Below, piece by piece: positions 1-64,000 of a DNA stretch of 64,000 nucleotides. Location of the stretch: positions 62,001 to 126,000 of the forward strand of contig JACPAV010000006.1 in the NCBI GenBank assembly GCA_016180645.1, written 5' to 3'. Below the pieces are notes generated by a model. That model did no database searches. It had not been told where the DNA came from and saw only the letters and a list, made by a program, of their open reading frames with translations. Source of the stretch: Nitrospirota bacterium. GTDB taxonomy: Bacteria > JACPQY01. Made by a program: the position numbers and the translations under genes. Position 1 is the first letter of the stretch, and each line of letters starts with the position of its first letter.

Positions 1-1001
1 TGCTTGGCTTCGCGCAAGGCCCACGTCCAAGGACGGCGATATGAAACCAGATGATGATGCGGCGCGGAGTGGATGTCTTTGGCGATCTGCCGCTTCAACG
101 CATCCACGGAATCAAATTTCTTCTCTGACCGAATTCGCTCCAGGAGCTCGACGCGCAAGGTCCGCCCGTAGAGCGGTTTCTTCCATCCTGGGATGTGTAC
201 CTCCAGGCTGAGCGTCTTCCCTCCCACCGTGGGATTGGTGCCAATGCTCATGACGGCCGGTAGCCGCTCGGGGGGATATTTACCCCTGTCCATCTCCACC
301 CAAACCGAGTAGATGCCCTTGGCCGGGATCACCGCGTCACCCACATCCAGGTTCGCCGTGGGGAAACCGATCCTGGAACCGAGCCCTCGCCCCTTGCGGA
401 CAACTCCGATCAACACGTAGGGACGCCCCAGGAGTTTCCGGGCTTCCGCCACTTCGCCCGCATTGATCTTCTCCCGAATCAGTGTGCTCTTGATGAGGAC
501 CCCGTGCCGGCGGATCGGCGCCACGACCTGAAACTGAAATCCCCATTCCCGGGCCAGTTTCTCCAACAGGGCAGAATCACCCTCCCTATCTCTCCCGAAG
601 AAGAAGTCATAGCCCACGATCAACACCCGCGCGCCCAGCCCCTTCACCACATAGCGCCGCACAAAATCCCTCGGAGCGAGACGCGCCGTACTGTGGCTGA
701 ATCGAAGAACAAACAGGTGGTCCACTCCCGAAGACCGGATCTGGCGAATTTTTTCCGGGAGAGGGGTCAACAGCCTGAAATCCGCCGCCTTGCCGAGGAC
801 CTTTCCGGGATGCGGGTGGAGCGTCACGATCACCGATTGGAGACCGGCCCGTCGGGCCGTCTCGCGGACGCGCCGGAAAATCTCCTGATGTCCCAAGTGC
901 ACACCGTCAAAATTCCCGATCGTGGCAACGGTCCCGACCTTCCTGCTCCGTGCAGCCAGGATTGAAGCTCGAATCGATTTCAAACCGGTGTGGGCACGCA
1001 T
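1..1001 (-). CDS. ribF: Bifunctional riboflavin kinase/FAD synthetase (3' end runs off window)
   Basis: Manual translation from ATG 1001: ATIGNFDGVHLGHQ, IGFPTANL, EVHIPG..LYG..IRSEKKFDSVDALKRQIAKD; no stop before window edge, so absent from the ORF track. Confidence 0.95.
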   Translation of the reverse strand, partial: MRAHTGLKSIRASILAARSRKVGTVATIGNFDGVHLGHQEIFRRVRETARRAGLQSVIVTLHPHPGKVLGKAADFRLLTPLPEKIRQIRSSGVDHLFVLRFSHSTARLAPRDFVRRYVVKGLGARVLIVGYDFFFGRDREGDSALLEKLAREWGFQFQVVAPIRRHGVLIKSTLIREKINAGEVAEARKLLGRPYVLIGVVRKGRGLGSRIGFPTANLDVGDAVIPAKGIYSVWVEMDRGKYPPERLPAVMSIGTNPTVGGKTLSLEVHIPGWKKPLYGRTLRVELLERIRSEKKFDSVDALKRQIAKDIHSAPHHHLVSYRRPWTWALREAK

Positions 1002-1074
1002 AGAATGCGGACACCCAAGCTATCCTCTCGATCCTTCGATGTCAACGGAACGGGCATGATGTAGACTACGCGCC

Positions 1075-2196
1075 ATGATCATGCACGCCTACATCGTCAA
1101 GGAGTTCCTCATTCCTTGTCTCATCGGCTTCTGCTTGTTCACATCCGTATTTCTCTCGGACAAAATTCTCCGCTTGCTGGACCTCCTCCTCACCCAGGGC
1201 GTGCCCTTCGCCGTGATTGCGCGACTCTATCTCCTCTCGCTTCCCTCGTTTCTCCCCATCACCATCCCGCTTTCATTCCTTGTGGGCCTCACGGTCGGGT
1301 TCGCCCGACTGTCCGCCGACGGCGAGTACATGGCGATGAGAGTGTCCGGCCGGCCGTTCCGGTCGCTCCTGGTTGCGCCGGCCGTCTTCGGGGTGATCTT
1401 CTACTCGCTTTCCATGTATGTTTCCGTCTACGCCCAGCCCAAAGCCGCCATGTCCTTCAAAGACCTCCTGAGAGAAACGGCCGAGAGCCAGATCGAGTCC
1501 GCCGTGAAAGAGCGCGTGTTCTTCGACGAGTTCGAAAACCTCCTGCTCTACGTTCAAAAGGTTTCCAAAGATACCCGCGCGTTTGGAGGGGTATTCATCT
1601 CCGACCAACGTGAAGGACGGAACATGACCGTGATAGCACGGAGCGGAGTCCTGACCAAACCCGCGGAGGATGTGCCCGAAGGCGAGCAGGAATCGCGAAA
1701 ATTCGTCCTCGAGGGGGGCGTGTCCGTCAGCCGGGCGAAGGATCGCGACGAGCTGACGCTTGTGCGTTTCGATCGCTACGAACTGCCGATGCGAAATGTG
1801 AAGAAGTCTTTCGTGAAGCCCCTGCCCGACCCGCGGGATCTGACTCACATTCAACTCAAGGCCGAAATCCAGCGCATGAAGGCCGAACAGGTGGAATTCA
1901 AACAGGTCTTTCCCTACGAAATCGAATTCTATCGTAAATGGGCAATGCCCTTTTCGTGCTTCGTTTTTCTCCTGCTGGGGCCCGCCCTCGTGGCGGTGGC
2001 CCGGGGTTCCGGCGCGTTGCGCGGGTATTGGGTTTGCCTGAGTCTCGCGTTCACCTACTACCTACTCCTCACCGCGTCCACGCGCCTTGGCGAGCGCGGC
2101 CTCATCCAGCCGATCATCGTCGCATGGGCGCCGAACGTTGTGCTCACAATCGTCGGCCTGCTCCTGTACGCCCGAAGGGAGCGGCAAGGTGTCTGA
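1075..2196 (+). CDS. lptF: LPS export ABC transporter permease LptF
   Basis: YjgP/YjgQ architecture, RLSADGEYMAMRVSG motif, first of a tandem pair. Confidence 0.85.
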   Translation: MIMHAYIVKEFLIPCLIGFCLFTSVFLSDKILRLLDLLLTQGVPFAVIARLYLLSLPSFLPITIPLSFLVGLTVGFARLSADGEYMAMRVSGRPFRSLLVAPAVFGVIFYSLSMYVSVYAQPKAAMSFKDLLRETAESQIESAVKERVFFDEFENLLLYVQKVSKDTRAFGGVFISDQREGRNMTVIARSGVLTKPAEDVPEGEQESRKFVLEGGVSVSRAKDRDELTLVRFDRYELPMRNVKKSFVKPLPDPRDLTHIQLKAEIQRMKAEQVEFKQVFPYEIEFYRKWAMPFSCFVFLLLGPALVAVARGSGALRGYWVCLSLAFTYYLLLTASTRLGERGLIQPIIVAWAPNVVLTIVGLLLYARRERQGV

Positions 2197-3316
2197 CCCT
2201 GAGAAGAAGGGCCGGTTCGGTTTCCGTTCAACGCTCCGGATCACAACGACCAAGTACCTGATCTCGGAGTACGCGAAACTCATCCTTCTGACCCTGTCGG
2301 GGCTGCTCGTTGTCTATGCCATCGTCGATCTTTTCGAGATCGGGCGGCTGCTTTACCGGTACCGCGCCGCACTGAGCTTCCTTCCCAAACTGCTGTTCCT
2401 GAACCTTCCCCTGATCATCTATCACCTCATTCCCGTCGCCGTCCTGATCGGGACGCTCATCTCGACCGGCCTGCTCATCCGGAACAACGAGCTGGTCGTC
2501 CTCCGAATTTGCGGGTTTACCTACCTGCGCCTCTTCGCCGTCATCGCCATCCCCTGCGCGGGCTTCGCCGCCACCAGTTTCCTCATCGGCGAGAAACTGG
2601 TGCCGCGCACCATCGAAGTTCGGAACAAGATCATCGTTCAGGAGATTCGCAAGATTCAGAGGGCGGCGGTCCAGACGACTCACGGGATCTGGATTCCCGG
2701 CATCAGTTCCATCTTCCAGGCGGAATCGATCCGTCAGGAAGAGCGGCTCCTCCAGAAGGTGAGGGTGTACCGGCTCGATGAGGCCTTTCGGCTCCACACG
2801 TACATCGAGGCGGAAGAAGGACAATACGATAAAAAGGAATGGGTCTTCCGGCGGGGGAAGTCCCACCAGTTCAAGGAAGGGGATCTCTTCTCCGTACAAC
2901 CCTTCGAGGAATTGCGCGTGCGCCTGCCGGAGTCCTTCGACGATTTCGAAATCTTCAAAGAGGATCCGGACACGATGAGCTTCGGCCACCTGTGGACGCT
3001 GACGCGGAAGCTGATGAATGAGGGGTACGACGCCCGGGAGTATCTTGTGGCTCTTCATACGCGGCTTTCGTTTCCCTCGTTGGCGCTGCCATTGTCACTC
3101 CTCGGATTTGCGCTCGCCCACATGGGGGGCGGGCGGAAGAAGACGCTCGGGGGGACGCTGTTTCTCGCCGTGCTCGCCTCGTTCTTCGCCTGGACGCTCT
3201 TCGCCCTCACCATCATCCTGGGCCGTCACGGCCTCCTCCCCGCCGAGATCGCCGCCTGGCTCATCCACCTCCCCCTCCTCTCCGCCGGCCTCATCATCCT
3301 GGCCCGGCAGATGTAG
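2189..3316 (+). CDS. lptG: LPS export ABC transporter permease LptG
   Basis: LIRNNELVVLRICG motif; likely GTG start at 2189 overlapping the lptF end (track ORF starts 2087). Confidence 0.85.
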   Translation: MSDPEKKGRFGFRSTLRITTTKYLISEYAKLILLTLSGLLVVYAIVDLFEIGRLLYRYRAALSFLPKLLFLNLPLIIYHLIPVAVLIGTLISTGLLIRNNELVVLRICGFTYLRLFAVIAIPCAGFAATSFLIGEKLVPRTIEVRNKIIVQEIRKIQRAAVQTTHGIWIPGISSIFQAESIRQEERLLQKVRVYRLDEAFRLHTYIEAEEGQYDKKEWVFRRGKSHQFKEGDLFSVQPFEELRVRLPESFDDFEIFKEDPDTMSFGHLWTLTRKLMNEGYDAREYLVALHTRLSFPSLALPLSLLGFALAHMGGGRKKTLGGTLFLAVLASFFAWTLFALTIILGRHGLLPAEIAAWLIHLPLLSAGLIILARQM

Positions 3317-3373
3317 CGCACACAGGCCCAGCCTGTGGAAAAATGGTACAAGTGCTAGTGTGTTCTTCATGGA

Positions 3374-3411
3374 TTGATTCTGTGTACCAAATCGCATAGA
3401 ATAGTTCTATG
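3374..3411 (+). promoter_or_regulatory. Sigma70 promoter with palindromic operator of vapBC
   Basis: TTGATT(3374)-17 bp-TAGAAT(3397); inverted repeat CATAGAA-N3-TTCTATG 3395-3411 covers the -10 and the ATG. Confidence 0.65.
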
Positions 3412-3618
3412 AATCGCACAACAGTGACACTTCCCGAGAGTGCCGTCGAAGAGCTCCGCCGCCTCCGGGGTGCGCGAAGCAAGGCGGATGCCGTTCGCTC
3501 GGCGGTGGAAGAGGCCATCGCGTACCAGAAGCAGATCCTGTGGTTGGAACAGACCAGGGGAAAGCGGCACCTCCATCCCAACACGGCGGGCTGGCGTGAC
3601 CGGATCGGCGACCGATAG
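3409..3618 (+). CDS. VapB-family (RHH-like) antitoxin
   Basis: MNRTTVTLPE..SKADAVRSAVEE; overlaps downstream PIN gene. Confidence 0.8.
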   Translation: MNRTTVTLPESAVEELRRLRGARSKADAVRSAVEEAIAYQKQILWLEQTRGKRHLHPNTAGWRDRIGDR

Positions 3619-4006
3619 GCCCGTCCTCGTCGATACCTCCGCCTGGATCGACCACGACCACGGAAGAGGCCTTGCACCGTTGGTAGAAGAGCTGGTTCGC
3701 TCCCGGCGCGCTCTCGTGACGGCCCCGGTGGTCGCCGAACTCTTGAGAGGCGCGAAAACCGTAACCGGTCGAGCGCGGTATCGTTCGCTGGTGGGCATCT
3801 TCCCCGTCGTCGAGCCTCGCCTGGAGGATTGGATTCGAGCCGGCGAGGTCGCCGCTGATTTCGACCGCCGGGGAACGAGAATTCCGATGATAGATTTCCT
3901 CCTGGCAGCCCTGGCCGCCCGGTTGGGCAGCTCCATCCTCACCTCAGATCCCCACTTTCAAACGATTGCCGCTGCCACCGGGGCAACTCTTTATCGCACA
4001 GTCTAG
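3596..4006 (+). CDS. VapC PIN-domain ribonuclease toxin
   Basis: VLVDTSAWID, VVAELLRGA, IDFLLAA, LTSDPHF; probable GTG start 3596. Confidence 0.9.
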   Translation: MTGSATDRPVLVDTSAWIDHDHGRGLAPLVEELVRSRRALVTAPVVAELLRGAKTVTGRARYRSLVGIFPVVEPRLEDWIRAGEVAADFDRRGTRIPMIDFLLAALAARLGSSILTSDPHFQTIAAATGATLYRTV

Positions 4007-4122
4007 AGCACGACCCCAACCTCAAGCCGATTTCCAAACAAGTCAATATTCAAGATTGACCCCGTGTACCCAATAGCCCTTTAAGGCTCGGCGACCTGAC
4101 CTGCCAGGCAGCCGCCGACCCA

Positions 4123-5295
4123 TCAATCGTTCAGCGAGACTTCGAGGTAGTCGGTGCGCTGGAAGGCTTTGCCCTTCTGGAGGTCGCTCATGTCGGCCAT
4201 GCCGTCCGTCACCATCGCGCCCGGCGCGCCGGAGGCAATGCCGGAGAAACGGAGACGGAGGTCCTCCGGATTGTTGGAGTTGGCAAGCGCCTCGTCCTGC
4301 GTCACCTTCCCCTCCTTCACGAGCTGGAAAAGGTGCTGATTGAAGCTCTGCATCCGGTAGTACGTGTTGGAACTCTCGATCGCCTGATTGATCTTGAACG
4401 TTTCCCCCTCGGCGATCATCTTGGAGATGGTCGGTGAGTTGATCATGATTTCCATCGCCGCAGCGCGGCCCTGACCGCTCGCCAGCCGGCACAAGCGCTG
4501 GGCGATAACCGCCACGAGGCAGGATGAAAGCTGCTGCCGCACTTGTCCCTGCTGCTCGTGCGGAAACGAATCGACGATACGGTCGATCGATTGCCGGGCA
4601 TCGTTCGTGTGCAGCGTAGATAGAACCAAATGCCCCGTTTCAGCGGCTGTGACCGCCGTGTTAATCGTCTCCGGATCGCGCATTTCGCCCACAAGAATGA
4701 GGTCCGGGTCCTGCCGCATGGCCCGTCGAAGACCTTCCGCCATGCTCCGCGTATCGAGGCCGATCTCCCGCTGATTGATCGTGGCGAACTTGTCCGCGTA
4801 AACGAATTCGATCGGGTCCTCCAGCGTCACCACGTGACACGCGCGGGTTCCATTCACGTAATCGATGATGGCGGCGAGCGACGTCGACTTCCCGCTTCCC
4901 GTCGGACCGGTCACCAGGATCAGTCCGCGATGTTTGGAAGCAAGGTCCTTCAACACGGGCGGAAGCCCCATTTCATCGATGGTCGGAATCTTGTAGGGGA
5001 TGGCGCGGACGACCATGCCCACGTTGCCTTTCTGGATGAACCCGTTGACGCGGAACCGGGAAAGGTTGGTGATTTCGTAGGAGAAGTCGATCTCCTGGTC
5101 GTTCTCATACTTCTGAATCTGGCGTTGCGTCATCATACTGTAGAGCAGGGCCTTGATTTCCTCCTGTGCCAGGGGATTGGCCTTCGAGGGTAGAAGTTTC
5201 CCTTGAACACGGAACAGGGCGGGCCGCCCTACTTTCAAATGCAGGTCAGATGCCTTGTTCTTGATGAGGGCCTGGAGCAGTTCGTTGATCTGCAT
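4123..5295 (-). CDS. pilT: Type IV pilus retraction ATPase, PilT/PilU family
   Basis: ASDLHL, GPTGSGKSTS, TLEDPIE, RQDPDLILVGEMRD, AETGHLVLSTLHT. Confidence 0.9.
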   Translation of the reverse strand: MQINELLQALIKNKASDLHLKVGRPALFRVQGKLLPSKANPLAQEEIKALLYSMMTQRQIQKYENDQEIDFSYEITNLSRFRVNGFIQKGNVGMVVRAIPYKIPTIDEMGLPPVLKDLASKHRGLILVTGPTGSGKSTSLAAIIDYVNGTRACHVVTLEDPIEFVYADKFATINQREIGLDTRSMAEGLRRAMRQDPDLILVGEMRDPETINTAVTAAETGHLVLSTLHTNDARQSIDRIVDSFPHEQQGQVRQQLSSCLVAVIAQRLCRLASGQGRAAAMEIMINSPTISKMIAEGETFKINQAIESSNTYYRMQSFNQHLFQLVKEGKVTQDEALANSNNPEDLRLRFSGIASGAPGAMVTDGMADMSDLQKGKAFQRTDYLEVSLND

Positions 5296-5297
5296 CG

Positions 5298-6404
5298 TCA
5301 GGAGGGTTGAGGCGGCGTCTCCCTCTTGAGAAACCGGCCGATCGATCCTGATGCGCCGATTCCGAGGGCCATCAACACTTTCTGCTCTTCACTGCCGACC
5401 GGCTGAATCCCGTTCGATCCGATCCCCAGTGAGCCCAGGAGGACTTGGCCGTACCAGATCGGAACGCAAAAAAGTGATTGCATCTGGGCGGACGCCTTCA
5501 CTTCCGGCGGGAGTTTCCAGTCGTCCACTCCGTCCGCCTTCTGCTTGAGGATCGGCTTCTGCCCCTTGATGCTTTCGAAAAAGGCCGAACCCTCCTCCTT
5601 CACGATCACCGGATCGCCGAATCCCTGGGTCGTATGGGAATAGAGCATGTGCTTGGCGCCGTCGGTCAGGAGGAGAAAAGATGAGTCCGTCTGCGTAAGT
5701 TGAAGGGCGGATTTCAGGATGCTTCTCGAACATTCGTAAAGGGATTTCGCATTATAGACCGACGGCACCGACTCGATGATCGAGACAAGCGATTTCAGGC
5801 GCCGCTCGTATTTCTGCATCAGTCGGAAATTCTCGATGAGCGAAGCCGCGCCGTGGGAGATCTCTTTGAGGATCTCCAGGTCGTCCGCCGTAAAAACGTC
5901 GTTTCCCTTCTTGTTGATCCACTCCACCACGCCGTACACCTTCCCCCGGATATTGATCGGCATGCAGAGGATGGAGCGCGTTTCGAATTTCAGCGCCTCG
6001 CTGATTTCCTTGAAGAAGCGGGGATCCTTGAAGACGTCCGACACCGCCAAGGTCTCCGACGTTTCGGCGCTGTATCCCGCAATGCCCTTCCCCATCGGCA
6101 CCCTGAACTTCATGACCTGATCGGCCGCGGGGCCGCGGGCGGCGACGAAGAAGAGATCCCCCTTCTTCTCGTCCACTTCCAGAATGCTGCCGGCCTCGCA
6201 ATCCACGGCCTCCATGCACAGATCCATGATCTTGTTGATAAGCACACTGAACTCACCCCGCAGGGAAAGCAGGGACACCAGTTTCCCAACGATTTCGAGG
6301 CGCTTACCGAGTTGGGTTACACCCTGATCGAAGACGAGACCTTCGGAGATCTGGACCTCCTCCGGCGTGGGTACTTCCTCGGGGGTTTCCAATTCGATGG
6401 TCAC
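5298..6404 (-). CDS. Tandem GAF-domain protein without output domain
   Basis: GKGIAG..DPRF..ETRSILCMPI..GVVEWINKK..FTADD, plus a second degenerate GAF. Confidence 0.85.
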   Translation of the reverse strand: MTIELETPEEVPTPEEVQISEGLVFDQGVTQLGKRLEIVGKLVSLLSLRGEFSVLINKIMDLCMEAVDCEAGSILEVDEKKGDLFFVAARGPAADQVMKFRVPMGKGIAGYSAETSETLAVSDVFKDPRFFKEISEALKFETRSILCMPINIRGKVYGVVEWINKKGNDVFTADDLEILKEISHGAASLIENFRLMQKYERRLKSLVSIIESVPSVYNAKSLYECSRSILKSALQLTQTDSSFLLLTDGAKHMLYSHTTQGFGDPVIVKEEGSAFFESIKGQKPILKQKADGVDDWKLPPEVKASAQMQSLFCVPIWYGQVLLGSLGIGSNGIQPVGSEEQKVLMALGIGASGSIGRFLKRETPPQPS

Positions 6405-6420
6405 GAAGATCGACTCTCTT

Positions 6421-6948
6421 CTACTGTCCCCAACTGTCCCAAAGGATTTTCAATTCCGGTTTGCGGCCGCTCATGCCCGAAACCTTCAGCACCATGTGTT
6501 CCTTTCGGTTCCCATCCTCGTACGCAACCTTCACCACGTCCCGATCCAACCACTCCGGCTTAAGGAAATACCAGGCTGCCCCGTAGTGCGTGGCCGGATG
6601 GGGGATCAGTTTGGCCGCCTCTTCCGTTTCGAAGAACTTCTCAACCTCTCCCCGATCGATTTCCGCACCGGAGGAGACCACCTCGGCGGGACCGCCCTTG
6701 GCCCGCTCCCGGATGCTCTCAATCTTGTCCTTTAGTGCACCGATAATCGCCTCGGGTTTCTGGAGATTCACGCCCTGGGCGGGCGCGGGCTTCTTGGATT
6801 TGAGCCACTCCGGCTCCCGAAAACCGCGGATGTCCATGATCATGTACATGACAGCCACGGTCAGAGCGGACGCGAAAAGGGCCTTGATGTTCCCGGCTCC
6901 TCGATGGTTTGCAGCCACGGGAAGCATCTTACCTCGGAACGCCTTCAC
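6421..6948 (-). CDS. Hypothetical membrane-anchored protein
   Basis: Fills the lipA-GAF gap on the operon strand; one N-terminal hydrophobic helix. Confidence 0.6.
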   Translation of the reverse strand: MKAFRGKMLPVAANHRGAGNIKALFASALTVAVMYMIMDIRGFREPEWLKSKKPAPAQGVNLQKPEAIIGALKDKIESIRERAKGGPAEVVSSGAEIDRGEVEKFFETEEAAKLIPHPATHYGAAWYFLKPEWLDRDVVKVAYEDGNRKEHMVLKVSGMSGRKPELKILWDSWGQ

Positions 6949-7915
6949 TTTGAACCCTTTCGTTTACCCCACCATCTGAAACAGCCGCTGTTGGCGGCTC
7001 GCGGCACGAGGCCACCCCGTGGCCGGTTTCAGGTGGTGGGGTCACACCGGCCTCGTGCCTGGCCCTCTCCGCATGATAGGAACTCCTGACGAACGGGCCG
7101 GAAGCCGCCTGCCTAAACCCCAATTCCAGAGCTTTCGTCCGGAGGCGCGCGAAAACCTCCGGATGCACATATTCAGAAACCGGCAGGCAATCCGCGGAGG
7201 GCCGGAGGTACTGACCAATGGTCACCATTTCGCAGCCGGCCCCGCGTAGATCCTTGAGAACGTCGATGACTTCGTCTTCCCGTTCCCCCAAGCCCACCAT
7301 CAGCCCCGATTTCGCCACCACTTTCGGTTCAGCCTTTTTCGCAGACGTCAGGACTCCAAGAGACCGATCATAAGACGCGGCGGGTCGGACCCGCTTCTGG
7401 AGGCGGGGGACCGTCTCGATATTGTGGTTGTAGATGTGGACGCCGCTCCGGGCAACTCGTGCGATTTTTCCCTCATCTCCGCTGAAGTCTGGTGTAAGAA
7501 CCTCGACGGTGACGGTTGGGACGGAGTTTCTCAGCGCACGCACGCAAGCCTCGAACCCCGCGGCTCCTTCGTCCGGGAGATCATCGCGGGCGGGGGAGGT
7601 CAGGACCACATGCTTGAGACGAAGTTTCTCCACAGCCTCGGCGACGTGGCGCGGCTCAAGGGGGTCTACCGTCGGTGGTTTTCCGGTGGTAACCGAGCAG
7701 AAGCCGCAGCGCCGGGTGCAGACATCCCCCAATATCATGAAGGTCGCCGTCCCCAGAGTAAAACACTCCTCCATGTTCGGGCAGCGCGCCTCCTCGCAGA
7801 CCGTGTGGAGTTTCGTTCCACGGAGCAGGATCTTCATGCCGTGGAGACCTTCGCTCCAGCGAATAGGCTTGCGAACCCACTCGGGAAGCCGTGTTTGGGG
7901 TAGCCGGACGCCCAT
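6929..7915 (-). CDS. lipA: Lipoyl synthase
   Basis: HTVCEEARCPNMEEC, CTRRCGFC, GPFVRSSYHA; ATG 7915 preferred over 7957. Confidence 0.97.
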   Translation of the reverse strand: MGVRLPQTRLPEWVRKPIRWSEGLHGMKILLRGTKLHTVCEEARCPNMEECFTLGTATFMILGDVCTRRCGFCSVTTGKPPTVDPLEPRHVAEAVEKLRLKHVVLTSPARDDLPDEGAAGFEACVRALRNSVPTVTVEVLTPDFSGDEGKIARVARSGVHIYNHNIETVPRLQKRVRPAASYDRSLGVLTSAKKAEPKVVAKSGLMVGLGEREDEVIDVLKDLRGAGCEMVTIGQYLRPSADCLPVSEYVHPEVFARLRTKALELGFRQAASGPFVRSSYHAERARHEAGVTPPPETGHGVASCREPPTAAVSDGGVNERVQSEGVPR

Positions 7916-7920
7916 GGACG

Positions 7921-10179
7921 TTATCCCACGGCCCCCAGTTCCAACCGCCCCTGCCATTTCCTAAGGAGAATTCGCCGGGTCTCACGGTGCTCGGGGCGCG
8001 AGAGGTCCGAATCCGTTTCCAATGTCTTGTCCGCCCAGTCCCGCGCTTTCCGCAGAAGGCTGACATCCGTAACCAAATTGCCGAGGTGGAATTCCGGAAT
8101 GCCGGATTGTCTCACGCCAAGGAATTCGCCCGGCCCCCGGATGCGGAGGTCTTCATCGGCGATCTCAAAGCCATTCTGGGTACGCGTCATGATTTCCAGC
8201 CGGCGGGCCGAGTCCCCTCCGACTCCCCCCCCCCCGGCCACCAGCAGGCACGTGGAGGGAGCCGAGCCTCGCCCGACCCGCCCCCGCAACTGGTGGAGTT
8301 GCGAAAGCCCGAACCGCTCGGCGTGCTCCACCACCATGACCGTGGCGTTGGGCACATCGATACCCACCTCGACCACCGTCGTCGAAACCAGGATATCGAT
8401 CCGGCCTTCACCGAAACTCCGCATGATCTTGTCCTTGTCCTCCTCCTTCATCCTCCCGTGGACCAGCCCCACACGCAAGTCCGGAAATATCCGCTTCTGG
8501 AACTCTTCGGCCATCCGGACCGCGTTTTTCAGATAGAGCTTTTCGGATTCTTCGATGAGAGGATACACGATGAAGGCCTGATGGCCTTTTTTCACTTCAT
8601 CGTGGACGAACTTGTAGTACCGGGCGCGCTGGGATTCCCGGACCACGCGCGTGGCCACCGGCTGCCTACCGGGTGGGAGTTCGTCCAACGTGCTGACATC
8701 GAGATCGCCATACAGAGTCATGGCCAAGGTCCGCGGGATCGGCGTCGCCGTCATGCTCAGAACATGGGGAGAAGTTCCTTTACCCATCAGGATGGCACGT
8801 TGGGCCACACCGAATCGATGCTGTTCATCCACCACCACAAGTCCCAACCGCCCGAATTCGACGCGATCCTGGATCAGGGCGTGCGTTCCCACAACGATCT
8901 TGCACAAGCCTGACTTGAGATCGGACGCGATGCGTCGACGCTCCTGCGGGCCCATGCGACCGGTCAGAATTTCCACTCGAAGTTTCAAAGGCCCAGCCCA
9001 CGCTTGCAGCGTACGGTGGTGTTGCTCCGCCAGGATTTCCGTCGGCGCCATGAAGACGGTTTGGAACTCATTCTCCGCAGCGTTCAACGCCGCCAGAAAG
9101 GCCACCACGGTTTTTCCGCTTCCGACATCGCCCTCAAGGAGCCGGTGCATGGGGACCGGACGCCGCAGATCCGCGGTCACCTCGCCCAGGCAGCGCTCCT
9201 GCGCCGCGGTAAGGGCGAATCCCAAGCCGGCCTTCGCCCGTCCGGCCAACTCCCCCTGGATTTCGAAGGCATGTCCTCTTTGCTTTTGCAGCGAGCGCTT
9301 CCTGAGCAGCAACCCCAGACCGAGCAGATAAAACTCCTCAAGAATGATTCGGCGTTGGCAGGGTGAGCGTCTCGACAAAAGTTTCACCAGATCGTCGTCG
9401 CCCGCCGGGAAATGGACTTTTTCCAGCGATGGAGCCAGCGCCGGGAGGCGTTCGGTTCGTTCAAGGGCCGGCGGCAGGGCCGAGCGAACCGATGAGGCCG
9501 CCGAGTTCAGCGCCTCGCGCATGATCGTTCGGATGCGTCTCGAACTCAGTCCGCCAATCTCGGTATAGACGGGGACCAGGCGGCCGAAATGAAGCGACGG
9601 GACAGACCCGGTACCCAGCGGCGACGTCGGAACTGCTCCCGCCGTTTCGGAAATGAGTTCGATTCCCGGATGGATGATTTCCCGCCGACCCCGAAACGTC
9701 CGTACCTGGCCAATGAGCACCATCTCCAGTCCCGGCTTGAAAACCGCTTCGTATCCCGCCCGAAATTGAAACCAGCGACCGGTCAGATAGCCGGTTCCAT
9801 CGGAGAAGACGACGTCCAGCACCCTTCTTCCTCCTCGAAGGAATCCCAATTTGGAATGAACGACACGGCCGACGGTGGTCGCATCCTCACCGGCCCGCAG
9901 TTGGGAGAAAGGGGTGATACGGCGCCGGTCCTCATAGGATCGGGGAAAGAAGTAGAGGAGGTCCGCCATCGTCTCAATCCCCGACTTCTGGAAAATCGAA
10001 CCGATCTTCGGCCCGACACCCCGCACATACCGCACCTGCTTCTCCAACATGGATTCCGATCGAGGTCCCGGTGGAGGACCGGACGTAGAGGATGAGCGAG
10101 GGGGATTACTCTGGAGATCCAGGGAGCCGGGGTCTTGGATGGAGGAAGCGTCAGGCGGCGATTCCAAGGGTGGATTCAA
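7921..10179 (-). CDS. recG: ATP-dependent DNA helicase RecG
   Basis: GDVGSGKT, DEQHRFGV, MTATPIPRTL, QLHQLRGRVGRG, DLRIRGPGE; start could be ~10050. Confidence 0.97.
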   Translation of the reverse strand: MNPPLESPPDASSIQDPGSLDLQSNPPRSSSTSGPPPGPRSESMLEKQVRYVRGVGPKIGSIFQKSGIETMADLLYFFPRSYEDRRRITPFSQLRAGEDATTVGRVVHSKLGFLRGGRRVLDVVFSDGTGYLTGRWFQFRAGYEAVFKPGLEMVLIGQVRTFRGRREIIHPGIELISETAGAVPTSPLGTGSVPSLHFGRLVPVYTEIGGLSSRRIRTIMREALNSAASSVRSALPPALERTERLPALAPSLEKVHFPAGDDDLVKLLSRRSPCQRRIILEEFYLLGLGLLLRKRSLQKQRGHAFEIQGELAGRAKAGLGFALTAAQERCLGEVTADLRRPVPMHRLLEGDVGSGKTVVAFLAALNAAENEFQTVFMAPTEILAEQHHRTLQAWAGPLKLRVEILTGRMGPQERRRIASDLKSGLCKIVVGTHALIQDRVEFGRLGLVVVDEQHRFGVAQRAILMGKGTSPHVLSMTATPIPRTLAMTLYGDLDVSTLDELPPGRQPVATRVVRESQRARYYKFVHDEVKKGHQAFIVYPLIEESEKLYLKNAVRMAEEFQKRIFPDLRVGLVHGRMKEEDKDKIMRSFGEGRIDILVSTTVVEVGIDVPNATVMVVEHAERFGLSQLHQLRGRVGRGSAPSTCLLVAGGGGVGGDSARRLEIMTRTQNGFEIADEDLRIRGPGEFLGVRQSGIPEFHLGNLVTDVSLLRKARDWADKTLETDSDLSRPEHRETRRILLRKWQGRLELGAVG

Positions 10180-10661
10180 GCCGCGTCGCCGATGGTGACG
10201 ATCTTGTATTCCTTGAGCCCCCCGGGCGCTTCCACCTCCACCAGATCACCCGGTTTCTTGCCCAGCATGGCCTTCCCGAGGGGGGACTGAATCGAAATCT
10301 TTCCATCCTTTATGTTGCTTTCCTCGGGGCCCACGAGGAGATAGCGCGTGACCCGCTTGCTCGACGTCTCTTCCAGCGTGACCCGCGAACCGAAAACGGC
10401 CACGTCCGTCCGCGCCATGGAGGGGTCGATCACCACGGCCCGGGCCAACTTGTCCTCCACTTCGAGGATTCGCCCCTCAACCCATCCCTGCCTGTCTTTG
10501 GCGGCCTCGTACTCCGCATTCTCGGAGATGTCTCCGTGCGCCCGCGCATCGATCAACTGCTGAATAACCTTCGGCCGATCCACGCTCTTCAGCTTTCGTA
10601 GTTCTTCTTCAATCTTCTTCTTGCCTTCCGGCGTCATCGGAATGGGCACGTTGTTGCTCAT
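10176..10661 (-). CDS. greA: Transcription elongation factor GreA
   Basis: ARAHGDISENAEYEAAK, ISIQSPLGKA. Confidence 0.97.
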   Translation of the reverse strand: MSNNVPIPMTPEGKKKIEEELRKLKSVDRPKVIQQLIDARAHGDISENAEYEAAKDRQGWVEGRILEVEDKLARAVVIDPSMARTDVAVFGSRVTLEETSSKRVTRYLLVGPEESNIKDGKISIQSPLGKAMLGKKPGDLVEVEAPGGLKEYKIVTIGDAA

Positions 10662-10683
10662 CGTGTGTGGTTCCTCCTTGGTA

Positions 10684-13600
10684 TCAAGCGGCCGCGCTCA
10701 GGTCTCGTTCCTGATAGTAACTTTGCAGGCATTTCACCCCCATCTCCCCCTGGCGGAGGGCCTCCGCCGCGCGCGAGACCGCCTGGGCGCCTTCAACGGT
10801 CGTGTAGTAGGGGATGTTTTTTCGAATCGCCGTCGCTCGGATCGGATACGAGTCCTGAACATCGGCGGCACCGGACGTTGTGTTGATCACAAGCGCCACG
10901 CCTTCCTTCTCCACCAAGTCGAGAATGTTGGGGCTTCCTTCTTTGACTTTCTTGATGATATTTACATGGATCTCGCCACCGGAAGCGGACTCCATGTATT
11001 GGCCTGTGCCGCGCGTGGCGTAGAGCCTGAACCCAAGACGGAAGTACCGCCTGGCCACATCCAGGATCGCCGGTTTGTCCGCGTTTTTCACGCTTAGGAA
11101 GATATTTCCGCTCGAAGGCAGGGGCATTCCGGCGGCAACCTGCGATTTCGCAAATGCGATTTCGAAACGGTCGTCGATCCCCATCACTTCGCCCGTCGAT
11201 TTCATCTCCGGGCCAAGGAGCGGATCCACGCCTGGGAATTTCGTGAAAGGGAGCACGGCCTCCTTCACGCTCACGTAGGAAGGGGTCATCTCTTTGGTGA
11301 ACTTGAGCTCCTCCAGCGTGCGACCCACCAGCACCTTGGTCGCCAGTTTGGCCAGGGGGACCCCGATGGCTTTGCTCACAAACGGGATGGTTCGGGATGC
11401 GCGAGGATTCACTTCGAGGATATAGACCTCCTCGTCCTTCACCGCGAACTGCACGTTCATGAGACCGACAACTCGGAGCGCCGCGGCGAGCCGCTTCGTC
11501 TGCTCCCGGATCTGCTCCGTCACGCGCAGGGAAAGCGAGTACGGCGGCAGCGCGCAGGCGCTGTCTCCCGAGTGGATTCCCGCCTCCTCGATATGTTGCA
11601 TCACTCCGCCGATGACGGTGGTGCGGCCGTCGCTGATGGCGTCCACGTCCACCTCCGTCGCGTCCTTCAAGAACTGATCGATGAGAACCGGATGATCGGG
11701 CGAAACCCAGATCGCCTCCTTCACGTACCGCCCCAGCATGGCCTCATCATAAATGATTTCCATCGCGCGCCCGCCCAGAACGTAGGAGGGACGAGTCAGA
11801 ATAGGATACCCGATCCTGCCGGCCACGGTGAGGGCCTCTTTGAGAGAATAGGCAAGACCGCTCCGCGGCTGCCGGAGCTTCAGCCGGCGGACAAGTTTTG
11901 AAAACAACCCGCGGTCCTCGGCGATATCGATGGAACGCGGTGAGGTTCCGAGAATCGGCACCCGCGCCCTGGCCAGCGGCACCGCGAGCTTGAGCGGCGT
12001 CTGGCCTCCGAACTGGATGATGACGCCCTCCGGCTTCTCGCGACGAATAATGCTCATCACATCTTCGTAGGTCAGCGGCTCGAAGTACAGGCGATCCGAG
12101 GTGTCGTAGTCCGTGCTCACCGTTTCCGGATTGCAGTTGACCATGATGGCTTCGAAATCCTCCTCCCGGAGGGCGAACGAGCCGTGGACACAGCAGTAGT
12201 CGAACTCGATCCCCTGACCGATGCGGTTCGGCCCCCCGCCGAGGATGATGACCTTCTTCCGGCCCGTCGGCGGCATTTCGTCCTCCGATTCGTAGGTCGA
12301 GTACAAGTACGGGGTCTGGGCCTCGAATTCCGCGGCGCACGTATCCACGGCTTTGTATACCGGTTGCACCTTCCATTTCTCCCGCAATACTCGGACCTGC
12401 GATTCAGGCAGACCGGTGAGCTGCCCGATCCGGATGTCGGACAGTCCGATTTCCTTCGCGTGCCGGAGAATGGAACGTCCCCTCGAAACCCGCCCCTTCC
12501 GGAAATCTTCCCGTGCCCGGGCGACGGCGGCCTCCGCATCGATGACCTGGGCCAGATTATCCAGGAACCAGGGATCGACTCCCGTGCGTCGATAGAGATC
12601 CGCAACCGTCACCTTCATCCGAAGGGCTTCCGCCAGCAGCCATAGGCGATCCGACGAAGGCCGTTTGAGCCTGCGAAGAAGCGCCTTCTTTCGCGCTGCC
12701 GGCTTGAGCGAAGCCCAGCTCGCATCCTTCAGGTAGAGCCCATGCACGTCGATCTCGAGGGAACGGACCGCCTTGAGGAGCGATTCCTTGAACGTCCGGC
12801 CGATGGCCATGACCTCCCCCACCGATTTCATCTGCGTGGTCAGCACGTTGTCCGCGGCCTTGAATTTCTCGAAGGTGAAGCGCGGAATTTTCGTCACGAC
12901 GTAGTCGATGGTCGGCTCGAAGCAGGCGGGGGTCTTCTTCGTTATGTCATTCGGGATTTCGTCGAGCGTATATCCCACAGCCAGGAGCGCCGCGATTTTG
13001 GCGATGGGAAAACCCGTCGCCTTGGAAGCCAATGCCGAACTCCGCGAAACACGGGGATTCATCTCGATCGCGAGCACCCGGCCGGTTTTCGGATGCGTGG
13101 CAAATTGGATGTTGGACCCACCGGTATCCACGCCGATTTCGCGGATGATCTTGATCGAGGCATCGCGGAGGATCTGGTACTCCTTGTCGGTCAGCGTCTG
13201 GGCGGGCGCCACGGTGATGCTGTCGCCGGTGTGAACCCCCATCGGATCGAAGTTCTCAATCGGGCAAACGATGACGACGTTGTCTTTTCGATCGCGCATG
13301 ACTTCGAGCTCGTATTCTTTCCATCCCATTACCGATTCTTCCACAAGTACTTTGTGCACGGGACTGAGCTCCAGTGCCCACTCGATGGCTCCCTTGAGCT
13401 GTTTCGGAGTATGCGCGATGCTCCCGCCGGTTCCTCCCAGCGTAAACGATGGACGCAAAATCAGCGGATACCCGACCTCATCCGCAAAATCAGAGGCTTC
13501 CTGCACCGAGCCGACATAGGCGCTCCGCGGACATTCCAGGCCCACCCGGCGCATCGATTCCTTGAACAGCGCGCGGTCCTCTGCCTTCCGGATCGCCTCA

Positions 13601-13977
13601 ACACCCGCGCCGATCATCTCCACATTGAATTTCTTCAAGACACCGCGCTCGGCAAGATCCAATGCGAGATTGAGTCCGGTCTGACCGCCGAGAGTGGGAA
13701 GAAGGGCTTCAGGCCTCTCCCGCTCGATGATTTTGGCCACCGCGTCCACCGTGAGCGGCTCCACGTAGGTTCGGTCCGCAAATTCGGGGTCCGTCATGAT
13801 GGTGGCCGGATTCGAATTCACGAGGATCATCTTGTAGCCCTCTTTGCGGAGGATCTTACAAGCCTGGGTTCCGGAGTAGTCGAATTCACACGCCTGGCCG
13901 ATGACGATCGGGCCGGAGCCGATGAGCAGGATCTTCTCGATGTCCGTCCTCTTAGGCATGCCCAGCCGCCCCCTCAT
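10684..13977 (-). CDS. carB: Carbamoyl-phosphate synthase large subunit
   Basis: [24 protein letters not shown], duplicated ATP-grasp domains; true start probably ATG 13959. Confidence 0.98.
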
Positions 13978-15202
13978 CCATCATCTTGAGGAACCGGTCG
14001 AAAAGGTAGCTCGCGTCATGCGGCCCAGGGGACGCCTCGGGGTGGTACTGCACGGAGAAGACCTGCAGCTCCGTGTGCCGCATCCCCTCCACAGTCCGAT
14101 CATTCAGATTGAGGTGCGTGATTTTCAGTCCCTTTGCGAGTGAATTATCGGCCGTCATGCCCACCGTCCGTGGATCGACGGCGAAACCATGGTTCTGGCT
14201 CGTGATCTCAATCTTTCCCGTTTCCAAGTCCGCCACGGGGTGGTTCGCTCCATGGTGTCCATATTTCAGCTTGAACGTTTTCCCGCCGAACGCCAGTCCC
14301 AGGATCTGGTGCCCGAGGCAGATGCCGAAGATCGGTTTCTTCCCCAGCAGTTTTCTCACGTTCTCGATGGCGTATGTGACGGCTTCGGGATCACCCGGCC
14401 CGTTGGACAGAAAGATGCCGTCCGGCTTCCATTCGAGAACTTGCTCGGCGGACGTGGAGGCCGGGACCACTCGAACCCTGCACCCGGCTGAGGCCAACAT
14501 GCGAAGGATATTCCACTTGATCCCGTAGTCGAAGGCGACGACGTTGAACGATCGTTGGCGCTCATCCCCACCCTCACCCTCCCCCTTCGAGGGGGAGGGG
14601 AATTCTTGAGGCCCTTCCCCCCTTGAGGGGGAAGGTGCGGATGGGGGGGTCCGAAGGACGCCCTTCCAGTCGAAGGCTGTTGGCGTCGTGACATCGCGCA
14701 CCAGATCGACACCTACGATGCTCGGAAGGGCGCGCGCTTTTTCCGCCAAAGTTTTCGGATCAAGCATTTCAGTGGAGATGATTCCCTGCATGGCGCCTCG
14801 CTCACGCAGCCGGCGCACGAGCGCGCGGGTATCCAGGCCCTGAATGCCCACGATTCCGTGTTTCTCCAGATAGCGCCCGAGCGAGCCGCCCGAGCGGAAA
14901 TTGCTGGGCCGGTCCCAATACTCTTTCACGATGAATCCCTGGACATGGGGCTTGGATGACTCTACGTCATCCTCGTTCACGCCATAGTTTCCGATTTCGG
15001 GATAGGTCATGACCACGAACTGGCCGCGATAGGAGGGGTCCGTCAGGATCTCCTGGTAGCCGGTCATCGCCGTGTTGAAAACCACCTCGCCCGTGGTTTC
15101 GCCTTCCGAACCGAAGTTCGTGCCCTCATAGATTGTTCCATCCGCAAGGGCGAGCAGCGCGGGGCGAGGTCTTCCAGCGCGGAGGAACTTGGCTTTTCTC
15201 AT
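13952..15202 (-). CDS. carA: Carbamoyl-phosphate synthase small subunit
   Basis: [40 protein letters not shown]. Confidence 0.98.
14561..14652. repeat. Palindromic REP-like element (CCCTCCCCC..GGGGGAGGG family), in frame within carA
   Basis: Two G/C hairpins; near-identical copies at 19565-19650 and 30910-31045. Confidence 0.85.
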
Positions 15203-16635
15203 GCCGTCAGCGGGGTGTCCTGCTCCGGTTCGGAAGCATGACCTTCGGACGACGGATCAGCCAGACTCGCGGCCGTGCCAAAAGGTCTCGCCCAATCCGC
15301 CCGGTAACTCATGGTCCCCATACCGATGGTGTACGCCGTGTCTCCCGTGAAAGTCCAGTTCTCAAAGGCGGAGTTCCGGCTCTTCGATCTCAGCTCCGCC
15401 GCTTTCACCGTCCAACTCCGATGGGGGTCGAAAATCGCCAGAGAGGCCGGCCTGCCCTCCAGGATGCGCCCGTGGGAAAGATTGAAAACCTTGGAAGGAT
15501 TCAAGGACATCTTCTCCGCAAGCTGGAGATACGTCAGGACGCCTTTGTGCACGAGGAAAAGCCCGACCGCCAGGGCCGTCTCCAGTCCAATGACGCCAAA
15601 TGGAGCCGACGCAAACTCCACGCTCTTGTCATCCGCGGAATGCGGCGCGTGATCGGTAGCGATACAATCGATCGTTCCATCCTGGAGACCGTGGGCGAGC
15701 GCTTCGCCGTCCTTGATCGTTCGGAGGGGCGGATTCATCTTGAAATGGGTGTTGTACCCACCGTCGGCCATGAGCGATTCGTGCGTCAGCAGGAGATGGT
15801 GGGGCGTCACCTCCGCCGTCACCGGAAGCCCGTCATGCTTGGCCCGTCGGACCAGCTCCACGCTTCCCGCCGTGCTGATATGGGCAAGATGGAGCCGGGC
15901 CCCCGTCAATCCCGCCAGATGAATGTCACGCGACACCATGATCTCTTCCGCCTCGGCGGGCATGCCCTCCAGACCGAGTCGGGTTGAAACGACTCCCTCG
16001 TGCATAACGCCATGCGGGCACAAGGTCGAGTCTTCGCAGTGGGAGACGACCGGCAGGCCGAACGTCCGCGCATATTCGAGCGCCCGGCGCATGAGTCCTG
16101 AATCCAGAACCGGCTTGCCGTCGTCGCTCACGGCCACGATGCCGCCGCTTTTCATGTCGCCGATCTCGGCGAGTTCTTTTCCCTGAAGCCCCTTGCTCGC
16201 CGCGCCGATCGGATGAACCTGCACGCCTTTGACCTCCGCGGCCTTCTTGAGAATGAATTCGGTAACCGCTCGGCAGTCGTTCACGGGCTGCGTATTCGCC
16301 ATCGCGCACACGGCGGTGAATCCGCCCCGCGCCGCCGCCGCGCACCCTGTTTTGACCGTCTCCTTGTACTCAAATCCCGGTTCGCGAAGATGGACGTGCA
16401 CATCCACGAGTCCCGGGAAGATCACAAGATCCCGCCCGTTGAGCACATCCAGCGACGAGCCCCTCATCCGGGCCCGCGCCCGTAGCACCTGTTGTTCCGC
16501 TTCCGCTCGGGCAATTTTCTTGACCAGTCCGTCTTCGATCAGTACGGATGCCGTTCCATCACTGTGCCGGTCGGGATCCACGAGCCGGATGGAATCGATG
16601 AGGAGGTTCAGGGGCCGATTCGCGTTGTCCATCAC
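15199..16635 (-). CDS. pyrC: Dihydroorotase
   Basis: [31 protein letters not shown]. Confidence 0.96.
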
Positions 16636-16637
16636 CG

Positions 16638-17579
16638 TCAGTTCACCGAGGTTCCGCGACCGATGAGGAGGTAGAGGACGGCCATCCTCACGGCCACGCC
16701 GTTTTCAACTTGTTCGAGGATGACCGACGCCTCTCCATCGGCCACCTCGCTGGCGATTTCGATGCCCCGGTTCATGGGGCCGGGGTGCAAAATGATCGCA
16801 CCCTTCCGGGCCTTTCCGAGCCTCTGGGCATTCAGACCGAACATTTGTGCATATTCGCGGACGCTCGGGAAAAGCGTTCCGCTCCCACGCTCCATTTGTA
16901 TCCGAAGCATCATGATCACGTCCGCGCCATCGATGGCCTCGTCCATGTCCGTGGTGACGCGCGCGCCAAGGCGGTCGATCTCGCGCGGAATCATGGTCCC
17001 GGGTCCGCAGAGCCACACCACGGCCCCCATCCGCGTGAAAGCAAAGAGATTGGAGCGGGCCACGCGGCTGTGCGCGATGTCTCCAATGATGGCGATCTTC
17101 ATTCCTTCGACCGGCCCCTTGTTCTCCTCCACCGTCATCAGATCCAGGAGGGCCTGCGTGGGATGTTCGTGCGAGCCGTCACCGGCATTGATCACCGCGG
17201 CCTTCACCGCCTTGGAAAGAAGGACGGGCGCGCCCGAGGCGGAGTGGCGGATCACGATGGCGTCCGGGGCCATCGCTTCGAGGTTCCGGGCGGTGTCCGC
17301 GAGGGTCTCACCTTTGGAGAGGCTCGATCCGGTCGCGCTGAAGGAGAGCGTATCGGCCGAAAGCCGTTTGGCGGCGATTTCGAAGGAGGACCGCGTGCGG
17401 GTGCTGGATTCCAGGAAAAGATTCACGATGGTCTTGCCGCGGAGCGCGGGGACTTTCTTTATGGCCCGCTGCGAAACCGACTTCATCGACTTGGCGGTAT
17501 CGACAATCGTCCGGATATCAGATTTTGTCAGGGGCTCGATCCCCCAGAGATGCTTCACGCTCAATTGGGCCATGGTCAA
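16638..17579 (-). CDS. pyrB: Aspartate carbamoyltransferase catalytic subunit
   Basis: [34 protein letters not shown]. Confidence 0.97.
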
Positions 17580-18181
17580 CCCTCCACCACCACCTGATCC
17601 TTGCCGTCCTCCTCGGCAAGCATGACTTTAACTTTCTCGTCCCTGGAGGTCGGAATGTTTTTGCCCACGTAGTCGGCCTTGATGGGAAGCTCGCGGTGCC
17701 CGCGGTCGATGAGCACGGCGAGCTGGATGCTCTTCGGCCGACCGAAATCCACCAGCGCGTCCATGGCCGACCGCACCGTGCGGCCGGTGAAGAGCACGTC
17801 GTCCACGAGGACCACGATCTTGTCAGCCAGATCAAAGCTAATTTCCGTGCTCTTGAGTTCCGGCTGATTCTCACGATGGTCTAGGTCGTCGCGGTAAAGC
17901 GTGATGTCCACGGTTCCAAGAGGCGGTGATACATTTTCGATCTTGAGGATTTCATCGCGAAGACGCTGGGCCATCGTCACGCCGCGCGTCCGGACGCCGA
18001 TCAAGCTCAGACCGTCGAGGCCGTGATTGCGTTCAAGGATTTCATGGGCGATTCGCGCAAGGGCACGGCGAATTTCGTCGGCGGAGAGGACGGTACGGGA
18101 AGGCACTGGAGCACCGTGGGAACTCTTCGGGGGGGCCGCCTGAGCGGCGTAGGGACTCCTTGCTGATCGTGGCGTCGTCAT
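17576..18181 (-). CDS. pyrR: Pyrimidine operon regulator/uracil phosphoribosyltransferase PyrR
   Basis: [36 protein letters not shown]. Confidence 0.97.
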
Positions 18182-18186
18182 ATCGC

Positions 18187-18218
18187 CCTTTCCGGTCTCT
18201 CCGGACCGGATTAAAAGG
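18187..18218 (-). promoter_or_regulatory. PyrR-binding RNA loop
   Basis: Minus strand CCTTTTAATCCGGTCCGGAGAGACCGGAAAGG matches the PyrR-site pattern (CUUUAA..UCCnGnGAG..AAGG). Confidence 0.8.
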
Positions 18219-18226
18219 TCAGGGCC

Positions 18227-18254
18227 ACTATAGCGCCGTCTGGGAACTTGTCAA
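18227..18254 (-). promoter_or_regulatory. Sigma70 promoter of the pyr operon
   Basis: TTGACA(18254-18249)-16 bp-TATAGT(18232-18227). Confidence 0.75.
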
Positions 18255-18295
18255 ATCATTCCATACAGCCACTCGGACCATCGCGGCGGCGCGGG

Positions 18296-18637
18296 TTACA
18301 GTTGAAGCAGCGTCCGGAGCACGTCCTCCACAGAGATCAGGGTCCTCGCGGAAACCATGCCGCGCCGCTTGACCAATCTTTCCTTGGCGATCGATCGGAT
18401 GCCTTCGCACATGGCGACGCTCGTTTTTCCGAGCCCTCCCTCCGGCGCGCCGAGGAGGATTTGCGAGGGAATTCCCCGGAGCGTCGAGGTGACGGGAAGC
18501 GCAATGACCAGGCCCGATGGCCCTCGGTTGAAGATGTCGTGAGACACGACCAAGACCGGTCGAAACCCGGCCTGCTCCCGGCCTCGAGTCGGATTGAGGT
18601 CCGCCATCCAGATTTCACCACGCAGGGGGGGAGTCAC
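18296..18637 (-). CDS. PemK/MazF family endoribonuclease toxin
   Basis: RGEIWMADLNPTRGREQAGFRPVLVVS. Confidence 0.93.
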   Translation of the reverse strand: MTPPLRGEIWMADLNPTRGREQAGFRPVLVVSHDIFNRGPSGLVIALPVTSTLRGIPSQILLGAPEGGLGKTSVAMCEGIRSIAKERLVKRRGMVSARTLISVEDVLRTLLQL

Positions 18638-18933
18638 TTCTCCGGCCTCCTCCTCCTACCCCTACCCGGCCTCCTACCGATAGGGTGTTCCGCCTCCAAT
18701 CCATCGGCCAACGTCTGGTCCCACACTTCCCGTTCCTCTCCGATCTGCTGCCGCTCCAGGGGATCGCCGAGAGTCCGGGCATAGGCGCGGTTCACATCCT
18801 CAAGAAGCCGCTCGCGCCGGTAGTGCTCCACGGCACGACCCACCAGCACTTGCATGGATTCCTGCGAATCAGCCGCCATTTTCCGCAGAAGCGCATGGGT
18901 TTCGGGGCTCAACCGCACAAGGGGCGTAGCCAT
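18634..18933 (-). CDS. Cognate antitoxin (MazE-like, RHH)
   Basis: Overlaps toxin start by 4 nt; WDQTLADGL C-terminal motif. Confidence 0.8.
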   Translation of the reverse strand: MATPLVRLSPETHALLRKMAADSQESMQVLVGRAVEHYRRERLLEDVNRAYARTLGDPLERQQIGEEREVWDQTLADGLEAEHPIGRRPGRGRRRRPEK

Positions 18934-18947
18934 CAGGGTCCTCCTTC

Positions 18948-18968
18948 TGTATACAATTCAGTATACAA
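18948..18968. promoter_or_regulatory. Putative antitoxin operator
   Basis: Palindrome TGTATACA then GTATACAA repeated with 12-bp period upstream of the antitoxin. Confidence 0.5.
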
Positions 18969-19077
18969 TATAGAATACCCATGTGTCCACTCCACATGGG
19001 TTCGCCGAAGACGTGGAACCTTCGACCGGGCCACCTCCGCAGGTTGTCTCGCGGGCGACAGCGGCTATAATCCCGAC

Positions 19078-19545
19078 GTGACGCTCCACGAAGATTTCAT
19101 GCGCTCGGCCATCGAGGAGGCCCGCGCCGCCGCCGCGAAGGCGGAGGTCCCCATCGGGGCGGTCATCGTGAAGAATGATCAGGTGGTCGTCCGCGCCCAC
19201 AATTTGAGGGAGAGCGCGCAGGATCCCACCGCGCATGCCGAGCTCCTGGCGATCAAGGAGGCCGCCGCGAAGGAAGGAAGTTGGCGGCTGACCGACGCGA
19301 CGATGTATGTGACGCTCGAACCCTGCATCATGTGCGTGGGAGCGATCCTTCTCGCCCGGATCCCGCGTCTTGTTTTCGGAGCGCGCGACGAAAAGGCCGG
19401 TGCGGCCGGCTCGCTTTATGACATTCCGAAGGACAAGCGCCTCTCCCATCGCATGACGGTCGTCGGCGGCATCCTGGAACGGGAGTGCGCGGATCTTCTC
19501 ACCACGTTCTTCAAAGAACTCCGAAAGGCCTCGACTCCCACATGA
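19078..19545 (+). CDS. tadA: tRNA adenosine(34) deaminase
   Basis: EVPIGAV, DPTAHAE, TLEPCIMC; start GTG 19078 or ATG 19099. Confidence 0.95.
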   Translation: MTLHEDFMRSAIEEARAAAAKAEVPIGAVIVKNDQVVVRAHNLRESAQDPTAHAELLAIKEAAAKEGSWRLTDATMYVTLEPCIMCVGAILLARIPRLVFGARDEKAGAAGSLYDIPKDKRLSHRMTVVGGILERECADLLTTFFKELRKASTPT

Positions 19546-19564
19546 CCTCATCGTCGGCTGCGTT

Positions 19565-19650
19565 CTCACCCCCACCCCTACCCTCCCCCGTCAAGGAGGA
19601 GGGAAATTGGATCCCTTCCCCCCTAGCGGGGGAAGGTCAGGATGGGGGGC
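19565..19650. repeat. Palindromic REP-like element, intergenic copy
   Basis: Same arms as 14561-14652. Confidence 0.85.
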
Positions 19651-19655
19651 GCTAG

Positions 19656-20702
19656 ATGGCTTCAGGCTGGATTTCTCACGCCATGGCCGCAGGCCGATTC
19701 GTCCTGGTTTTTGGCGTCGTCCTTGCCACGGGACTTCTCGTCCGGCGATTTGCATTCCGCGGCCTCACCCGATGGGCCGAGCGAACGGCCTGGAAATGGG
19801 ACGACATCCTCGTCTCGGCGCTCCGAAAGCCCACTGGGGCATGGATCGTACTAATCGCGGCCTACGGCGCACTCGGCACAGCCGAGTTTTCCGCGCGGCT
19901 CTTCCGAGTTTTCAACAGTGCCCTCCTCACGCTGCTAATCCTCTCCATCCTCGTGGCGGCCACGAAGACAACAACCGGCATCATCCGCGAGTATGCCTCG
20001 CGCGTCCCGAACTTTCCGCGGACGACGCTGATCACCCACATTCTCAACGGCGTCATCATCGCCATCGGTGTCCTCATGCTGCTCAGCCACTTCGGCATTT
20101 CGATCACCCCCATCCTCACGGCCCTCGGCGTAGGCGGCCTCGCCGTGGCGCTCGGACTTCAAGAGACACTCTCGAATGTCTTTTCAGGACTCTACATCAC
20201 CGTCGCCCGGAAGGTGCGGATCGGGGATTTTGTGCGCCTCGAATCCGGACAGGAGGGCACCGTCAAAGACATCGGCTGGCGGCAGGTGAGCATCGAAGAA
20301 CTTCCCGGAAACCTCGTCATTGTTCCCAACAACAGGTTTGCCCAAGCGATCATGACCAACTTCAGCCTCCCCGGCTCGGATACCGCCGTTCTCATCCAAG
20401 GCGGGGTGGCGTACGGATCAAATCTCGAGAAAGTCGAACAGGTCACACTCGAAGTGGCTCGGGAAGTCCTGTGCTCTACGGCGGGTGGTGTAGCGGATTT
20501 CCAGCCCCTCGTCCGATTCCACACTTTCGCGGATTCCAGCATCAATTTCACCACGGTACTTCGGGCCAGGACGTTTCCCGATCAACATATCCTCAAGCAC
20601 GAGTTCATCAAGCGCATCCACGATCGGTACGCCCGCGAAGGCATCAAAATCCCCTTCCCCGTCCGCACCGTCCACCTTAACCGCGCGGACGAAAAGATCT
20701 GA
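19656..20702 (+). CDS. Small-conductance mechanosensitive channel, MscS family
   Basis: TALGVGGLAVALGLQETLSNVFSG, IVPN, GIKIPFP. Confidence 0.93.
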   Translation: MASGWISHAMAAGRFVLVFGVVLATGLLVRRFAFRGLTRWAERTAWKWDDILVSALRKPTGAWIVLIAAYGALGTAEFSARLFRVFNSALLTLLILSILVAATKTTTGIIREYASRVPNFPRTTLITHILNGVIIAIGVLMLLSHFGISITPILTALGVGGLAVALGLQETLSNVFSGLYITVARKVRIGDFVRLESGQEGTVKDIGWRQVSIEELPGNLVIVPNNRFAQAIMTNFSLPGSDTAVLIQGGVAYGSNLEKVEQVTLEVAREVLCSTAGGVADFQPLVRFHTFADSSINFTTVLRARTFPDQHILKHEFIKRIHDRYAREGIKIPFPVRTVHLNRADEKI

Positions 20703-20753
20703 TATAATTCGGTACCTTCTGGAGAGACGAACAGAGGGCGTTGGACGAGTGGC

Positions 20754-23633
20754 ATGAGCGAAACCGAGCGAGAACCTAGCTTTCTGAGTCTGGCCTTCGT
20801 GGAAGGCCTGTACGCAGACTATCTGCGGGACCCCTCCTCCGTTCCTCTCGATTGGCGGCGCTATTTCGAAGAGGTCGGGGGGGGGAACGGCACCGCCATC
20901 GAACCCCGTCTCGGCCCGACGTTCCGCCCATCGAGCCTCTTCAATCCCCCGGGTGTCGGCGCCTCTAACGGCCAGGCCAAACGGCATGATGTTGAGGTTG
21001 CCGCCCTCCAGGACCGTGTGGACCAGATGATCCGGGCCTACCGAGTCAGAGGGCACATGATCGCGCGGCTCGATCCCCTGCGTCGACCCCGCCCCCACTT
21101 CAGGGAATTGGACCCCGAATTCTACGGCCTGACCGAGGCCGACATGGAGCGGTCGTTCTCCACCCGAACGATCCAGGGTCCCCAGTCGCTGACTCTCAGG
21201 CAGATCTTCGATCGAATGCGCAATACCTACTGCCGCTTCCTCGGCGTCCAGTTCATGCACATCGACGATCCCACGGTAAAATCCTGGCTCCAAGAGCGAA
21301 TGGAAGGAACCGAGAACCGCCTGGAGCTGAGCCGCAACGAGCAGATGATGATTCTGACCCGGCTCACAGACGCCGTGATCTTCGAGGAATTCATCCAAAA
21401 GAAATTCATCGGCGCCAAGAGTTTTTCCCTTGAAGGGGCGGAAACCCTCATCCCGCTCCTGGAACTCGCCATCGAGAAGGCCGGACAGCAGGGAATCGGC
21501 GACGTGGTTCTTTCCATGGCACACCGCGGTCGGCTGAACGTGCTCGCCAACATCATGGGCAAGCACCCTCGCGAGATTTTCCGCGAATTTGAGGACGCCG
21601 CGCCGGAACTGCACATTGGTCGCGGCGACGCGGGGACCTCATCGCTCCGTTCGTCGTCCCTGGAGCGAAGCGCAGGGGGAGACGTAAAGTACCATCTCGG
21701 CCACAGTAACGATTGGGTGACCTCGACTGGACAAACCGTCCACCTCACGCTTTGCTTCAACCCCAGCCACCTCGAATTCGTCAATCCGGTCGCCCTCGGC
21801 AGACTGCGGGCCAAACAGGACCGCGAAGGAGACCGCGCCCGCTCGCACGCCATGGGAATCCTGATCCACGGCGATGCCGCCTTCGCGGGCGAAGGCATCA
21901 CCCAGGAAACCTTGAACCTGAGCCAACTTCAGGCCTACTCGACCGGCGGCACACTCCACATCGTCGTCAACAATCAGATCGGTTTTACCACGCCTCCGGA
22001 GGAGGGCCGCTCCAGCACCTACTGCACGGACGTCGCGAAGATGCTGCAAGTTCCGATCTTCCACGTGAACGGGGAGGACCCGGAGTCGGTCGCACAAGCC
22101 GTTCGGCTGGCCATGGATTTTCGGCAGAAATTCCGTCGGGATGTGGTGATCGACATGTATTGTTACCGTCGGCGAGGCCATAATGAGGGCGACGAGCCTT
22201 CGTTCACTCAACCTCTTCTTTACCGGGAAATCGAGAAGCGCCTCTCCATTCGTGATGACTATCTCAAGCGCCTCTTGAAAATGGGTGGCGTACCCCGTGA
22301 GGAAGCCGACCGGATCGGCGTCGAACGCCGGGAGCAATTGGAACGCGAACTGGCCGTGGCCCGCAGCGAGCAGAACGTGCGCGCCGCGGACACGCTCGGA
22401 GGAAGCTGGACGGGCTACTTCGGCGGCTACGAACGCGGATTGTCGGAAGTGGAGACGGCGGTGCCACGGGACCGACTCGCCACCCTGCTCACCAAGCAGA
22501 CCGAACTACCGCCCGGGTTCCGCCCGCATCCAAAAACGGCGAAATGGCTGGAGATGCGGAAGGAGGTTTCCCGTGGCAAGCAGCCGGTCGATTGGTCAGC
22601 CGCTGAAGCGCTGGCTTTCGGCTCGTTGGCCACCGAAGGATTCCGGATTCGTCTCACCGGACAGGACACCGCGCGCGGAACCTTCAGCCAACGGCACGCG
22701 ATGTTGCACGATGTCGAAGACGGCCACGCCTACATGCCGCTCCAGCACTTGGACCCGAACCAGGCGCCCGTCGAAATCTGCAACAGTCCGCTCTCCGAGA
22801 CTGCCGTGCTCGGATTCGAGTACGGCTACAGCCTGGATACCCCGAAGGGTCTCGTTGCCTGGGAGGCGCAATTCGGTGATTTCTGCAACGTGGCACAGGT
22901 CATCATCGACCAGTTTATCGTAAGCGGCGAGGAAAAATGGCAACGGCTCTCCGGACTGGTCCTCCTTCTCCCCCACGGGTTCGAGGGAATGGGACCGGAG
23001 CACTCCAGCGCAAGGCTCGAACGATTTCTCGCGCTCTCCGCCGAGGACAATATACAGGTCGTCAATCTCACCACGCCGGCCCAGTACTTCCACTGCCTCC
23101 GGCGACAAGCCCTTTCGATGTGGAAGAAACCGCTCGTCATCATGACGCCCAAGAGCATGCTGCGTCACCCTAAGGCGGTTTCGTCGCTCAAAGAACTCAG
23201 CCACGGGCGGTTCGAGCGCGTCATGCCGGACTCGCATGAAGGTGGGCCTCATGCAAAACTGATTCTTCTGTGCAGCGGGAAGGTGTACTACGATCTCCTC
23301 CAGAAACGCGATGAGGCTGGGCGCTCCGACGTGGCCATCATCCGACTTGAACAACTCTATCCCTTGGCGGAAGACCGGATGCGCGAGGTCTTCAAGCCGT
23401 ATGCCGATGGCACCCCGGTTCGCTGGGTGCAGGAAGAACCCGAGAACATGGGGGCGTGGCGGTACATGGACAACCGGTACTGCGCAACCTTTCTCGATCG
23501 CTTCCCCTTTTCGGGCGTCTGCCGACCGGCCTCGGCGAGTCCTGCAACCGGCTCGGCCAGCAGCCATCGGTTGGAGCAGAGCCAACTCGTCGAACGGGCG
23601 TTTGCCCCGCCGACGGAGACACGGACGTGCTGA
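20754..23633 (+). CDS. sucA: 2-oxoglutarate dehydrogenase E1
   Basis: MAHRGRLNVL, DVKYHLG, HGDAAFAGEG, WEAQFGDF, GPEHSSARLER. Confidence 0.97.
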   Translation: MSETEREPSFLSLAFVEGLYADYLRDPSSVPLDWRRYFEEVGGGNGTAIEPRLGPTFRPSSLFNPPGVGASNGQAKRHDVEVAALQDRVDQMIRAYRVRGHMIARLDPLRRPRPHFRELDPEFYGLTEADMERSFSTRTIQGPQSLTLRQIFDRMRNTYCRFLGVQFMHIDDPTVKSWLQERMEGTENRLELSRNEQMMILTRLTDAVIFEEFIQKKFIGAKSFSLEGAETLIPLLELAIEKAGQQGIGDVVLSMAHRGRLNVLANIMGKHPREIFREFEDAAPELHIGRGDAGTSSLRSSSLERSAGGDVKYHLGHSNDWVTSTGQTVHLTLCFNPSHLEFVNPVALGRLRAKQDREGDRARSHAMGILIHGDAAFAGEGITQETLNLSQLQAYSTGGTLHIVVNNQIGFTTPPEEGRSSTYCTDVAKMLQVPIFHVNGEDPESVAQAVRLAMDFRQKFRRDVVIDMYCYRRRGHNEGDEPSFTQPLLYREIEKRLSIRDDYLKRLLKMGGVPREEADRIGVERREQLERELAVARSEQNVRAADTLGGSWTGYFGGYERGLSEVETAVPRDRLATLLTKQTELPPGFRPHPKTAKWLEMRKEVSRGKQPVDWSAAEALAFGSLATEGFRIRLTGQDTARGTFSQRHAMLHDVEDGHAYMPLQHLDPNQAPVEICNSPLSETAVLGFEYGYSLDTPKGLVAWEAQFGDFCNVAQVIIDQFIVSGEEKWQRLSGLVLLLPHGFEGMGPEHSSARLERFLALSAEDNIQVVNLTTPAQYFHCLRRQALSMWKKPLVIMTPKSMLRHPKAVSSLKELSHGRFERVMPDSHEGGPHAKLILLCSGKVYYDLLQKRDEAGRSDVAIIRLEQLYPLAEDRMREVFKPYADGTPVRWVQEEPENMGAWRYMDNRYCATFLDRFPFSGVCRPASASPATGSASSHRLEQSQLVERAFAPPTETRTC

Positions 23634-23775
23634 GATCCTCGTGTTAAGAGGCTCTGACTCTCTGACGCGGGCTAAAGCCCCATGCCACGGAAGGTATGGG
23701 ACCATGATATGTCGCCGCACCACGGATGGTGCGGCATGGAACATGGCCCGCGGCTACCATGAATCTGAATCTCCG

Positions 23776-23799
23776 GTAGGCGCAGGCTTTATGCCTGCG
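23776..23799 (+). repeat. GTAG-type REP
   Basis: GTAGGCGCAGGCTTTATGCCTGCG, identical to 30950-30973; degenerate arms at ~23665-23688 and ~23742-23757. Confidence 0.75.
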
Positions 23800-23807
23800 G
23801 AGATCCC

Positions 23808-25127
23808 ATGGCTGTTGAACTGAAAGTCCCTCCCATCGGTGAATCCATCACCGAAGTCCAGATCGGCCAATGGATGAAAGCCGAGGGCGACGTGGTGGGC
23901 CGCGATGAGACCATCGTCATCCTGGAAAGCGAAAAGGCCACGGTGGAATTGCCCTCGCCCGTGTCCGGCATTCTCACCCGCATTCTGAAGAAGACCGGGG
24001 AGGCGGCGGTCATCGGCGAAGTCATAGGCATGATGGAGGAAGCGAAAGGTGGGAAGAACACGGACACGAAAACGATCCGAAAGGAGGAGAGTCCGCCGGC
24101 TCCCACTCTGCCGTCGCGAGGAGCAGAGCAGCGGGTAATGCCTTCGGCGAGACGGGCGTTGGCACAGGAAGGTGTTGACGCCGGGGGCATGAAGGGGACC
24201 GGTCCCGGGGGGCGGGTCCTCAAGACGGATGTTGCCCGGCAAGTCGAAACCCGGAGGAAGGAGCCGCCGCTTCCATCCCCTCCAATACCGCCCACTCCAA
24301 CTGTGTCAGCAGACATTCCGGCACTCACAGGCGGGGATGGCGCGGCCGCAAGGTCCGAATGGTCAACTCCCATGCCTGACCCCATTGTCCGCATTGCCCT
24401 CAGTCCCCAGCCCTCTCCCGGCCTGTTCCGCGAGGAGGAAGCTGTGCCGATGACGCTCCTGCGAAAGAAGGTGGCGCAACGCCTGGTGGCCGCGCAGCAG
24501 ACCACCGCTCACTTGACCACATTCAACGAGATCGACATGTCCACGGTGAACGCTCTCCGGCAGGAGCACCGCGAAGCGTTTCAGAAAAAACACGGCATCA
24601 AGTTGGGCCTCATGTCTTTCTTCGTCAAGGCGGCCATCGAGGCACTCAAGCAGATCCCGGCGATCAACGCGGAAATCCGGGCGGACAGCATCGTGTACAA
24701 GAACTATTACGACATCGGTATCGCGGTGGGAGGCGGGCGCGGATTGGTGGTGCCCATCCTGCGCAACGCCGAACGCATGAGTCTGGCCGGGATTGAAACG
24801 GCGATCGCCGATTTCGCGAAGCGTGCGCAGGAAAACAGGCTCAAGCTGGAGGAACTTCAGGGCGGGACGTTCACGATCAGCAACGGGGGCGTCTATGGTT
24901 CACTCCTGTCGACACCTATCCTGAATCCCCCACAGAGTGGCATCCTGGGGCTTCACGCAACCCAGGACCGCCCCGTTGTGCGCGGAGGTCAGATTGTCAT
25001 TAGGCCGATGATGTATGTGGCGCTCACCTACGACCACCGGATCGTGGACGGACGCGAAGCGGTGACCTTCCTGAAGCACATCAAGGAGCTGATGGAAGAA
25101 CCCGCGCGGATCCTGTTGGAACTCTGA
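23808..25127 (+). CDS. sucB: Dihydrolipoyllysine succinyltransferase E2
   Basis: Lipoyl domain (ESEKA), E3-binding GTGPGGRV, YDHRIVDG. Confidence 0.96.
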   Translation: MAVELKVPPIGESITEVQIGQWMKAEGDVVGRDETIVILESEKATVELPSPVSGILTRILKKTGEAAVIGEVIGMMEEAKGGKNTDTKTIRKEESPPAPTLPSRGAEQRVMPSARRALAQEGVDAGGMKGTGPGGRVLKTDVARQVETRRKEPPLPSPPIPPTPTVSADIPALTGGDGAAARSEWSTPMPDPIVRIALSPQPSPGLFREEEAVPMTLLRKKVAQRLVAAQQTTAHLTTFNEIDMSTVNALRQEHREAFQKKHGIKLGLMSFFVKAAIEALKQIPAINAEIRADSIVYKNYYDIGIAVGGGRGLVVPILRNAERMSLAGIETAIADFAKRAQENRLKLEELQGGTFTISNGGVYGSLLSTPILNPPQSGILGLHATQDRPVVRGGQIVIRPMMYVALTYDHRIVDGREAVTFLKHIKELMEEPARILLEL

Positions 25128-25129
25128 GA

Positions 25130-26542
25130 ATGGAAAAGAAGAGACACGATCTGCTTGTCATCGGCTCCGGTCCCGGCGGCTATGTCGCGGCCATCCGCGC
25201 CGCCCAACTGGGGTGGAACGTGGGGTGCGTCGATTCCGAGAAGGTGTCCGGAGGCACGTGCCTCCGCGTCGGCTGCATTCCAAGCAAGGCGATGCTGGAA
25301 TCGAGCGATATCTACTGGGAGGCGAAAGCAGGCCTGAAGGACCACGGCGTTGTGATCTCCGACTTGAAACTCGATCTCGCAGCCATGCTCAAGCGGAAGA
25401 ATGACATCGTGAACATTCTCACCAAGGGCGTGGATGGGCTTTTCGCGAAGAACAAAGTCAAACGCTATGTCGGGCGCGCCCGGATCGAGGCTCCGAGTCG
25501 AGTGGTCGTGGCAGCGACGGCGAACGCCAAGTCCGGAGCTGCCAACGAAATCTCAGTCGAGGCCGAGCACATCCTCATCGCCACCGGAAGCGTGCCGGCC
25601 ACACTTCCCGGAGTCGAAATGGACGGCGGCCGAATCGGCACCAGCACGGACGCGCTGGAGTTTCCGGAAGTGCCCAAACATCTGATCGTAATCGGGGCCG
25701 GCTTCATCGGCTTGGAGCTTGGATCGGTCTGGAGGAGATTGGGCTCGAAGGTCACCGTGCTGGAGTACTTCAAGAGAATTCTGCCCGGCATGGATTCTGA
25801 AATGGCTGATGAAGCGCTTCGCATTTTCCGGAGGCAAGGTTTGGAATTCCGGCTTGGGACGAAGGTGACTTCCGGCAGAATCGTTGGAAAGGACTGCGTC
25901 GTGGAAATCGAGGGAGAGGAGCCGATGCGGGGTGATCGCGTCCTCGTTTCGGTAGGCCGTTCATCCAACATTGAAGGCTTGGGACTTGAAGGGATCGGGA
26001 TCAACCTCGACGAGAAAGGCCGGATATCCGTGAACGATCAGTTCGAAACATCGGTGAAAGGCATCTTCGCCGTGGGCGACGTCATCCGCGGACCGATGCT
26101 GGCCCACAAGGCTTCCGAAGAGGGCATCGCGTGTGTCGAGCGTCTCATCACGGGTTACGGGCACGTGAACTATGAGGCCATCCCGGGAATCGTTTATACC
26201 CAGCCGGAAATTGCCTCCGTCGGGAAAACGGAAGACGATTTGAAGGAAGCCGGTATCAAATATCGCAAGGGCACTTTTCCTTTTGTGGCGAACGGTCGGG
26301 CTCGCTGCCTCGGCCACCGCGAGGGAAGCGTGAAAGTGCTGGCGAATGCGGAAACCGATCGCGTTCTCGGCGTTCATATCATCGGTCCTCGGGCAGGCGA
26401 CTTGATCGCAGAGGCCGCCGTCGCCATCGACTACGCTGCAACCAGCGAAGATCTGGCTCGCTCCTGCCACGCCCACCCCACTCTTTCCGAAGCCCTTCGC
26501 GAGGCCGCCCTCGCGGTGGACAAGCGCGCGATCCACGCGTGA
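25130..26542 (+). CDS. lpdA: Dihydrolipoyl dehydrogenase E3
   Basis: GSGPGGY, GGTCLRVGCIPSK, HAHPTLSE. Confidence 0.97.
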   Translation: MEKKRHDLLVIGSGPGGYVAAIRAAQLGWNVGCVDSEKVSGGTCLRVGCIPSKAMLESSDIYWEAKAGLKDHGVVISDLKLDLAAMLKRKNDIVNILTKGVDGLFAKNKVKRYVGRARIEAPSRVVVAATANAKSGAANEISVEAEHILIATGSVPATLPGVEMDGGRIGTSTDALEFPEVPKHLIVIGAGFIGLELGSVWRRLGSKVTVLEYFKRILPGMDSEMADEALRIFRRQGLEFRLGTKVTSGRIVGKDCVVEIEGEEPMRGDRVLVSVGRSSNIEGLGLEGIGINLDEKGRISVNDQFETSVKGIFAVGDVIRGPMLAHKASEEGIACVERLITGYGHVNYEAIPGIVYTQPEIASVGKTEDDLKEAGIKYRKGTFPFVANGRARCLGHREGSVKVLANAETDRVLGVHIIGPRAGDLIAEAAVAIDYAATSEDLARSCHAHPTLSEALREAALAVDKRAIHA

Positions 26543-27258
26543 CACGAATTCAGGTCCTCAACCGGACCTGTCCCTCACCCAAGGAAGACCTCGAACTCGA
26601 CGACCGCTTGCTTGACGAATGCGACCGCGGCAAGCATGGGCCGGCACTTCGATTCTGGGAGTCTCCAGTGCATTGCGTCGTCCTCGGCACCTCGTCCCAA
26701 CCGGAGCGAGACGTCAACGACTCTGAGTGTGAGCGGCTGAACATTTCGATTCTGAGGCGCTCCAGCGGTGGCGGAACCGTACTCATCGGTCCCGGCTGCC
26801 TGAACTTCTCTCTTGTGCTCCCCATTCCAGAATCCGGCCCCCTCCGGAACATCCAGGACACAACCTGTTTCATCCTCACTCGCCACCGTGCCGCGTTGGA
26901 GCCAATTCTCGGAGCGCCGATCGAATCCCAGGGAACAAGCGATCTCACTCTGGGAGGCCGCAAGTTCTCCGGTAATGCCCAGCGCCGCAAGCGCCGCGCC
27001 CTCCTCTTCCACGGAACGTTCCTGTACGATTTCGATCTCTCCCTCGTTGAGCGGGTCCTCCACGCACCGCTTCGGCAGCCTGCCTATCGATCCGAGCGAT
27101 CCCACAAGGATTTCCTGATAAACCTGCCCCTGCTGCCCGGACGGATCAGAAAGGTCTTGGAAGGCGCTTGGTCCTCTGGTTATTCCGAAAGTCTCCAAGT
27201 TTGCTCTGCTCCCACACGCTCCGATTCCACCCACCCCTCAAATTCGAAAGCCAATTGA
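26539..27258 (+). CDS. Lipoate-protein ligase family protein (catalytic domain only)
   Basis: RRSSGGGTV, KFSGNAQ, HGTFL. Confidence 0.88.
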   Translation: MTRIQVLNRTCPSPKEDLELDDRLLDECDRGKHGPALRFWESPVHCVVLGTSSQPERDVNDSECERLNISILRRSSGGGTVLIGPGCLNFSLVLPIPESGPLRNIQDTTCFILTRHRAALEPILGAPIESQGTSDLTLGGRKFSGNAQRRKRRALLFHGTFLYDFDLSLVERVLHAPLRQPAYRSERSHKDFLINLPLLPGRIRKVLEGAWSSGYSESLQVCSAPTRSDSTHPSNSKAN

Positions 27259-27377
27259 CGCAGGCCCGAAGCAAGCGACTGGCGTCATCTTGAGCTGGCC
27301 GATTCATTTGTAGTCGCGCCGAACTGTGAACACCATTGACGGCTTTCCACAAACGGCTCGCAGCCCCGGTTGGTCCC

Positions 27378-27432
27378 ATTGGGGGCGAAGTCGGAAGAAA
27401 GTCGGAATTCGCGGATCTCCCGGCCTGTGGAT
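27378..27432 (+). repeat. 55-bp dispersed repeat, copy 1
   Basis: Matches the reverse complement of 56134-56188 with 6 mismatches by manual alignment. Confidence 0.85.
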
Positions 27433-27588
27433 CGCATTCTCGACCTTTCCGCACTCCTCCGCTCCTCGATTCATCACGCTGCGTGTGGTTCCCGCCGACA
27501 TTCCCTCCACCTCCAAGAGCAGGGACAAGAATGCCATGGAACAACCTTGAGAAGAGCCTCCGCGGCAACCCTGTCGAAGGGTGAGGCC

Positions 27589-27717
27589 TTATTCTGGGAG
27601 CACCCGATAGCCCGTCCAGTCGTGGATCATGAGGCCGGATATTCCGCCCTCCGCTGGAGTGGCTCCGATCGCGGAAATGAAATCCCCCACCTTCTTTTTG
27701 GAGGTCCCGGAGAGAGT
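27589..27717 (-). pseudogene. Orphan C-terminal fragment paralogous to the 28535-30127 gene
   Basis: Translates TLSGTSKKKVGDFISAIGATPAEGGISGLMIHDWTGYRVLPE* versus SFAGRSKKRVSEFISEIGSSPAASGLSGVMIHDWTGYRVLPE*. Confidence 0.85.
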
Positions 27718-27718
27718 T

Positions 27719-28141
27719 CTATTTCCTTTTCCTGCGGACGGGATCTCCCGATAGCCCGAGCTTTTTTCGGAGGAAACCCCGCACTCGCTTCATTCGCTGC
27801 GCGGCTGTGCGCGCCTCGGCGGGGGAGGCTTCCTCCCCAGGGTATCGGATCTCGACGGAATAGGGTTTCAGAGCCGCAGTGTCGCGGCGGAGTACTTCCA
27901 TAAGGGGATCCTTCTCGACAGCTTCACTCAGGAGATGCTCCAGATCGTGCGTCTTCGGAAACGTGATCCGGTGAAGAACCAGAAAGCCTTTCAGGTATTT
28001 CTCGACACATTGCTGCGCGTGGAAACAAGCCACATCGGGTGCGTGAACCAACCGACCTCTGACCAAGAGATTGGCTACAAGGAAGTCCTGTTCCGCTTAC
28101 CTCACCCACTCGTCGACATCCCGATCCCTAGCTCTTGCCAT
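27719..28141 (-). pseudogene. HEPN-domain protein with premature stop
   Basis: ATG 28141 MARARDRDVDEWVR*AEQDF..ACFHAQQCVEKYLKG..KTHDL..IRYP; TAA at 28099-28097. Confidence 0.8.
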
Positions 28142-28457
28142 TTCTATCGTAAAGGATCTTGCCCTTGGCCAGCACTTCTTGCCAGAAAGGCCGAAATCCT
28201 GTTCTGAGCCGTTCAATTTCGGAAGGTGTTCGAACCAAGATGTCCATGGAGATGGTCCCAGGGTGGCAAGCCAGAGAAATGTCTGTTGCCCGTGCCGCAG
28301 GACGTTTGCGACTCCTCATGATGACCAGAAGGTCCACGTCGCTATCCGGGCCAGGCTTGCCGTAGGCATGGGAGCCGAACAGAATGATCTTGTCGGGACG
28401 AAAGTTCTCGACAATCTTCCTTGCTATCTCTTGCAATAGACCGGGAGATACATGCAT
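28128..28457 (-). CDS. Minimal nucleotidyltransferase (MNT), partner of HEPN
   Basis: IILFGSHAYGKPGPDSDVDLLVI. Confidence 0.92.
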   Translation of the reverse strand: MHVSPGLLQEIARKIVENFRPDKIILFGSHAYGKPGPDSDVDLLVIMRSRKRPAARATDISLACHPGTISMDILVRTPSEIERLRTGFRPFWQEVLAKGKILYDRNGKS

Positions 28458-28534
28458 CGTTGAAAGGTTACACCCGTGGGCGGGCAAACGGAAAACCGAG
28501 AAGGCTGGGGTCGACGCCTATGAACGAGTCCGCT

Positions 28535-30127
28535 TCATTCGGGGAGCACCCGATAGCCAGTCCAATCGTGGATCATGACGCCGGAGAGGCCGGATGCGGC
28601 GGGGCTTGAACCGATTTCGGAGATGAATTCCGACACGCGTTTCTTCGATCGGCCGGCGAAAGACAGGCGCTCGGGGCGCACGAGGTATCTCTCACGGATC
28701 CGAAAGCTTGGAATACCATCGGCGGCAGGCGGCGCGAAAATCAGCCGAGAGGTCTGTGCCTCCACGCGCGCTTGGGCCAGGAGGGGATCCGCTTCCCGAA
28801 CCAGCACGATATGCTCTTCGAGCGCCAGAGGGCGGGTCTCTATCGCGAGCCAAACCGGGACGCCGGTAAGTCTCGAATAGCGAATCCAATCGCCGGAGAT
28901 ATCGAAAAGTTCTCCCCGATCGGTCCGATAGCTCATCACCGCCACGTCATCGACGATGTTCATCACCGAAAATCCGACGGGACGACCCTCCACGCGCCGC
29001 TGATTGAACCAGAACGGCATGACCACGGACAAGCTCGATCGCTCGCCGACCAGCGCCGCCAGACGCGAAATCAGCTCCACGTATTTTCGATCCCCTATTT
29101 CGGGGTCGGCAGCAAACTGCGGAAGTAGGTACGGCTCAATGTCCAGTTGAATACCCGCGGCGGCGTTTCCAGGCAGTGAGAGAGCCTTTTCCACCCTCCC
29201 GACCAGCGGATCGGGGTTGAGCACCGCTTCGGGATATCCGTCCAAGGCGAGGGACTCGATTCCCTGCTTCTGCGCGGCGCTCAAGAGCTCACCGTAGGCC
29301 TTCCAGACTTCCTCCCCTTCCGCAAGGTCCGGGATCTGGATCGAAAGCCTCGTACATTGAAGCGAGAGGCAAGTCTCGATGGTACGCCTTGGATCCTGCA
29401 GGGCATCCTTGTACTCCCAGAGCCAGAGGCCCGTCCTCAATGGCAAGCTGGAATCCGACGATATCGCCGCCAATCGAGCTTTGTCGATGGTCACGCTTTT
29501 TCCACCCTTCCCCAGCGTCACGACGAAACCGGCGAGACGGCGCAAATCCACCGAAGGCGCAATCGAGGCCAGCGGAAGGGTAAGGTCCAATTTTCCGTTC
29601 GACTTTGCCACCTCGGTCCCCGCTCCGATCGATGGACCGATCCGGTCGGCCAGCGAGAACGTGAACGCTGCGATACCTGACACTTTCAGAGCCAGCGAAC
29701 CGAACGAAAGAACATCCAGCAGGTCGTCCTTTCCCCCGAAGGGTATCAGCCACCGACAGCCCGCATGCGCGTTGCCTTTCGGCGTCAGTCGGTAGGACTT
29801 CGCAGACCTGACGACGTCGCTTTCGCATCCGTTCTGCGCGACGGGATCACCCAGACGCGGCAGGAGGTCAACGGCGGGTCCGGAAAGCACTTCGATCCTG
29901 GGTTCCACGGACACAGTCAAAGCGAATCGAAAGGTCACGGACGGTTTTTTGCCTTCGATCAGAACGACTTCGATTTCCTGGACATCCGGACCGGGAATCG
30001 TCTCAAGTGGGATTTCGGTTCCATTGGAGGCTCCCGACATGGCGGCAGGGCAGACCATCAGAAGGAGTGTGCAGCGCGCGACGCGGCACAGCGCGCGAAT
30101 TCGCATCCCCTTCAATTGGCCTACCAT
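28535..30127 (-). CDS. Exported protein, possible TIM-barrel glycoside hydrolase/polysaccharide modifier
   Basis: Signal peptide; GLWLW, GIQLDIEPYLLP, VAVMSYR, AIET; last gene of the GT2 operon. Confidence 0.55.
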   Translation of the reverse strand: MVGQLKGMRIRALCRVARCTLLLMVCPAAMSGASNGTEIPLETIPGPDVQEIEVVLIEGKKPSVTFRFALTVSVEPRIEVLSGPAVDLLPRLGDPVAQNGCESDVVRSAKSYRLTPKGNAHAGCRWLIPFGGKDDLLDVLSFGSLALKVSGIAAFTFSLADRIGPSIGAGTEVAKSNGKLDLTLPLASIAPSVDLRRLAGFVVTLGKGGKSVTIDKARLAAISSDSSLPLRTGLWLWEYKDALQDPRRTIETCLSLQCTRLSIQIPDLAEGEEVWKAYGELLSAAQKQGIESLALDGYPEAVLNPDPLVGRVEKALSLPGNAAAGIQLDIEPYLLPQFAADPEIGDRKYVELISRLAALVGERSSLSVVMPFWFNQRRVEGRPVGFSVMNIVDDVAVMSYRTDRGELFDISGDWIRYSRLTGVPVWLAIETRPLALEEHIVLVREADPLLAQARVEAQTSRLIFAPPAADGIPSFRIRERYLVRPERLSFAGRSKKRVSEFISEIGSSPAASGLSGVMIHDWTGYRVLPE

Positions 30128-30891
30128 CGGCCGAGTACGCCCACGCTCGCACCGACTCCCCAAGGAGTCCGCTCGGCATCATTGAAGGACACGAGCAGCG
30201 ACACCCCTAGATGCCTGGAAAAGTACCGTTGCGCCCTCGCAAGAATGTCAGTGGCGTATCGGAGATCCAGCCGGGGCCCGGGTCCCAGGACGATCACCTG
30301 CCGCCCAAGGGCGCCGCCGATCTCCACGAAATCATCCCCCGATTCGAAGAAGTATCTCGCCGAGCCGGCGCCCCGATATCCGATTTCACCGTGGCTGGGG
30401 TTGGCGAAGGCCCGCCCCCGCAGGTACCAGTTCCCGAGATAGCGGCCGAGGGAAATTCCCGGCATGTTCACTACGCTCTCCTTGAACATCATGTTTCTAT
30501 AACTGGCGGAAACCTCCCAGCCCCCTCCAAAGCCTTGGAACAACTCCGCGTACACATCCGCCGTCGGCATGACGTCGGGATCGAACACCCCCTGGACTCT
30601 GAGATTGCCATAGGCCCGGCTCCAAAGGCCGAAGTAGGAGTCGAGCGCCACTCCCTCATCCCATTTGCCGAATCGGGAGACTCGAAAACCCTCCAAAATC
30701 AGCGAGGCCGGAGCGAACTTCCGCTCGAGGCTACCGGTGAACACGTGCCAGTCGGCTTGATCCTTTTCGAACCGCTGAAACTCGTACCGAGCGGAGGACT
30801 TCCAGGGAAACTCACTCTCACGGGCCAACGTCGAATCGGCTCCGAAGAGGATCGAAACAGCAAATCCCGCCGCGGCCACCCCACCCTTCAT
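30121..30891 (-). CDS. YaiO-family outer-membrane beta-barrel protein
   Basis: Amphipathic strands, terminal Trp, GRYLGNW, SRFGKWDEG; ATG 30891 preferred because the longer ORF translates a repeat. Confidence 0.75.
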   Translation of the reverse strand: MKGGVAAAGFAVSILFGADSTLARESEFPWKSSARYEFQRFEKDQADWHVFTGSLERKFAPASLILEGFRVSRFGKWDEGVALDSYFGLWSRAYGNLRVQGVFDPDVMPTADVYAELFQGFGGGWEVSASYRNMMFKESVVNMPGISLGRYLGNWYLRGRAFANPSHGEIGYRGAGSARYFFESGDDFVEIGGALGRQVIVLGPGPRLDLRYATDILARAQRYFSRHLGVSLLVSFNDAERTPWGVGASVGVLGRW

Positions 30892-30909
30892 CAGGCGCAA
30901 GCGTTCGCA

Positions 30910-31045
30910 CCCACCCCCACCCGAACCCTCCCCCGTCGAGGGGGAGGGGGTAGGCGCAGGCTTTATGCCTGCGTCCGAAGACGCACCCGTAAAGGGTGCG
31001 GCTACCGTCCCTTCCCCCCTTGCGGGGGAAGGTGAGGATGGGGGG
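30910..31045. repeat. Composite repeat: CCCTCCCCC-family element with a nested GTAG REP doublet (30950-31005)
   Basis: Outer arms match 14561 and 19565 copies; inner GTAGGCGCAGGCTTTATGCCTGCG..CGCACCCGTAAAGGGTGCGGCTAC. Confidence 0.85.
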
Positions 31046-31117
31046 TGCTCATCGCGTGCCATCACGCCATCGCCCCCTCCGTTACTCTTCGGGGACGACG
31101 AAAGGTACACCATCCAA

Positions 31118-32542
31118 TCACGCCGTCGCCCTCTCCGTCTCAAAGCCCTTGCGAGCCAGCGTTCCCCAGGTCTTCACCCCCCGGACGGACGAGAGAAATC
31201 CGCGAACCCGCCAGTAGGTCGAGAATTGGCGGTAGCCGAAGTTCTCGGCGAAGGCGAGAAGGAACAACCGAAACAGGTCGCCGGTCTTCGGATACCTCCT
31301 CATTGAGAGTTCCTCCAATCCAACCGCCATGATCGAGAGCGAAACACCGAAGACCACGGCCACCATCAGGAAGGCGAAGACATAGGACGGAGGCGTGTTC
31401 CCCAGGGCCACGGTGCCGATGAACGCCAGATAACCTCCCAGTTCGATCACCGGACCCAACATTTCCAGAAAGAAGAAATACGGGAAAGCGATCAGCCCAA
31501 TTCGCCCGTAACGCGGGTTGAGCAACATTCGTGAATGCCGAAGCAACGAGTCCATTAAGCCCCGCTGCCAGCGATCCCTCTGGCGGGCGAGCTGTTTGAT
31601 CGATTCGGGACATTCCGTCCACGCCACCGGATCGGGAACGAAGGATATCTTGTATTTCATGCCTTTCTCGCGGCAGTACCGGTGCAGGCGTACCACCAGC
31701 TCCATGTCTTCCCCCACCGTATCCGTGGCATAACCGCCCACCTCCACCACGGGCCCGCGCTTGAACAGCCCGAAGGCTCCCGAAATGATCAGGGTGGAAT
31801 CCATCGCATCCCAACCCATGCGTCCCGACAAGAAAGCACGGAGATACTCCAGGACCTGTATCCGGGCCAGGAATTTTCGCGGAAGCCCAACGGAGGTGAC
31901 GCGGCCCTGCACGACCCTGCACCCGTTCACGACACGAATGATCCCCCCGGCGGCGACGGTCGTCGCATCCTCCATGAAGGGGCGGACGATGCGAAGGAGC
32001 CCATCGCGTTCCAGAACGCTGTCGGCGTCCATCGCGCAGTAGAGGGGCGTCCGGCAGAAATTGATGCCGGCGTTCAAGGCATCGGCCTTCCCGCCATTGT
32101 CCTTGTCGATCACCCAAAGATTGGGATGCCGCCGGCTGCGATAGGTACCCCTCACCCGTTTGGTGGGAATTTCGGACGTCGGATACCTCGCGGCGGGAGC
32201 GAGATCGAACGCCTCTTTCATGCGATCCAAGGTGCGATCCCGGGAACCGTCGTTCACCAGCAGGACATCGTAGTCGGAATAGCGGAGCCCGAGAAAGGAC
32301 CGCACCGCATCCACGCAGGTTTTTTCCTCGTTGAACGCGGGCGCGATCAGGGTGATGGGAGGGGGACCCGCCGACGCGATGAGATTTTCGAAATCGAGGG
32401 CCCGCATCCGCTTCGCGTATCGCCGGAGGGCGCCAAAGGCGAATAGGCTGGTGATCAGGTAGGCCGTGTTGAGCAGCACGAAGTACAGGAGGACGATCGC
32501 ATTGATCGCGCCGATCGCCTGCCATATCCGGTGGATGATCAC
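31118..32542 (-). CDS. Processive GT2 glycosyltransferase (PgaC/IcaA-like)
   Basis: PAFNEE, NDGS, NGGKADALNAG, DADS, GEDME, QRDRW; GTG 32542 coupled to the HEAT gene stop. Confidence 0.92.
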   Translation of the reverse strand: MIIHRIWQAIGAINAIVLLYFVLLNTAYLITSLFAFGALRRYAKRMRALDFENLIASAGPPPITLIAPAFNEEKTCVDAVRSFLGLRYSDYDVLLVNDGSRDRTLDRMKEAFDLAPAARYPTSEIPTKRVRGTYRSRRHPNLWVIDKDNGGKADALNAGINFCRTPLYCAMDADSVLERDGLLRIVRPFMEDATTVAAGGIIRVVNGCRVVQGRVTSVGLPRKFLARIQVLEYLRAFLSGRMGWDAMDSTLIISGAFGLFKRGPVVEVGGYATDTVGEDMELVVRLHRYCREKGMKYKISFVPDPVAWTECPESIKQLARQRDRWQRGLMDSLLRHSRMLLNPRYGRIGLIAFPYFFFLEMLGPVIELGGYLAFIGTVALGNTPPSYVFAFLMVAVVFGVSLSIMAVGLEELSMRRYPKTGDLFRLFLLAFAENFGYRQFSTYWRVRGFLSSVRGVKTWGTLARKGFETERATA

Positions 32543-33645
32543 GCGGCCGACTCCAGAATCTGCTGGGCCAGGATGTGTCTCGGATGGCTTGGGGCCTCTG
32601 CGATGGCCTCGAGGATTCCGTCTGCTCCGATCCCCTTCAGCGCGGTGGCCGCCTGGATGGCCACCCAAGGAGACTTGTCCATGAAGGCCCGCCGGAGGAC
32701 GGCCACATCCTCCATGTCACCCAGCCTTCCCAAGGCTCCGATGGCTTGGGCCCGAATGGAAAAGTGACTCGATTTCGCCTGGCGCCGGATGAGGTCAAGG
32801 TGTTCGGGGCGTCCGACCGCGCCCAACAACCGCAGGCACGCGGCCACAAGATCCACACTCTGTTCCGTTTCGATGATCGCCGCGGCCCTTTCCGCCGCCG
32901 AAAATTGATTCAGGCGGAGCAGGGCCTCGGCGGCCACCGAACGAGCGGAGGTTTGCTTTTCGGGGTCTGAGAGAAAGCCTTCGAGTTGCGGGGCCAATTC
33001 CGGCCCCACAGCCGCGAGCATGGCCGCCAGGAAGCCCGGGCTCCAGTCCTCAAAGCGGTGGAGGTGATCCATGATCGCCGTGGCATGACCCACAAACTCT
33101 TTCTGCGCCAAGGCTCGTGCGGCGATCATGGCCACGAGCGGCGAAGGATCGTCAAGGAACTTCAGGACTTCGTCAGCGTACTCGGGAAGTCCGAGGCTGC
33201 TGAGCATCTGAACGGCGCGCGCCCGGTCCTCGGGATCTTTAGACCGGCGCCTACGGGCTATTCGGGCAAGAAACGGATGGGCCAACGAAGATAGGGTGCG
33301 TCGCTCCTCGCCCCGGAATCGGTTCGCGTAGCGCAAGAGGAATTCAAGAAAGTAGTCCCGATCCCAGGGGCGGATCCATTCGGCAAGGAACGCGGTGTGC
33401 CGCCCTCGCCCGACGGCCTCCATCACCCAGGGTTCCCACTCCCGTTCCAGACGAGCCCAGCGTCTGGCCTTGATGTTGTTTCGCAATCGCATCATGACTG
33501 TGAAACCGGCGAACAGGAGGGTCAGTCCAAGGAGGACCAGGACCGATATGCCCAGGTAGAGCAGCACCTTGTCCTGAAGGAAACGGTCCGCCAATACGTC
33601 AAGTCCCATGGGGGCGATCTTCCCAGCAACGCTGGCCGGGAGCAA
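32539..33645 (-). CDS. Membrane-anchored HEAT-repeat protein
   Basis: N-terminal TM; LDDPSPLVAMIAARAL, IRAQAIGALGRLG, DKSPWVAIQAATAL. Confidence 0.85.
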   Translation of the reverse strand: MLPASVAGKIAPMGLDVLADRFLQDKVLLYLGISVLVLLGLTLLFAGFTVMMRLRNNIKARRWARLEREWEPWVMEAVGRGRHTAFLAEWIRPWDRDYFLEFLLRYANRFRGEERRTLSSLAHPFLARIARRRRSKDPEDRARAVQMLSSLGLPEYADEVLKFLDDPSPLVAMIAARALAQKEFVGHATAIMDHLHRFEDWSPGFLAAMLAAVGPELAPQLEGFLSDPEKQTSARSVAAEALLRLNQFSAAERAAAIIETEQSVDLVAACLRLLGAVGRPEHLDLIRRQAKSSHFSIRAQAIGALGRLGDMEDVAVLRRAFMDKSPWVAIQAATALKGIGADGILEAIAEAPSHPRHILAQQILESAA

Positions 33646-33671
33646 CCGGTGGATCCAGTGGGGCAGGCGGG

Positions 33672-35216
33672 TCAGCCGCGCGTCATCTGCCGGCGGATTC
33701 GCGCCACCAGTTCCACGGGAGAGAAGGGTTTGGTGATGGCGTCGTTCGCTCCCAATTCCAGGGCGCGCGACACCGTCCCCTCGCTCCCCAACCCCGCCAA
33801 AAGGACGATCGGAACCTTCCGGAGGAACGGATGGCCGCGAAACCGACTCAACAGTTCCAAACCGTCCATTCCGCGAATCTCAACATCGAGGATGATGAGA
33901 TCGGGCGCAGCCTTCTTGCAAGAATCCAGAGCGACGATTCCCTCCGTGTATGTGGACACTTCAAATCCTTCCCGCTCCAGACGATGCTGGAGCACGGATG
34001 CCACGATGGGATCGTCCTCGACCAGCAGCACCTTCTTGACCTGCAGAGCCGTTCCCTCATCGGAAAAAATCACCCGGTCCCGGCCGGCCCCTTTCGCCGC
34101 GTTCATGAGGCGGATCGCCTCACGGACGACATCCTCCACGCGGTCCCCGGCCCGAACGGGCGTGACCCCCGCGGAGAATGTCGCTTTGAATTTCCCGCCA
34201 TCCCTTGATTGAAATGTGCCCTTGCGAAGATGCTCCAAGGCCTTTTCGAGGGCCCGTGCCGCCCCCTTGCCATCGGTGTCCGGAAAGAGGACGACGAATC
34301 CTTCCCACCCCCAGCGCGCCAGGAGGTCGGACTTCCGAAGCCCCTGGGAGACGACTGCGCTGAAGCGACGAATCACCCCGTTGCCCACGGAGCGCCCGTA
34401 GGATTCGTTGATCAATTGAAGATGATCGAGATCGAGCATCGCCACCGAAACCGGCTCGCGGGTCCGAGCGGCATGCGACTGCGCGCGCTGAAAAGCCTCG
34501 ATAAAGGCCCCCCGGCTCGGCACGCGCGTCAGGGGATCGTAGAGCGATCCGCGAGAAATCTCATCGGCACGTTGGAGGCGCGCGGATACGACGGTGGCCA
34601 AATGCTCCAGATCGAGCGGCTTGGTCAGAACGTCCTCCGCGCCGAGGGCCAGGCATTCCAATCGCGTCCGCCGGTGGGCCGAATCCGAAAGGATCAGCAC
34701 GGGAATCCCAGACGTGGCCGACTCCTCCTTGAGGCGCACAAGGAGGTCTCTGGCGTCGATGTCGGGCAGGAACATTCCGAGAAGAATCAGTTGGATGTTG
34801 GACGAGGCCAGGATCTCACCCGCCCTCGCCGCGGAGTCCGCCGTAACGATTCGACGGCCGGAGGAAGTCAGCCGCTCACGCAGGGCCGCGAGAACGTTCG
34901 GATCCGAATCGACCGCCAGGATGGATTTGCGGCGATCTTCCGGAATACCGTCGACGGTATGGAGCATCGCCAGAATCCGACCGAGGCGATCGGGCATCGC
35001 AGCATCATCGGCTAAAGCCAGGGCTTGAGCCGCATCGGTAATTTCACAGAAGCCGCATTGTGCGCACAGGGAACGGATGGAATTGGCGATACGCCGGATG
35101 GAACCGACGGACTCCACCTCTCCCTTGCCAAGGGCGTCCCGCGCCGCCTCCAGCGCCGCGGCGCGGGCCAGAAGGGCTTCGTGACACCAGTTCTTGAGGT
35201 CGTCCGCTTCCGTCAT
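33672..35216 (-). CDS. Hpt-like/REC/degenerate GGDEF/REC protein
   Basis: Two receiver domains; GGDEF site reads GWEGF with RKSD I-site. Confidence 0.85.
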   Translation of the reverse strand: MTEADDLKNWCHEALLARAAALEAARDALGKGEVESVGSIRRIANSIRSLCAQCGFCEITDAAQALALADDAAMPDRLGRILAMLHTVDGIPEDRRKSILAVDSDPNVLAALRERLTSSGRRIVTADSAARAGEILASSNIQLILLGMFLPDIDARDLLVRLKEESATSGIPVLILSDSAHRRTRLECLALGAEDVLTKPLDLEHLATVVSARLQRADEISRGSLYDPLTRVPSRGAFIEAFQRAQSHAARTREPVSVAMLDLDHLQLINESYGRSVGNGVIRRFSAVVSQGLRKSDLLARWGWEGFVVLFPDTDGKGAARALEKALEHLRKGTFQSRDGGKFKATFSAGVTPVRAGDRVEDVVREAIRLMNAAKGAGRDRVIFSDEGTALQVKKVLLVEDDPIVASVLQHRLEREGFEVSTYTEGIVALDSCKKAAPDLIILDVEIRGMDGLELLSRFRGHPFLRKVPIVLLAGLGSEGTVSRALELGANDAITKPFSPVELVARIRRQMTRG

Positions 35217-35308
35217 GGTCTTGCCGCCGACAGGGTCGGCCTTTGGAGGTTTGGGACGGGACTCCGCGCGCCTACGCAGCGGAGATCTTGGAAGGCGAGG
35301 CGTTCGGA

Positions 35309-36589
35309 TCAGTCATCTCCGCCGCAATCCTTGGCGTTGTTGGTATCCGAGCATGACCCCCCGTGAACCGTGAGGATCCTGAGCCCACCGAGGCCGGAGG
35401 CAACGAACAGCACATTTCCCCGATAGGAGACATGGTTCACCGATTCTTGTTTGGCAAATTGAAGCCGGCCCAGCAGGGGAAGGTCGAATGGGGCATCTGC
35501 ATTGTCCTTCTCAAGGTTGCCGGTCGCCCGTGCCACGTAGACGCCTGCCTCGCCGTTGGAGATGAAGACCAGATCCCCGTGAACGGAAACCGCATTGGTA
35601 ACCACCACGGAGGCATCCAGCCCGGAAACGGTTGGGACCGCCACGCGGGAAAGAATGCTCCCGCTCTTCAGAGCGATCACCTGCGCGCCCTTCGATCCCG
35701 CCGCAACGAAGGCTTTTCCGCCCTTCACAACGACCGTGGATTTGGATTGGGGAATGTCGGCTCCCTCGAAGGGGAAACTCGAAATCAAACCGGCGGACGA
35801 ACGATCCAGCACGGCGAGCCGCCCGTTGGTGCCCTGAACCACCGCAACCTGATCCCCGGCCACGTCCAGCCACCGGGCATCGCTTAGGACGGCGCTGGAC
35901 AGGAGCGAAATGGACTTCGAATCGAAGATGAAAAGCCCGCCCCCATCGCCCGAGGTCGCATAGACACGGCCTCCCTGGACGGCCACGGCCGTTCCGGCGA
36001 AGCTGCTCAGGGCCACCCTCAGATTGTTTTCCAGCCCCAGTTTCCCCTGCGAAGCCGACATGCGCTCCAGCACCGCGGAACTTGTGAACCCGGCATCGCC
36101 GGTGGCCTCCGCGAGGAACACCTCGCCTGACTCGTATGCCACCGCGTTGATGTCGGCGTTCTGGAACACGGCTTGGGAGATCAGCTTGGGTTCTTCGGGC
36201 TTGGTCACGTCAAATACGTTGAGCGCGCCCGCGTACACGTCCCCCTTCACATTGTAGCTCACGAACGCCAGGTGGCCCGAGATGGCCACGGAGGTCGCCT
36301 GGACAGCCTGTCCACCGACCGTGGGGGGGTGCACTTCCGCCACGAGTTTGAGGTCGATGGGTTGGGGGGACGATGGAGCCCGACGAATCGCGCTGGGGTC
36401 CGCCACGCCCTCCACCGGCACGGTCGTATCGGTCAACTGAACCTGATCGCCCAGGCTGGATTCGTCGTTGGTGATTGAAACCCGGCCCTCGGATTTTTCA
36501 TCCGACCCGGAATCCTGGCACCCGGGAGCCAACCCGAACGAAACAATCAGAAGGGCTGCCGAAATTGGGGTGGGCATGAACATCCGCAT
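35309..36589 (-). CDS. LVIVD-like beta-propeller lipoprotein
   Basis: Lipobox-like APGC; FVASGLGGL, FISNGEAGV, FDVTKPEEP repeats. Confidence 0.7.
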   Translation of the reverse strand: MRMFMPTPISAALLIVSFGLAPGCQDSGSDEKSEGRVSITNDESSLGDQVQLTDTTVPVEGVADPSAIRRAPSSPQPIDLKLVAEVHPPTVGGQAVQATSVAISGHLAFVSYNVKGDVYAGALNVFDVTKPEEPKLISQAVFQNADINAVAYESGEVFLAEATGDAGFTSSAVLERMSASQGKLGLENNLRVALSSFAGTAVAVQGGRVYATSGDGGGLFIFDSKSISLLSSAVLSDARWLDVAGDQVAVVQGTNGRLAVLDRSSAGLISSFPFEGADIPQSKSTVVVKGGKAFVAAGSKGAQVIALKSGSILSRVAVPTVSGLDASVVVTNAVSVHGDLVFISNGEAGVYVARATGNLEKDNADAPFDLPLLGRLQFAKQESVNHVSYRGNVLFVASGLGGLRILTVHGGSCSDTNNAKDCGGDD

Positions 36590-36649
36590 TAATGACCTCT
36601 CTTGTCGTGGAAGGCTACCAAAATGCTTGATGAAATGCAATGTCGGGCC

Positions 36650-37774
36650 TCACTTTCGGTCACTGATCTGGGAAAGAAGATGCTCCATCAAGGGGAGGTA
36701 GACATTCCAGAAGAAAACCTCTGGCTTGACCCGTGGGTTCATGGGCAGCAGCCGATAAAAGAACTCAAGGCCCCAGATTTTCCAGGTGAACGGGGCGCCT
36801 TGGATATCGGCAAAATCTCCGGCGAAATAGAAGACCGGAACCTGTCCCTCCATCTTGCGCATCACGGCAGGGAACGAATCGGGAATGCCGGCCTTCAGGA
36901 TCTTCTCCTTCCCCACCTCCGAGACGTTCAACTGATACCGCGCCAGTACAGAGGCGCCAGGCGGGACACGGACGACATCAAACCAATAGAGGTAAGGGAG
37001 CCCGGACTTCGCATCGATTGCGCCGCTGTTCGATTTCTCGATTTCGAACGTCACACCATCACGGGATATGTCGTTCCGCGTCGATAGGACCACCAACCTT
37101 CCATCGTCGTGCACGAAGAGAAGGCCCGGCCCGCTGAAGTTCCACGGTTCTCCGTATTGCCGCTCGTACCCCTGCACGGCCCAGAGGGGAACCTCCCCAC
37201 TTCGATGCAAGTTGTCGAAAATCCGACCAACCCAGCCGGACCATTCCACCCCGAGAGTTTCGGAGAGGATCCTCCGTGCTTCAGCGCCCGTGGGCGTGGC
37301 GAAGGAATTGAACTCCGCGATCAGCGCCGTGCCTTTGCGTACCGCATCCTGAATCTGTCCGGCCTCCTTGACTTCGAGTCCACCATAGAGGAGCGATGAG
37401 AATTTGCCTCGGGTATCTCCCAAGTAGTATTCACTCGCATACACACCGTAGGTGTCCGCGATGTAGAGCAGATCGACCCCCTCAAGCGAGTCCGGCAGCG
37501 ATTGGACACGGAATTTCTTTTCCGGCAAAGGATGGAATCCGGCGTAGTCCCGGTCGTAGGCGAAATCCGAGCCGTCCGGCTTCACGACCTTGAGATGATT
37601 CAGCACCCACATCAGCCCCTTATGCTCGCGATAGCTCGGATCCGGAACCGTTTTGTCGAGGATTACGACGGACAGGGGGCGCGCGTCGGATTGTCTCCAA
37701 ATCAGGTGCGGACCCAAGACCAGCAGCGTGACTGTGGCGAGAAGGAAGAGAGACCACGTTCCGCCCTTTTTCAG
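36650..37774 (-). CDS. Conserved hypothetical exported protein of the GT2 cluster
   Basis: ILDKTVPD..YREH, YIADTYGVY, YFAGDF; track start TTG 37717, CTG 37774 would add a signal/anchor. Confidence 0.7.
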   Translation of the reverse strand: MKKGGTWSLFLLATVTLLVLGPHLIWRQSDARPLSVVILDKTVPDPSYREHKGLMWVLNHLKVVKPDGSDFAYDRDYAGFHPLPEKKFRVQSLPDSLEGVDLLYIADTYGVYASEYYLGDTRGKFSSLLYGGLEVKEAGQIQDAVRKGTALIAEFNSFATPTGAEARRILSETLGVEWSGWVGRIFDNLHRSGEVPLWAVQGYERQYGEPWNFSGPGLLFVHDDGRLVVLSTRNDISRDGVTFEIEKSNSGAIDAKSGLPYLYWFDVVRVPPGASVLARYQLNVSEVGKEKILKAGIPDSFPAVMRKMEGQVPVFYFAGDFADIQGAPFTWKIWGLEFFYRLLPMNPRVKPEVFFWNVYLPLMEHLLSQISDRK

Positions 37775-37781
37775 GGCGGTC

Positions 37782-38735
37782 TTATTTTTTCCTGCCAGCT
37801 TGAACCTTCCCGAGGAGTTCCAGGGCTTCCTGATTCTGGGGATCGAGCTTGAGGACCGTTTCCATCCTGAGCGCCGCTTCTTGCGAATTTCCCTGCCGGA
37901 ACCGCACGTGGCCGAGTCCGATCAGGCCCGATACATTCGCCGGATCGCCTTTGAGCACGGAAGAGAACTGAACGTCCGCCGTCGAAAGATCGTTCTGCCG
38001 CAGAGCCGTGTATCCGAGGCCGAGCTGCCCATCCGTACTTTCCGGTAGATCCTTCAGAGCGGACTCGAAGGCGATGCGAGCGCCCCCCATGTCACCCGTG
38101 TGATAGGCGGCCCAGCCGCGAAGCAGGAACGCAGGCGGCTCCGGGGCGGCTATTCCCGAGAGGGTTTCGATTACCTGCGCATACTTCCGCTCGTCGAATT
38201 CCTGCTGGGCGCGATCCAGGAGTCGGGTGTCTTGCGAACGGTCCCCTTGGCGGATGAGGTAGCTCCCCGACTCCGTACCCCTGGCGTCCAGAAGCGCTTT
38301 CACCCTGGCCACTCGATGGATTCCCAGATAGCAGTGAACATAAACTTTTCCGTCGATCCCGGCGATGCCGGCTGCCGCTTCAGCGGCACGTTGCTCCGCA
38401 TCCGCGCCAAGCGCTTTTCCAAGAATGCTCGCCATGGGGAGATTGATTACCGTTACGCCGTATTTTTCACCCAGCGTTTTCTCGCGTTTCAGCAGCACCG
38501 CCTCATAGGGAACCCTGGGATCGAGAAGGCTGGCGATGGTTTTCACCCCATGGCCTCGAAGGATTTCGAAGTCGCTCTCGACCGGGTACGGCCCGATGAT
38601 GACCTTGCCACCGGTATCGGAAATCTTGCCGCGGAACAGGCTCGTCAATGGATTGTCCGGCGTCAGGAGAATCCAGACCGCCGCGACCCCGAGGAGAACC
38701 CCGGCGCCAATAATTGACCACACCCAACGCTTCAT
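37782..38735 (-). CDS. Protein-tyrosine/dual-specificity phosphatase-like domain fused to TPR repeats
   Basis: N-terminal TM/signal; VYVHCYLGIHR (CX5R); C-terminal TPR helices (LKLDPQNQEA). Confidence 0.75.
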   Translation of the reverse strand: MKRWVWSIIGAGVLLGVAAVWILLTPDNPLTSLFRGKISDTGGKVIIGPYPVESDFEILRGHGVKTIASLLDPRVPYEAVLLKREKTLGEKYGVTVINLPMASILGKALGADAEQRAAEAAAGIAGIDGKVYVHCYLGIHRVARVKALLDARGTESGSYLIRQGDRSQDTRLLDRAQQEFDERKYAQVIETLSGIAAPEPPAFLLRGWAAYHTGDMGGARIAFESALKDLPESTDGQLGLGYTALRQNDLSTADVQFSSVLKGDPANVSGLIGLGHVRFRQGNSQEAALRMETVLKLDPQNQEALELLGKVQAGRKK

Positions 38736-38793
38736 AATTTTTCTCGTTTACCCGGTAGCGCGATGCTTTACAAGAGGAGAAGGTTACGACCGG

Positions 38794-38938
38794 GTGCTTG
38801 AGCCAAGATGGCGATGGCACCGGCTTCCTTGATTGCGGGCAGGATTGCCCGCATGACGAAACCCAGTGCCTGAGCCAGGAAGGCGATGGTATTCGCTTCC
38901 TCTGACGTCGGCAGGATTGCCGACATCAGGAAGCGAAT
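38794..38938. repeat. Two ~72-bp tandem units with GGCAGGATTGCC hairpins downstream of the tRNA
   Basis: Units start 38794 and 38866; hairpins at 38834-38853 and 38891-38938. Confidence 0.7.
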
Positions 38939-39009
38939 GCCGGCGGGCCGGATTGAACGGCCAACCTAGGGCTTATGAGACCCTCGCTCTGCCATTGAGC
39001 TACACCGGC
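38938..39009 (-). tRNA. tRNA with CAT anticodon (elongator Met, or Ile2)
   Basis: GCCGGTG acceptor/CGCCGGC-A, D arm GCTC AATGGCA GAGC, anticodon arm AGGGT CTCATAA GCCCT, T arm GGCCG TTCAATC CGGCC; CCA not encoded. Confidence 0.93.
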
Positions 39010-39039
39010 GACTTAGTTGTTTCGCAAGGTTAGCCGACC

Positions 39040-40206
39040 TCACCGCCTTTTGCCATCCCCCTCGGTGGCTGTCTTGATGGCTGTTGGGTCCCCTACCTTC
39101 ACGTCCGAAAGCTTCTCAACAGCCGACTTCATGTGGTCGGGTGAAAAATGTGCATAACGAAGGACCAAACTGAGCGACTTGGGGGAATGACCCAGGAGCT
39201 TCCCGATTTCAGCAAGTGGCACGCCAGCCATGGCCAGGCGACTCGCGAAATCGTGGCGCAGATCGTGAAAATGTACGTCGTCTACTCCCGCCCGCTTCGC
39301 AAGACGTCTGAAAAAATTCGACAAGTAGTGGACGGCCCTGCCGAACCACGCGGGGAAAATGGGGAGCTCCTTGATTTGCCCCGATGGGAGCGTAGTCACA
39401 TTGCCCGCATCCCTTACCTGGACTCTCCGGATCACTCGGAGCCGAAGCCCCCATAGAATTTCGTACACTTCGCTGTTCATCGGTACCTCGTACGTCTTAC
39501 CGCCCTTATTCTCCCGGACCGTGATAGTGCGCTTGTGAAAATCAGCATCGCCCCACCGGAGCGATGTGAGTCCCGTCAGGCGAATCCCCGTGTTCCACGC
39601 GATCCTGATCAGCGGGATGTTCTCCGTGTCACATGCCGATAGCAACTTCGCGCGCTCATCTTCGCTCAGATACCTGACCCGGTCATTGTCCTCCGTGAGG
39701 AAAAGCCCCCGCTTCTTGGGGAATGCGGCGGGGTTCGTCTTGACCCTCGTCTTAGGGTCGATCATCGAACGATAGTAGATAGCCCGGAGAGTCCCGATGT
39801 ATCGATTCACAGTTCCCGGTTCATGTCCCTCTATGAGACGTTGTTTCACGCTCTCAATGTCGTCGGGCGTAATCGTATCGGCGGGCCGATCCCCAAGAAC
39901 CTTCGTCCAAAACTTTACGTGACGTTCAATCGACGGCATGTACTTCCCATTTTTCACCGCGTACTCAACATAAGCCGACGCAATTTTTCGGAATTGAATT
40001 GTTCCTGCTCGCCCGACCGACTCCGGGAAGAATTTTGCTTCCCGCACTTCCGTTTTGCGCTTCCGATAGACCTCAACGGCCAGCCCCCTCGGGCCAACTT
40101 TTTCTCGGTGACGTTTCCCGATCTGGTCATAGAACACTACCCACCACACTCCCGATGCCTTGGGGTACTCGTACACACCCCGCTGTTTCTTCGCCTGCCT
40201 TCCCAT
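39040..40206 (-). CDS. Tyrosine recombinase/integrase
   Basis: TGIR, HFHDLRHDFASRL, LLGH, RYAH; GGAGG before ATG 40206. Confidence 0.95.
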   Translation of the reverse strand: MGRQAKKQRGVYEYPKASGVWWVVFYDQIGKRHREKVGPRGLAVEVYRKRKTEVREAKFFPESVGRAGTIQFRKIASAYVEYAVKNGKYMPSIERHVKFWTKVLGDRPADTITPDDIESVKQRLIEGHEPGTVNRYIGTLRAIYYRSMIDPKTRVKTNPAAFPKKRGLFLTEDNDRVRYLSEDERAKLLSACDTENIPLIRIAWNTGIRLTGLTSLRWGDADFHKRTITVRENKGGKTYEVPMNSEVYEILWGLRLRVIRRVQVRDAGNVTTLPSGQIKELPIFPAWFGRAVHYLSNFFRRLAKRAGVDDVHFHDLRHDFASRLAMAGVPLAEIGKLLGHSPKSLSLVLRYAHFSPDHMKSAVEKLSDVKVGDPTAIKTATEGDGKRR

Positions 40207-40220
40207 CTTCAAACCTCCAA

Positions 40221-40412
40221 TTATTCCTTTCCGCCGATCCGCAAGGCTCCGTCCATGATCTTTTGAATCACCTCCTCCCTGAAGCGAAGAGCACGCCCTA
40301 ATTTCACCACCGCTCCCACCGGGAACTTTTTCAGATAGACCCATTTGTAGACCGTACTAACCTTCAGCCCGAGCTTTTCAGCCAGGTCAGGGGGTCTGAT
40401 GAGTTTCTGCAT
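40221..40412 (-). CDS. Excisionase-like HTH protein
   Basis: 63 aa, DLAEKLGLKVSTVYKWV..KLGRALRF; directly upstream of int. Confidence 0.85.
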   Translation of the reverse strand: MQKLIRPPDLAEKLGLKVSTVYKWVYLKKFPVGAVVKLGRALRFREEVIQKIMDGALRIGGKE

Positions 40413-40417
40413 CGCGC

Positions 40418-40744
40418 CTACCTCCTCCCCTTGTCCTGGGGTGAAACAATCGTGCCATAGAGTCGTGCCGCCAAAACGCCCGCCGCGAGGATCAATCCTC
40501 CGACGGCCGCAGCTTTGGCGATCTCCTTCCCGAAATGCCGCTGGTCCGCCGCCCTTCGGAGCTTGAGGCACTCGCTCTGAAGAATTCCCAGGACCTGCCT
40601 CGCCAGCGGGTCTAGCCGAACTTCCTTGCCTCCCGCAGCTTCCCACCTGAAAATGCTACTCGGGTGAACACCAGCAGCCTTCGCCAGCTGTATCGGCGAC
40701 AGCCCGAGACACTCTCGAAGGTCTTCGATCTCCTGTCCGGTCAT
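40418..40744 (-). CDS. XRE-family HTH regulator with hydrophobic C-terminus
   Basis: LRECLGLSPIQLAKAAGVHPSSIFRWE. Confidence 0.8.
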   Translation of the reverse strand: MTGQEIEDLRECLGLSPIQLAKAAGVHPSSIFRWEAAGGKEVRLDPLARQVLGILQSECLKLRRAADQRHFGKEIAKAAAVGGLILAAGVLAARLYGTIVSPQDKGRR

Positions 40745-40873
40745 ATTTATATAGAGTCTTATATACAATCCTATACAAGTCAAGCGATTTTTCTCCCTCA
40801 GGAGGTGTGCCAATGAGGGTGCTCCGAGAGGTGGACTGCTCAACAGCGGAGTCGTACAATTACCGGAATTGAC

Positions 40874-43567
40874 ATGGTGCAGGGGCTGGGCGACGAACTA
40901 GAGTGGAAGACCCGGAAAAAGCGAATCGATCCGAGGCTGGATGCCTGCGACTGGAGATTACCCACGAAAGGGCAAGTGCCCCTTCGGACGCCGTACCGGA
41001 CCGAGGAATACCCTACAGATAACGGGCCGGCAGATTACGCCCTGCATCTTGACGGGAAAGTTCTTGGGATCGTCGAGGCGAAGAAGGTAACACTCGGTCC
41101 GCAGAACGTTCTGACTCAAGCAGAGCGGTATGCACGCGGGGCCACCAATAACGGGTTCGATTTCAATGGACTGCGTGTACCGTTCCTCTATTCGACCAAC
41201 GGTGAAGTGATCTGGTTCCATGATATCCGACATCCCCTAAACCGGTCCCGTCGCATCGCCGGATTCCACACGCCCGAAGCCCTAAAAGAGCAACTTGGCC
41301 GCGATTTCGACGCCTCCTGCCGATGGTTTACGGAGAATGCGAATGCCCACCCAAGATTGCGCCCCTACCAAGTAGAGGCAAACACCGCCACGGAGCAGGC
41401 CATCGCGAACCGGAAACGCGAAATGCTCGTGGCGATGGCCACGGGCTCCGGCAAGACGTTCACCATGGCGAATCAGATGTATCGATTCATGAAGTCCGGT
41501 GTATCCAAGCGCATTCTTTTCCTGGTGGATCGGCGGGCGCTCGCCGCCCAAGCCGTTCGCACGCTCGCCTCATTCGAACCGGAACCCGGACAGAAGTTCG
41601 ACAAGCTCTACGAGGTTTACAGCCAACGTTTCCACCGCGACGATCTCGACGAAGAGGAGAAATTCGATCCGGAAGTCCTTCCGTCAGACTACCTGCTGAA
41701 GCCCAGCCCCGATCACTCGTTCGTTTACGTCTGCACCATCCAGCGAATGGCGATAAATCTTTTTGGACGGAACGCGATTTTCGGCTCGGGCGACGAGGAA
41801 ATCGACGAGGATGCCGATCACCTCGATATCCCTATCCACGCCTTCGATGTCGTCATCGCCGACGAGTGCCACCGAGGCTACACATCTCAAGAACTTTCGG
41901 TCTGGCGGAACACGCTCGACCACTTCGATGCGATCAAAATCGGCCTCACCGCCACACCCGCCGCGCACACGACGAGCTATTTCAAGGAAGTCGTCTTCCG
42001 ATATGAGTACGAACGAGCCGTCCGGGAGGGCTATCTCGTGGATTACGATCCCGTTGCCGTTCACTCCGATGTGCGGCTGCGCGGCGTGTTCGTCAAAGAA
42101 GGGGAGAAAGTTGAGAGGGTGGATACGGAGACCGGAAACGAGCAACTCGATCTCATGGAGGACGAGAGGCATTTCGACGTGCCGGAGGTGGAACAGCACG
42201 TCACGTCTCCGGATTCCAATCGCAAGATCATTGAAGAACTCAAGAAACACGCCTTGGAGCATGAACAGAAATACGGGCGCTTTCCCAAGACGTTGATCTT
42301 CGCCGCAAACGACCTGCCGCACACCTCCCATGCCAATCAGCTCGTCGACATCTGCCGCCGGGCATTCGAACGGGGCGATGCCTTCGTTCAAAAGATCACG
42401 GGATCGAAGGACGTCGACCGACCTCTCCAGCGCATCCGGGAATTCCGCAACCGTCCCCTTCCGGGTATCGTCGTCTCGGTCGACATGATGTCCACCGGGG
42501 TCGACATCCCCGATCTGGAATTCATCGTTCTCCTTCGGCCCATCAAGTCCCGCATCCTTTTTGAGCAGATGCTGGGCCGGGGCACCCGGAAGGGCGAAAA
42601 ACATCCGGACAAATCCCATTTCACGGTATTCGACTGCTTCGGCGGTTCTCTTTTGGAATACTTCCGGAAGGCCACGGCAATTTCGGCCATCGCGCCGGAA
42701 CGGGTGGCCCGGACCATCGAAGAGGTCATCAATGATGTCTGGAGCAACCGGGACCGCGAGTACAACATCTGTTGCCTGGTGAAGCGGCTTCAACGTATCA
42801 ACAAGGAGATCGCGCCCGAGGGACGTGACAATCTGAAAGTTTTCTTGCCTGATGGCGATCTGGGCCGATACGCTCAAGGACTCCCCCACGCGCTCAATCA
42901 GGATTTCGTTGCCACGATGAAGCTCTTACGCGATCCCGACTTTCAGAAACTCCTGACCGATTTCCCCCGACCGAAACGCGTCTTTTACGTGGCCATCGAG
43001 AGCCAGGACACCGTCAGCTCGGAAGTCCTCATCCGGGATGCGGTTGGAAACGAATGGACGCCGGGGGACTACATCAAGGCCTTCCACGCTTTTGTTCGGG
43101 AGAATCCGGATCAGATCCAGGCGATTGGAATCCTCCTCAACCGACCCCAGGATTGGGGGATGGAGGCGCTCGTCGATCTTCAGAGCAAGCTGGCGGTCAC
43201 CAAACTGCGGTTCACTGTGAAGAACTTGCAGACGGCCTACGGCGCACGCTACAAGAAAGCCCTGGTGGACATCATCTCGATGATCAAGCATGCGGCACGC
43301 GAGGGGGAACCTCTCCTGACCGCCGAGGAGAGGGTTGAGAAGGTGTTCAACATCATCAGGTCGCGCTACGAATTCAGCTACGAACAACAGAATTGGCTCG
43401 CCAGAATCCGCGAGCATCTCGTGGCCAATTTGTCCATCGACCCGAAGGACTTCGACGAGATTCCTGTTCTCTCGCGCGAGGGAGGATGGCAGAAAGCCAG
43501 AGGTGTTTTCGAGAAGGGCCGGCTTCGCCAAATCCTCCAGGATTTCAACCAATCCATCGCCGCATGA
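40874..43567 (+). CDS. hsdR: Type I restriction enzyme R subunit (EcoEI/EcoAI-like)
   Basis: ADY..IVEAKK nuclease motif, MATGSGKT, DECHRG, QMLGRGTR. Confidence 0.95.
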   Translation: MVQGLGDELEWKTRKKRIDPRLDACDWRLPTKGQVPLRTPYRTEEYPTDNGPADYALHLDGKVLGIVEAKKVTLGPQNVLTQAERYARGATNNGFDFNGLRVPFLYSTNGEVIWFHDIRHPLNRSRRIAGFHTPEALKEQLGRDFDASCRWFTENANAHPRLRPYQVEANTATEQAIANRKREMLVAMATGSGKTFTMANQMYRFMKSGVSKRILFLVDRRALAAQAVRTLASFEPEPGQKFDKLYEVYSQRFHRDDLDEEEKFDPEVLPSDYLLKPSPDHSFVYVCTIQRMAINLFGRNAIFGSGDEEIDEDADHLDIPIHAFDVVIADECHRGYTSQELSVWRNTLDHFDAIKIGLTATPAAHTTSYFKEVVFRYEYERAVREGYLVDYDPVAVHSDVRLRGVFVKEGEKVERVDTETGNEQLDLMEDERHFDVPEVEQHVTSPDSNRKIIEELKKHALEHEQKYGRFPKTLIFAANDLPHTSHANQLVDICRRAFERGDAFVQKITGSKDVDRPLQRIREFRNRPLPGIVVSVDMMSTGVDIPDLEFIVLLRPIKSRILFEQMLGRGTRKGEKHPDKSHFTVFDCFGGSLLEYFRKATAISAIAPERVARTIEEVINDVWSNRDREYNICCLVKRLQRINKEIAPEGRDNLKVFLPDGDLGRYAQGLPHALNQDFVATMKLLRDPDFQKLLTDFPRPKRVFYVAIESQDTVSSEVLIRDAVGNEWTPGDYIKAFHAFVRENPDQIQAIGILLNRPQDWGMEALVDLQSKLAVTKLRFTVKNLQTAYGARYKKALVDIISMIKHAAREGEPLLTAEERVEKVFNIIRSRYEFSYEQQNWLARIREHLVANLSIDPKDFDEIPVLSREGGWQKARGVFEKGRLRQILQDFNQSIAA

Positions 43568-45003
43568 GTGACGTCGTCCAAAAACTTTGGGGCTTTTGCC
43601 ACACCCTCCGTCACGACGGCATCAGCTACGGCGACTACATCGAACAAATCACCTATCTGCTCTTTCTGAAAATGGCCGACGAGAAGGACGTGAGAATTCC
43701 CAAAGCGTGCGCGTGGCCCGAACTTCGTGCCCAATCGGGCAGCGACCTTCTCGACGGCTACGTGGATATTCTCCGAAAGCTTGGGAAGGAGAAAGGCATC
43801 CTCGGTGATATCTACTCCTCCGCGCAGTCGCGGTTCCGGAATCCCGTCAATCTCAAGAAATTGATCAGTTTGATCGATGAGACGGAATGGACGGCGCTCG
43901 GCGTGGACGTGAAGGCCGAAGCCTACGAGGGCCTCCTGGAAAAAGCGGCCAGCGAGGGCAAGAAAGGAGCGGGGCAATACTTCACCCCGCGCATTCTGAT
44001 CCAGTCGATTGTCCGTTGCATGAAACCCGATCCGAGGAAACACGCCGAGTTCACTATTTGCGATCCCGGCTGCGGAACGGGTGGATTTCTCGTGGCGGCG
44101 TATGAATGGCTTGTCGGTCGAACAAAGGGCGGCGCGCTGGATCGCGAGATCGCAAAGCGAATTAGGGCGAAAACCTATTTCGGCCAGGACCTCGATCCCC
44201 AGCCGCGCCGTCTTGCCCTGATGAATCTCTATCTCCACGGTTTGGAGGCGGTCATCGCGCTGGGCGACTCAATCTACGAGCCACCGGGAAGTGAGAAGTT
44301 CGATGTTGTCCTGACGAATCCACCTTTCGGGACGCGAGGCGCGAACCAAGCGCCGGACCGGGAAGATTTCACCGTGGCCACGTCGAATAAACAGCTCAAT
44401 TTCGTCCAGCACGTCCTCACCATTCTGAAGCCCGGCGGTCGGGCGGCGATTGTGTTGCCGGACAATTGCTTGTTCGAGGATCAGGCCGGAGAGGTGATGA
44501 AAATACTCACCGAGGATTGCGATCTCCATACGGTATTACGCTTGCCGCGTGGGACCTTCACCCCCTACAGCCAGGGCGTGAAGGCAAATGTTGTGTTTTT
44601 CACCAAGGGATACGCGACGGAGACGGTATGGATTTACGACGCCCGAACGAACGTGCCGGGGATCACCAAGAAAGATCGCCCGCTCGCGCCGAAGCACTTC
44701 GAGGGATTCGAGAAGTGCTATGGCTCCGATCCGAATGGCCGTGGAAAACGGAATCCGACGGACTCGAAGGAGGATCGTTGGCGGAGCTTCCATATTTCAG
44801 ATGTCAAAACCCACGATTTCAAGCTGGACAGCTTCAAATGGCTCAAGGAAGACTCCCTTGAGGACGCCGATGACCTCCCGGACCCAGAGGAACTCGTAGC
44901 CGACGCCGTTTCCGAACTCAATGCCGCCATGAAGGATTTGAACAAGATCATGGCGTATCTTGAGAATGGAGAAGCGGTACCAAACAAACCGAAGGGGACA
45001 TGA
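43564..45003 (+). CDS. hsdM: Type I DNA methyltransferase M subunit
   Basis: GQYFTPR, DPGCGTGGF, NPPF; ATGA overlap with hsdR. Confidence 0.96.
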   Translation: MSDVVQKLWGFCHTLRHDGISYGDYIEQITYLLFLKMADEKDVRIPKACAWPELRAQSGSDLLDGYVDILRKLGKEKGILGDIYSSAQSRFRNPVNLKKLISLIDETEWTALGVDVKAEAYEGLLEKAASEGKKGAGQYFTPRILIQSIVRCMKPDPRKHAEFTICDPGCGTGGFLVAAYEWLVGRTKGGALDREIAKRIRAKTYFGQDLDPQPRRLALMNLYLHGLEAVIALGDSIYEPPGSEKFDVVLTNPPFGTRGANQAPDREDFTVATSNKQLNFVQHVLTILKPGGRAAIVLPDNCLFEDQAGEVMKILTEDCDLHTVLRLPRGTFTPYSQGVKANVVFFTKGYATETVWIYDARTNVPGITKKDRPLAPKHFEGFEKCYGSDPNGRGKRNPTDSKEDRWRSFHISDVKTHDFKLDSFKWLKEDSLEDADDLPDPEELVADAVSELNAAMKDLNKIMAYLENGEAVPNKPKGT

Positions 45004-46376
45004 TAGTTACAGCACCCAACTCGGCGACCGGCACTCCTTCGGCTCCGAGTCACTCTGAACTCCCCGAACGGTGGACAATTGCCAAGCTTCTGGAGGTTTG
45101 CGAGCTGAATCCGAAGAAGCCGGCGAGGAACGCCCTGCCGAAAACCGCTCCAGTATCATTCGTGCCAATGGCGGCGGTAGACGAGAAGGAGGGCGCGATT
45201 CGTATAGTCCATGAGCGGGCATTCGCAAGCGTAAGGAATGGGTACACTGCCTTTCGTGAAGGCGACGTATTGATGGCAAAAATCACCCCGTGTATGGAGA
45301 ATGGCAAAGCGGCTGTTGCCCGAGGCTTGAAGAATGGGATCGGTTTCGGATCAAGCGAATTCCATGTTCTCCGTCCGTCCCCGCAGGTGTTGCCTGAGTT
45401 CATCTTTCACTTCATTCGGCAAGAATCGTTCAGAAGGCGCGCCGAAAATGAAATGACGGGTTCAGTGGGGCAAGAAAGGGTACCAACGGAATTCTTCGAC
45501 GATGTCGAGATTCCGTTTGCGCGCATATCAGACCAGAAGCGGCTTGTGGCGGTCGTTGAAACCCTGCTCGCCCAAGCCCATTCCGCCCGCGAACGTTTGG
45601 CGCGGGTGCGTGGAATAATGAAGCGCTTCCGTCAGTCCGTCCTCGCCGCCGCCTGCTCCGGCCGCCTCACCGCCGACTGGCGGGAGGAGGAGGCCGTGGC
45701 TTCAGAGATCGCTGACGAGCCTTGGCAATTCGAAAGCATCGCTTCTGTGTGCTCAGAGGTTGTCGACTGCCCACACTCAACTCCAAAGTGGGCCGACAGG
45801 GGCGAGATCTGTCTAAGAACCACAAATTTCACCATTGATGGGTTGGATCTTTCGACCGTACGGTACGTTTCGCGTGAGACCTACAGTCAGCGGGTGATCC
45901 GGCTAGAGCCGAGGCAGGACGACATTGTGTATAGCCGAGAAGGAGGAATCCTCGGAATAGCATGTATCATTCCAGCGGGCCTTCGCGCGTGCCTGGGTCA
46001 GCGGATGATGCTTATGCGTTGCAACCAGAAGACAATTCGGGCCAATTTTCTTTGCCATGTACTGAACTCCCCTCAGATGATGCATCGCGTAGTAGAACTC
46101 ACCGGCGGGAGCGCTTCTCCGCATCTCAATGTAGGGGTCATTAAGAGGTTTCCAGTTCCATCTCCTCGACTAGAAGAGCAGGATGAAATTCTCCGTCGCG
46201 TCGAGTCCCTTTTCAGGCTCGCGGACAAAATCGAGGAGCGCGTTTCCACCGCCGCCGCCCGCGCCGACAAACTCACCCAATCCATCCTCGCCAAAGCCTT
46301 CCGCGGCGAACTTTTCCTCACGCATGCTGATTCAACCCATTGCGAACCGACCTCCGGACATGCAATTAAACGATGA
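45000..46376 (+). CDS. hsdS: Type I specificity subunit
   Basis: ELPERW, KITPCMENGK, two TRDs, QSILAKAFRGEL. Confidence 0.95.
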   Translation: MIVTAPNSATGTPSAPSHSELPERWTIAKLLEVCELNPKKPARNALPKTAPVSFVPMAAVDEKEGAIRIVHERAFASVRNGYTAFREGDVLMAKITPCMENGKAAVARGLKNGIGFGSSEFHVLRPSPQVLPEFIFHFIRQESFRRRAENEMTGSVGQERVPTEFFDDVEIPFARISDQKRLVAVVETLLAQAHSARERLARVRGIMKRFRQSVLAAACSGRLTADWREEEAVASEIADEPWQFESIASVCSEVVDCPHSTPKWADRGEICLRTTNFTIDGLDLSTVRYVSRETYSQRVIRLEPRQDDIVYSREGGILGIACIIPAGLRACLGQRMMLMRCNQKTIRANFLCHVLNSPQMMHRVVELTGGSASPHLNVGVIKRFPVPSPRLEEQDEILRRVESLFRLADKIEERVSTAAARADKLTQSILAKAFRGELFLTHADSTHCEPTSGHAIKR

Positions 46377-46382
46377 GGCAGA

Positions 46383-47504
46383 TCACGCAGCCGAATTGGT
46401 GCTTTGGGAAAGGACCTGGCGACAAAGATCGGAAAATGTCTTATAGATTGTCACTCCGTTCGCGGATCGGCCGCGGAAGAACTTCTTCATCTTTTTCTGG
46501 ACGCAATCGGAAGGATCCACCACCACGATTCTACGGTACTTTGTATTCTTATCATTCATCGCCTTTGAGAGAATTGCCCGAAGATGGAAATCGGTTGAGA
46601 TGAGGGAACATCCGATGATTACAATCTGATCTGCGTCCTTTGCGGCTCCGTATGTAGCTATCCATAGCTTCCGCCAGAATTGGTTCCTAAAGAATTTCGA
46701 ATAGAGCGGCGGAACAAAGAGGCGTACCAATCGTTGCGCCTTCCTTTCATTTACCATTGGGAGTGCAGTCATTCGGATCTCAGAAACAGGGCGACGTTCA
46801 AGCACTTCTTCGAGATTCTTGGAGTTCCCTTTAGCGAACCAGTTAAGTGACCCGTGGGGCTTGAGAAGCCGCACACTTATGAGATGCACTTGCTGGCCAT
46901 ACTGGGGGACTGAGATTTCACTGCTTAGTCTTGCGGAAAAGCCGTACCCTTTTCGAGGATTCCAGCCCGCCGTAAATAACGCGTTGTCTACAAGCGTGTC
47001 ATAGTTGAGGGAGACGATCACATCATGCGGTTGTAGCGAACGTGCGAGAAGATCGTGATGTTGAATGCCATCCCGAGGACGACAAGTCTTTTGAACAAAA
47101 CGGAACAAGTGGATCAACAGATTGAGAAAATCTCTAATTTCGGGCCTGTACCCTACCGATGTTTTTCTGCCTCTCCCCTTATGAAAGATTTCCGGCAGAT
47201 CTTTGGAGATAAAGAGGATGCTAAAGACTTCCTCCATGGTCGGTTGGCGGAAGCCTTTCGGTCCGACCTCGTGGTTCACGAAATCAGCAAGCCGGTCGTA
47301 GGCGGCTCTATGCGTTTGGCCGTCATTCGTCCGAATGTATTTTCTGAGCACTTCAAAGAAATCGCCATTAAGGGGGGCAGTTACCCGAGGGGAATGCGTC
47401 CCTCTAAGTGCACCTTTCGTCGCGCCGGCGCCAAGGACGATCAACGTCTTTGAGTTGCGACCATTGATGATCACTGCAACTCCCTCACCCGTCCGAAACC
47501 ACAA
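46383..47504 (-). CDS. SIR2-like (SIR2_2) domain protein, putative NADase defence effector
   Basis: VLGAGAT, SLNYDTLVD, KPHGSLNW, VPP, IIGCSL..D; start uncertain. Confidence 0.85.
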   Translation of the reverse strand: MWFRTGEGVAVIINGRNSKTLIVLGAGATKGALRGTHSPRVTAPLNGDFFEVLRKYIRTNDGQTHRAAYDRLADFVNHEVGPKGFRQPTMEEVFSILFISKDLPEIFHKGRGRKTSVGYRPEIRDFLNLLIHLFRFVQKTCRPRDGIQHHDLLARSLQPHDVIVSLNYDTLVDNALFTAGWNPRKGYGFSARLSSEISVPQYGQQVHLISVRLLKPHGSLNWFAKGNSKNLEEVLERRPVSEIRMTALPMVNERKAQRLVRLFVPPLYSKFFRNQFWRKLWIATYGAAKDADQIVIIGCSLISTDFHLRAILSKAMNDKNTKYRRIVVVDPSDCVQKKMKKFFRGRSANGVTIYKTFSDLCRQVLSQSTNSAA

Positions 47505-47543
47505 GACGGCGTAAGCGCAACCGCATCATGAACAGCCAGCGGC

Positions 47544-47741
47544 TTACCTTCTGCGCCCAACCTTAGTGCGCCGCCCAGCGTATTTCCTAGGATTGAGAAT
47601 CTGCGAGAGACGTCCTTGCGAAATCCCCATAGCGCTGGAAATCTCCGGATTGGGAATCTCGGCCTTCCTCAGAAGTAAGACCAGAAGCCGGGACATCGTC
47701 CGAAGTTCCTTCAGGATGAGTTGAGCTATTTCGTCATTCAT
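47544..47741 (-). CDS. Small HTH protein (3 of 3)
   Basis: 65 aa; EISSAMGISQGRLSQIL; basic tail. Confidence 0.7.
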   Translation of the reverse strand: MNDEIAQLILKELRTMSRLLVLLLRKAEIPNPEISSAMGISQGRLSQILNPRKYAGRRTKVGRRR

Positions 47742-47755
47742 TCTTCCCCCCGTTG

Positions 47756-47992
47756 TTAGGAATTCCTTCGGGGAAGCTTGGCGATCCCCCTCTTGCGTAG
47801 ATTCGCCAAGGCCACATTGACGGTATTAGAAGTCGTGTTGAGGGCTTTGGCGATCTCTGTGGGCCGCATGCCAGCAAGGCTTAGAAGCCGGATTTGTTCA
47901 GACTGAGTTTTCCCCTCCGTCATCCGTAGAACCATCAACGTAAGAATCCCATTCAGCTTTGATACGATCGATTGGGCTAATTGCTGTTCCAT
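47756..47992 (-). CDS. Small HTH protein (2 of 3)
   Basis: 78 aa; GMRPTEIAKALNTTSNTVNVALANLRK. Confidence 0.75.
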   Translation of the reverse strand: MEQQLAQSIVSKLNGILTLMVLRMTEGKTQSEQIRLLSLAGMRPTEIAKALNTTSNTVNVALANLRKRGIAKLPRRNS

Positions 47993-47995
47993 TAG

Positions 47996-48223
47996 CTAGA
48001 TCCTCCTCTTCGATTTCGCTTGTGCTATGGTTGCCGTAACGAAGTTAATTGGCTTCCCTACAATTCGAGCAATCTCTGAAGGGCTTGCTCCCATTGCAAG
48101 CAGTCTTCGGATCTTCTGCGCTGCGCTGGCGATTTCATCAAAATCGACCTGGTCAAGCAGAAGAGCCGTGATGAGGTCGAGCCGTCTTGCAATTCCCTCA
48201 AGAATGTCATCTTTTCGTTTCAT
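47996..48223 (-). CDS. Small HTH protein (1 of 3)
   Basis: 75 aa; GASPSEIARIVGKPINFV; AAGGAGG RBS. Confidence 0.75.
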   Translation of the reverse strand: MKRKDDILEGIARRLDLITALLLDQVDFDEIASAAQKIRRLLAMGASPSEIARIVGKPINFVTATIAQAKSKRRI

Positions 48224-48244
48224 AGCTACCTCCTTGTGTTACTA

Positions 48245-48273
48245 AGCATAATATCTAGCTAAGAGGCTGTCAA
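48245..48273 (-). promoter_or_regulatory. Sigma70 promoter of the HTH-trio/SIR2 unit
   Basis: TTGACA(48273-48268)-17 bp-TATGCT(48250-48245). Confidence 0.75.
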
Positions 48274-48889
48274 TAGGCAATACTCCAGTCATTAGTTAGG
48301 CTATGAATGTTCGGAGGCGTTACACTTTATTACGGTCAATCAAGGGTTACCGGCGAAGGTCATCCATCCGGTCCCGCAGGCAGGTGAGGAGCCGGATCAG
48401 GGCCTCCGGGCTCATGTCTCCCCCATCCCCGAACGGAAGTCTCCGATTGGCGCTCCGCCGCCGGCTCACGGGAACCCTGCGGCAGAAGACCTTCGGAGAG
48501 GGCCGATCCCGGCGCTTTGAGGCGGTTTCCGGTCGACGACACCCATTTCCGTTTCAGCGCTCAGGACGATAGGATCCTTTCTCCATTCCTCTTCATCCTT
48601 GAGCTTCTCAAGCCCCCACCGCCGTCCCCGGTCGATAGGCTTCCTCCCGTCGTCGCTCAGGCCGCTGAACAGCCGCCAAGCCGTCTCCTGAACCAAGTCC
48701 TGCGCACGGACCACGTAATCCCGCGCCCAGTACCAAGGAACATCGCGGTGCTTGAGGAGATCGATCCATTTCCCAAGGGAAGTAGGCTGCCGGCGCAGGG
48801 TTTGAAGGCTCTCCATCTCGGACCAAGGATCGAAGGATGGGGCCGATGGCTTCGACCGCCTCCCTCCGATCCGGCCTTTCGTTGCACGT

Positions 48890-49213
48890 CTACCCACGGC
48901 GGGTGAGCACCTCGAAATCATGCGCGGTGATCCGGTGCGTCGGCTGGACGAACCAGGCCCATGGACGCTCCGGATCGTGGTCGCGGAAAACATCGAGCCT
49001 CGCGCGGAGGCGCACATCGAGGGCGACCGGACTGTCGATGTAAAGGGCGACGTCCGCGAGCCTGACGAGCCAGGGGTACTTCTCAGGCACCTCCACGGGA
49101 GCCTTGAGTCCTTTTTCCACCGCCGACGCAAGCCGCGCATGGCCGACAGTGCCCTTGGAGGCGGCGTAGAAGCAGATAGAGTCCCCAGCCTTGGCCGACT
49201 TCCGGGCCGCACT
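48890..49213 (-). pseudogene. Orphan copy of the C-terminal (EVE-like) domain of 50486-51628
   Basis: GDSICFYAASKGTVGHARLAS..PEKYPW..WAWF..ITAHDFEVLTRRG* versus NDQICFYACGVGAVAHARIAS..PEKYPW..WGWF..ISPKDFEILTSRG*; TAG at 49216-49214 upstream. Confidence 0.8.
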
Positions 49214-49228
49214 CTAGTCCCACGAACC

Positions 49229-49504
49229 TCAAAGAGTTGTACCCACCGCCCAATACGTGACCGTGAGGCCGCACTTGAAGAAAGTCGCCTTCATCTCCGC
49301 CGCTGCGTCGCTCGGCCAGTAGCCGCCGACTTCTACCGTGAACTCGGCTTCAGCGCCACCTACCCCGTCCTTTGCCTCCGAGACGGCGAGAGGACCTTGG
49401 AACGCGTACCGCAATGTTGTGTGGGAGGATTCCGCCAGGCGGCGCTGAATGTCCGCAACTTTCTCCGGCGTTGGATACGGTTTGAACTGGACGAGGAGTT
49501 TCAT
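49229..49504 (-). CDS. Small hypothetical protein
   Basis: ATGA overlap with the metallophosphoesterase stop. Confidence 0.55.
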   Translation of the reverse strand: MKLLVQFKPYPTPEKVADIQRRLAESSHTTLRYAFQGPLAVSEAKDGVGGAEAEFTVEVGGYWPSDAAAEMKATFFKCGLTVTYWAVGTTL

Positions 49505-50223
49505 CGGCTTGGTATCGATAGCTCGATCACCATCCCGTCCGGCCCCGGATTCACGATCCGGGTGGAGCCGATGGAATCCTCCCGCCCGAAACACTCATGG
49601 AAGTGACCGCAGATGACGATGCGGGGCTTCAAGGATTCGACGATCCTACGCACCGCCTTGCTGCCGATGCGCTTGCCGTCTTTGGGCACCGTCCAAAGCG
49701 AGCCGGTCCAGATCGGCTCCAGACCACAACAGGCCGTGTCGGACGGCGGGAAGTGCGTGAGAAAAATCACCGGAAGGGCCGGGTCGACCTGCGCTTTCAG
49801 GGTGGGCAGGTAGCTCCCGTAGCACTCCTGGTCTTCTCCGAAGAGCGGGGATAGGTCGGTCGTGCCGTCTAGACCGGCAATCAGGACTCTCGTGCCCTCC
49901 GCCGCGCCGAACACGTCAACCTTGAGATCGACATACCGCAGGACCGGGAACGCCTTGGAGACCGCAGAGCAAATGGTTCCGTACTCGTGGTTCCCGGCGA
50001 TGAAGTAGATCGGGATTCCAGCCTCGCTGAGCATCTTGAAGGATGGATGGAGACCTTCCGATTCGATGGTGAAGTCCCCCGCGCACACGATGAACGACGC
50101 CCGGCTCTCTCGTGTGAGGCGGAGGACCTTCTGGATCGACTCGACTGAGGCGTGGTGGTCCGTGAACGCTACGAAGCGAACCGGCGGGGAGGACGTCCGC
50201 TCCTGTTGTTCCTTCACGGGCAT
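49501..50223 (-). CDS. Calcineurin-like metallophosphoesterase
   Basis: TDHH, AGDF, GNHE, THFPP, GHFHE, NPG. Confidence 0.9.
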   Translation of the reverse strand: MPVKEQQERTSSPPVRFVAFTDHHASVESIQKVLRLTRESRASFIVCAGDFTIESEGLHPSFKMLSEAGIPIYFIAGNHEYGTICSAVSKAFPVLRYVDLKVDVFGAAEGTRVLIAGLDGTTDLSPLFGEDQECYGSYLPTLKAQVDPALPVIFLTHFPPSDTACCGLEPIWTGSLWTVPKDGKRIGSKAVRRIVESLKPRIVICGHFHECFGREDSIGSTRIVNPGPDGMVIELSIPSR

Positions 50224-50247
50224 GACCTACCCGCAGCTTCCCGCAAC

Positions 50248-50493
50248 TCAATGCTTGGAGGAACCCGCATCGACCCGACGCTGGAGGGACATCGCCATCT
50301 CCAGCGCGTACTGGACACGATCCCGGAGTTGGACCCACTGGCGATGCACTCTCTCCATCCCGTTCACTCGGTCGCGAACAATGGTCAAGATCTGGATCAG
50401 ATCCTCCGCGTCGAACTCCTCATCCAAGGGAGGAGGGGCCGACCGTTTCGGCCGCCTCCCACTACCCCGCCCTTGGTTCGTTCTCTTACCCAC
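50248..50493 (-). CDS. Small helical/coiled-coil protein
   Basis: Overlaps the end of the nuclease gene; amphipathic helices. Confidence 0.5.
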   Translation of the reverse strand: MGKRTNQGRGSGRRPKRSAPPPLDEEFDAEDLIQILTIVRDRVNGMERVHRQWVQLRDRVQYALEMAMSLQRRVDAGSSKH

Positions 50494-51628
50494 GGCTGGT
50501 GAGGATCTCGAAGTCCTTGGGGGAGATCCGCCGTGTCATCTTGAGGAACCACCCCCAGGACCCTTCCGGGTTCCGACCCTCGAACGCATCGAGCTCGGCA
50601 CGCACCTTCGCGTTGAGCACCTTGGGTTGCTCGACGTACAGGTGGACATCACCCAGCCGGATGCCCCAAGGATACTTCTCCGGGATAGGCACCTCGGCGT
50701 GGAGCCCCTTTTCCGGCCTGGAGGCGATTCGGGCATGGGCAACCGCCCCCACGCCGCAGGCGTAGAAACAGATCTGATCGTTCTCCTTCATCTGCCTCCG
50801 GGCGGGGGACCGGTCCCCAAGGGCGAACACGCGCCCGACACCCACGAGGGAGCGGATGATCTCGGTGGCCTTCGATCCATTCGATCCGACCGGGGCCAGC
50901 CAGCAGGTAGGCTCATCGGCGGTGACCACCTTTTCAGTGGAGGGAGCCAATGCCGGCTTGGGGAGGGTGTCCGGCTCCCGGCGGGCCATCAGGCGGGCGA
51001 GGAGGTCCACCACGGGGTCGACGTCCGGCGTGGAAGGCCGGAGGATGGCCAGTACATCCTCATGGGTGGCCTCCTGCTCGTCCACCATCTCCGCGAGGGA
51101 GAGGAGGGATTCGACGGAGGCCACTCGGAGTTGATGGGTCCTCTTTTCTGCGATGATGGCGTTCTCAAGCTGTCGCACCTGGGGATCGGGCCGTCCGACG
51201 ACATACAGCCCCAGGGCGTGGTCCCAGCCGGGTATGACCCCTTGGGAGATGAGTTCATCCACGTACCCCACCAAGGCGGAGGTCTTGATGGCATAGGTTT
51301 CGGAGGTCTTCACCTCGATGACGAGGGAGAACCCTCCGGGAGATTTCCAGAGGCCGTCGAAGCCGACCTCTCCCCGGCCCCCGTTGTACCGGCCATAGGC
51401 GACATCGAACCCGAGGAGTTCCCCCAAACGGACCACCATATCCTGGAGCGCCCGGCTGGGCTGTTCGCCGGTCTCGCCGAGGCATTCCTCGATGTAGTCC
51501 CGGAGCTGGCCTACCTCCATGACGTTGCTCCGCAGATAGGACCGGAACCGCTCGCGCGGGGTGTTTTCGCCGGGGCTGTCGTCCAGCCTCCCGGCGAGGT
51601 CGAGTATCCGTTTCAAGCTGATCATCAT
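50486..51628 (-). CDS. PD-(D/E)XK restriction-endonuclease-like protein with C-terminal EVE/PUA-like domain
   Basis: FDGLW..IEVKTS; C-terminal MKENDQICFY..VAHARI..YPW; GGAGG RBS. Confidence 0.7.
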   Translation of the reverse strand: MMISLKRILDLAGRLDDSPGENTPRERFRSYLRSNVMEVGQLRDYIEECLGETGEQPSRALQDMVVRLGELLGFDVAYGRYNGGRGEVGFDGLWKSPGGFSLVIEVKTSETYAIKTSALVGYVDELISQGVIPGWDHALGLYVVGRPDPQVRQLENAIIAEKRTHQLRVASVESLLSLAEMVDEQEATHEDVLAILRPSTPDVDPVVDLLARLMARREPDTLPKPALAPSTEKVVTADEPTCWLAPVGSNGSKATEIIRSLVGVGRVFALGDRSPARRQMKENDQICFYACGVGAVAHARIASRPEKGLHAEVPIPEKYPWGIRLGDVHLYVEQPKVLNAKVRAELDAFEGRNPEGSWGWFLKMTRRISPKDFEILTSRG

Positions 51629-51730
51629 TTTCTACCTCCTTTACGTCTCTTTCCGTTCTCTCGGCCTCACTCAGCCAAGATGACTATTTGTCAACACCAA
51701 CGCTCTTGGGCCGCGACAAGTCAAGTACTT

Positions 51731-52207
51731 TCAAACAGATCGGGGCTTCATGGCCTGCTCGATTTCGGCCTTCCGAAGATGGGCAATGTAGGCAGGATTT
51801 GAGACGAGGTTGAAGGCGTAGGCGAGGGCCGGATTCAATTCGGAAGGGATCGGCGTGCCTGCTGGACCCAGGTGCCACAAGCGATCCGCGAAATCGTGAT
51901 CGCAGGAAACGACGCCGATGGGGTCAGGGAGGTCCGCGGTGACCTTGTCCAGTGTCCTTCCCGATAGGAAATGGGCGTAGAGGCCGTAAGCGGGGGGATC
52001 AGTGGAGCAACGGTGGATGACAACGCCCCGGTCGGAAGCCGTGTGCGATTTGAAGACGACGAGCCAATCGGGGGCGGGGAAAGAGTGTTGGCCCACCGCT
52101 GTCCGGGCCGTCGGCTGGATCGCCGCGCCGGCCGCCATATCGGCGGCCATCCGGAGGAACTCCCGCCGTTCGAGGTGTTTTGCACTGCTCGGTCTCTTGG
52201 CGTCCAT
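51731..52207 (-). CDS. Hypothetical protein with possible Tat motif
   Basis: ERREFLRMAA. Confidence 0.45.
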   Translation of the reverse strand: MDAKRPSSAKHLERREFLRMAADMAAGAAIQPTARTAVGQHSFPAPDWLVVFKSHTASDRGVVIHRCSTDPPAYGLYAHFLSGRTLDKVTADLPDPIGVVSCDHDFADRLWHLGPAGTPIPSELNPALAYAFNLVSNPAYIAHLRKAEIEQAMKPRSV

Positions 52208-52334
52208 TGGTCGCCATGGACGCTTCGTTCCCGCGAACAGTCAAGTCGATTCGGACGATTTCAGACTATGGGTTGCTATTCAGAACTCTTGGCCGAAGTT
52301 CGGGGAAGAGCAGCGAAGTAAGGGGATGGGGGGA

Positions 52335-52772
52335 TTACAGACAGCCGGTGGTGGTCTTGGAGCAGGTGCAGTCGCAGGAGTTCGCGCCAAGCGTACAAGG
52401 GTCCTTGGTGCCCATGCAGGTGGACTCGGCGGTGAATGCGACGGAACTCGATGAGGCCGATGAACTTTCGCATGAGGTGACGTTCACGCTGGCGTTCGCG
52501 GTCGTACAAACCGCCGTACAGCGGCAGTTCCAGTTGACCTTGGTCGTGGTGACGGTGGTTGTCGTCGCTGTGTCCGTTTGGCCGGTCTTGGAATCCTTCG
52601 TGGTGGTCGTTGTGCTTTTCGTAGAGCCTGAGCTGCTCGTGGTAGTGGCGGTCTCCTCGTCATCCCCGTCCAGGAGATCTTCCAACTCACCGCAGGCGAC
52701 GAGCGGTGCCATTAGGCAGAGGAGAATTGCAAATGTCTTCAACCCTGAAGAACGAACTTTTGCTTGCATCAT
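52335..52772 (-). CDS. Cys-rich lipoprotein with Thr/Ser linker
   Basis: LVAC lipobox, Thr-rich tract, WNCRCTAVC. Confidence 0.7.
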   Translation of the reverse strand: MMQAKVRSSGLKTFAILLCLMAPLVACGELEDLLDGDDEETATTTSSSGSTKSTTTTTKDSKTGQTDTATTTTVTTTKVNWNCRCTAVCTTANASVNVTSCESSSASSSSVAFTAESTCMGTKDPCTLGANSCDCTCSKTTTGCL

Positions 52773-53626
52773 TTACAAAGATTTCGGGCGCAGGTCTTGG
52801 CAGTCGCAGAACACCCACAAGTCCCGCACGAGAGTTTTGCCGTCCCGGTTGGACATTGGTAGGAAACGACATCTTGGGAGCAATTTCCTGCGGCCGTTGT
52901 CGCGACCGTGGCCTTATCAGTATTGTCCAAGGCGCATTCGACGCCTGATGCATTGCCTATGATGATGGCCCCGCCTCTTGGTATTGTAATCGTCCTACTC
53001 GGAATCTGATTGGTACCCTGGCAAGTTACGTCGCAATTGCAGCTCCATTCTGCGCATGCGACAGGCTTCGTGTCGTCGTTGTCTGTTCCTCCGGAGACCT
53101 TGTCAACGTAGGAATCACAGTCCACATCGGGGCCACAAACATGATTCTTGGGATCGATGACTTTGGGAGAGTACTGGAAATTGATAGGGGCGGGTGGGGA
53201 GGGAGGGTCGATCACAATGACTGAACCAACTTGCGCTGCCTTCTGTTCGGGCTTTTCAAAACAATCCACGGTGAACAACTTGTAAGACCCAGCTGAAACT
53301 TGGGAAAAAGTGAATGTGCCATCCGAGTCCGTTAAGGTAGCTGCATTGGACGCTGATTTTTCAGTGGCGGAATCGACCAGAGCCAGTGGGAACTTCGAAA
53401 TCGGAGAACCATCGCAAGTTCGTTTGACCGTACCAGAGATCGACACGGTAGGAGGTGGAGGCGCCGCCGCCGTGGTCAGATCTGTGTCTCCTTGCTCCGG
53501 GTCGCCGCTACACGACATAGCGAGGGCGAGGAAAGTAGCAAGAAAATATGTGCGTGCGCCAGCCCGGCCTCTCTGGACATTGCCTCGCATCTTGGCTTGG
53601 CATCGATAAGACCCCCAGTATTCCAT
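52769..53626 (-). CDS. Cys-rich lipoprotein with carboxypeptidase-regulatory-like beta-sandwich
   Basis: AMSC lipobox, ISGTV..TDSDGTFTF..GSYKL, WSCNCDVTC; start may be 53590. Confidence 0.7.
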   Translation of the reverse strand: MEYWGSYRCQAKMRGNVQRGRAGARTYFLATFLALAMSCSGDPEQGDTDLTTAAAPPPPTVSISGTVKRTCDGSPISKFPLALVDSATEKSASNAATLTDSDGTFTFSQVSAGSYKLFTVDCFEKPEQKAAQVGSVIVIDPPSPPAPINFQYSPKVIDPKNHVCGPDVDCDSYVDKVSGGTDNDDTKPVACAEWSCNCDVTCQGTNQIPSRTITIPRGGAIIIGNASGVECALDNTDKATVATTAAGNCSQDVVSYQCPTGTAKLSCGTCGCSATAKTCARNLCK

Positions 53627-53727
53627 GTGTAGGGCGGAGAATACGTCCTATGGATAGAATAAGTCAAGTCCTCTCTGTGTATTGGGATGTTCCGGGCCGG
53701 AGTCTGGCGGCCAATAATCGGGCCACG

Positions 53728-54066
53728 GTGGACCAGAAGGACAAGATCAAGGCCCTCGTGGGTGACCGGATGCAATCGCTTCGAAAGGCGAAGGGTCTGA
53801 CTCAGGGAGAGTTGTCCGAGAGGGTGGGCATCTCCGACAAGTACCTCTCGAACGTCGAGTGCGGACGGGAAAACCCGACGCTGGACACTCTCCTCGGCGT
53901 AGCCGCGGCCCTAGGCGTTCCGATCTGGGAATTCTTTGCAATCCAGGAAGCAAGCCTTTCTGACGTGGACAAGGTGAAGACGGCCCAATCGCTCTTGAAG
54001 AAGGCTGCCCCGAAAGACGTCGATATCGTTCTCCGCCTCCTCCGCGAGATCGGAATCAAGCCTTAG
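53728..54066 (+). CDS. XRE-family HTH regulator
   Basis: LRKAKGLTQGELSERVGISDKYLSNVECGRENPTL. Confidence 0.9.
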   Translation: MDQKDKIKALVGDRMQSLRKAKGLTQGELSERVGISDKYLSNVECGRENPTLDTLLGVAAALGVPIWEFFAIQEASLSDVDKVKTAQSLLKKAAPKDVDIVLRLLREIGIKP

Positions 54067-54331
54067 CTGGGGGACGCCGGGGTGAGATCCGGCGGCCACG
54101 TTATCGCCGCGAGCGTCGCAGCCCAAGGACGAGTTCGTAGGCGTCTTGCGCGTGGTCGCGGAGGTCGGCGCATTCCCGCTTCGTTCCAAGGGCAAGTCAA
54201 ATCGTTTCGGATTCGACATAGGTCTGGACAAGCGTGGTTCGCGGGTGGCGAATGGGCGGTCGATTCACCTTCGATTCCCGCGCGGTGTACACGACCTCTC
54301 AAATTAGCGAAAATCAGGGTATAGTTGGGTC

Positions 54332-54565
54332 ATGAGTTTGCCAGGCCGAATTGCCGTTGATCCCAATTACTGTGGCGGGCGGCCCCATTTCCGGGGCACG
54401 CGAGTACCGGTCTATGTGGTGTTGGAGATGCTCGCGAATCGCGAGGACACGAATGAAATTCTATCCGAATATCCCAATCTTACCGCCGAGGATCTCCGGG
54501 ACGCGCTTGTGTACGCCAAGCAACTGGCTGAGATTCCGGGAGCGCCGTTAGCCGTCGGCTCCTGA
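54332..54565 (+). CDS. DUF433 antitoxin
   Basis: DPNYCGGRPHFRGTRVPV..EYPNLT.ED. Confidence 0.92.
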   Translation: MSLPGRIAVDPNYCGGRPHFRGTRVPVYVVLEMLANREDTNEILSEYPNLTAEDLRDALVYAKQLAEIPGAPLAVGS

Positions 54566-54599
54566 TCGCCGATCTCTGCATACGGCCCGAGCGGTCGCC

Positions 54600-54944
54600 G
54601 TGAAGATCATCGTCGACAACAACCTGCCAGCCAGTCTCGCTCACCTAATCCGTTCGGCCGGCTTCGACGCATCGCATGTTGTTGAGATCGGAATGGGATC
54701 TGCGAGTGACGCCGAGATACGCCGGAAATACGATCAGGAGAATATCATCTTCGTTTCTCGCGATTCCGATTTCTGGTTTCAGCGGCCGAAAGGTTGGTCA
54801 GTAGCTTGGATATCCGTTCACAACCCCACGCTTGCCCAATTGCGGGGACCCATCGCCCAGCGACTGAAGGAAGCATTGCCGAGAATGACGCCGGGGTCGA
54901 GGATGATGGTGACGGAGCAGGCGGTGGTCTTCTACAGCGGCTAG
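54600..54944 (+). CDS. DUF5615 PIN-like toxin
   Basis: IIVDNNLP, SDAEI, SRDSDF; follows DUF433. Confidence 0.88.
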   Translation: MKIIVDNNLPASLAHLIRSAGFDASHVVEIGMGSASDAEIRRKYDQENIIFVSRDSDFWFQRPKGWSVAWISVHNPTLAQLRGPIAQRLKEALPRMTPGSRMMVTEQAVVFYSG

Positions 54945-55024
54945 GGAGTAGATTCCTCCGCGGCACCTAGATTCATTGGCGATGCGTTGGGTTTGGCCTT
55001 CACGTGCCGGCGGCGAGAGGCTGG

Positions 55025-55600
55025 CTATAACCCTATTCCCTTGAGCGCCTTGTTGACCACGCGGTCCGACAGTTTGCCGACAACTTTCCGACCAATTCCG
55101 TCGATCACGCGCCCGGCCTCATCGGTCGCTTGCTCTTTGCCTACCACACTCGCCCGACCGGCCACGTAGCCGCCCAAGGCGGCTAAGCAAATACCACCAC
55201 CTATAACCCAAGGACTGGCCCACCAAGGCCGGGAGACCGAAGCCGGCACCTGTCGGCTTCGATCGTCTCGTTGAAACCGCAAGCCCGTGATCATTCTCGT
55301 CACCCCGTCCATCTTGGCGTTGAGAGAGGCGATTTGGTCGGCGGAGTAATCATGGGAAACAGCCGAGGGCTCAGGGGTGGGTGGGTTCAAGATTTCCGGC
55401 ATGGGTGCCTCCCATTGAGGGTTACCCCCAGGGGTAGGGGTAGGGCTCCCGAACCGTTGCATCGGCGCCGCCGGCGGCCTCGGCCGGAATTCGCACCGGC
55501 CCATGTGCCCGTTCGCCTGGTCGGATTCGTCATACGCCCTATCGCAGTACGGGCACGGGAACTTTCCTTCGGTGTTCCTCACGGGTTTCAATCTGCTCAT
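55025..55600 (-). CDS. Zinc-finger (C2HC) protein with Pro-rich linker and TM helix
   Basis: FPCPYCDRAY..GHMGRC; WVIGGGICLAALGGYVAG; AGGAGG RBS. Confidence 0.65.
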   Translation of the reverse strand: MSRLKPVRNTEGKFPCPYCDRAYDESDQANGHMGRCEFRPRPPAAPMQRFGSPTPTPGGNPQWEAPMPEILNPPTPEPSAVSHDYSADQIASLNAKMDGVTRMITGLRFQRDDRSRQVPASVSRPWWASPWVIGGGICLAALGGYVAGRASVVGKEQATDEAGRVIDGIGRKVVGKLSDRVVNKALKGIGL

Positions 55601-55798
55601 TGCGTGTCCTCCTTTCGCAGAGGTTGGTGGCTGTGGTGGTGGCTGTCGGCTCGTAAGGCCGGGCCATGGTGGTCCGACGCCGTCAATGACGGCGGTGGCG
55701 CGACATGGGTGAATAACTTCGAACTTTCGCAGACAAATCCGATTCCGTCGGGGATCGTCAAACAGTAGGAAAGACGTGAGGATCGAGGGCTGGAAGTG

Positions 55799-55837
55799 TT
55801 ATGAGACCCTCGCTCTGCCATTGAGCTACGCCGGCGA
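55799..55837 (-). repeat. att site: displaced 5' half of tRNA(CAT)
   Basis: ttatgagaccctcgctctgccattgagctacgccggcga versus 38973-39011. Confidence 0.92.
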
Positions 55838-55943
55838 GCATTCGTAAAATGGACTCGGCACGTCCCCCTGTCAATGAGCGAAACGCGTGATCCACGTTCA
55901 CCGCTCAATGGCGACGAACTGAACGCCATGAAAACCTATCGCG

Positions 55944-56001
55944 GCCATTGAGCTACGCCAACAATCGCTCGTAAGATGCACTCGGCGCGCGCGACTGTCA
56001 A
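55944..56001 (-). repeat. Second, decayed tRNA 5' fragment with its promoter
   Basis: 58-nt colinear match to 55817-55874 including TTGACA and GGCGTAGCTCAATGGC. Confidence 0.8.
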
Positions 56002-56133
56002 CAAATGGAAACTTAGTTGTGATTGCATTCAGGGTCATCACGAGGTCGCTCGGAACTGGTCCAGCATCGATCGCGAGACACACTCAGCGTGATAGGACGA
56101 CTTCCCGAGAATTGCGGAATAGCCGCCGACGGG

Positions 56134-56188
56134 GTCTACAAGCCTGGAGAACCGCGAATTCCTACTTTCTTCCGACTTCGCCCCCAAT
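56134..56188 (-). repeat. 55-bp dispersed repeat, copy 2
   Basis: Inverted copy of 27378-27432. Confidence 0.85.
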
Positions 56189-56440
56189 CCATCATCGGCC
56201 ATGACCCGTAAAACGAGTTGAACATTGAGGATAGTGGAGGTAGAGTGTTCCCTCATGGGGAGCAGCAAGCATCCTGGTCTCCGTTCCGGCGGAGTTTCTC
56301 TTACGTCCAGAATCATGCCTACGTCGAAAATGCCAGCTCATCCTCAACAACTCGCGGTCCAGCGTTCCCAGGCTACAAGATCATTCTCATGGTTCGCGTG
56401 TGGGCAGCAGTCCATTACAACTGACCCTAATCCTATCCGC

Positions 56441-58270
56441 ATGGGCAGCACCCAACGAGCGGTTTTCCGGGTCCTAGCGCTCATCACGTTCTGTGCCTTG
56501 CCATCCTGCGGTTCATCGCCGGGCGACGCAACGACTCCCATGGTCGATCTCGCGGCTCCTGCGGGACTTGCTGCATCGGCGGGGAACGGCGGAGTGACGC
56601 TTTCGTGGAACGCGGCGACCGGGGCAACGGGTTACAAGGTCTACTACGGCACGTCTTCCACCAGCTTGAACCCGTCGGTCATTTCAACCGGGACGAAGGC
56701 TACAATTGGAAGCCTGACGAACGGGACGACCTACTATTTCGCCGTGTCGAGTACGGCGGGCCCGTTCGAGGGCCTGAAGAGCAGCACCGTGAGCGCGACG
56801 CCAACCGGCACGTCACAGGAAGTGATCCTCTCCGCTCCCACGGGTCTGGCCGCCGCGGTCGGCGACAAGCAGATCAGCCTAGCGTGGAATGCGGTGACCG
56901 GCGCATTGAGCTACAAGGCGTACTATGGGACAGCCCAGGACCAGTTGACCACGACGCTCGCCGTGACGACGACGACCGTGACCGTCACGGGACTCACGAA
57001 CGGAACCACGTACTACTTTGGGGTTGCTGCCATTTCGGGCTCGACCGAGAGCGCGAAAAGCGTCGTCGTATCGGCCAAACCGACGGACGTGGCGGACACG
57101 ACCGCGCCGACGTTCGCGGGACTATCCGCGGCAACGGCCACGTCCGCGAGTCAGATCGATCTTGCCTGGACGGCCGCTGCGGACAACGTAAGCATGGCGT
57201 CGGCGATCGTGTACAAGATCTGCCAATCCACAACGTCGGGGACCTGCGGTGCGAGTTTCACGGCCACGTACACCACGAGCGTCGGCGTTACGTCCTATTC
57301 GGCAACGGGTCTCTCAGCGGGCACAGCATACTACTTTGTCGCGCACGCGGTGGATGAGGCGGGAAATGCGGATTCAAATACTCTTCAGAAGAGCGCAACG
57401 ACGAAGGCGCCTTCTTTCGGTGCGTGCAACAGCCAAGCCTTCGAGTGCTGCGTGACGGAGGCGTACGACTGCATGATCGCCATCCCCGCGGGCACGTTCG
57501 TCCAGGGGTCGAAGTCCGGAGAAGGCGATACCGACGAAAAGCCCCGCCGACTCGTGACGCTTTCGAACTACTACATCGACAAGTACGAAGTGACGAACGC
57601 GAACTTCAAGGCGTGTGTCACCGCCGGGGAATGCACGGCGCCGTCAGGGGCGAATTCGTACACACGCACCACGTACTATGGCAACGCCACGTATGACAAC
57701 TACCCGGTGATCAAAGTGAACCACCTGCAGGGCGTGGACTACTGCAGGTGGAAAGGGCGGCGGCTTCCGACGGAGGCGGAGTGGGAAAAGGCGGCGCGGG
57801 GTCCGGCGGATGGTAGCCTCGTGGGCCTCACGAGCGGCCAGTGCACCTCCGCGGACGCGGCGGGCACGGGCCGCAACGTCAATTGCAATCTCCGGCCCTA
57901 TCCCTGGGGCGGGACGATCACCTCGAGCGAGCCCTATGCCACGGGTGCGGACTGCACGAACGGGAACGTCTCATCGGATTGTGTCGGCGATACGAGTCTG
58001 GTCGGGAGCTACCCCACCGGCGCCTCGCCGTATGGCGTGCTCGACATGGCCGGGAACGTGTTTGAATGGGTGAAGGATGGGTACGATTCAGCCTATTACG
58101 CCTCGGCACCCTCGACTGACCCACCGGGGCCGACGAGTGGGACCACTCCGGTGTGGCGCGGCGGCTCGTGGGCCTGGGACTCAGGCAGCGTGCGCTCTGC
58201 GGACCGCAACAGCGCCTCTTTGCAGTTTACGAAAGGCGAGTTCGGGTTTCGTTGTTCCAGGACGCCATGA
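56441..58270 (+). CDS. Lipoprotein with three fibronectin type III repeats and a C-terminal FGE-sulfatase (SUMF1/EgtB/PvdO) domain
   Basis: LPSC lipobox, LTNGTTYYF repeats, RLPTEAEWEKAARG, DMAGNVFEW, RGGSW, GFRC. Confidence 0.9.
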   Translation: MGSTQRAVFRVLALITFCALPSCGSSPGDATTPMVDLAAPAGLAASAGNGGVTLSWNAATGATGYKVYYGTSSTSLNPSVISTGTKATIGSLTNGTTYYFAVSSTAGPFEGLKSSTVSATPTGTSQEVILSAPTGLAAAVGDKQISLAWNAVTGALSYKAYYGTAQDQLTTTLAVTTTTVTVTGLTNGTTYYFGVAAISGSTESAKSVVVSAKPTDVADTTAPTFAGLSAATATSASQIDLAWTAAADNVSMASAIVYKICQSTTSGTCGASFTATYTTSVGVTSYSATGLSAGTAYYFVAHAVDEAGNADSNTLQKSATTKAPSFGACNSQAFECCVTEAYDCMIAIPAGTFVQGSKSGEGDTDEKPRRLVTLSNYYIDKYEVTNANFKACVTAGECTAPSGANSYTRTTYYGNATYDNYPVIKVNHLQGVDYCRWKGRRLPTEAEWEKAARGPADGSLVGLTSGQCTSADAAGTGRNVNCNLRPYPWGGTITSSEPYATGADCTNGNVSSDCVGDTSLVGSYPTGASPYGVLDMAGNVFEWVKDGYDSAYYASAPSTDPPGPTSGTTPVWRGGSWAWDSGSVRSADRNSASLQFTKGEFGFRCSRTP

Positions 58271-58329
58271 CCAAGCATTACTTACCATGCAACCGAGCCC
58301 TGATTCCCATGATACTTTTCCCATCCTCT

Positions 58330-58697
58330 ACCCTACGCTGTGCTGGCGGGGCATCGAGATCATCTATGCCTACGTTGGAGGACCCCTGTGTAACGGCATG
58401 GCCGAGCACTTCATGCGGGTCCTCAAGGAGCAGTGCATTTGGGTTCACCGGTTTCAAAACCTCGAGGAGGCCCGACGAATCATCGGCGAGTTCATTGAGC
58501 GATACAATCGAGAATGGATCCTGGAGCGGTGGGTCTATCGGACCCCCGCCCAAGTGCGGAATGACTTCCAATCCCATCCGGAGGCCCAGGCCGCATAATC
58601 CGGAATTAAGCGCTGGCGCAGGTCGCCCCGCCTTCGGCGGGGCGAAATCCCGGCCAAAATAAGCTGTCATTCTGTCCAAGAAACCCAGTGCGATTCA
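58330..58697 (+). mobile_element. IS3-family transposase remnant with terminal IR-like end
   Basis: NGMAEHFMRVLKEQC..FIERYN..YRTP; end CTGTCCAAGAAACCCAGTGCGATTCA. Confidence 0.75.
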
Positions 58698-58698
58698 G

Positions 58699-58779
58699 CA
58701 CTAACAACGCGTTCAAGACAGACGCCCAAAAGCGGCGCTTCTCGCCCGTTTTGCTCGCGACTCAACGCGAACCTTAGGC
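58699..58779 (+). other. Integron attC site (R' mutated GTT to CTT)
   Basis: CTAAC AACGCGTTCAAG..CTCAACGCG AAC CTTAGGC with paired central arm. Confidence 0.75.
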
Positions 58780-58795
58780 GGATTATCGAAGAGCT

Positions 58796-59554
58796 ATGCG
58801 GATCGGGATTCTCATCGTCGGTTCTCTGTATTGGGACGGTTCGCCTGTTCGATGCCAGTGGCGTCGTGACCGGCTTGGCTGCACCGGGCAGTTCAAAGTC
58901 CGTGTGCCCATACGTTACGGCCGGAAGTCTTTGTCGCGAGGGAATACGTTTACCATGGTTTTCGCTAGGTCATGCTCAGCGCCAGAGAGGTTGGGGACAG
59001 GGCTTGTGGTCCCCGCTCGTGCAGAGTGTTGCGATCCCGAGCATCTTCTCGAGGAAGCGGAGTGCCTATGGGCCGCCGAGAAAAACTCCCGTGACCGAGA
59101 TGGCATTGCACGCGAATGGGGCAGGGTGTGCCTCGTGTGCCAGCCAGACCGACCACTTCCAAGTCAGTTCGCTTCCGTGTGGAAGGCAGCAGTTGGAAAG
59201 GCTGGATGGTGCTATCGGGCCGTCCCTGGAGCCGAGGGGGAAGAACAGCTCATAGATCCTGTCTTGGGCCTTGCTCAGTTCGAATGGCCTGTTGACGCCG
59301 AGAGCCTGCAACCGCTGACGGAGTTCGATTTGCTTCTCATGACCGCCACCGAGCCGACTTTGAGGAATTCGCACTATCCAAGCGCCACAGAAATCGCCGA
59401 AGCATGGAGAGCAGACCCGAACGACCACGTGTCGTACTTCTACAGCAATCGGCGACACGGAATCAGGACCTACGAAGACGATGAGATATTGAGGGTGGTC
59501 AAGGGAGAATCGTCTAACATCGCGATGGAGCCAACGGCGCCGGAAACGTTGTGA
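58796..59554 (+). CDS. Cassette-borne hypothetical protein
   Basis: Single ORF between two attC sites; IVGSLYW N-terminus. Confidence 0.75.
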   Translation: MRIGILIVGSLYWDGSPVRCQWRRDRLGCTGQFKVRVPIRYGRKSLSRGNTFTMVFARSCSAPERLGTGLVVPARAECCDPEHLLEEAECLWAAEKNSRDRDGIAREWGRVCLVCQPDRPLPSQFASVWKAAVGKAGWCYRAVPGAEGEEQLIDPVLGLAQFEWPVDAESLQPLTEFDLLLMTATEPTLRNSHYPSATEIAEAWRADPNDHVSYFYSNRRHGIRTYEDDEILRVVKGESSNIAMEPTAPETL

Positions 59555-59583
59555 GCGCCACGGCTCATCGCGCGACGTTCTGC
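59512..59583 (+). other. Integron attC site
   Basis: GTCTAAC ATCGCGATGGAGCC..GGCTCATCGCG CGAC GTT. Confidence 0.75.
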
Positions 59584-59768
59584 CATCATGAGCGGAGAGG
59601 GGGGACCTTGCTCACTTTGTCAACTTGCGCGGGAACGTGAGAGCTTTCGGGCTGGCTTCCGGCGATCCCCGCCGGGAGGCGGACGGGACGGGACGACCAC
59701 GTGAAACGTGGCGTGCGGTGAACGACCTCCCCCGTTGCCATAACGTGGCTGCGTTGAACTGAGCCGGA

Positions 59769-60239
59769 ATGAAAGAATTCATCGTCTACGTGGATGCCTC
59801 TGTCGTCGGTGGCTGCGAGGATGCAGAATTCTCTACGGACAGCCGTGCACTCTGGACTTTCTTCACGGATGGACGGTACAAGCTTGTTCTTTCAACGCAC
59901 ACGCTGCGCGAACTCGAAGGGGCTCCCGCGTCCGTGCAAAGTTGGCTGGACCGCGTCCCTCCCGAACACCAGATCGTTCTCCCGGACTCGGAGGAGTCAG
60001 CCGAGCTTGCACGGGCGTATCTGACGAAGAAAGTCGTAGGTCCCGGCTCGAAGGAGGATGCCCGGCATGTGGCGCTGGCTACGGTAGGACGGGTGGACGT
60101 ATTGGTGAGTTGGAATTTCAAGCATATCGTGAACTTGGGGCGTATCCGACTTTTCAACTCCGTGAATGTGGAGCGGGGCTATGGTATGCTGGAGATTAGA
60201 ACCCCGAAGGAGGTGGTCCGGAATGAAGAAGGGATTTGA
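59769..60239 (+). CDS. PIN-domain toxin
   Basis: VYVDASVVGG, DARHVALA, LVSWNFKHIVN. Confidence 0.9.
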   Translation: MKEFIVYVDASVVGGCEDAEFSTDSRALWTFFTDGRYKLVLSTHTLRELEGAPASVQSWLDRVPPEHQIVLPDSEESAELARAYLTKKVVGPGSKEDARHVALATVGRVDVLVSWNFKHIVNLGRIRLFNSVNVERGYGMLEIRTPKEVVRNEEGI

Positions 60240-60429
60240 TGCCGTAGCTTGGATGAGAAAACGGCGCGAGGAAATCGAGCGGGAGGACGCGGGGCTGACT
60301 TGGCAGGAGAAAAGCCTCAAAACCCTCGGTCTTTTGAAGGACAATCCTTTCTGGCAGAGGCTGAAGAACCGCGTCGTGGCGCCGGACTCCCAAGCTTCAG
60401 GTGTTGCCCAAGCGGCGGGCAAGCGCTGA
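60223..60429 (+). CDS. Small putative antitoxin
   Basis: MKKGFDAVAWMRKRREEI; overlaps the PIN end; GGAGG RBS. Confidence 0.7.
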   Translation: MKKGFDAVAWMRKRREEIEREDAGLTWQEKSLKTLGLLKDNPFWQRLKNRVVAPDSQASGVAQAAGKR

Positions 60430-60626
60430 TGAAGCGTTCTCGCTCCCGGAAGATACTCTCCCCAAACTCCTGATCCAGAGCCGAAGGCTTTTCCCCTTCG
60501 GAGTAAGGGGCCATTCCGAAGAACGTCAACGCAAACGGCGTTGGCACACTGGGAGTGATGTGCACGTCGCCAGGAGAGAATCACGCGCGAGAAGCCGTTG
60601 TCGGTTCCCCGGTGGTGCGGGCGCTT

Positions 60627-61835
60627 TCATCCGCCGGTAATGGAATCGATGATCGGCGTGAGGAATTCCGTGTCCTTCCATTCGTCCGGGGGAACCGTGC
60701 CGAGATTGGGAATCAGGCCGCCGGCGGGGTACCGCGCGAATAGAGACGGATCCGCCACGGGCCTTCCGCTGTACTTGACGTAGCGGCCATTACGGACCAC
60801 CACGAGTTCCAGCGAGGGAATCACGTAAACGTACTGCCCGTCGTAGCCCACGGCGGCGAATGTATCCGCCGGCAGCCGTCGGTTGGTGCGGCCGCTGAGC
60901 CACCATTGGTAGCCATAGCCCCGGAAGCTCCTGGAGGGCGAAGTGGAATCCGCCACCCACCCAGCGGGAACGACTTGCTTGTTTCTCCAATAACCCTGAC
61001 GCTGATAGAGCAAACCAAACCGCGCAAAGTCCTGGCTCGTCATGTCCACACAGCAGTAGGTGAGAGTGTGCCCGCTCGCGTCGGTCCACCAGTCCACGCT
61101 ATTTATTCCGAGGGGTGAGAAGAGCGCCTGAACTGCAAAATCGCCGGCCTTCATGCCGGTTGCCGCTTCGAGCACGCCCGACAACAGCAGGGTGTCGCCA
61201 CTTGAATAGTGAAAGCGACTGCCGGGCTGCCTGGCCATTTCACGATTCGCGGCGTATGCAAGCTGGTCCCTTTCCGCCAAGCCCAGCCGGATGATATCCG
61301 AGCTGCCGAACGCCGCGGGATTGTAGTCCTCGACCCAGGCGAGTCCGGAGGCCATCGTGAGCACGTCACGAAGGGTGATACCCGCCTTATCCGTGCCCCT
61401 CCATTGTGGAAAATACTTGGCGAGGCTGACCTCTACGCCCGGGATGATTCCTTGACCGATGGCGATTCCGATGAGGGCGCTCGCGAAGCTCTTGCCGACG
61501 GACCAGCTTGCAGCCCACGAGCCGGCGTCGGCGCCCCCGCCGTACCACTCAGCCACGAGGACTCCGCGCCGCACCACGACCACCCCCTGCGTATTCTTGC
61601 CGGGTTGGAAGGCATAGTCTTTCGCGCGCGATAGGACGGATTCGTCCATTCCTTGTTCCACTGGGTTTTGCACGATCCAATCCGTCGTCGGCCATGAGGC
61701 ATCGCCCGCTGGCGTCGGCCATGGGGCAACCTCCCGGTCGTCGCCGGAGCAGCCCGCGACCAGCATGAAGATCGCCACCCCCCACATTGGAATAAGCCGC
61801 TTTCCCGCCGTCTTGAGGAGTGACCGGCACCGCAT
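60627..61835 (-). CDS. Serine hydrolase, beta-lactamase class C family lipoprotein
   Basis: SVGK (SxxK), LTMASG, FHYSS, GYDGQ; VAGC lipobox; start uncertain. Confidence 0.88.
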   Translation of the reverse strand: MRCRSLLKTAGKRLIPMWGVAIFMLVAGCSGDDREVAPWPTPAGDASWPTTDWIVQNPVEQGMDESVLSRAKDYAFQPGKNTQGVVVVRRGVLVAEWYGGGADAGSWAASWSVGKSFASALIGIAIGQGIIPGVEVSLAKYFPQWRGTDKAGITLRDVLTMASGLAWVEDYNPAAFGSSDIIRLGLAERDQLAYAANREMARQPGSRFHYSSGDTLLLSGVLEAATGMKAGDFAVQALFSPLGINSVDWWTDASGHTLTYCCVDMTSQDFARFGLLYQRQGYWRNKQVVPAGWVADSTSPSRSFRGYGYQWWLSGRTNRRLPADTFAAVGYDGQYVYVIPSLELVVVRNGRYVKYSGRPVADPSLFARYPAGGLIPNLGTVPPDEWKDTEFLTPIIDSITGG

Positions 61836-61930
61836 ATCAATCGGAACGTGGGGGTTCAGATCCTTGGGAACTCTTCGCTCAGGAATGCAAACGGAACGCG
61901 GGGCTCCCGCCTTGGCGACTCGCAACTGAT

Positions 61931-62524
61931 CTATAGCCAGCGGCGAACTCGGCGGCGGTAGGCGAGGTAGGATTCGCCGTGGAGCTTCTCAAGATGTTCC
62001 TCTTCGAGGCGAACTTGGATTTGGATGAGGACATGACCGAGAATGAGAACAACAAGGGAAACCATGTTCGGCGCGGCCAGAAAGAATCCCAGGAGCGTCA
62101 CCGTCATTCCGAGGAAGATCGGATTCCTTGAGATGCGGAACAGGCCGTGAGCCACCATCTCCGTGCGGTGCTCCTGATCCACCCCCACTCGGAACGACGC
62201 CCCCATCTGCGCCTGCGCCACGGCGATCCACACGAAAGAGACGGTGAGGAGGATCAGTCCCGCCATCTTTAGGGAACGGTGTTCCAACCAGGGGATCGGT
62301 TCGAGCCAAGGGTAGGCCGAGGGGAAAAATCCGTACACCACGAGGAAAGCGGCGATGACGAGGAAAACCCACACCATGCACTGCCCCACGTAGTCATGCG
62401 CGCGGTCTCCGCGCTTGATTACGATGGGATTCACACCGGTCTGTTTCCACACACGGTAGGACCGCCACCCCATCAGCACGAGGAAGAAGGCGACGGCGTA
62501 GGCGGGAAGGATCCAGCGGGGCAT
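61931..62524 (-). CDS. Isoprenylcysteine carboxyl methyltransferase family membrane protein
   Basis: GLFRISRNPIFLG, EEEHL, YRRRVRRWL. Confidence 0.9.
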   Translation of the reverse strand: MPRWILPAYAVAFFLVLMGWRSYRVWKQTGVNPIVIKRGDRAHDYVGQCMVWVFLVIAAFLVVYGFFPSAYPWLEPIPWLEHRSLKMAGLILLTVSFVWIAVAQAQMGASFRVGVDQEHRTEMVAHGLFRISRNPIFLGMTVTLLGFFLAAPNMVSLVVLILGHVLIQIQVRLEEEHLEKLHGESYLAYRRRVRRWL

Positions 62525-62593
62525 GTGTCAGGATATTCCACGAATCGGGGGGTGGAATCAAGGCCGGACGGAGAGGAAACCCTCACCCCCGCT

Positions 62594-64000
62594 TCATCCT
62601 CTTTGCTTCAGGAGCCTCCTGACGCGGGCGGCCAGTTCCACCGGAGAGAAAGGCTTGGTGACATAGTCGTCCGCGCCCAATTCGAGACCCCGTACCACGT
62701 CGGCTTCATTCCCCAACGAGGTGAGCATCATGACCGGCTTCTTGGCGAGGGACGGCTTCTTCCGAAGCCGTTCGAGCAGTTGGAAACCATCCATGTTCGG
62801 CATCTGAACATCCAAGAGGAAAAGTTCCACTGAAGGATCATCCGATCCAGCCAGTGCGGCCTCCCCGTCCGGATAGTGAATCACTTCGAATCCATCGTTT
62901 CCCAATCTTTGGGTCACCACCGTGGTGACGAGAGGATCGTCGTCCGCGATCAGAATCTTCCGCGTGGCAACCGCGACCTCATCATCCACCGCTGTTACCC
63001 GATTCCTTCCGGCCGCCTTGGCCTTGTAGAGCAGACGGTCCGCCGACTCCAGAGCTTCCTCCAGTTCGGCCCCCGGCCGCACGTCGGCCACTCCCGCGGA
63101 GAACCGGACTTGGAATGAGCGGCCATCTCCCGCTTGGAGCACCAAATCCCGGACCTCTCCGAGCGCCTTTTCAAGCGCCGCCCTGGCTCCCTGTCGATCC
63201 GCATCAGCAAATACAGCCACGAACTCCTCGCCCCCCACCCGGGCGAAGATGTCGGCCTGACGGAGGCTTTTGCTGATGACACCCGCCGCCGAACGGAGCG
63301 CTTCATCCCCGGCGGCATGTCCGTAGGTGTCGTTGATGGATTTGAAGTGATCCATGTCGATGATGCCGATGGACACCGGCTCTTTTGCGCGTTGCGCGCG
63401 GGCCTGGGCGAGGCCGAACGCCACCCTGAGGGAGGCCCGGTTGAGCAGGCCGGTGAGTGGATCGCGGCCGGACTCCTGCAATGAAGCTCCCGCCCGCTGA
63501 AGCCGGGCGGATACCAGGGAAGCGAGGAGATCGATTTGAAACGGTTTGTCGACGTACTCGTCGGCCCCGAGCGCCAGACATTCCGTTCTCGATTGGCGGT
63601 TTCTTAGGGCGGAAAGAACAATGATCGGAACCGAGGCCATCTCCGTTTGCTCGCGCAGTTTGAGAAGGAGATTCCGGCCGTCCATGTCCGGAAGCACGAT
63701 ATCCAGGATGATCAGGCTGACCGGGGTCCTCGTCAGGATCTCCTGCGCCGAGGAGCCGCTGTAAGCCACCAGGATCCGGCGCGCCTCGGACGTCAATTCT
63801 TGCTTCAGCAGGCGGCCAATCGCCGGATCGTCATCCACCACCAGCACATTCGTCTTGGGAACGTCCCCGCCGGCCACGACCTCCCGCAGCGTCACGAGAA
63901 GCCTCTCCAGGCAGGCCGCCACCCGGTCGTCCGGGGCATCCTCCACTTTGCCCGCGGATTCCGTGATCTCCGGAAATCCGTACGTGGCCCCGGATCCCCG
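62594..64000 (-). CDS. Hpt/REC/GGDEF/REC diguanylate cyclase (5' end outside window)
   Basis: RGSGATYGF Hpt motif at the edge, DMDHFKSINDTYGHAAGD, RVGGEEF. Confidence 0.92.
   Translation of the reverse strand, partial: RGSGATYGFPEITESAGKVEDAPDDRVAACLERLLVTLREVVAGGDVPKTNVLVVDDDPAIGRLLKQELTSEARRILVAYSGSSAQEILTRTPVSLIILDIVLPDMDGRNLLLKLREQTEMASVPIIVLSALRNRQSRTECLALGADEYVDKPFQIDLLASLVSARLQRAGASLQESGRDPLTGLLNRASLRVAFGLAQARAQRAKEPVSIGIIDMDHFKSINDTYGHAAGDEALRSAAGVISKSLRQADIFARVGGEEFVAVFADADRQGARAALEKALGEVRDLVLQAGDGRSFQVRFSAGVADVRPGAELEEALESADRLLYKAKAAGRNRVTAVDDEVAVATRKILIADDDPLVTTVVTQRLGNDGFEVIHYPDGEAALAGSDDPSVELFLLDVQMPNMDGFQLLERLRKKPSLAKKPVMMLTSLGNEADVVRGLELGADDYVTKPFSPVELAARVRRLLKQRG

What the first reader, a model, noticed from the sequence alone, without database searches (positions are those of the whole stretch)
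38938..55874. Island integrates by replacing the 5' half of a tRNA and separates it from its promoter
Seen: the duplicated att core runs from the anticodon loop to the tRNA 5' end. The intact tRNA lies 30 nt downstream of the integrase stop on the same strand, while the displaced 5' half with a TTGACA-17-CATTTT promoter sits 16.8 kb away. Known: most tRNA-targeting elements restore the 3' part so the host promoter is kept. Inference: this tRNA(CAT) now depends on island-derived transcription (a TAACCT hexamer lies just upstream), which could couple int expression to tRNA supply or stabilise the island.
Basis: partly seen in the sequence, partly recalled or inferred. Interest (0 to 1): 0.75.

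Follow-up and report, generated by a model that had tools for sequence, protein, structure and literature searches.

The report
Island supplies tRNA front and promoter
A 16.8-kb defence island sits in the gene for what is likely the cell's main methionine tRNA, replaces the gene's front half with its own copy and likely supplies a promoter from the tail of its integrase gene, an uncommon but published arrangement that is frequent among this integrase's relatives.

Summary
Observation confirmed. A tyrosine-integrase island (type I restriction-modification, SIR2-like and toxin-antitoxin cargo) lies upstream of tRNA(CAT). The 5' half (38/39 nt, ending at the anticodon loop) is duplicated 16,826 nt away behind TTGACA-17-CATTTT; no 3' copy exists in the genome. 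The arrangement is known: 159 of 3,919 Islander islands, pelagiphages, archaeal pTN3. This scan also noted it on other DNA. It is not rare here: 8 5'-type versus 2 3'-type fragments in this genome, and 38 versus 44 among related integrases elsewhere. The tRNA is likely the elongator Met (no TilS, tRNA-Ile(UAU) present). A -10 box lies 12-20 nt before the tRNA in 22 of 41 5'-type versus 1 of 44 3'-type loci, but the phylogenetically independent test is not significant. The one relative in this family has lost the integrase and shows no displaced half, yet keeps the 108-nt integrase tip before its tRNA-Met. This favours a promoter in the tip over coupling to integrase expression. No RNA data; the local promoter is weak (7 of 12).

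The parts
38938..39009 (-). Intact tRNA(CAT), likely elongator tRNA-Met; island-supplied 5' half (U6-G67) joined to the host 3' half
38973..39011 (-). Integrase-side copy of the att identity block (tRNA positions 1-37)
39027..39056 (-). Candidate replacement promoter ATGGCA-18-TAACCT (7 of 12), 17 nt before the tRNA, spanning the integrase stop; overlaps an IHF-like motif; 26 of 30 nt kept in G001
   Evidence: function inferred
39064..39085 (-). Two direct ACAGCCA arm-type repeats (12-nt period) inside the last integrase codons
   Evidence: (D14); arm-site role inferred
39040..40206 (-). Tyrosine integrase, 388 aa, open frame
   Evidence: PF00589 E 2.6e-25
40221..40412 (-). Small HTH_17/AlpA protein, likely excisionase
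40418..40747 (-). XRE-type HTH regulator, first gene of the HTH-xis-int run
40874..46376 (+). Type I restriction-modification hsdR, hsdM, hsdS
46383..47504 (-). SIR2-like protein
   Evidence: weak matches
49501..50223 (-). Metallophosphoesterase
54332..54944 (+). DUF433 plus DUF5615/PIN pair, toxin-antitoxin-like
   Evidence: pair role recalled
55628..55647 (-). Second pair of ACAGCCA arm-type repeats, 150 nt inside the far end
55799..55837 (-). Displaced 5' half of the tRNA (C6, which would pair with G67)
55846..55874 (-). Host-type promoter TTGACA-17-CATTTT, now pointing into the island
   Evidence: same type as the host tRNA-Gly(GCC) promoter TTGACA-18-CATCTT
55926..56001 (-). Decayed second copy of promoter plus tRNA 5' piece, 127 nt upstream
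   Evidence: (D1, D2)

Best explanation
This is a 16.8-kb tyrosine-integrase island that carries a copy of the tRNA's 5' half next to its integrase stop, likely crossed over in the anticodon loop of what is likely the elongator tRNA-Met gene, and likely transcribes the rebuilt tRNA from a promoter in its own integrase tail. Shown: the duplicated 5' half, no 3' duplicate, arm-like repeats at both ends, integrase and excisionase-like genes, a host-type promoter stranded at the far end. Inferred: the order of events; that ATGGCA-18-TAACCT is the working promoter; that the tRNA is essential. Mechanistically the att core is simply inverted relative to the integrase compared with 3'-type relatives, a switch seen at least 8-12 times on the tree. 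Precise excision would restore the host promoter, so only the roughly 110-nt tip is expected to be protected from loss.
For: Geometry; the single mismatch gives C6-G67 in the displaced half and U6-G67 in the present gene. Four ACAGCCA hits lie in two pairs at the two ends, against about 5 hits expected per 64 kb anywhere. tRNA identity: no TilS over cut-off in G000 or G001, the one weak hit being a different PP-loop protein; tRNA-Ile(UAU) and an initiator tRNA are present in both; this is the only other CAT tRNA outside two tRNA arrays in G000 and the only other one among 42 tRNAs in G001. Family: 42 of 196 integrase loci have a co-directional tRNA just after the stop, 45 a convergent one, 109 none; displaced 5' halves were found for 6 loci outside G000. 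-10 box 12-20 nt before the tRNA: 22 of 41 versus 1 of 44; shuffle mean 11.8 for the 41; present in 7 of 16 lineage groups. Better promoters sit at the same place in G000's Gly(CCC) (10 of 12) and Gln(CTG) (8 of 12) islands. G001 keeps the tip with a divergent hsdR right behind it, so read-through from an integrase operon is not available there.
Against: No transcription data. The local site scores 7 of 12, below the scan's threshold, and 4.5% of shuffles reach it. The 12-20 nt window was chosen after viewing the sequences. 16 of the 23 -10-positive rows (before removing one duplicate) are one clade, and the independent-pairs test is not significant (8 pairs, median p 0.625). G000's Arg(TCG), Leu(TAA) and Leu(CAA) 5'-type junctions show no good promoter. 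In G001 the -35 to -10 stretch (26 of 30) is hardly better kept than the integrase tail (26 of 32) or the downstream flank (48 of 60). Two co-directional loci with 20 kb upstream showed no fragment and L126 has a 3' fragment downstream. No empty site was found.
Confidence: 0.62

Rival explanations
1. Same integration geometry, but the tRNA is transcribed by read-through from the HTH-xis-int promoter near 40750-40800, as described for archaeal pTN3-like elements; TAACCT is only part of an IHF-like att motif.
For: HTH, xis, int and tRNA are co-oriented and close-packed; an AT-rich stretch with TTGACT precedes the HTH gene; the IHF-like motif scores 7 of 9 or more in 23 of 41 5'-type and 27 of 44 3'-type arms; about half of 5'-type loci lack a -10 box; precedent in PMC8371274.
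Against: G001 has no integrase operon there. Two terminator-like hairpins lie in int on that strand, though at chance level. Integrase operons are usually repressed (recalled), a poor source for an abundant tRNA.
Confidence: 0.2
2. The rebuilt tRNA gene is weakly expressed or silent and another gene, such as the CAT tRNA in the C29 tRNA array, supplies elongator Met.
For: G000 has two tRNA arrays with three more CAT tRNAs, one not initiator-like; the local promoter is weak.
Against: G001 has no second candidate among 42 tRNAs (84% complete) and the gene is 68 of 72 identical between the two genera.
Confidence: 0.08
3. G001 shows the true empty site: the tip is host promoter DNA that the integrase frame runs into, and the TTGACA-preceded half came with the element.
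For: G001 has the tip, no integrase and no displaced half.
Against: The tip holds the arm repeats that recur at the far island end; 38 loci outside G000 put a tRNA right after the integrase stop; in G001 the tip abuts a restriction-modification cassette whose upstream promoter-like stretch resembles that of G000's C40 cassette; the stranded promoter is of the host type.
Confidence: 0.07
4. Assembly artefact: the island is a circle and the chromosome is intact.
For: Logan contigs break at the shared 31-mer and cannot tell integrated from excised.
Against: Island and flanks have the same depth in X1-X3; G001 independently has tip, tRNA and 3' flank in one piece.
Confidence: 0.03

Closest known systems
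Islander islands with a 5' tDNA fragment, anticodon-loop (A) site (Hudson, Lau and Williams, PMC4383910)
   Same: Integrase-bearing island between a tRNA and its co-oriented, upstream 5' fragment that ends at the anticodon loop.
   Different: 4% of Islander islands, but the majority in this genome and about half of tRNA-adjacent cases in this family; the parts of the paper read do not discuss promoters.
pTN3-like integrases of Thermococcales (PMC8371274, PMC5495485)
   Same: attB is the tRNA 5' half; the rebuilt tRNA is separated from its own promoter and expressed from element DNA.
   Different: pTN3 att lies inside the integrase gene and splits it, and the tRNA uses the integrase promoter; here the integrase stays whole and a separate promoter in its tail is inferred.
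HTVC019P-type pelagiphages (bioRxiv 10.1101/410191)
   Same: Phage attP downstream of the integrase supplies the tRNA 5' end, sometimes with a base change.
   Different: T7-like phages, not a defence island; the word promoter does not occur in that paper's main text.
dusA-associated integrase islands (PMC4482086)
   Same: Island replaces the 5' end of a host gene and brings putative -10/-35 boxes.
   Different: Target is a protein gene; a different integrase family (not compared here).
tRNA-dependent lysogeny (PMC10865867)
   Same: Element takes over supply of an essential host tRNA, with its own promoter.
   Different: There the core is about 10 bp, the host tRNA is not rebuilt and the phage carries a whole tRNA; here the gene is rebuilt at the junction.

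Membership tests
Islander 5'-fragment tRNA island | tRNA plus end fragment on the same replicon, same orientation, 5' fragment upstream | tested here: met
   criteria read
Islander 5'-fragment tRNA island | Tyrosine integrase (PF00589) inside the interval | tested here: met
Islander 5'-fragment tRNA island | Length 2-200 kb | tested here: met
   16,826 nt
Islander 5'-fragment tRNA island | Empty site or excised circle observed | tested here: inconclusive
   contigs break at the core; only relative is not empty
Anticodon-loop (A) site class | Identity block ends at the anticodon loop | tested here: met
   ends with CTCATAA
pTN3/SSV-type split integrases | att inside the integrase gene, gene split on integration | tested here: not met
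   whole 388-aa frame ends 30 nt before the core
tRNA-dependent lysogeny | Short core, host tRNA not rebuilt, whole tRNA carried by element | tested here: not met
   39-nt block, tRNA rebuilt, no other tRNA in the window
Element-supplied tRNA promoter | Transcription starts in element DNA | not testable with these tools
   no RNA holder listed; motif statistics only
Elongator tRNA-Met rather than tRNA-Ile2 | No TilS; AUA read by tRNA-Ile(UAU); separate initiator tRNA | tested here: met
   genomes 97% and 84% complete; decoding logic recalled

The most novel reading that the evidence does not exclude
A broad family of bacterial integrases repeatedly flips its att core to take over tRNA 5' halves and carries a dedicated tRNA promoter in the integrase tail; in this bacterial family that tail has been domesticated as the permanent promoter of the sole elongator tRNA-Met gene after the integrase and the original promoter were lost (G001).
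Probability: 0.4. Interest if true: 0.62.

Novelty: new member of a known kind. Interest (0 to 1): 0.4.

Why it matters
Reviews treat tRNA expression from element DNA as seldom met in bacteria (PMC8371274, passage). Here it looks common in one integrase family, with a matched 3'-type control group, so the question of how such elements keep an essential tRNA expressed becomes testable with a 110-nt reporter. If G001 is read correctly, it shows a route by which a mobile element's tail permanently replaces a core gene's promoter. The single locus in the window is otherwise an ordinary defence island.

Tried and rejected
Promoter scan at 9 of 12 with both hexamers at 4 or more found neither the stranded promoter nor the tip site. 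Search for a 3'-half duplicate: none. Search for an empty site: 61 genomes gave one family member, which is not empty; Logan contigs of 4 runs from 1 study, 3 possibly the source of this DNA, break at the core and cannot decide; the one joint near the cores has 15 foreign letters and a 24-nt side, so it was read as another organism's tRNA. No RNA holder listed. Genome-contig scan with the single protein gave 1 weak locus, which failed the integrase profile and was dropped. Cultured phages and plasmids hold only 29% identical relatives, one record each. The careful tree did not finish; the quick tree was used. Independent-pairs test not significant. Selection on the promoter in G001 could not be shown by segment identity. 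Not available: Williams 2002, the TIGER paper, Mantri and Williams 2004, Williams 2003; they may already discuss element-borne tRNA promoters. Searches for such promoters listed no paper devoted to them; this is a limited library. No supplements were read; Fig. S2 of the pelagiphage preprint and Fig. S4C of the dusA paper may bear on the promoter claim.
Full report
Observation. All stated features are present: tRNA(CAT) at 38938-39009 minus, a 38 of 39 copy of its positions 1-37 at 55799-55837, integrase stop 30 nt before the tRNA, TTGACA-17-CATTTT before the copy and TAACCT at 39027-39032. The genome (97% complete) has no 3' duplicate.

Anatomy. The interval encodes an intact tyrosine integrase, an excisionase-like HTH, an XRE regulator, a type I restriction-modification system, a SIR2-like protein, a metallophosphoesterase and a DUF433/DUF5615 pair. 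G+C is 0.51-0.58 over 39-49 kb against about 0.6 in the flanks. Paired ACAGCCA repeats lie at 39064-39085 and 55628-55647, placed as arm sites would be on a circle (lambda-type layout recalled). The one mismatch gives a G-C pair for the displaced half and a G-U pair for the present gene, in line with the displaced half being the original. The stranded promoter resembles the host tRNA-Gly(GCC) promoter.

Which tRNA. No TilS passes the cut-off in G000 or G001 (the weak hit is another PP-loop protein by my reading). Both have tRNA-Ile(UAU) and an initiator tRNA. This gene is therefore likely the elongator Met. G000 has three further CAT tRNAs in two arrays, two initiator-like; G001 has none besides the initiator among 42 tRNAs.

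How common. In G000, fragments of 26 nt or more next to or matching a specific tRNA are 5'-type in 8 cases (Met, Gly-CCC twice, Arg-TCG, Leu-TAA, Leu-CAA on another contig, Gln-CTG, Ser-TGA) and 3'-type in 2 (Thr-CGT; Pro-GGG, interrupted); array-to-array matches and cross-matches to other isoacceptors were left out. Integrases end 1-30 nt before the Met, Gln and Gly tRNAs, and one reads through Leu-CAA. Of 197 loci gathered with a 60-protein alignment (80 metagenome, 80 viral, 30 genome-search, 7 added), 196 had an integrase; 42 had a co-directional tRNA after the stop, 45 a convergent one, 109 none, many through short contigs. Outside G000 the counts are 38 and 44. Displaced 5' halves were confirmed in L099, L116, L131, L137 and in G098 and G340, 2 of the 7 co-directional genomes for which I fetched more DNA (3 of the 7 had under 6 kb). 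The quick tree of 86 rows needs 12 changes of type, 8 forced by well-supported branches.

Promoter test. After removing duplicates, a -10-like hexamer ending 12-20 nt before the tRNA occurs in 22 of 41 5'-type and 1 of 44 3'-type arms; with an 8-25 window, 30 of 41 and 8 of 44. Shuffles give 11.8 and 8.4, so 5'-type arms are enriched and 3'-type arms depleted. The window was chosen post hoc, one clade supplies most positives, and 8 independent pairs give median p 0.625. An IHF-like motif (consensus recalled) occurs in both types, a median 17 nt from the tRNA in 3'-type and 24 nt in 5'-type arms. In the window the site is ATGGCA-18-TAACCT, reached by 4.5% of shuffles. Three 5'-type junctions in G000 lack a convincing promoter.

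The relative. G001, another genus and the only family member among the genomes searched, has the same tRNA preceded by DNA 81% identical over 38876-39117, that is 108 nt of integrase tail and att arm. Directly beyond lies a divergent hsdR cassette related to one on G000 C40. No integrase lies there and no displaced half was found in the contig stretch or the assembly (84% complete). This upstream region aligns better between the genera (score 72) than that of the eight other tRNA types compared (12-40). Arm repeats are 13 of 22 identical and the -35 to -10 stretch 26 of 30, but the integrase tail is 26 of 32, so selection is not demonstrated. The simplest reading is an island eroded to its tip, which is then the only DNA left to drive the tRNA.

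Mechanism. Shown: geometry, parts, frequency. Inferred: crossover in the anticodon loop; promoter swap, with the tip driving the tRNA and the host promoter now facing island ORFs at 55025-55929; free precise excision but costly loss of the tip. Coupling to integrase expression is the less likely rival.

Literature. PMC4383910: read parts 1-2 of 3 and reference passages (159 of 3,919 with 5' fragment). PMC8371274, PMC5495485, PMC10865867, PMC4482086, PMC12540744 (not relevant) and bioRxiv 10.1101/410191: passages only. Williams 2002 is known to me only through the review's citation. Earlier scan notes describe the same class in Ignavibacteria and at cyanophage sites; I did not test them.

Verdict. 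Real, a new member of a known minority class. The family-wide frequency, the promoter signal and the G001 remnant add moderate interest: 0.4.

Noticed in passing
window 55926-56001; G000 C60:15813-15830, C44:42305-42323, C65:15499-15520, C65:16224-16261: Short copies of a tRNA's 5' start lie 105-150 nt upstream of several host tRNAs (Met remnant, Gly-GCC, Ser-GCT, Lys-TTT, Ser-TGA). Local duplications or scars of collapsed 5'-type islands; unexplained.
   Followed up: partly
window 38789-38932: Two 72-nt tandem copies (72% alike) with hairpin potential right after the tRNA 3' end; G001 has related sequence there.
   Followed up: no
G000 C21 and C29: Two tRNA arrays of 30 and 26 genes, one with a TTA anticodon call.
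   Followed up: no
G000 C11:36309-36381; G001 L275: Stand-alone tRNA-Ile(UAU) with no TilS found in either genome, an uncommon way to read AUA.
   Followed up: partly
G000 C36:5290-6561 (L049): Integrase frame runs through the whole co-directional tRNA-Leu(CAA).
   Followed up: no
G000 C39:7000-7700 (L039): Integrase followed by a co-directional tRNA-Val(CAC)-like sequence cut at the T-arm by a 7-nt tandem array; may be misassembly.
   Followed up: no
G000 C15:2525-46968: Two tandem 5'-type islands at tRNA-Gly(CCC); the outer integrase's last codons hold TTGACT-17-TATCAT, the best test case for an integrase-encoded tRNA promoter.
   Followed up: partly
G000 C23:16014-19121 and C28:82118-83775: Small 5'-type islets (3 kb and 1.6 kb) with att arms but only an integrase remnant or none.
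   Followed up: partly
G000 C13:29135-29208: tRNA-Phe has IHF-like att motifs on both sides but no fragment or integrase nearby.
   Followed up: partly
window 55025-55600 (-): 191-aa ORF with a CxxC..H..C motif, no Pfam match, first gene downstream of the stranded host promoter with a strong ribosome site.
   Followed up: no
window 47544-48223 (-): Three tandem 65-78 aa ORFs with similar helix plus HTH layout.
   Followed up: no

Follow-up and report, generated by a model that had tools for sequence, protein, structure and literature searches.

How might a predicted NADase be held in check when its cassette otherwise encodes only tiny helix-turn-helix (HTH) proteins? Few anti-phage effectors are as common as SIR2 NADases and, to our knowledge, each of those studied so far is gated by a large sensor, be it HerA, SLOG, pAgo, STAND or a solenoid domain. 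In a 64,000-nt stretch of DNA from a Nitrospirota bacterium (contig JACPAV010000006.1, positions 62,001–126,000; hereafter ‘the window’) we instead find a bare SIR2 domain tied to small HTH proteins alone.

Reading from the ORF list and the sequence, the cassette runs along the minus strand in the order promoter, ribosome-binding site, HTH-A, HTH-B, HTH-C and SIR2_2 gene. Upstream of HTH-A lies a candidate sigma-70-type promoter, TTGACA-17-TATGCT (48245..48273, minus strand; 10/12 matches), the top-scoring of three promoter-like sites between positions 46000 and 48700, where 1.5 would be expected; it is followed by an AAGGAGG ribosome-binding site (48229..48235, minus strand), 5 nt ahead of the ATG at 48223. 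Both elements are therefore present much as a preliminary description of this DNA had them, and the ORF coordinates likewise confirm its three tandem genes of 65–78 aa: HTH-A (75 aa; 47996..48223), HTH-B (78 aa; 47756..47992) and HTH-C (65 aa; 47544..47741), separated by 3 and 14 nt and all on the minus strand. The SIR2 gene (46383..47474, minus strand; 363 aa) does follow directly, with the gap from HTH-C being 69 nt rather than the ∼40 nt first given, because the gene begins at the GTG at 47474, where its homologues and the database entry also begin and with GAGGGAG just upstream; the shorter figure holds only for a TTG at 47504, a less likely start since it lacks a ribosome site. This spacer contains no notable RNA structure (z −0.12). 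The block is, as was noted at the outset, more AT-rich than its surroundings (GC 0.49–0.53 vs 0.56–0.66 in the flanks) and converges on hsdS (45000–46376, plus strand; Methylase_S match), with 6 nt between the two stop codons.

The SIR2 protein scores 24.3 bits against Pfam SIR2_2 (PF13289), for a cut-off of 24.5, and carries no other Pfam domain; most of its homologues have a precomputed PF13289 match. Three motifs are invariant in 29 homologues: GAGxxxG (G15, G17, G21), which we take to be the Rossmann NAD-binding motif, and LNYDT (N157, D159) and KPHGS (H207), presumably providing the active-site Asn/Asp and His of a SIR2 enzyme. A structural model (pLDDT 87.3) adopts a sirtuin fold like that of defence SIR2 structures, with Foldseek returning 152 PDB chains at E ≤ 1e-3, headed by SIR2-HerA, DSR2, Avs5, SPARSA and ThsA. 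Among the best 120 of 169 homologues the family spans 242–367 aa and includes no fused HTH-SIR2 form; nor did we find fused or longer relatives among proteins of 637–2000 aa, which is weak evidence. Viral contigs (16 loci) hold no orthologue, the best match there having 27% identity. We regard the protein as a stand-alone SIR2_2 enzyme with its NAD pocket intact, predicted to destroy NAD+.

The three small proteins share a common plan of N-terminal helix, HTH and basic tail, as the preliminary description had proposed; the helix is long, the HTH is of the LuxR/sigma-region-4 type and the basic tail is conserved across the family. We refer to these short proteins, found in 1–5 tandem copies per locus, as S, and to a longer, MarR-like winged-HTH (wHTH) family as Lg. 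A profile HMM for S, built from 29 family members at other loci with the window left out, picks just B (1.9e-19), A (3.6e-12) and C (1e-3) from the 542 window ORFs of at least 40 aa; HTH-C, a divergent member without the linker, is hence the weakest of the three, its E-value of 9.3e-8 in a whole-genome search coming from a profile that includes C itself. Across the window's genome the profile search matches only A, B and C, plus one weak match at 6.9e-4. Compared in pairs by BLASTP at default settings, the three proteins give no match, the relationship being visible by profile. HTH-A finds its top match in gene two of the array at L003 (E 4e-9), the A-then-B order is kept between the two loci, and HTH-B is the counterpart of the S protein present in nearly all related loci, with identities to S genes downstream of SIR2 of up to 36% (L010) and 34–35% (L015, L008). 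Our model of HTH-B (pLDDT 87.6) has a 23-residue helix (residues 2–24) leading into a three-helix HTH and superposes on NarL, LiaR and VpsT; a Foldseek search of PDB and BFVD with it gives no match at E ≤ 1e-3. As called, S proteins elsewhere are 57–134 aa in length. We also considered S and Lg as a single family, a proposal set aside as too weak (hhalign probability 33%, E 4.6e-4), and rejected as S relatives both long multi-HTH-repeat proteins and repeats from the PDB (BurrH, designed repeats), where we take the score to be generic HTH similarity summed over the repeats.

This SIR2 and its small HTH neighbours make up a conserved unit. Defining orthologous SIR2 genes as those with at least 36% identity gives 29 loci (the window, L002–L016 and L082–L094), in every one of which S, Lg or both adjoin SIR2; S is matched at 27 of them and Lg at 22, the two exceptions for S being L085, which keeps a frameshifted S remnant, and L093, which is interrupted by an IS21 element. 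By comparison, no S or Lg HMM match occurs in 132 more distant SIR2_2 loci (7822 ORFs, 162 sequences in all), and the HTH-linked SIR2s fall into a single clade (26 rows, support 100/99, stem length 1.36). Seen from the other side, all nine S matches at E ≤ 1e-8 in five genomes with the system fall at the SIR2 locus. Neighbouring cassette genes in the related loci often overlap by 4 nt, S genes being frequently the last of the operon and overlapping SIR2 by this amount; the usual arrangement is one long wHTH gene upstream of SIR2 and one short HTH gene downstream. The trio and SIR2, first described as a unit, thus stand as one in so far as HTH genes adjoin all 29 orthologues; three copies are not its defining feature, the number varying from 1 to 5.

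S genes also travel with other effectors. Searching with the S profile, blind to SIR2, across four phylum samples that total 1574 genomes, we obtained nine further genomes, one of which (L193) is the known SIR2 type and shares its contig with L006. The remaining eight loci hold S arrays of 1–4 genes, accompanied in seven by Lg-like wHTH genes, and tabulating what lies downstream of these homologues of the trio, a check proposed in the preliminary description, yields other effector-type genes along with unknowns: a TIR protein (TIR_2 5e-12; PDC-S66 2.4e-42), a wHTH-Schlafen fusion (L182:4110-4904; AlbA_2 1.4e-17), a Swt1-type HEPN protein (HEPN_Swt1 7e-8; PDC-M34B 3.8e-38) and, in three loci, a 262-aa family resembling PDC-M36A (1.3e-11). 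TIR, HEPN and Schlafen are classic suicide domains.

The cassette's own DNA holds a possible clue to control. The palindrome TAGCTA recurs, as first reported, in the promoter spacer (48256..48261), where it may serve as an operator, at the HTH-A start codon, which it abuts and overlaps (48223..48228), and at the junction of the A stop and B start (47993..47998); there are however four copies rather than three, the last lying within the SIR2 coding region (46655..46660). The region of the 48256 copy pairs with 47992–48001 as a 10-nt inverted repeat (TTAGCTAGAT / ATCTAGCTAA; 100% complementary). These four are the only copies in the 64-kb window, against an expectation of 0.19 for the cassette, and four were reached in 0/5000 shuffles. 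The enrichment is suggestive, not proven, because once any of the 64 palindromic hexamers is allowed, some palindrome is counted three times in 110/1000 shuffles of the 827-nt HTH part. We see no operator shared across the related loci, and palindrome counts are unremarkable in seven of them, except for two copies of TAGCTA in L083 (1/1000 shuffles).

In the explanation that we favour, with a probability of about 0.55, the cassette belongs to a conserved and so far undescribed family of conflict modules in which small HTH proteins control an effector; an anti-phage, abortive-infection or toxin–antitoxin-like role being the most likely. The three diverged S paralogues would be the controllers and the predicted NADase SIR2 the effector. 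Pairing via their N-terminal helices, the S proteins would bind the TAGCTA palindromes in and just after the promoter and so keep the operon low, and probably also hold SIR2 inactive, by analogy with HTH antitoxins. Infection would remove or titrate the S proteins and thereby release SIR2, upon which NAD+ would fall and the infected cell would no longer support phage. In its favour count the gene linkage and its specificity, the single clade of HTH-linked SIR2s, the S arrays beside other effectors, the motifs and fold of SIR2, the fold of HTH-B, the promoter and palindromes, the low GC of the block and the genomic setting described below. Against it count the absence of a fused HTH-SIR2 form in the searches above, the palindrome being only suggestive, the lack of a shared operator, the weak match of HTH-C, the SIR2 score 0.2 bits below its cut-off and six related loci set among housekeeping genes only; the HTH proteins may also be plain transcription factors.

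Several other explanations bear on the same observations. The HTH proteins could be sensors of invading DNA that switch SIR2 on directly, and not repressors at all; in SPARSA it is the guide-bound Argonaute that switches on its SIR2. The conserved basic tails speak for such a DNA-sensing complex, as does the translational coupling of S to SIR2, with S frequently closing the operon through a 4-nt overlap, an arrangement unusual for a pure autoregulator; the wHTH fused to an effector in L182 fits a sensor domain too. The sole DNA clue, however, TAGCTA, lies in the promoter of the cassette itself, which points to autoregulation, and we consider direct sensing unlikely. At the opposite pole, the HTH genes may be ordinary regulators, a new defence-associated family serving a single-gene SIR2 defence in the manner of BrxR/CapW, contributing neither to sensing nor to control of the enzyme. 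A standard DNA-binding HTH fold and a palindrome within the promoter are what such a role would predict, and the same HTH families adjoin several unrelated effectors, as widespread defence regulators do; yet 1–5 diverged paralogues and a second, wHTH family at a locus go far beyond the needs of a repressor, S frequently comes after the effector with a 4-nt overlap and the A-then-B order is kept between the window and L003, leaving this explanation rather improbable.

More speculative is the notion that S proteins are decoys, mimicking host sigma region 4 or LuxR-type regulators such that a phage attacker binds them and frees the effector. S copy number and sequence do change fast, even between close SIR2 relatives, and the Sigma70_r4_2 model matches one S member (P0133) above its cut-off at 32.3 bits and window B at 2.6e-4, with SigR region 4 reached by the S profile in the PDB at 2.8e-3; similarity to HTHs of the NarL/LuxR/CsgD type is, however, just as good, and we give the decoy explanation little credence. 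Least probable of all is that the cassette has no role in defence, SIR2 modifying a protein or small molecule within an HTH regulatory circuit, or the small ORFs being products of chance. Six related loci (L006, L008, L010, L013, L015 and L016) do lie among housekeeping genes only; against this, the nearest folds of the SIR2 are all anti-phage SIR2s, the partner effectors elsewhere (TIR, HEPN and Schlafen) are suicide domains matching PADLOC candidates, and the distribution is sporadic (13/1574 genomes, including four seeds). Chance ORFs are excluded because S is conserved in 27 of the 29 loci and matches 642 representatives at E ≤ 1e-10.

As to whether the favoured module has been described under another name, no model in PADLOC-DB (2023), Pfam or NCBIfam covers the unit, as supposed at the outset, or its HTH components, the four proteins giving generic SIR2/HTH matches. 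In PADLOC, window A and C and the S protein of L014 match nothing, window B has weak matches to CasR/CARF HTHs and the Lg proteins have weak matches only. Nor did we find an HTH-array/SIR2 system in the literature searched. The closest comparison is with SIR2-HerA (Nezha), whose SIR2 comes closest among solved folds (8sub_B, E 5.7e-9, TM about 0.5), supplies the only PDB sequence match to the window SIR2 (8w9l_A, E 0.0048) and is likewise stand-alone (about 380–415 aa), requiring a partner protein; it differs in that identity is ∼14% and that the window partners are small HTH proteins, with no HerA gene beside the window SIR2 (its neighbours being HTH-C and hsdS) or among 86 flanking ORFs of related loci.

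SIR2_2 (‘SIRim’) is a class of NAD-consuming defence effectors (PMC12700824), in which we group the window SIR2 with DSR1/DSR2, ThsA, SIR2-APAZ and Avs5. In DSR1/DSR2, ThsA, SPARSA and Avs5 a large sensor, be it a C-terminal solenoid, SLOG, APAZ together with pAgo, or STAND, is either fused to the SIR2 or encoded as its partner, in contrast to the SIR2 domain alone found here. DSR1/DSR2 proteins are of ∼1000 aa, joining a SIR2 at the N terminus to a large sensor at the C terminus, compared with 363 aa in the window. For Thoeris, we see a SIR2_2 domain alone, no PADLOC match to ThsA/ThsB among the four proteins and no TIR gene in the cassette; for SPARSA, weak matches to the Aga_SIR2 domain (2.9e-7) and no pAgo match among the same four. 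A looser parallel is RES-Xre, a type II toxin–antitoxin pair in which a RES toxin is matched by an HTH antitoxin (PMC9503650). There too a small HTH gene lies beside, and often overlaps, the gene for a NAD-destroying enzyme; for a comparable antitoxin role of the S proteins, the 4-nt overlaps and the promoter palindrome are the only hints, and indirect ones. Its toxin nonetheless has the ART-like RES fold and its single antitoxin an Xre-type HTH, as opposed to a sirtuin enzyme accompanied by an array of 1–5 HTH paralogues plus a wHTH protein. The WYL regulators BrxR/CapW form a DNA-binding family upstream of many unrelated defence systems; S proteins differ in having no WYL or other ligand domain, in forming tandem arrays and in often lying downstream of the effector. 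Lastly, the PADLOC candidate systems PDC-S66, PDC-M34 and PDC-M36 have models matching effectors beside S arrays elsewhere, and PDC-S21 weakly matches the window SIR2 (2.2e-4); PADLOC has no S-protein model for these, and the comparison, made through model matches, is with candidates only.

That S genes accompany TIR, HEPN and Schlafen effectors, which PADLOC matches only as ‘candidates’, raises a broader and more tentative possibility, one that we think doubtful as it stands: that diverged S arrays, usually with a MarR-like wHTH, sense and control in a new, modular class of prokaryotic immune systems, where they would drive no fewer than five unrelated suicide effectors (SIR2, TIR, Schlafen, HEPN and PDC-M36A-like). 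The paralogues would either read foreign DNA as a hetero-oligomer or serve as decoys of those host transcription factors that phages attack. Were the array to be a sensor or antitoxin, control would be packed into a very compact, portable module, and the silencing of several orphan candidate effectors would be explained. Were the HTH proteins only repressors, they would still represent a new family of defence-associated regulators, and could guide the search for effectors in little-studied phyla, among them Acidobacteriota, Planctomycetota, Omnitrophota and the DPANN archaea.

The genomic setting of the loci varies. Among listed sequencing runs, positions 46383–48300 of the window are covered by four DNA runs from a single groundwater study, possibly the source, and by no RNA run. 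The window SIR2 is absent from 40 other genomes sampled around genome G000, only one of which belongs to its family. Type I restriction–modification genes adjoin four of the 29 loci (the window, L004, L086 and L087), a frequency that fits ordinary clustering in defence islands and lends little support to the earlier suggestion that the cassette guards the adjacent restriction–modification system. At least 14 of the 28 related loci adjoin restriction, other defence or mobile-element genes.

Reading down the minus strand, we see a promoter-like site, TTGACA-17-TATGCT (48273..48245; 10/12 matches, the region's best), followed by an AAGGAGG positioned 5 nt ahead of the ATG of HTH-A (48223..47996, a 75 aa ORF), much as the preliminary description had it. 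HTH-B (47992..47756, 78 aa) follows after a gap of 3 nt and HTH-C (47741..47544, 65 aa) after a further 14 nt, the three small HTH genes then leading, as claimed, into a SIR2-like ORF with its end at 46383. This last gene starts, by its homologues and its database entry, at the GTG at 47474, giving a protein of 363 aa, so that the spacer between HTH-C and SIR2 measures 69 nt rather than the ~40 nt originally estimated; RNA fold prediction across these 69 nt revealed nothing notable. The SIR2 gene converges on hsdS (45000-46376), the last gene of a type I R-M operon that also contains hsdR (40874-43567) and hsdM (up to 45003), with 6 bases between the two stops. The AT-richness attributed to the block is equally apparent (GC of 0.49–0.53, against 0.56–0.66 on each flank).

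The palindrome TAGCTA, a candidate operator, occurs four times in the whole 64-kb window, and all four copies lie within the cassette: in the promoter spacer, abutting the HTH-A start, at the A/B junction and within SIR2; the first three had been recognised at the outset, the fourth had been missed. Cassette shuffles give an expectation of 0.19 copies and none of 5000 reaches four; corrected for the choice among 64 palindromes, 110/1000 shuffles equal the result. A 10-nt inverted repeat is common to the promoter and A/B copies. TAGCTA is absent from the related cassettes at L002 and L082, and cross-locus comparison revealed no operator common to related loci; a role as operator is plausible but unproven. 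As a separate observation, the HTH part of the related cassette at L083 (region 1356-2093) carries TAGCTA twice, as seen in 1/1000 shuffles.

DNA around relatives was taken from genome and metagenome collections, providing a comparison set of 28 loci with a SIR2 36–60% identical to the window's (L002-L016, L082-L094) alongside 132 distant SIR2_2 loci. Hidden Markov models for two families were scanned across these: S, the short LuxR/sigma-region-4-like HTH family of A, B and C (57–134 aa as called beside the SIR2 orthologues), and Lg, a longer winged-HTH family of about 100–130 aa with the motif KAFNLCDG...GNLSR..W..NG. Counting the window, an adjacent HTH gene is present in 29/29 orthologous loci (S in 27, Lg in 22), with zero matches in the distant loci (7822 ORFs scanned, all 162 sequences); the proposed HTH-plus-SIR2 unit is thereby both borne out and widened, the trio as such proving variable, with three S copies in the window and one to five elsewhere. 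The genes adopt three arrangements: Lg–SIR2–S (‘architecture I’; 18 complete loci and three partial, L085, L093 and L094), Lg (one or two)–S–SIR2 (‘architecture II’; L004 and L084) and an S array leading to SIR2 without Lg (‘architecture III’; three S genes in the window, two each in L002, L007, L082 and L083, five in L003), with 4-nt overlaps at many gene junctions of the related cassettes. Both loci without an S match are damaged: L085 retains a frameshifted S remnant and adjoins an integrase, whilst in L093 an IS21 element cuts SIR2. In a tree including 19 outgroup rows, the SIR2s with linked HTH genes group together in a single clade (26 rows; support 100/99, stem 1.36), within which lie a subclade of six that includes the window (99/96) and another of twenty with architecture I (100/98).

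Pairwise BLASTP detects no similarity between A, B and C, and their Pfam HTH matches all fall under the cut-offs. An S profile built from 29 relatives at other loci, leaving the window out, nevertheless has just three hits among the window's 542 ORFs of at least 40 aa: B (1.9e-19), A (3.6e-12) and C (1e-3); the common plan ascribed to the three proteins is upheld, and by this measure they are true members of one family, C the weakest. B is up to 36% identical to the S genes that follow SIR2 in architecture I (L010; 34–35% for L015 and L008) and corresponds to the S gene present at almost every locus; in the L003 array the second gene is the best match of A and the third that of B, the order being kept, and C finds no clear counterpart in the related loci. 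In the predicted structure of B (pLDDT 87.6), an N-terminal helix of 23 residues precedes an HTH of three helices, and the basic tail is disordered. Structural searching with this model returned no match at E<=1e-3; its best HTH superpositions are with NarL (rmsd 1.9 over 45 columns), LiaR, VpsT and TraR, and MarR-type proteins (MepR) align across both helix and HTH, the N-terminal helix of S proteins being one that may serve pairing, as in MarR proteins. Atlas neighbours are clusters of 74–83 aa proteins, auto-named ‘CsgD family regulator’.

The SIR2 enzyme belongs to the SIR2_2 class, scoring 24.3 bits against the Pfam model (cut-off 24.5) and meeting generic SIR2 models alone in PADLOC (best 7.2e-9; phage-defence candidate PDC-S21, 2.2e-4). 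Its family is stand-alone (169 proteins at E<=1e-3), with lengths of 242–367 aa among the best 120 of the 169, mostly unnamed or ‘SIR2 family protein’; no fused HTH-SIR2 protein occurs among those 120 or among proteins of 637–2000 aa. GAGxxxG, LNYDT and KPHGS are invariant in 29 aligned members. The predicted structure is confident (pLDDT 87.3) and its closest solved folds are, without exception, anti-phage SIR2s: that of SIR2-HerA at the top (E 5.7e-9, TM ~0.5, 14% identity), then, in order, DSR2, Avs5, SPARSA and ThsA; a sequence search of solved structures reaches the SIR2 of SIR2-HerA alone (E 0.0048). The cassette lacks the defining SLOG and TIR of Thoeris, the HerA of SIR2-HerA, the large C-terminal domain of DSR and the APAZ or pAgo of SPARSA. 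As had been anticipated, no model in PADLOC-DB 2.0.0, Pfam or NCBIfam describes S or Lg proteins, and the full-text literature searched yielded no HTH-array/SIR2 system. The available portions of two sources, one listing known sirtuin conflict systems (PMC9503650) and one placing SIR2_2 proteins, human FAM118 included, in a single class (PMC12700824), mention no HTH partner. Comparative evidence supports the HTH-plus-SIR2 unit as new.

At E<=1e-3 the S profile matches 5619 of 1.84 billion cluster representatives, and at the stricter E<=1e-10 it matches 642. Among the 150 matches listed, some 90 are single-domain proteins of 65–114 aa; P0150 (136 aa) and P0155 (156 aa) hold two S modules in one polypeptide, a single-chain version of two adjoining S genes. 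The others listed are long proteins of many HTH repeats, regarded as generic similarity; six (P0121, P0122, P0124, P0127, P0140 and P0145; 268–2552 aa) have 4–31 tandem repeats of the form '...IIELR.QGLSNAEIAKELG.T..T...'. Across five genomes that carry the SIR2 system, 9/9 S matches at E<=1e-8 fall at the SIR2 locus, and in the window's own genome the profile gives only A, B, C and one further hit at 6.9e-4.

A search of four phylum samples, blind to SIR2 and at E<=1e-8, found S in 5/401, 1/401, 6/401 and 1/371 genomes, seeds included. Nine genomes were new, one of the known SIR2 type (L193, the same as L006); the other eight S loci contain no SIR2 of the window's family. These have arrays of one to four S genes, with Lg-like winged-HTH genes in 7/8, and the genes downstream, whose tabulation had been suggested, include TIR_2, Schlafen, HEPN and PDC-M36A-like effectors. 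The array is followed in L185 by a 177-aa ORF overlapping a TIR_2 ORF (5e-12; PDC-S66, 2.4e-42), in L182 by a wHTH-Schlafen AlbA_2 protein (1.4e-17) and a 233-aa protein, in L194 by a Swt1-type HEPN protein (7e-8; PDC-M34B, 3.8e-38), and in L183 and L184 by proteins without a family match. In L195, L196 and L197 there follow a MarR-like wHTH and a ~262-aa protein (299 aa in L197; PDC-M36A, 1.3e-11), encoded at L195:621-1406(-), L196:6433-7218(+) and L197:4268-5167(-), in every case preceded by S, Lg-like and MarR-like wHTH genes; identity between the L195 and L196 copies is 41%, a candidate ID...ECK motif, PD-(D/E)xK nuclease-like, is seen by eye, and a PDB sequence search gave no match. Since S arrays precede differing effector-type genes, the HTH genes amount to a portable module whose effector-type partners are interchangeable.

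In its proposed working the cassette would come closest to an HTH-antitoxin pair such as RES-Xre, as described in the available part of PMC9503650, from which it differs in toxin fold and in having an array of paralogues. We favour, at a probability of roughly 0.55, a reading in which the HTH proteins control an NAD-destroying SIR2: they would repress the operon and probably restrain the enzyme too, as HTH antitoxins do; infection would lift this control, and loss of NAD+ through the freed SIR2 would abort the infection. That the HTH proteins are instead a direct sensor of foreign DNA seems to us unlikely, if worth keeping in mind; the suggestion that they guard the neighbouring R-M system fares poorly, type I R-M adjoining 4/29 loci, a frequency that does not single out such guarding, and the proposed hetero-oligomer is not borne out as such. 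Compared with the sensor reading, we are a shade more doubtful that they are plain regulators of a single-gene defence.

Among the S-profile matches in the PDB are an archaeal regulator (1e-5), CooA, SigR region 4 and NarL, and one S member exceeds the Sigma70_r4_2 cut-off; on such likenesses S proteins might be pictured as decoys of sigma region 4 or LuxR-type targets, which we consider improbable. Least credible is a cassette without a defence role, or small ORFs arising by chance.

The surroundings of the other orthologous loci include Mrr-type endonucleases (L002, L003), type I R-M genes (L004, L086, L087), a type IIG enzyme (L009), a MutH-like and methylase pair with a transposase (L005), an HNH nuclease (L082), NOV_C helicase or nuclease genes (L014, L090, L091) and integrases, resolvase or IS elements (L011, L085, L093); 6 of the 28 other loci have housekeeping neighbours only. 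A sample of 40 other genomes around the window's own did not contain this SIR2, and the viral contigs searched yielded no orthologue. The scattered occurrence, the low GC and neighbours of these kinds are consistent with a set of defence genes that moves horizontally.

At L086:6-2593 and L087:58-2279, Lg–SIR2–S cassettes come immediately after EcoEI-type hsdR C-terminal and hsdS genes, on their downstream side; the window's R-M neighbour is of the same kind but convergent on the cassette. Just upstream of the window's cassette is a 76-aa ORF (48890-49120, minus strand), 53% identical (E 1e-28) to the C-terminal 75 residues of a 380-aa ORF lying 1.4 kb beyond it (50486-51628, minus strand). Neither matches Pfam or NCBIfam, and the pair may reflect duplication or truncation of a domain from an uncharacterised family; between these paralogous ORFs sits a calcineurin-like metallophosphoesterase gene (49501-50223, minus strand; Metallophos, 1e-15).
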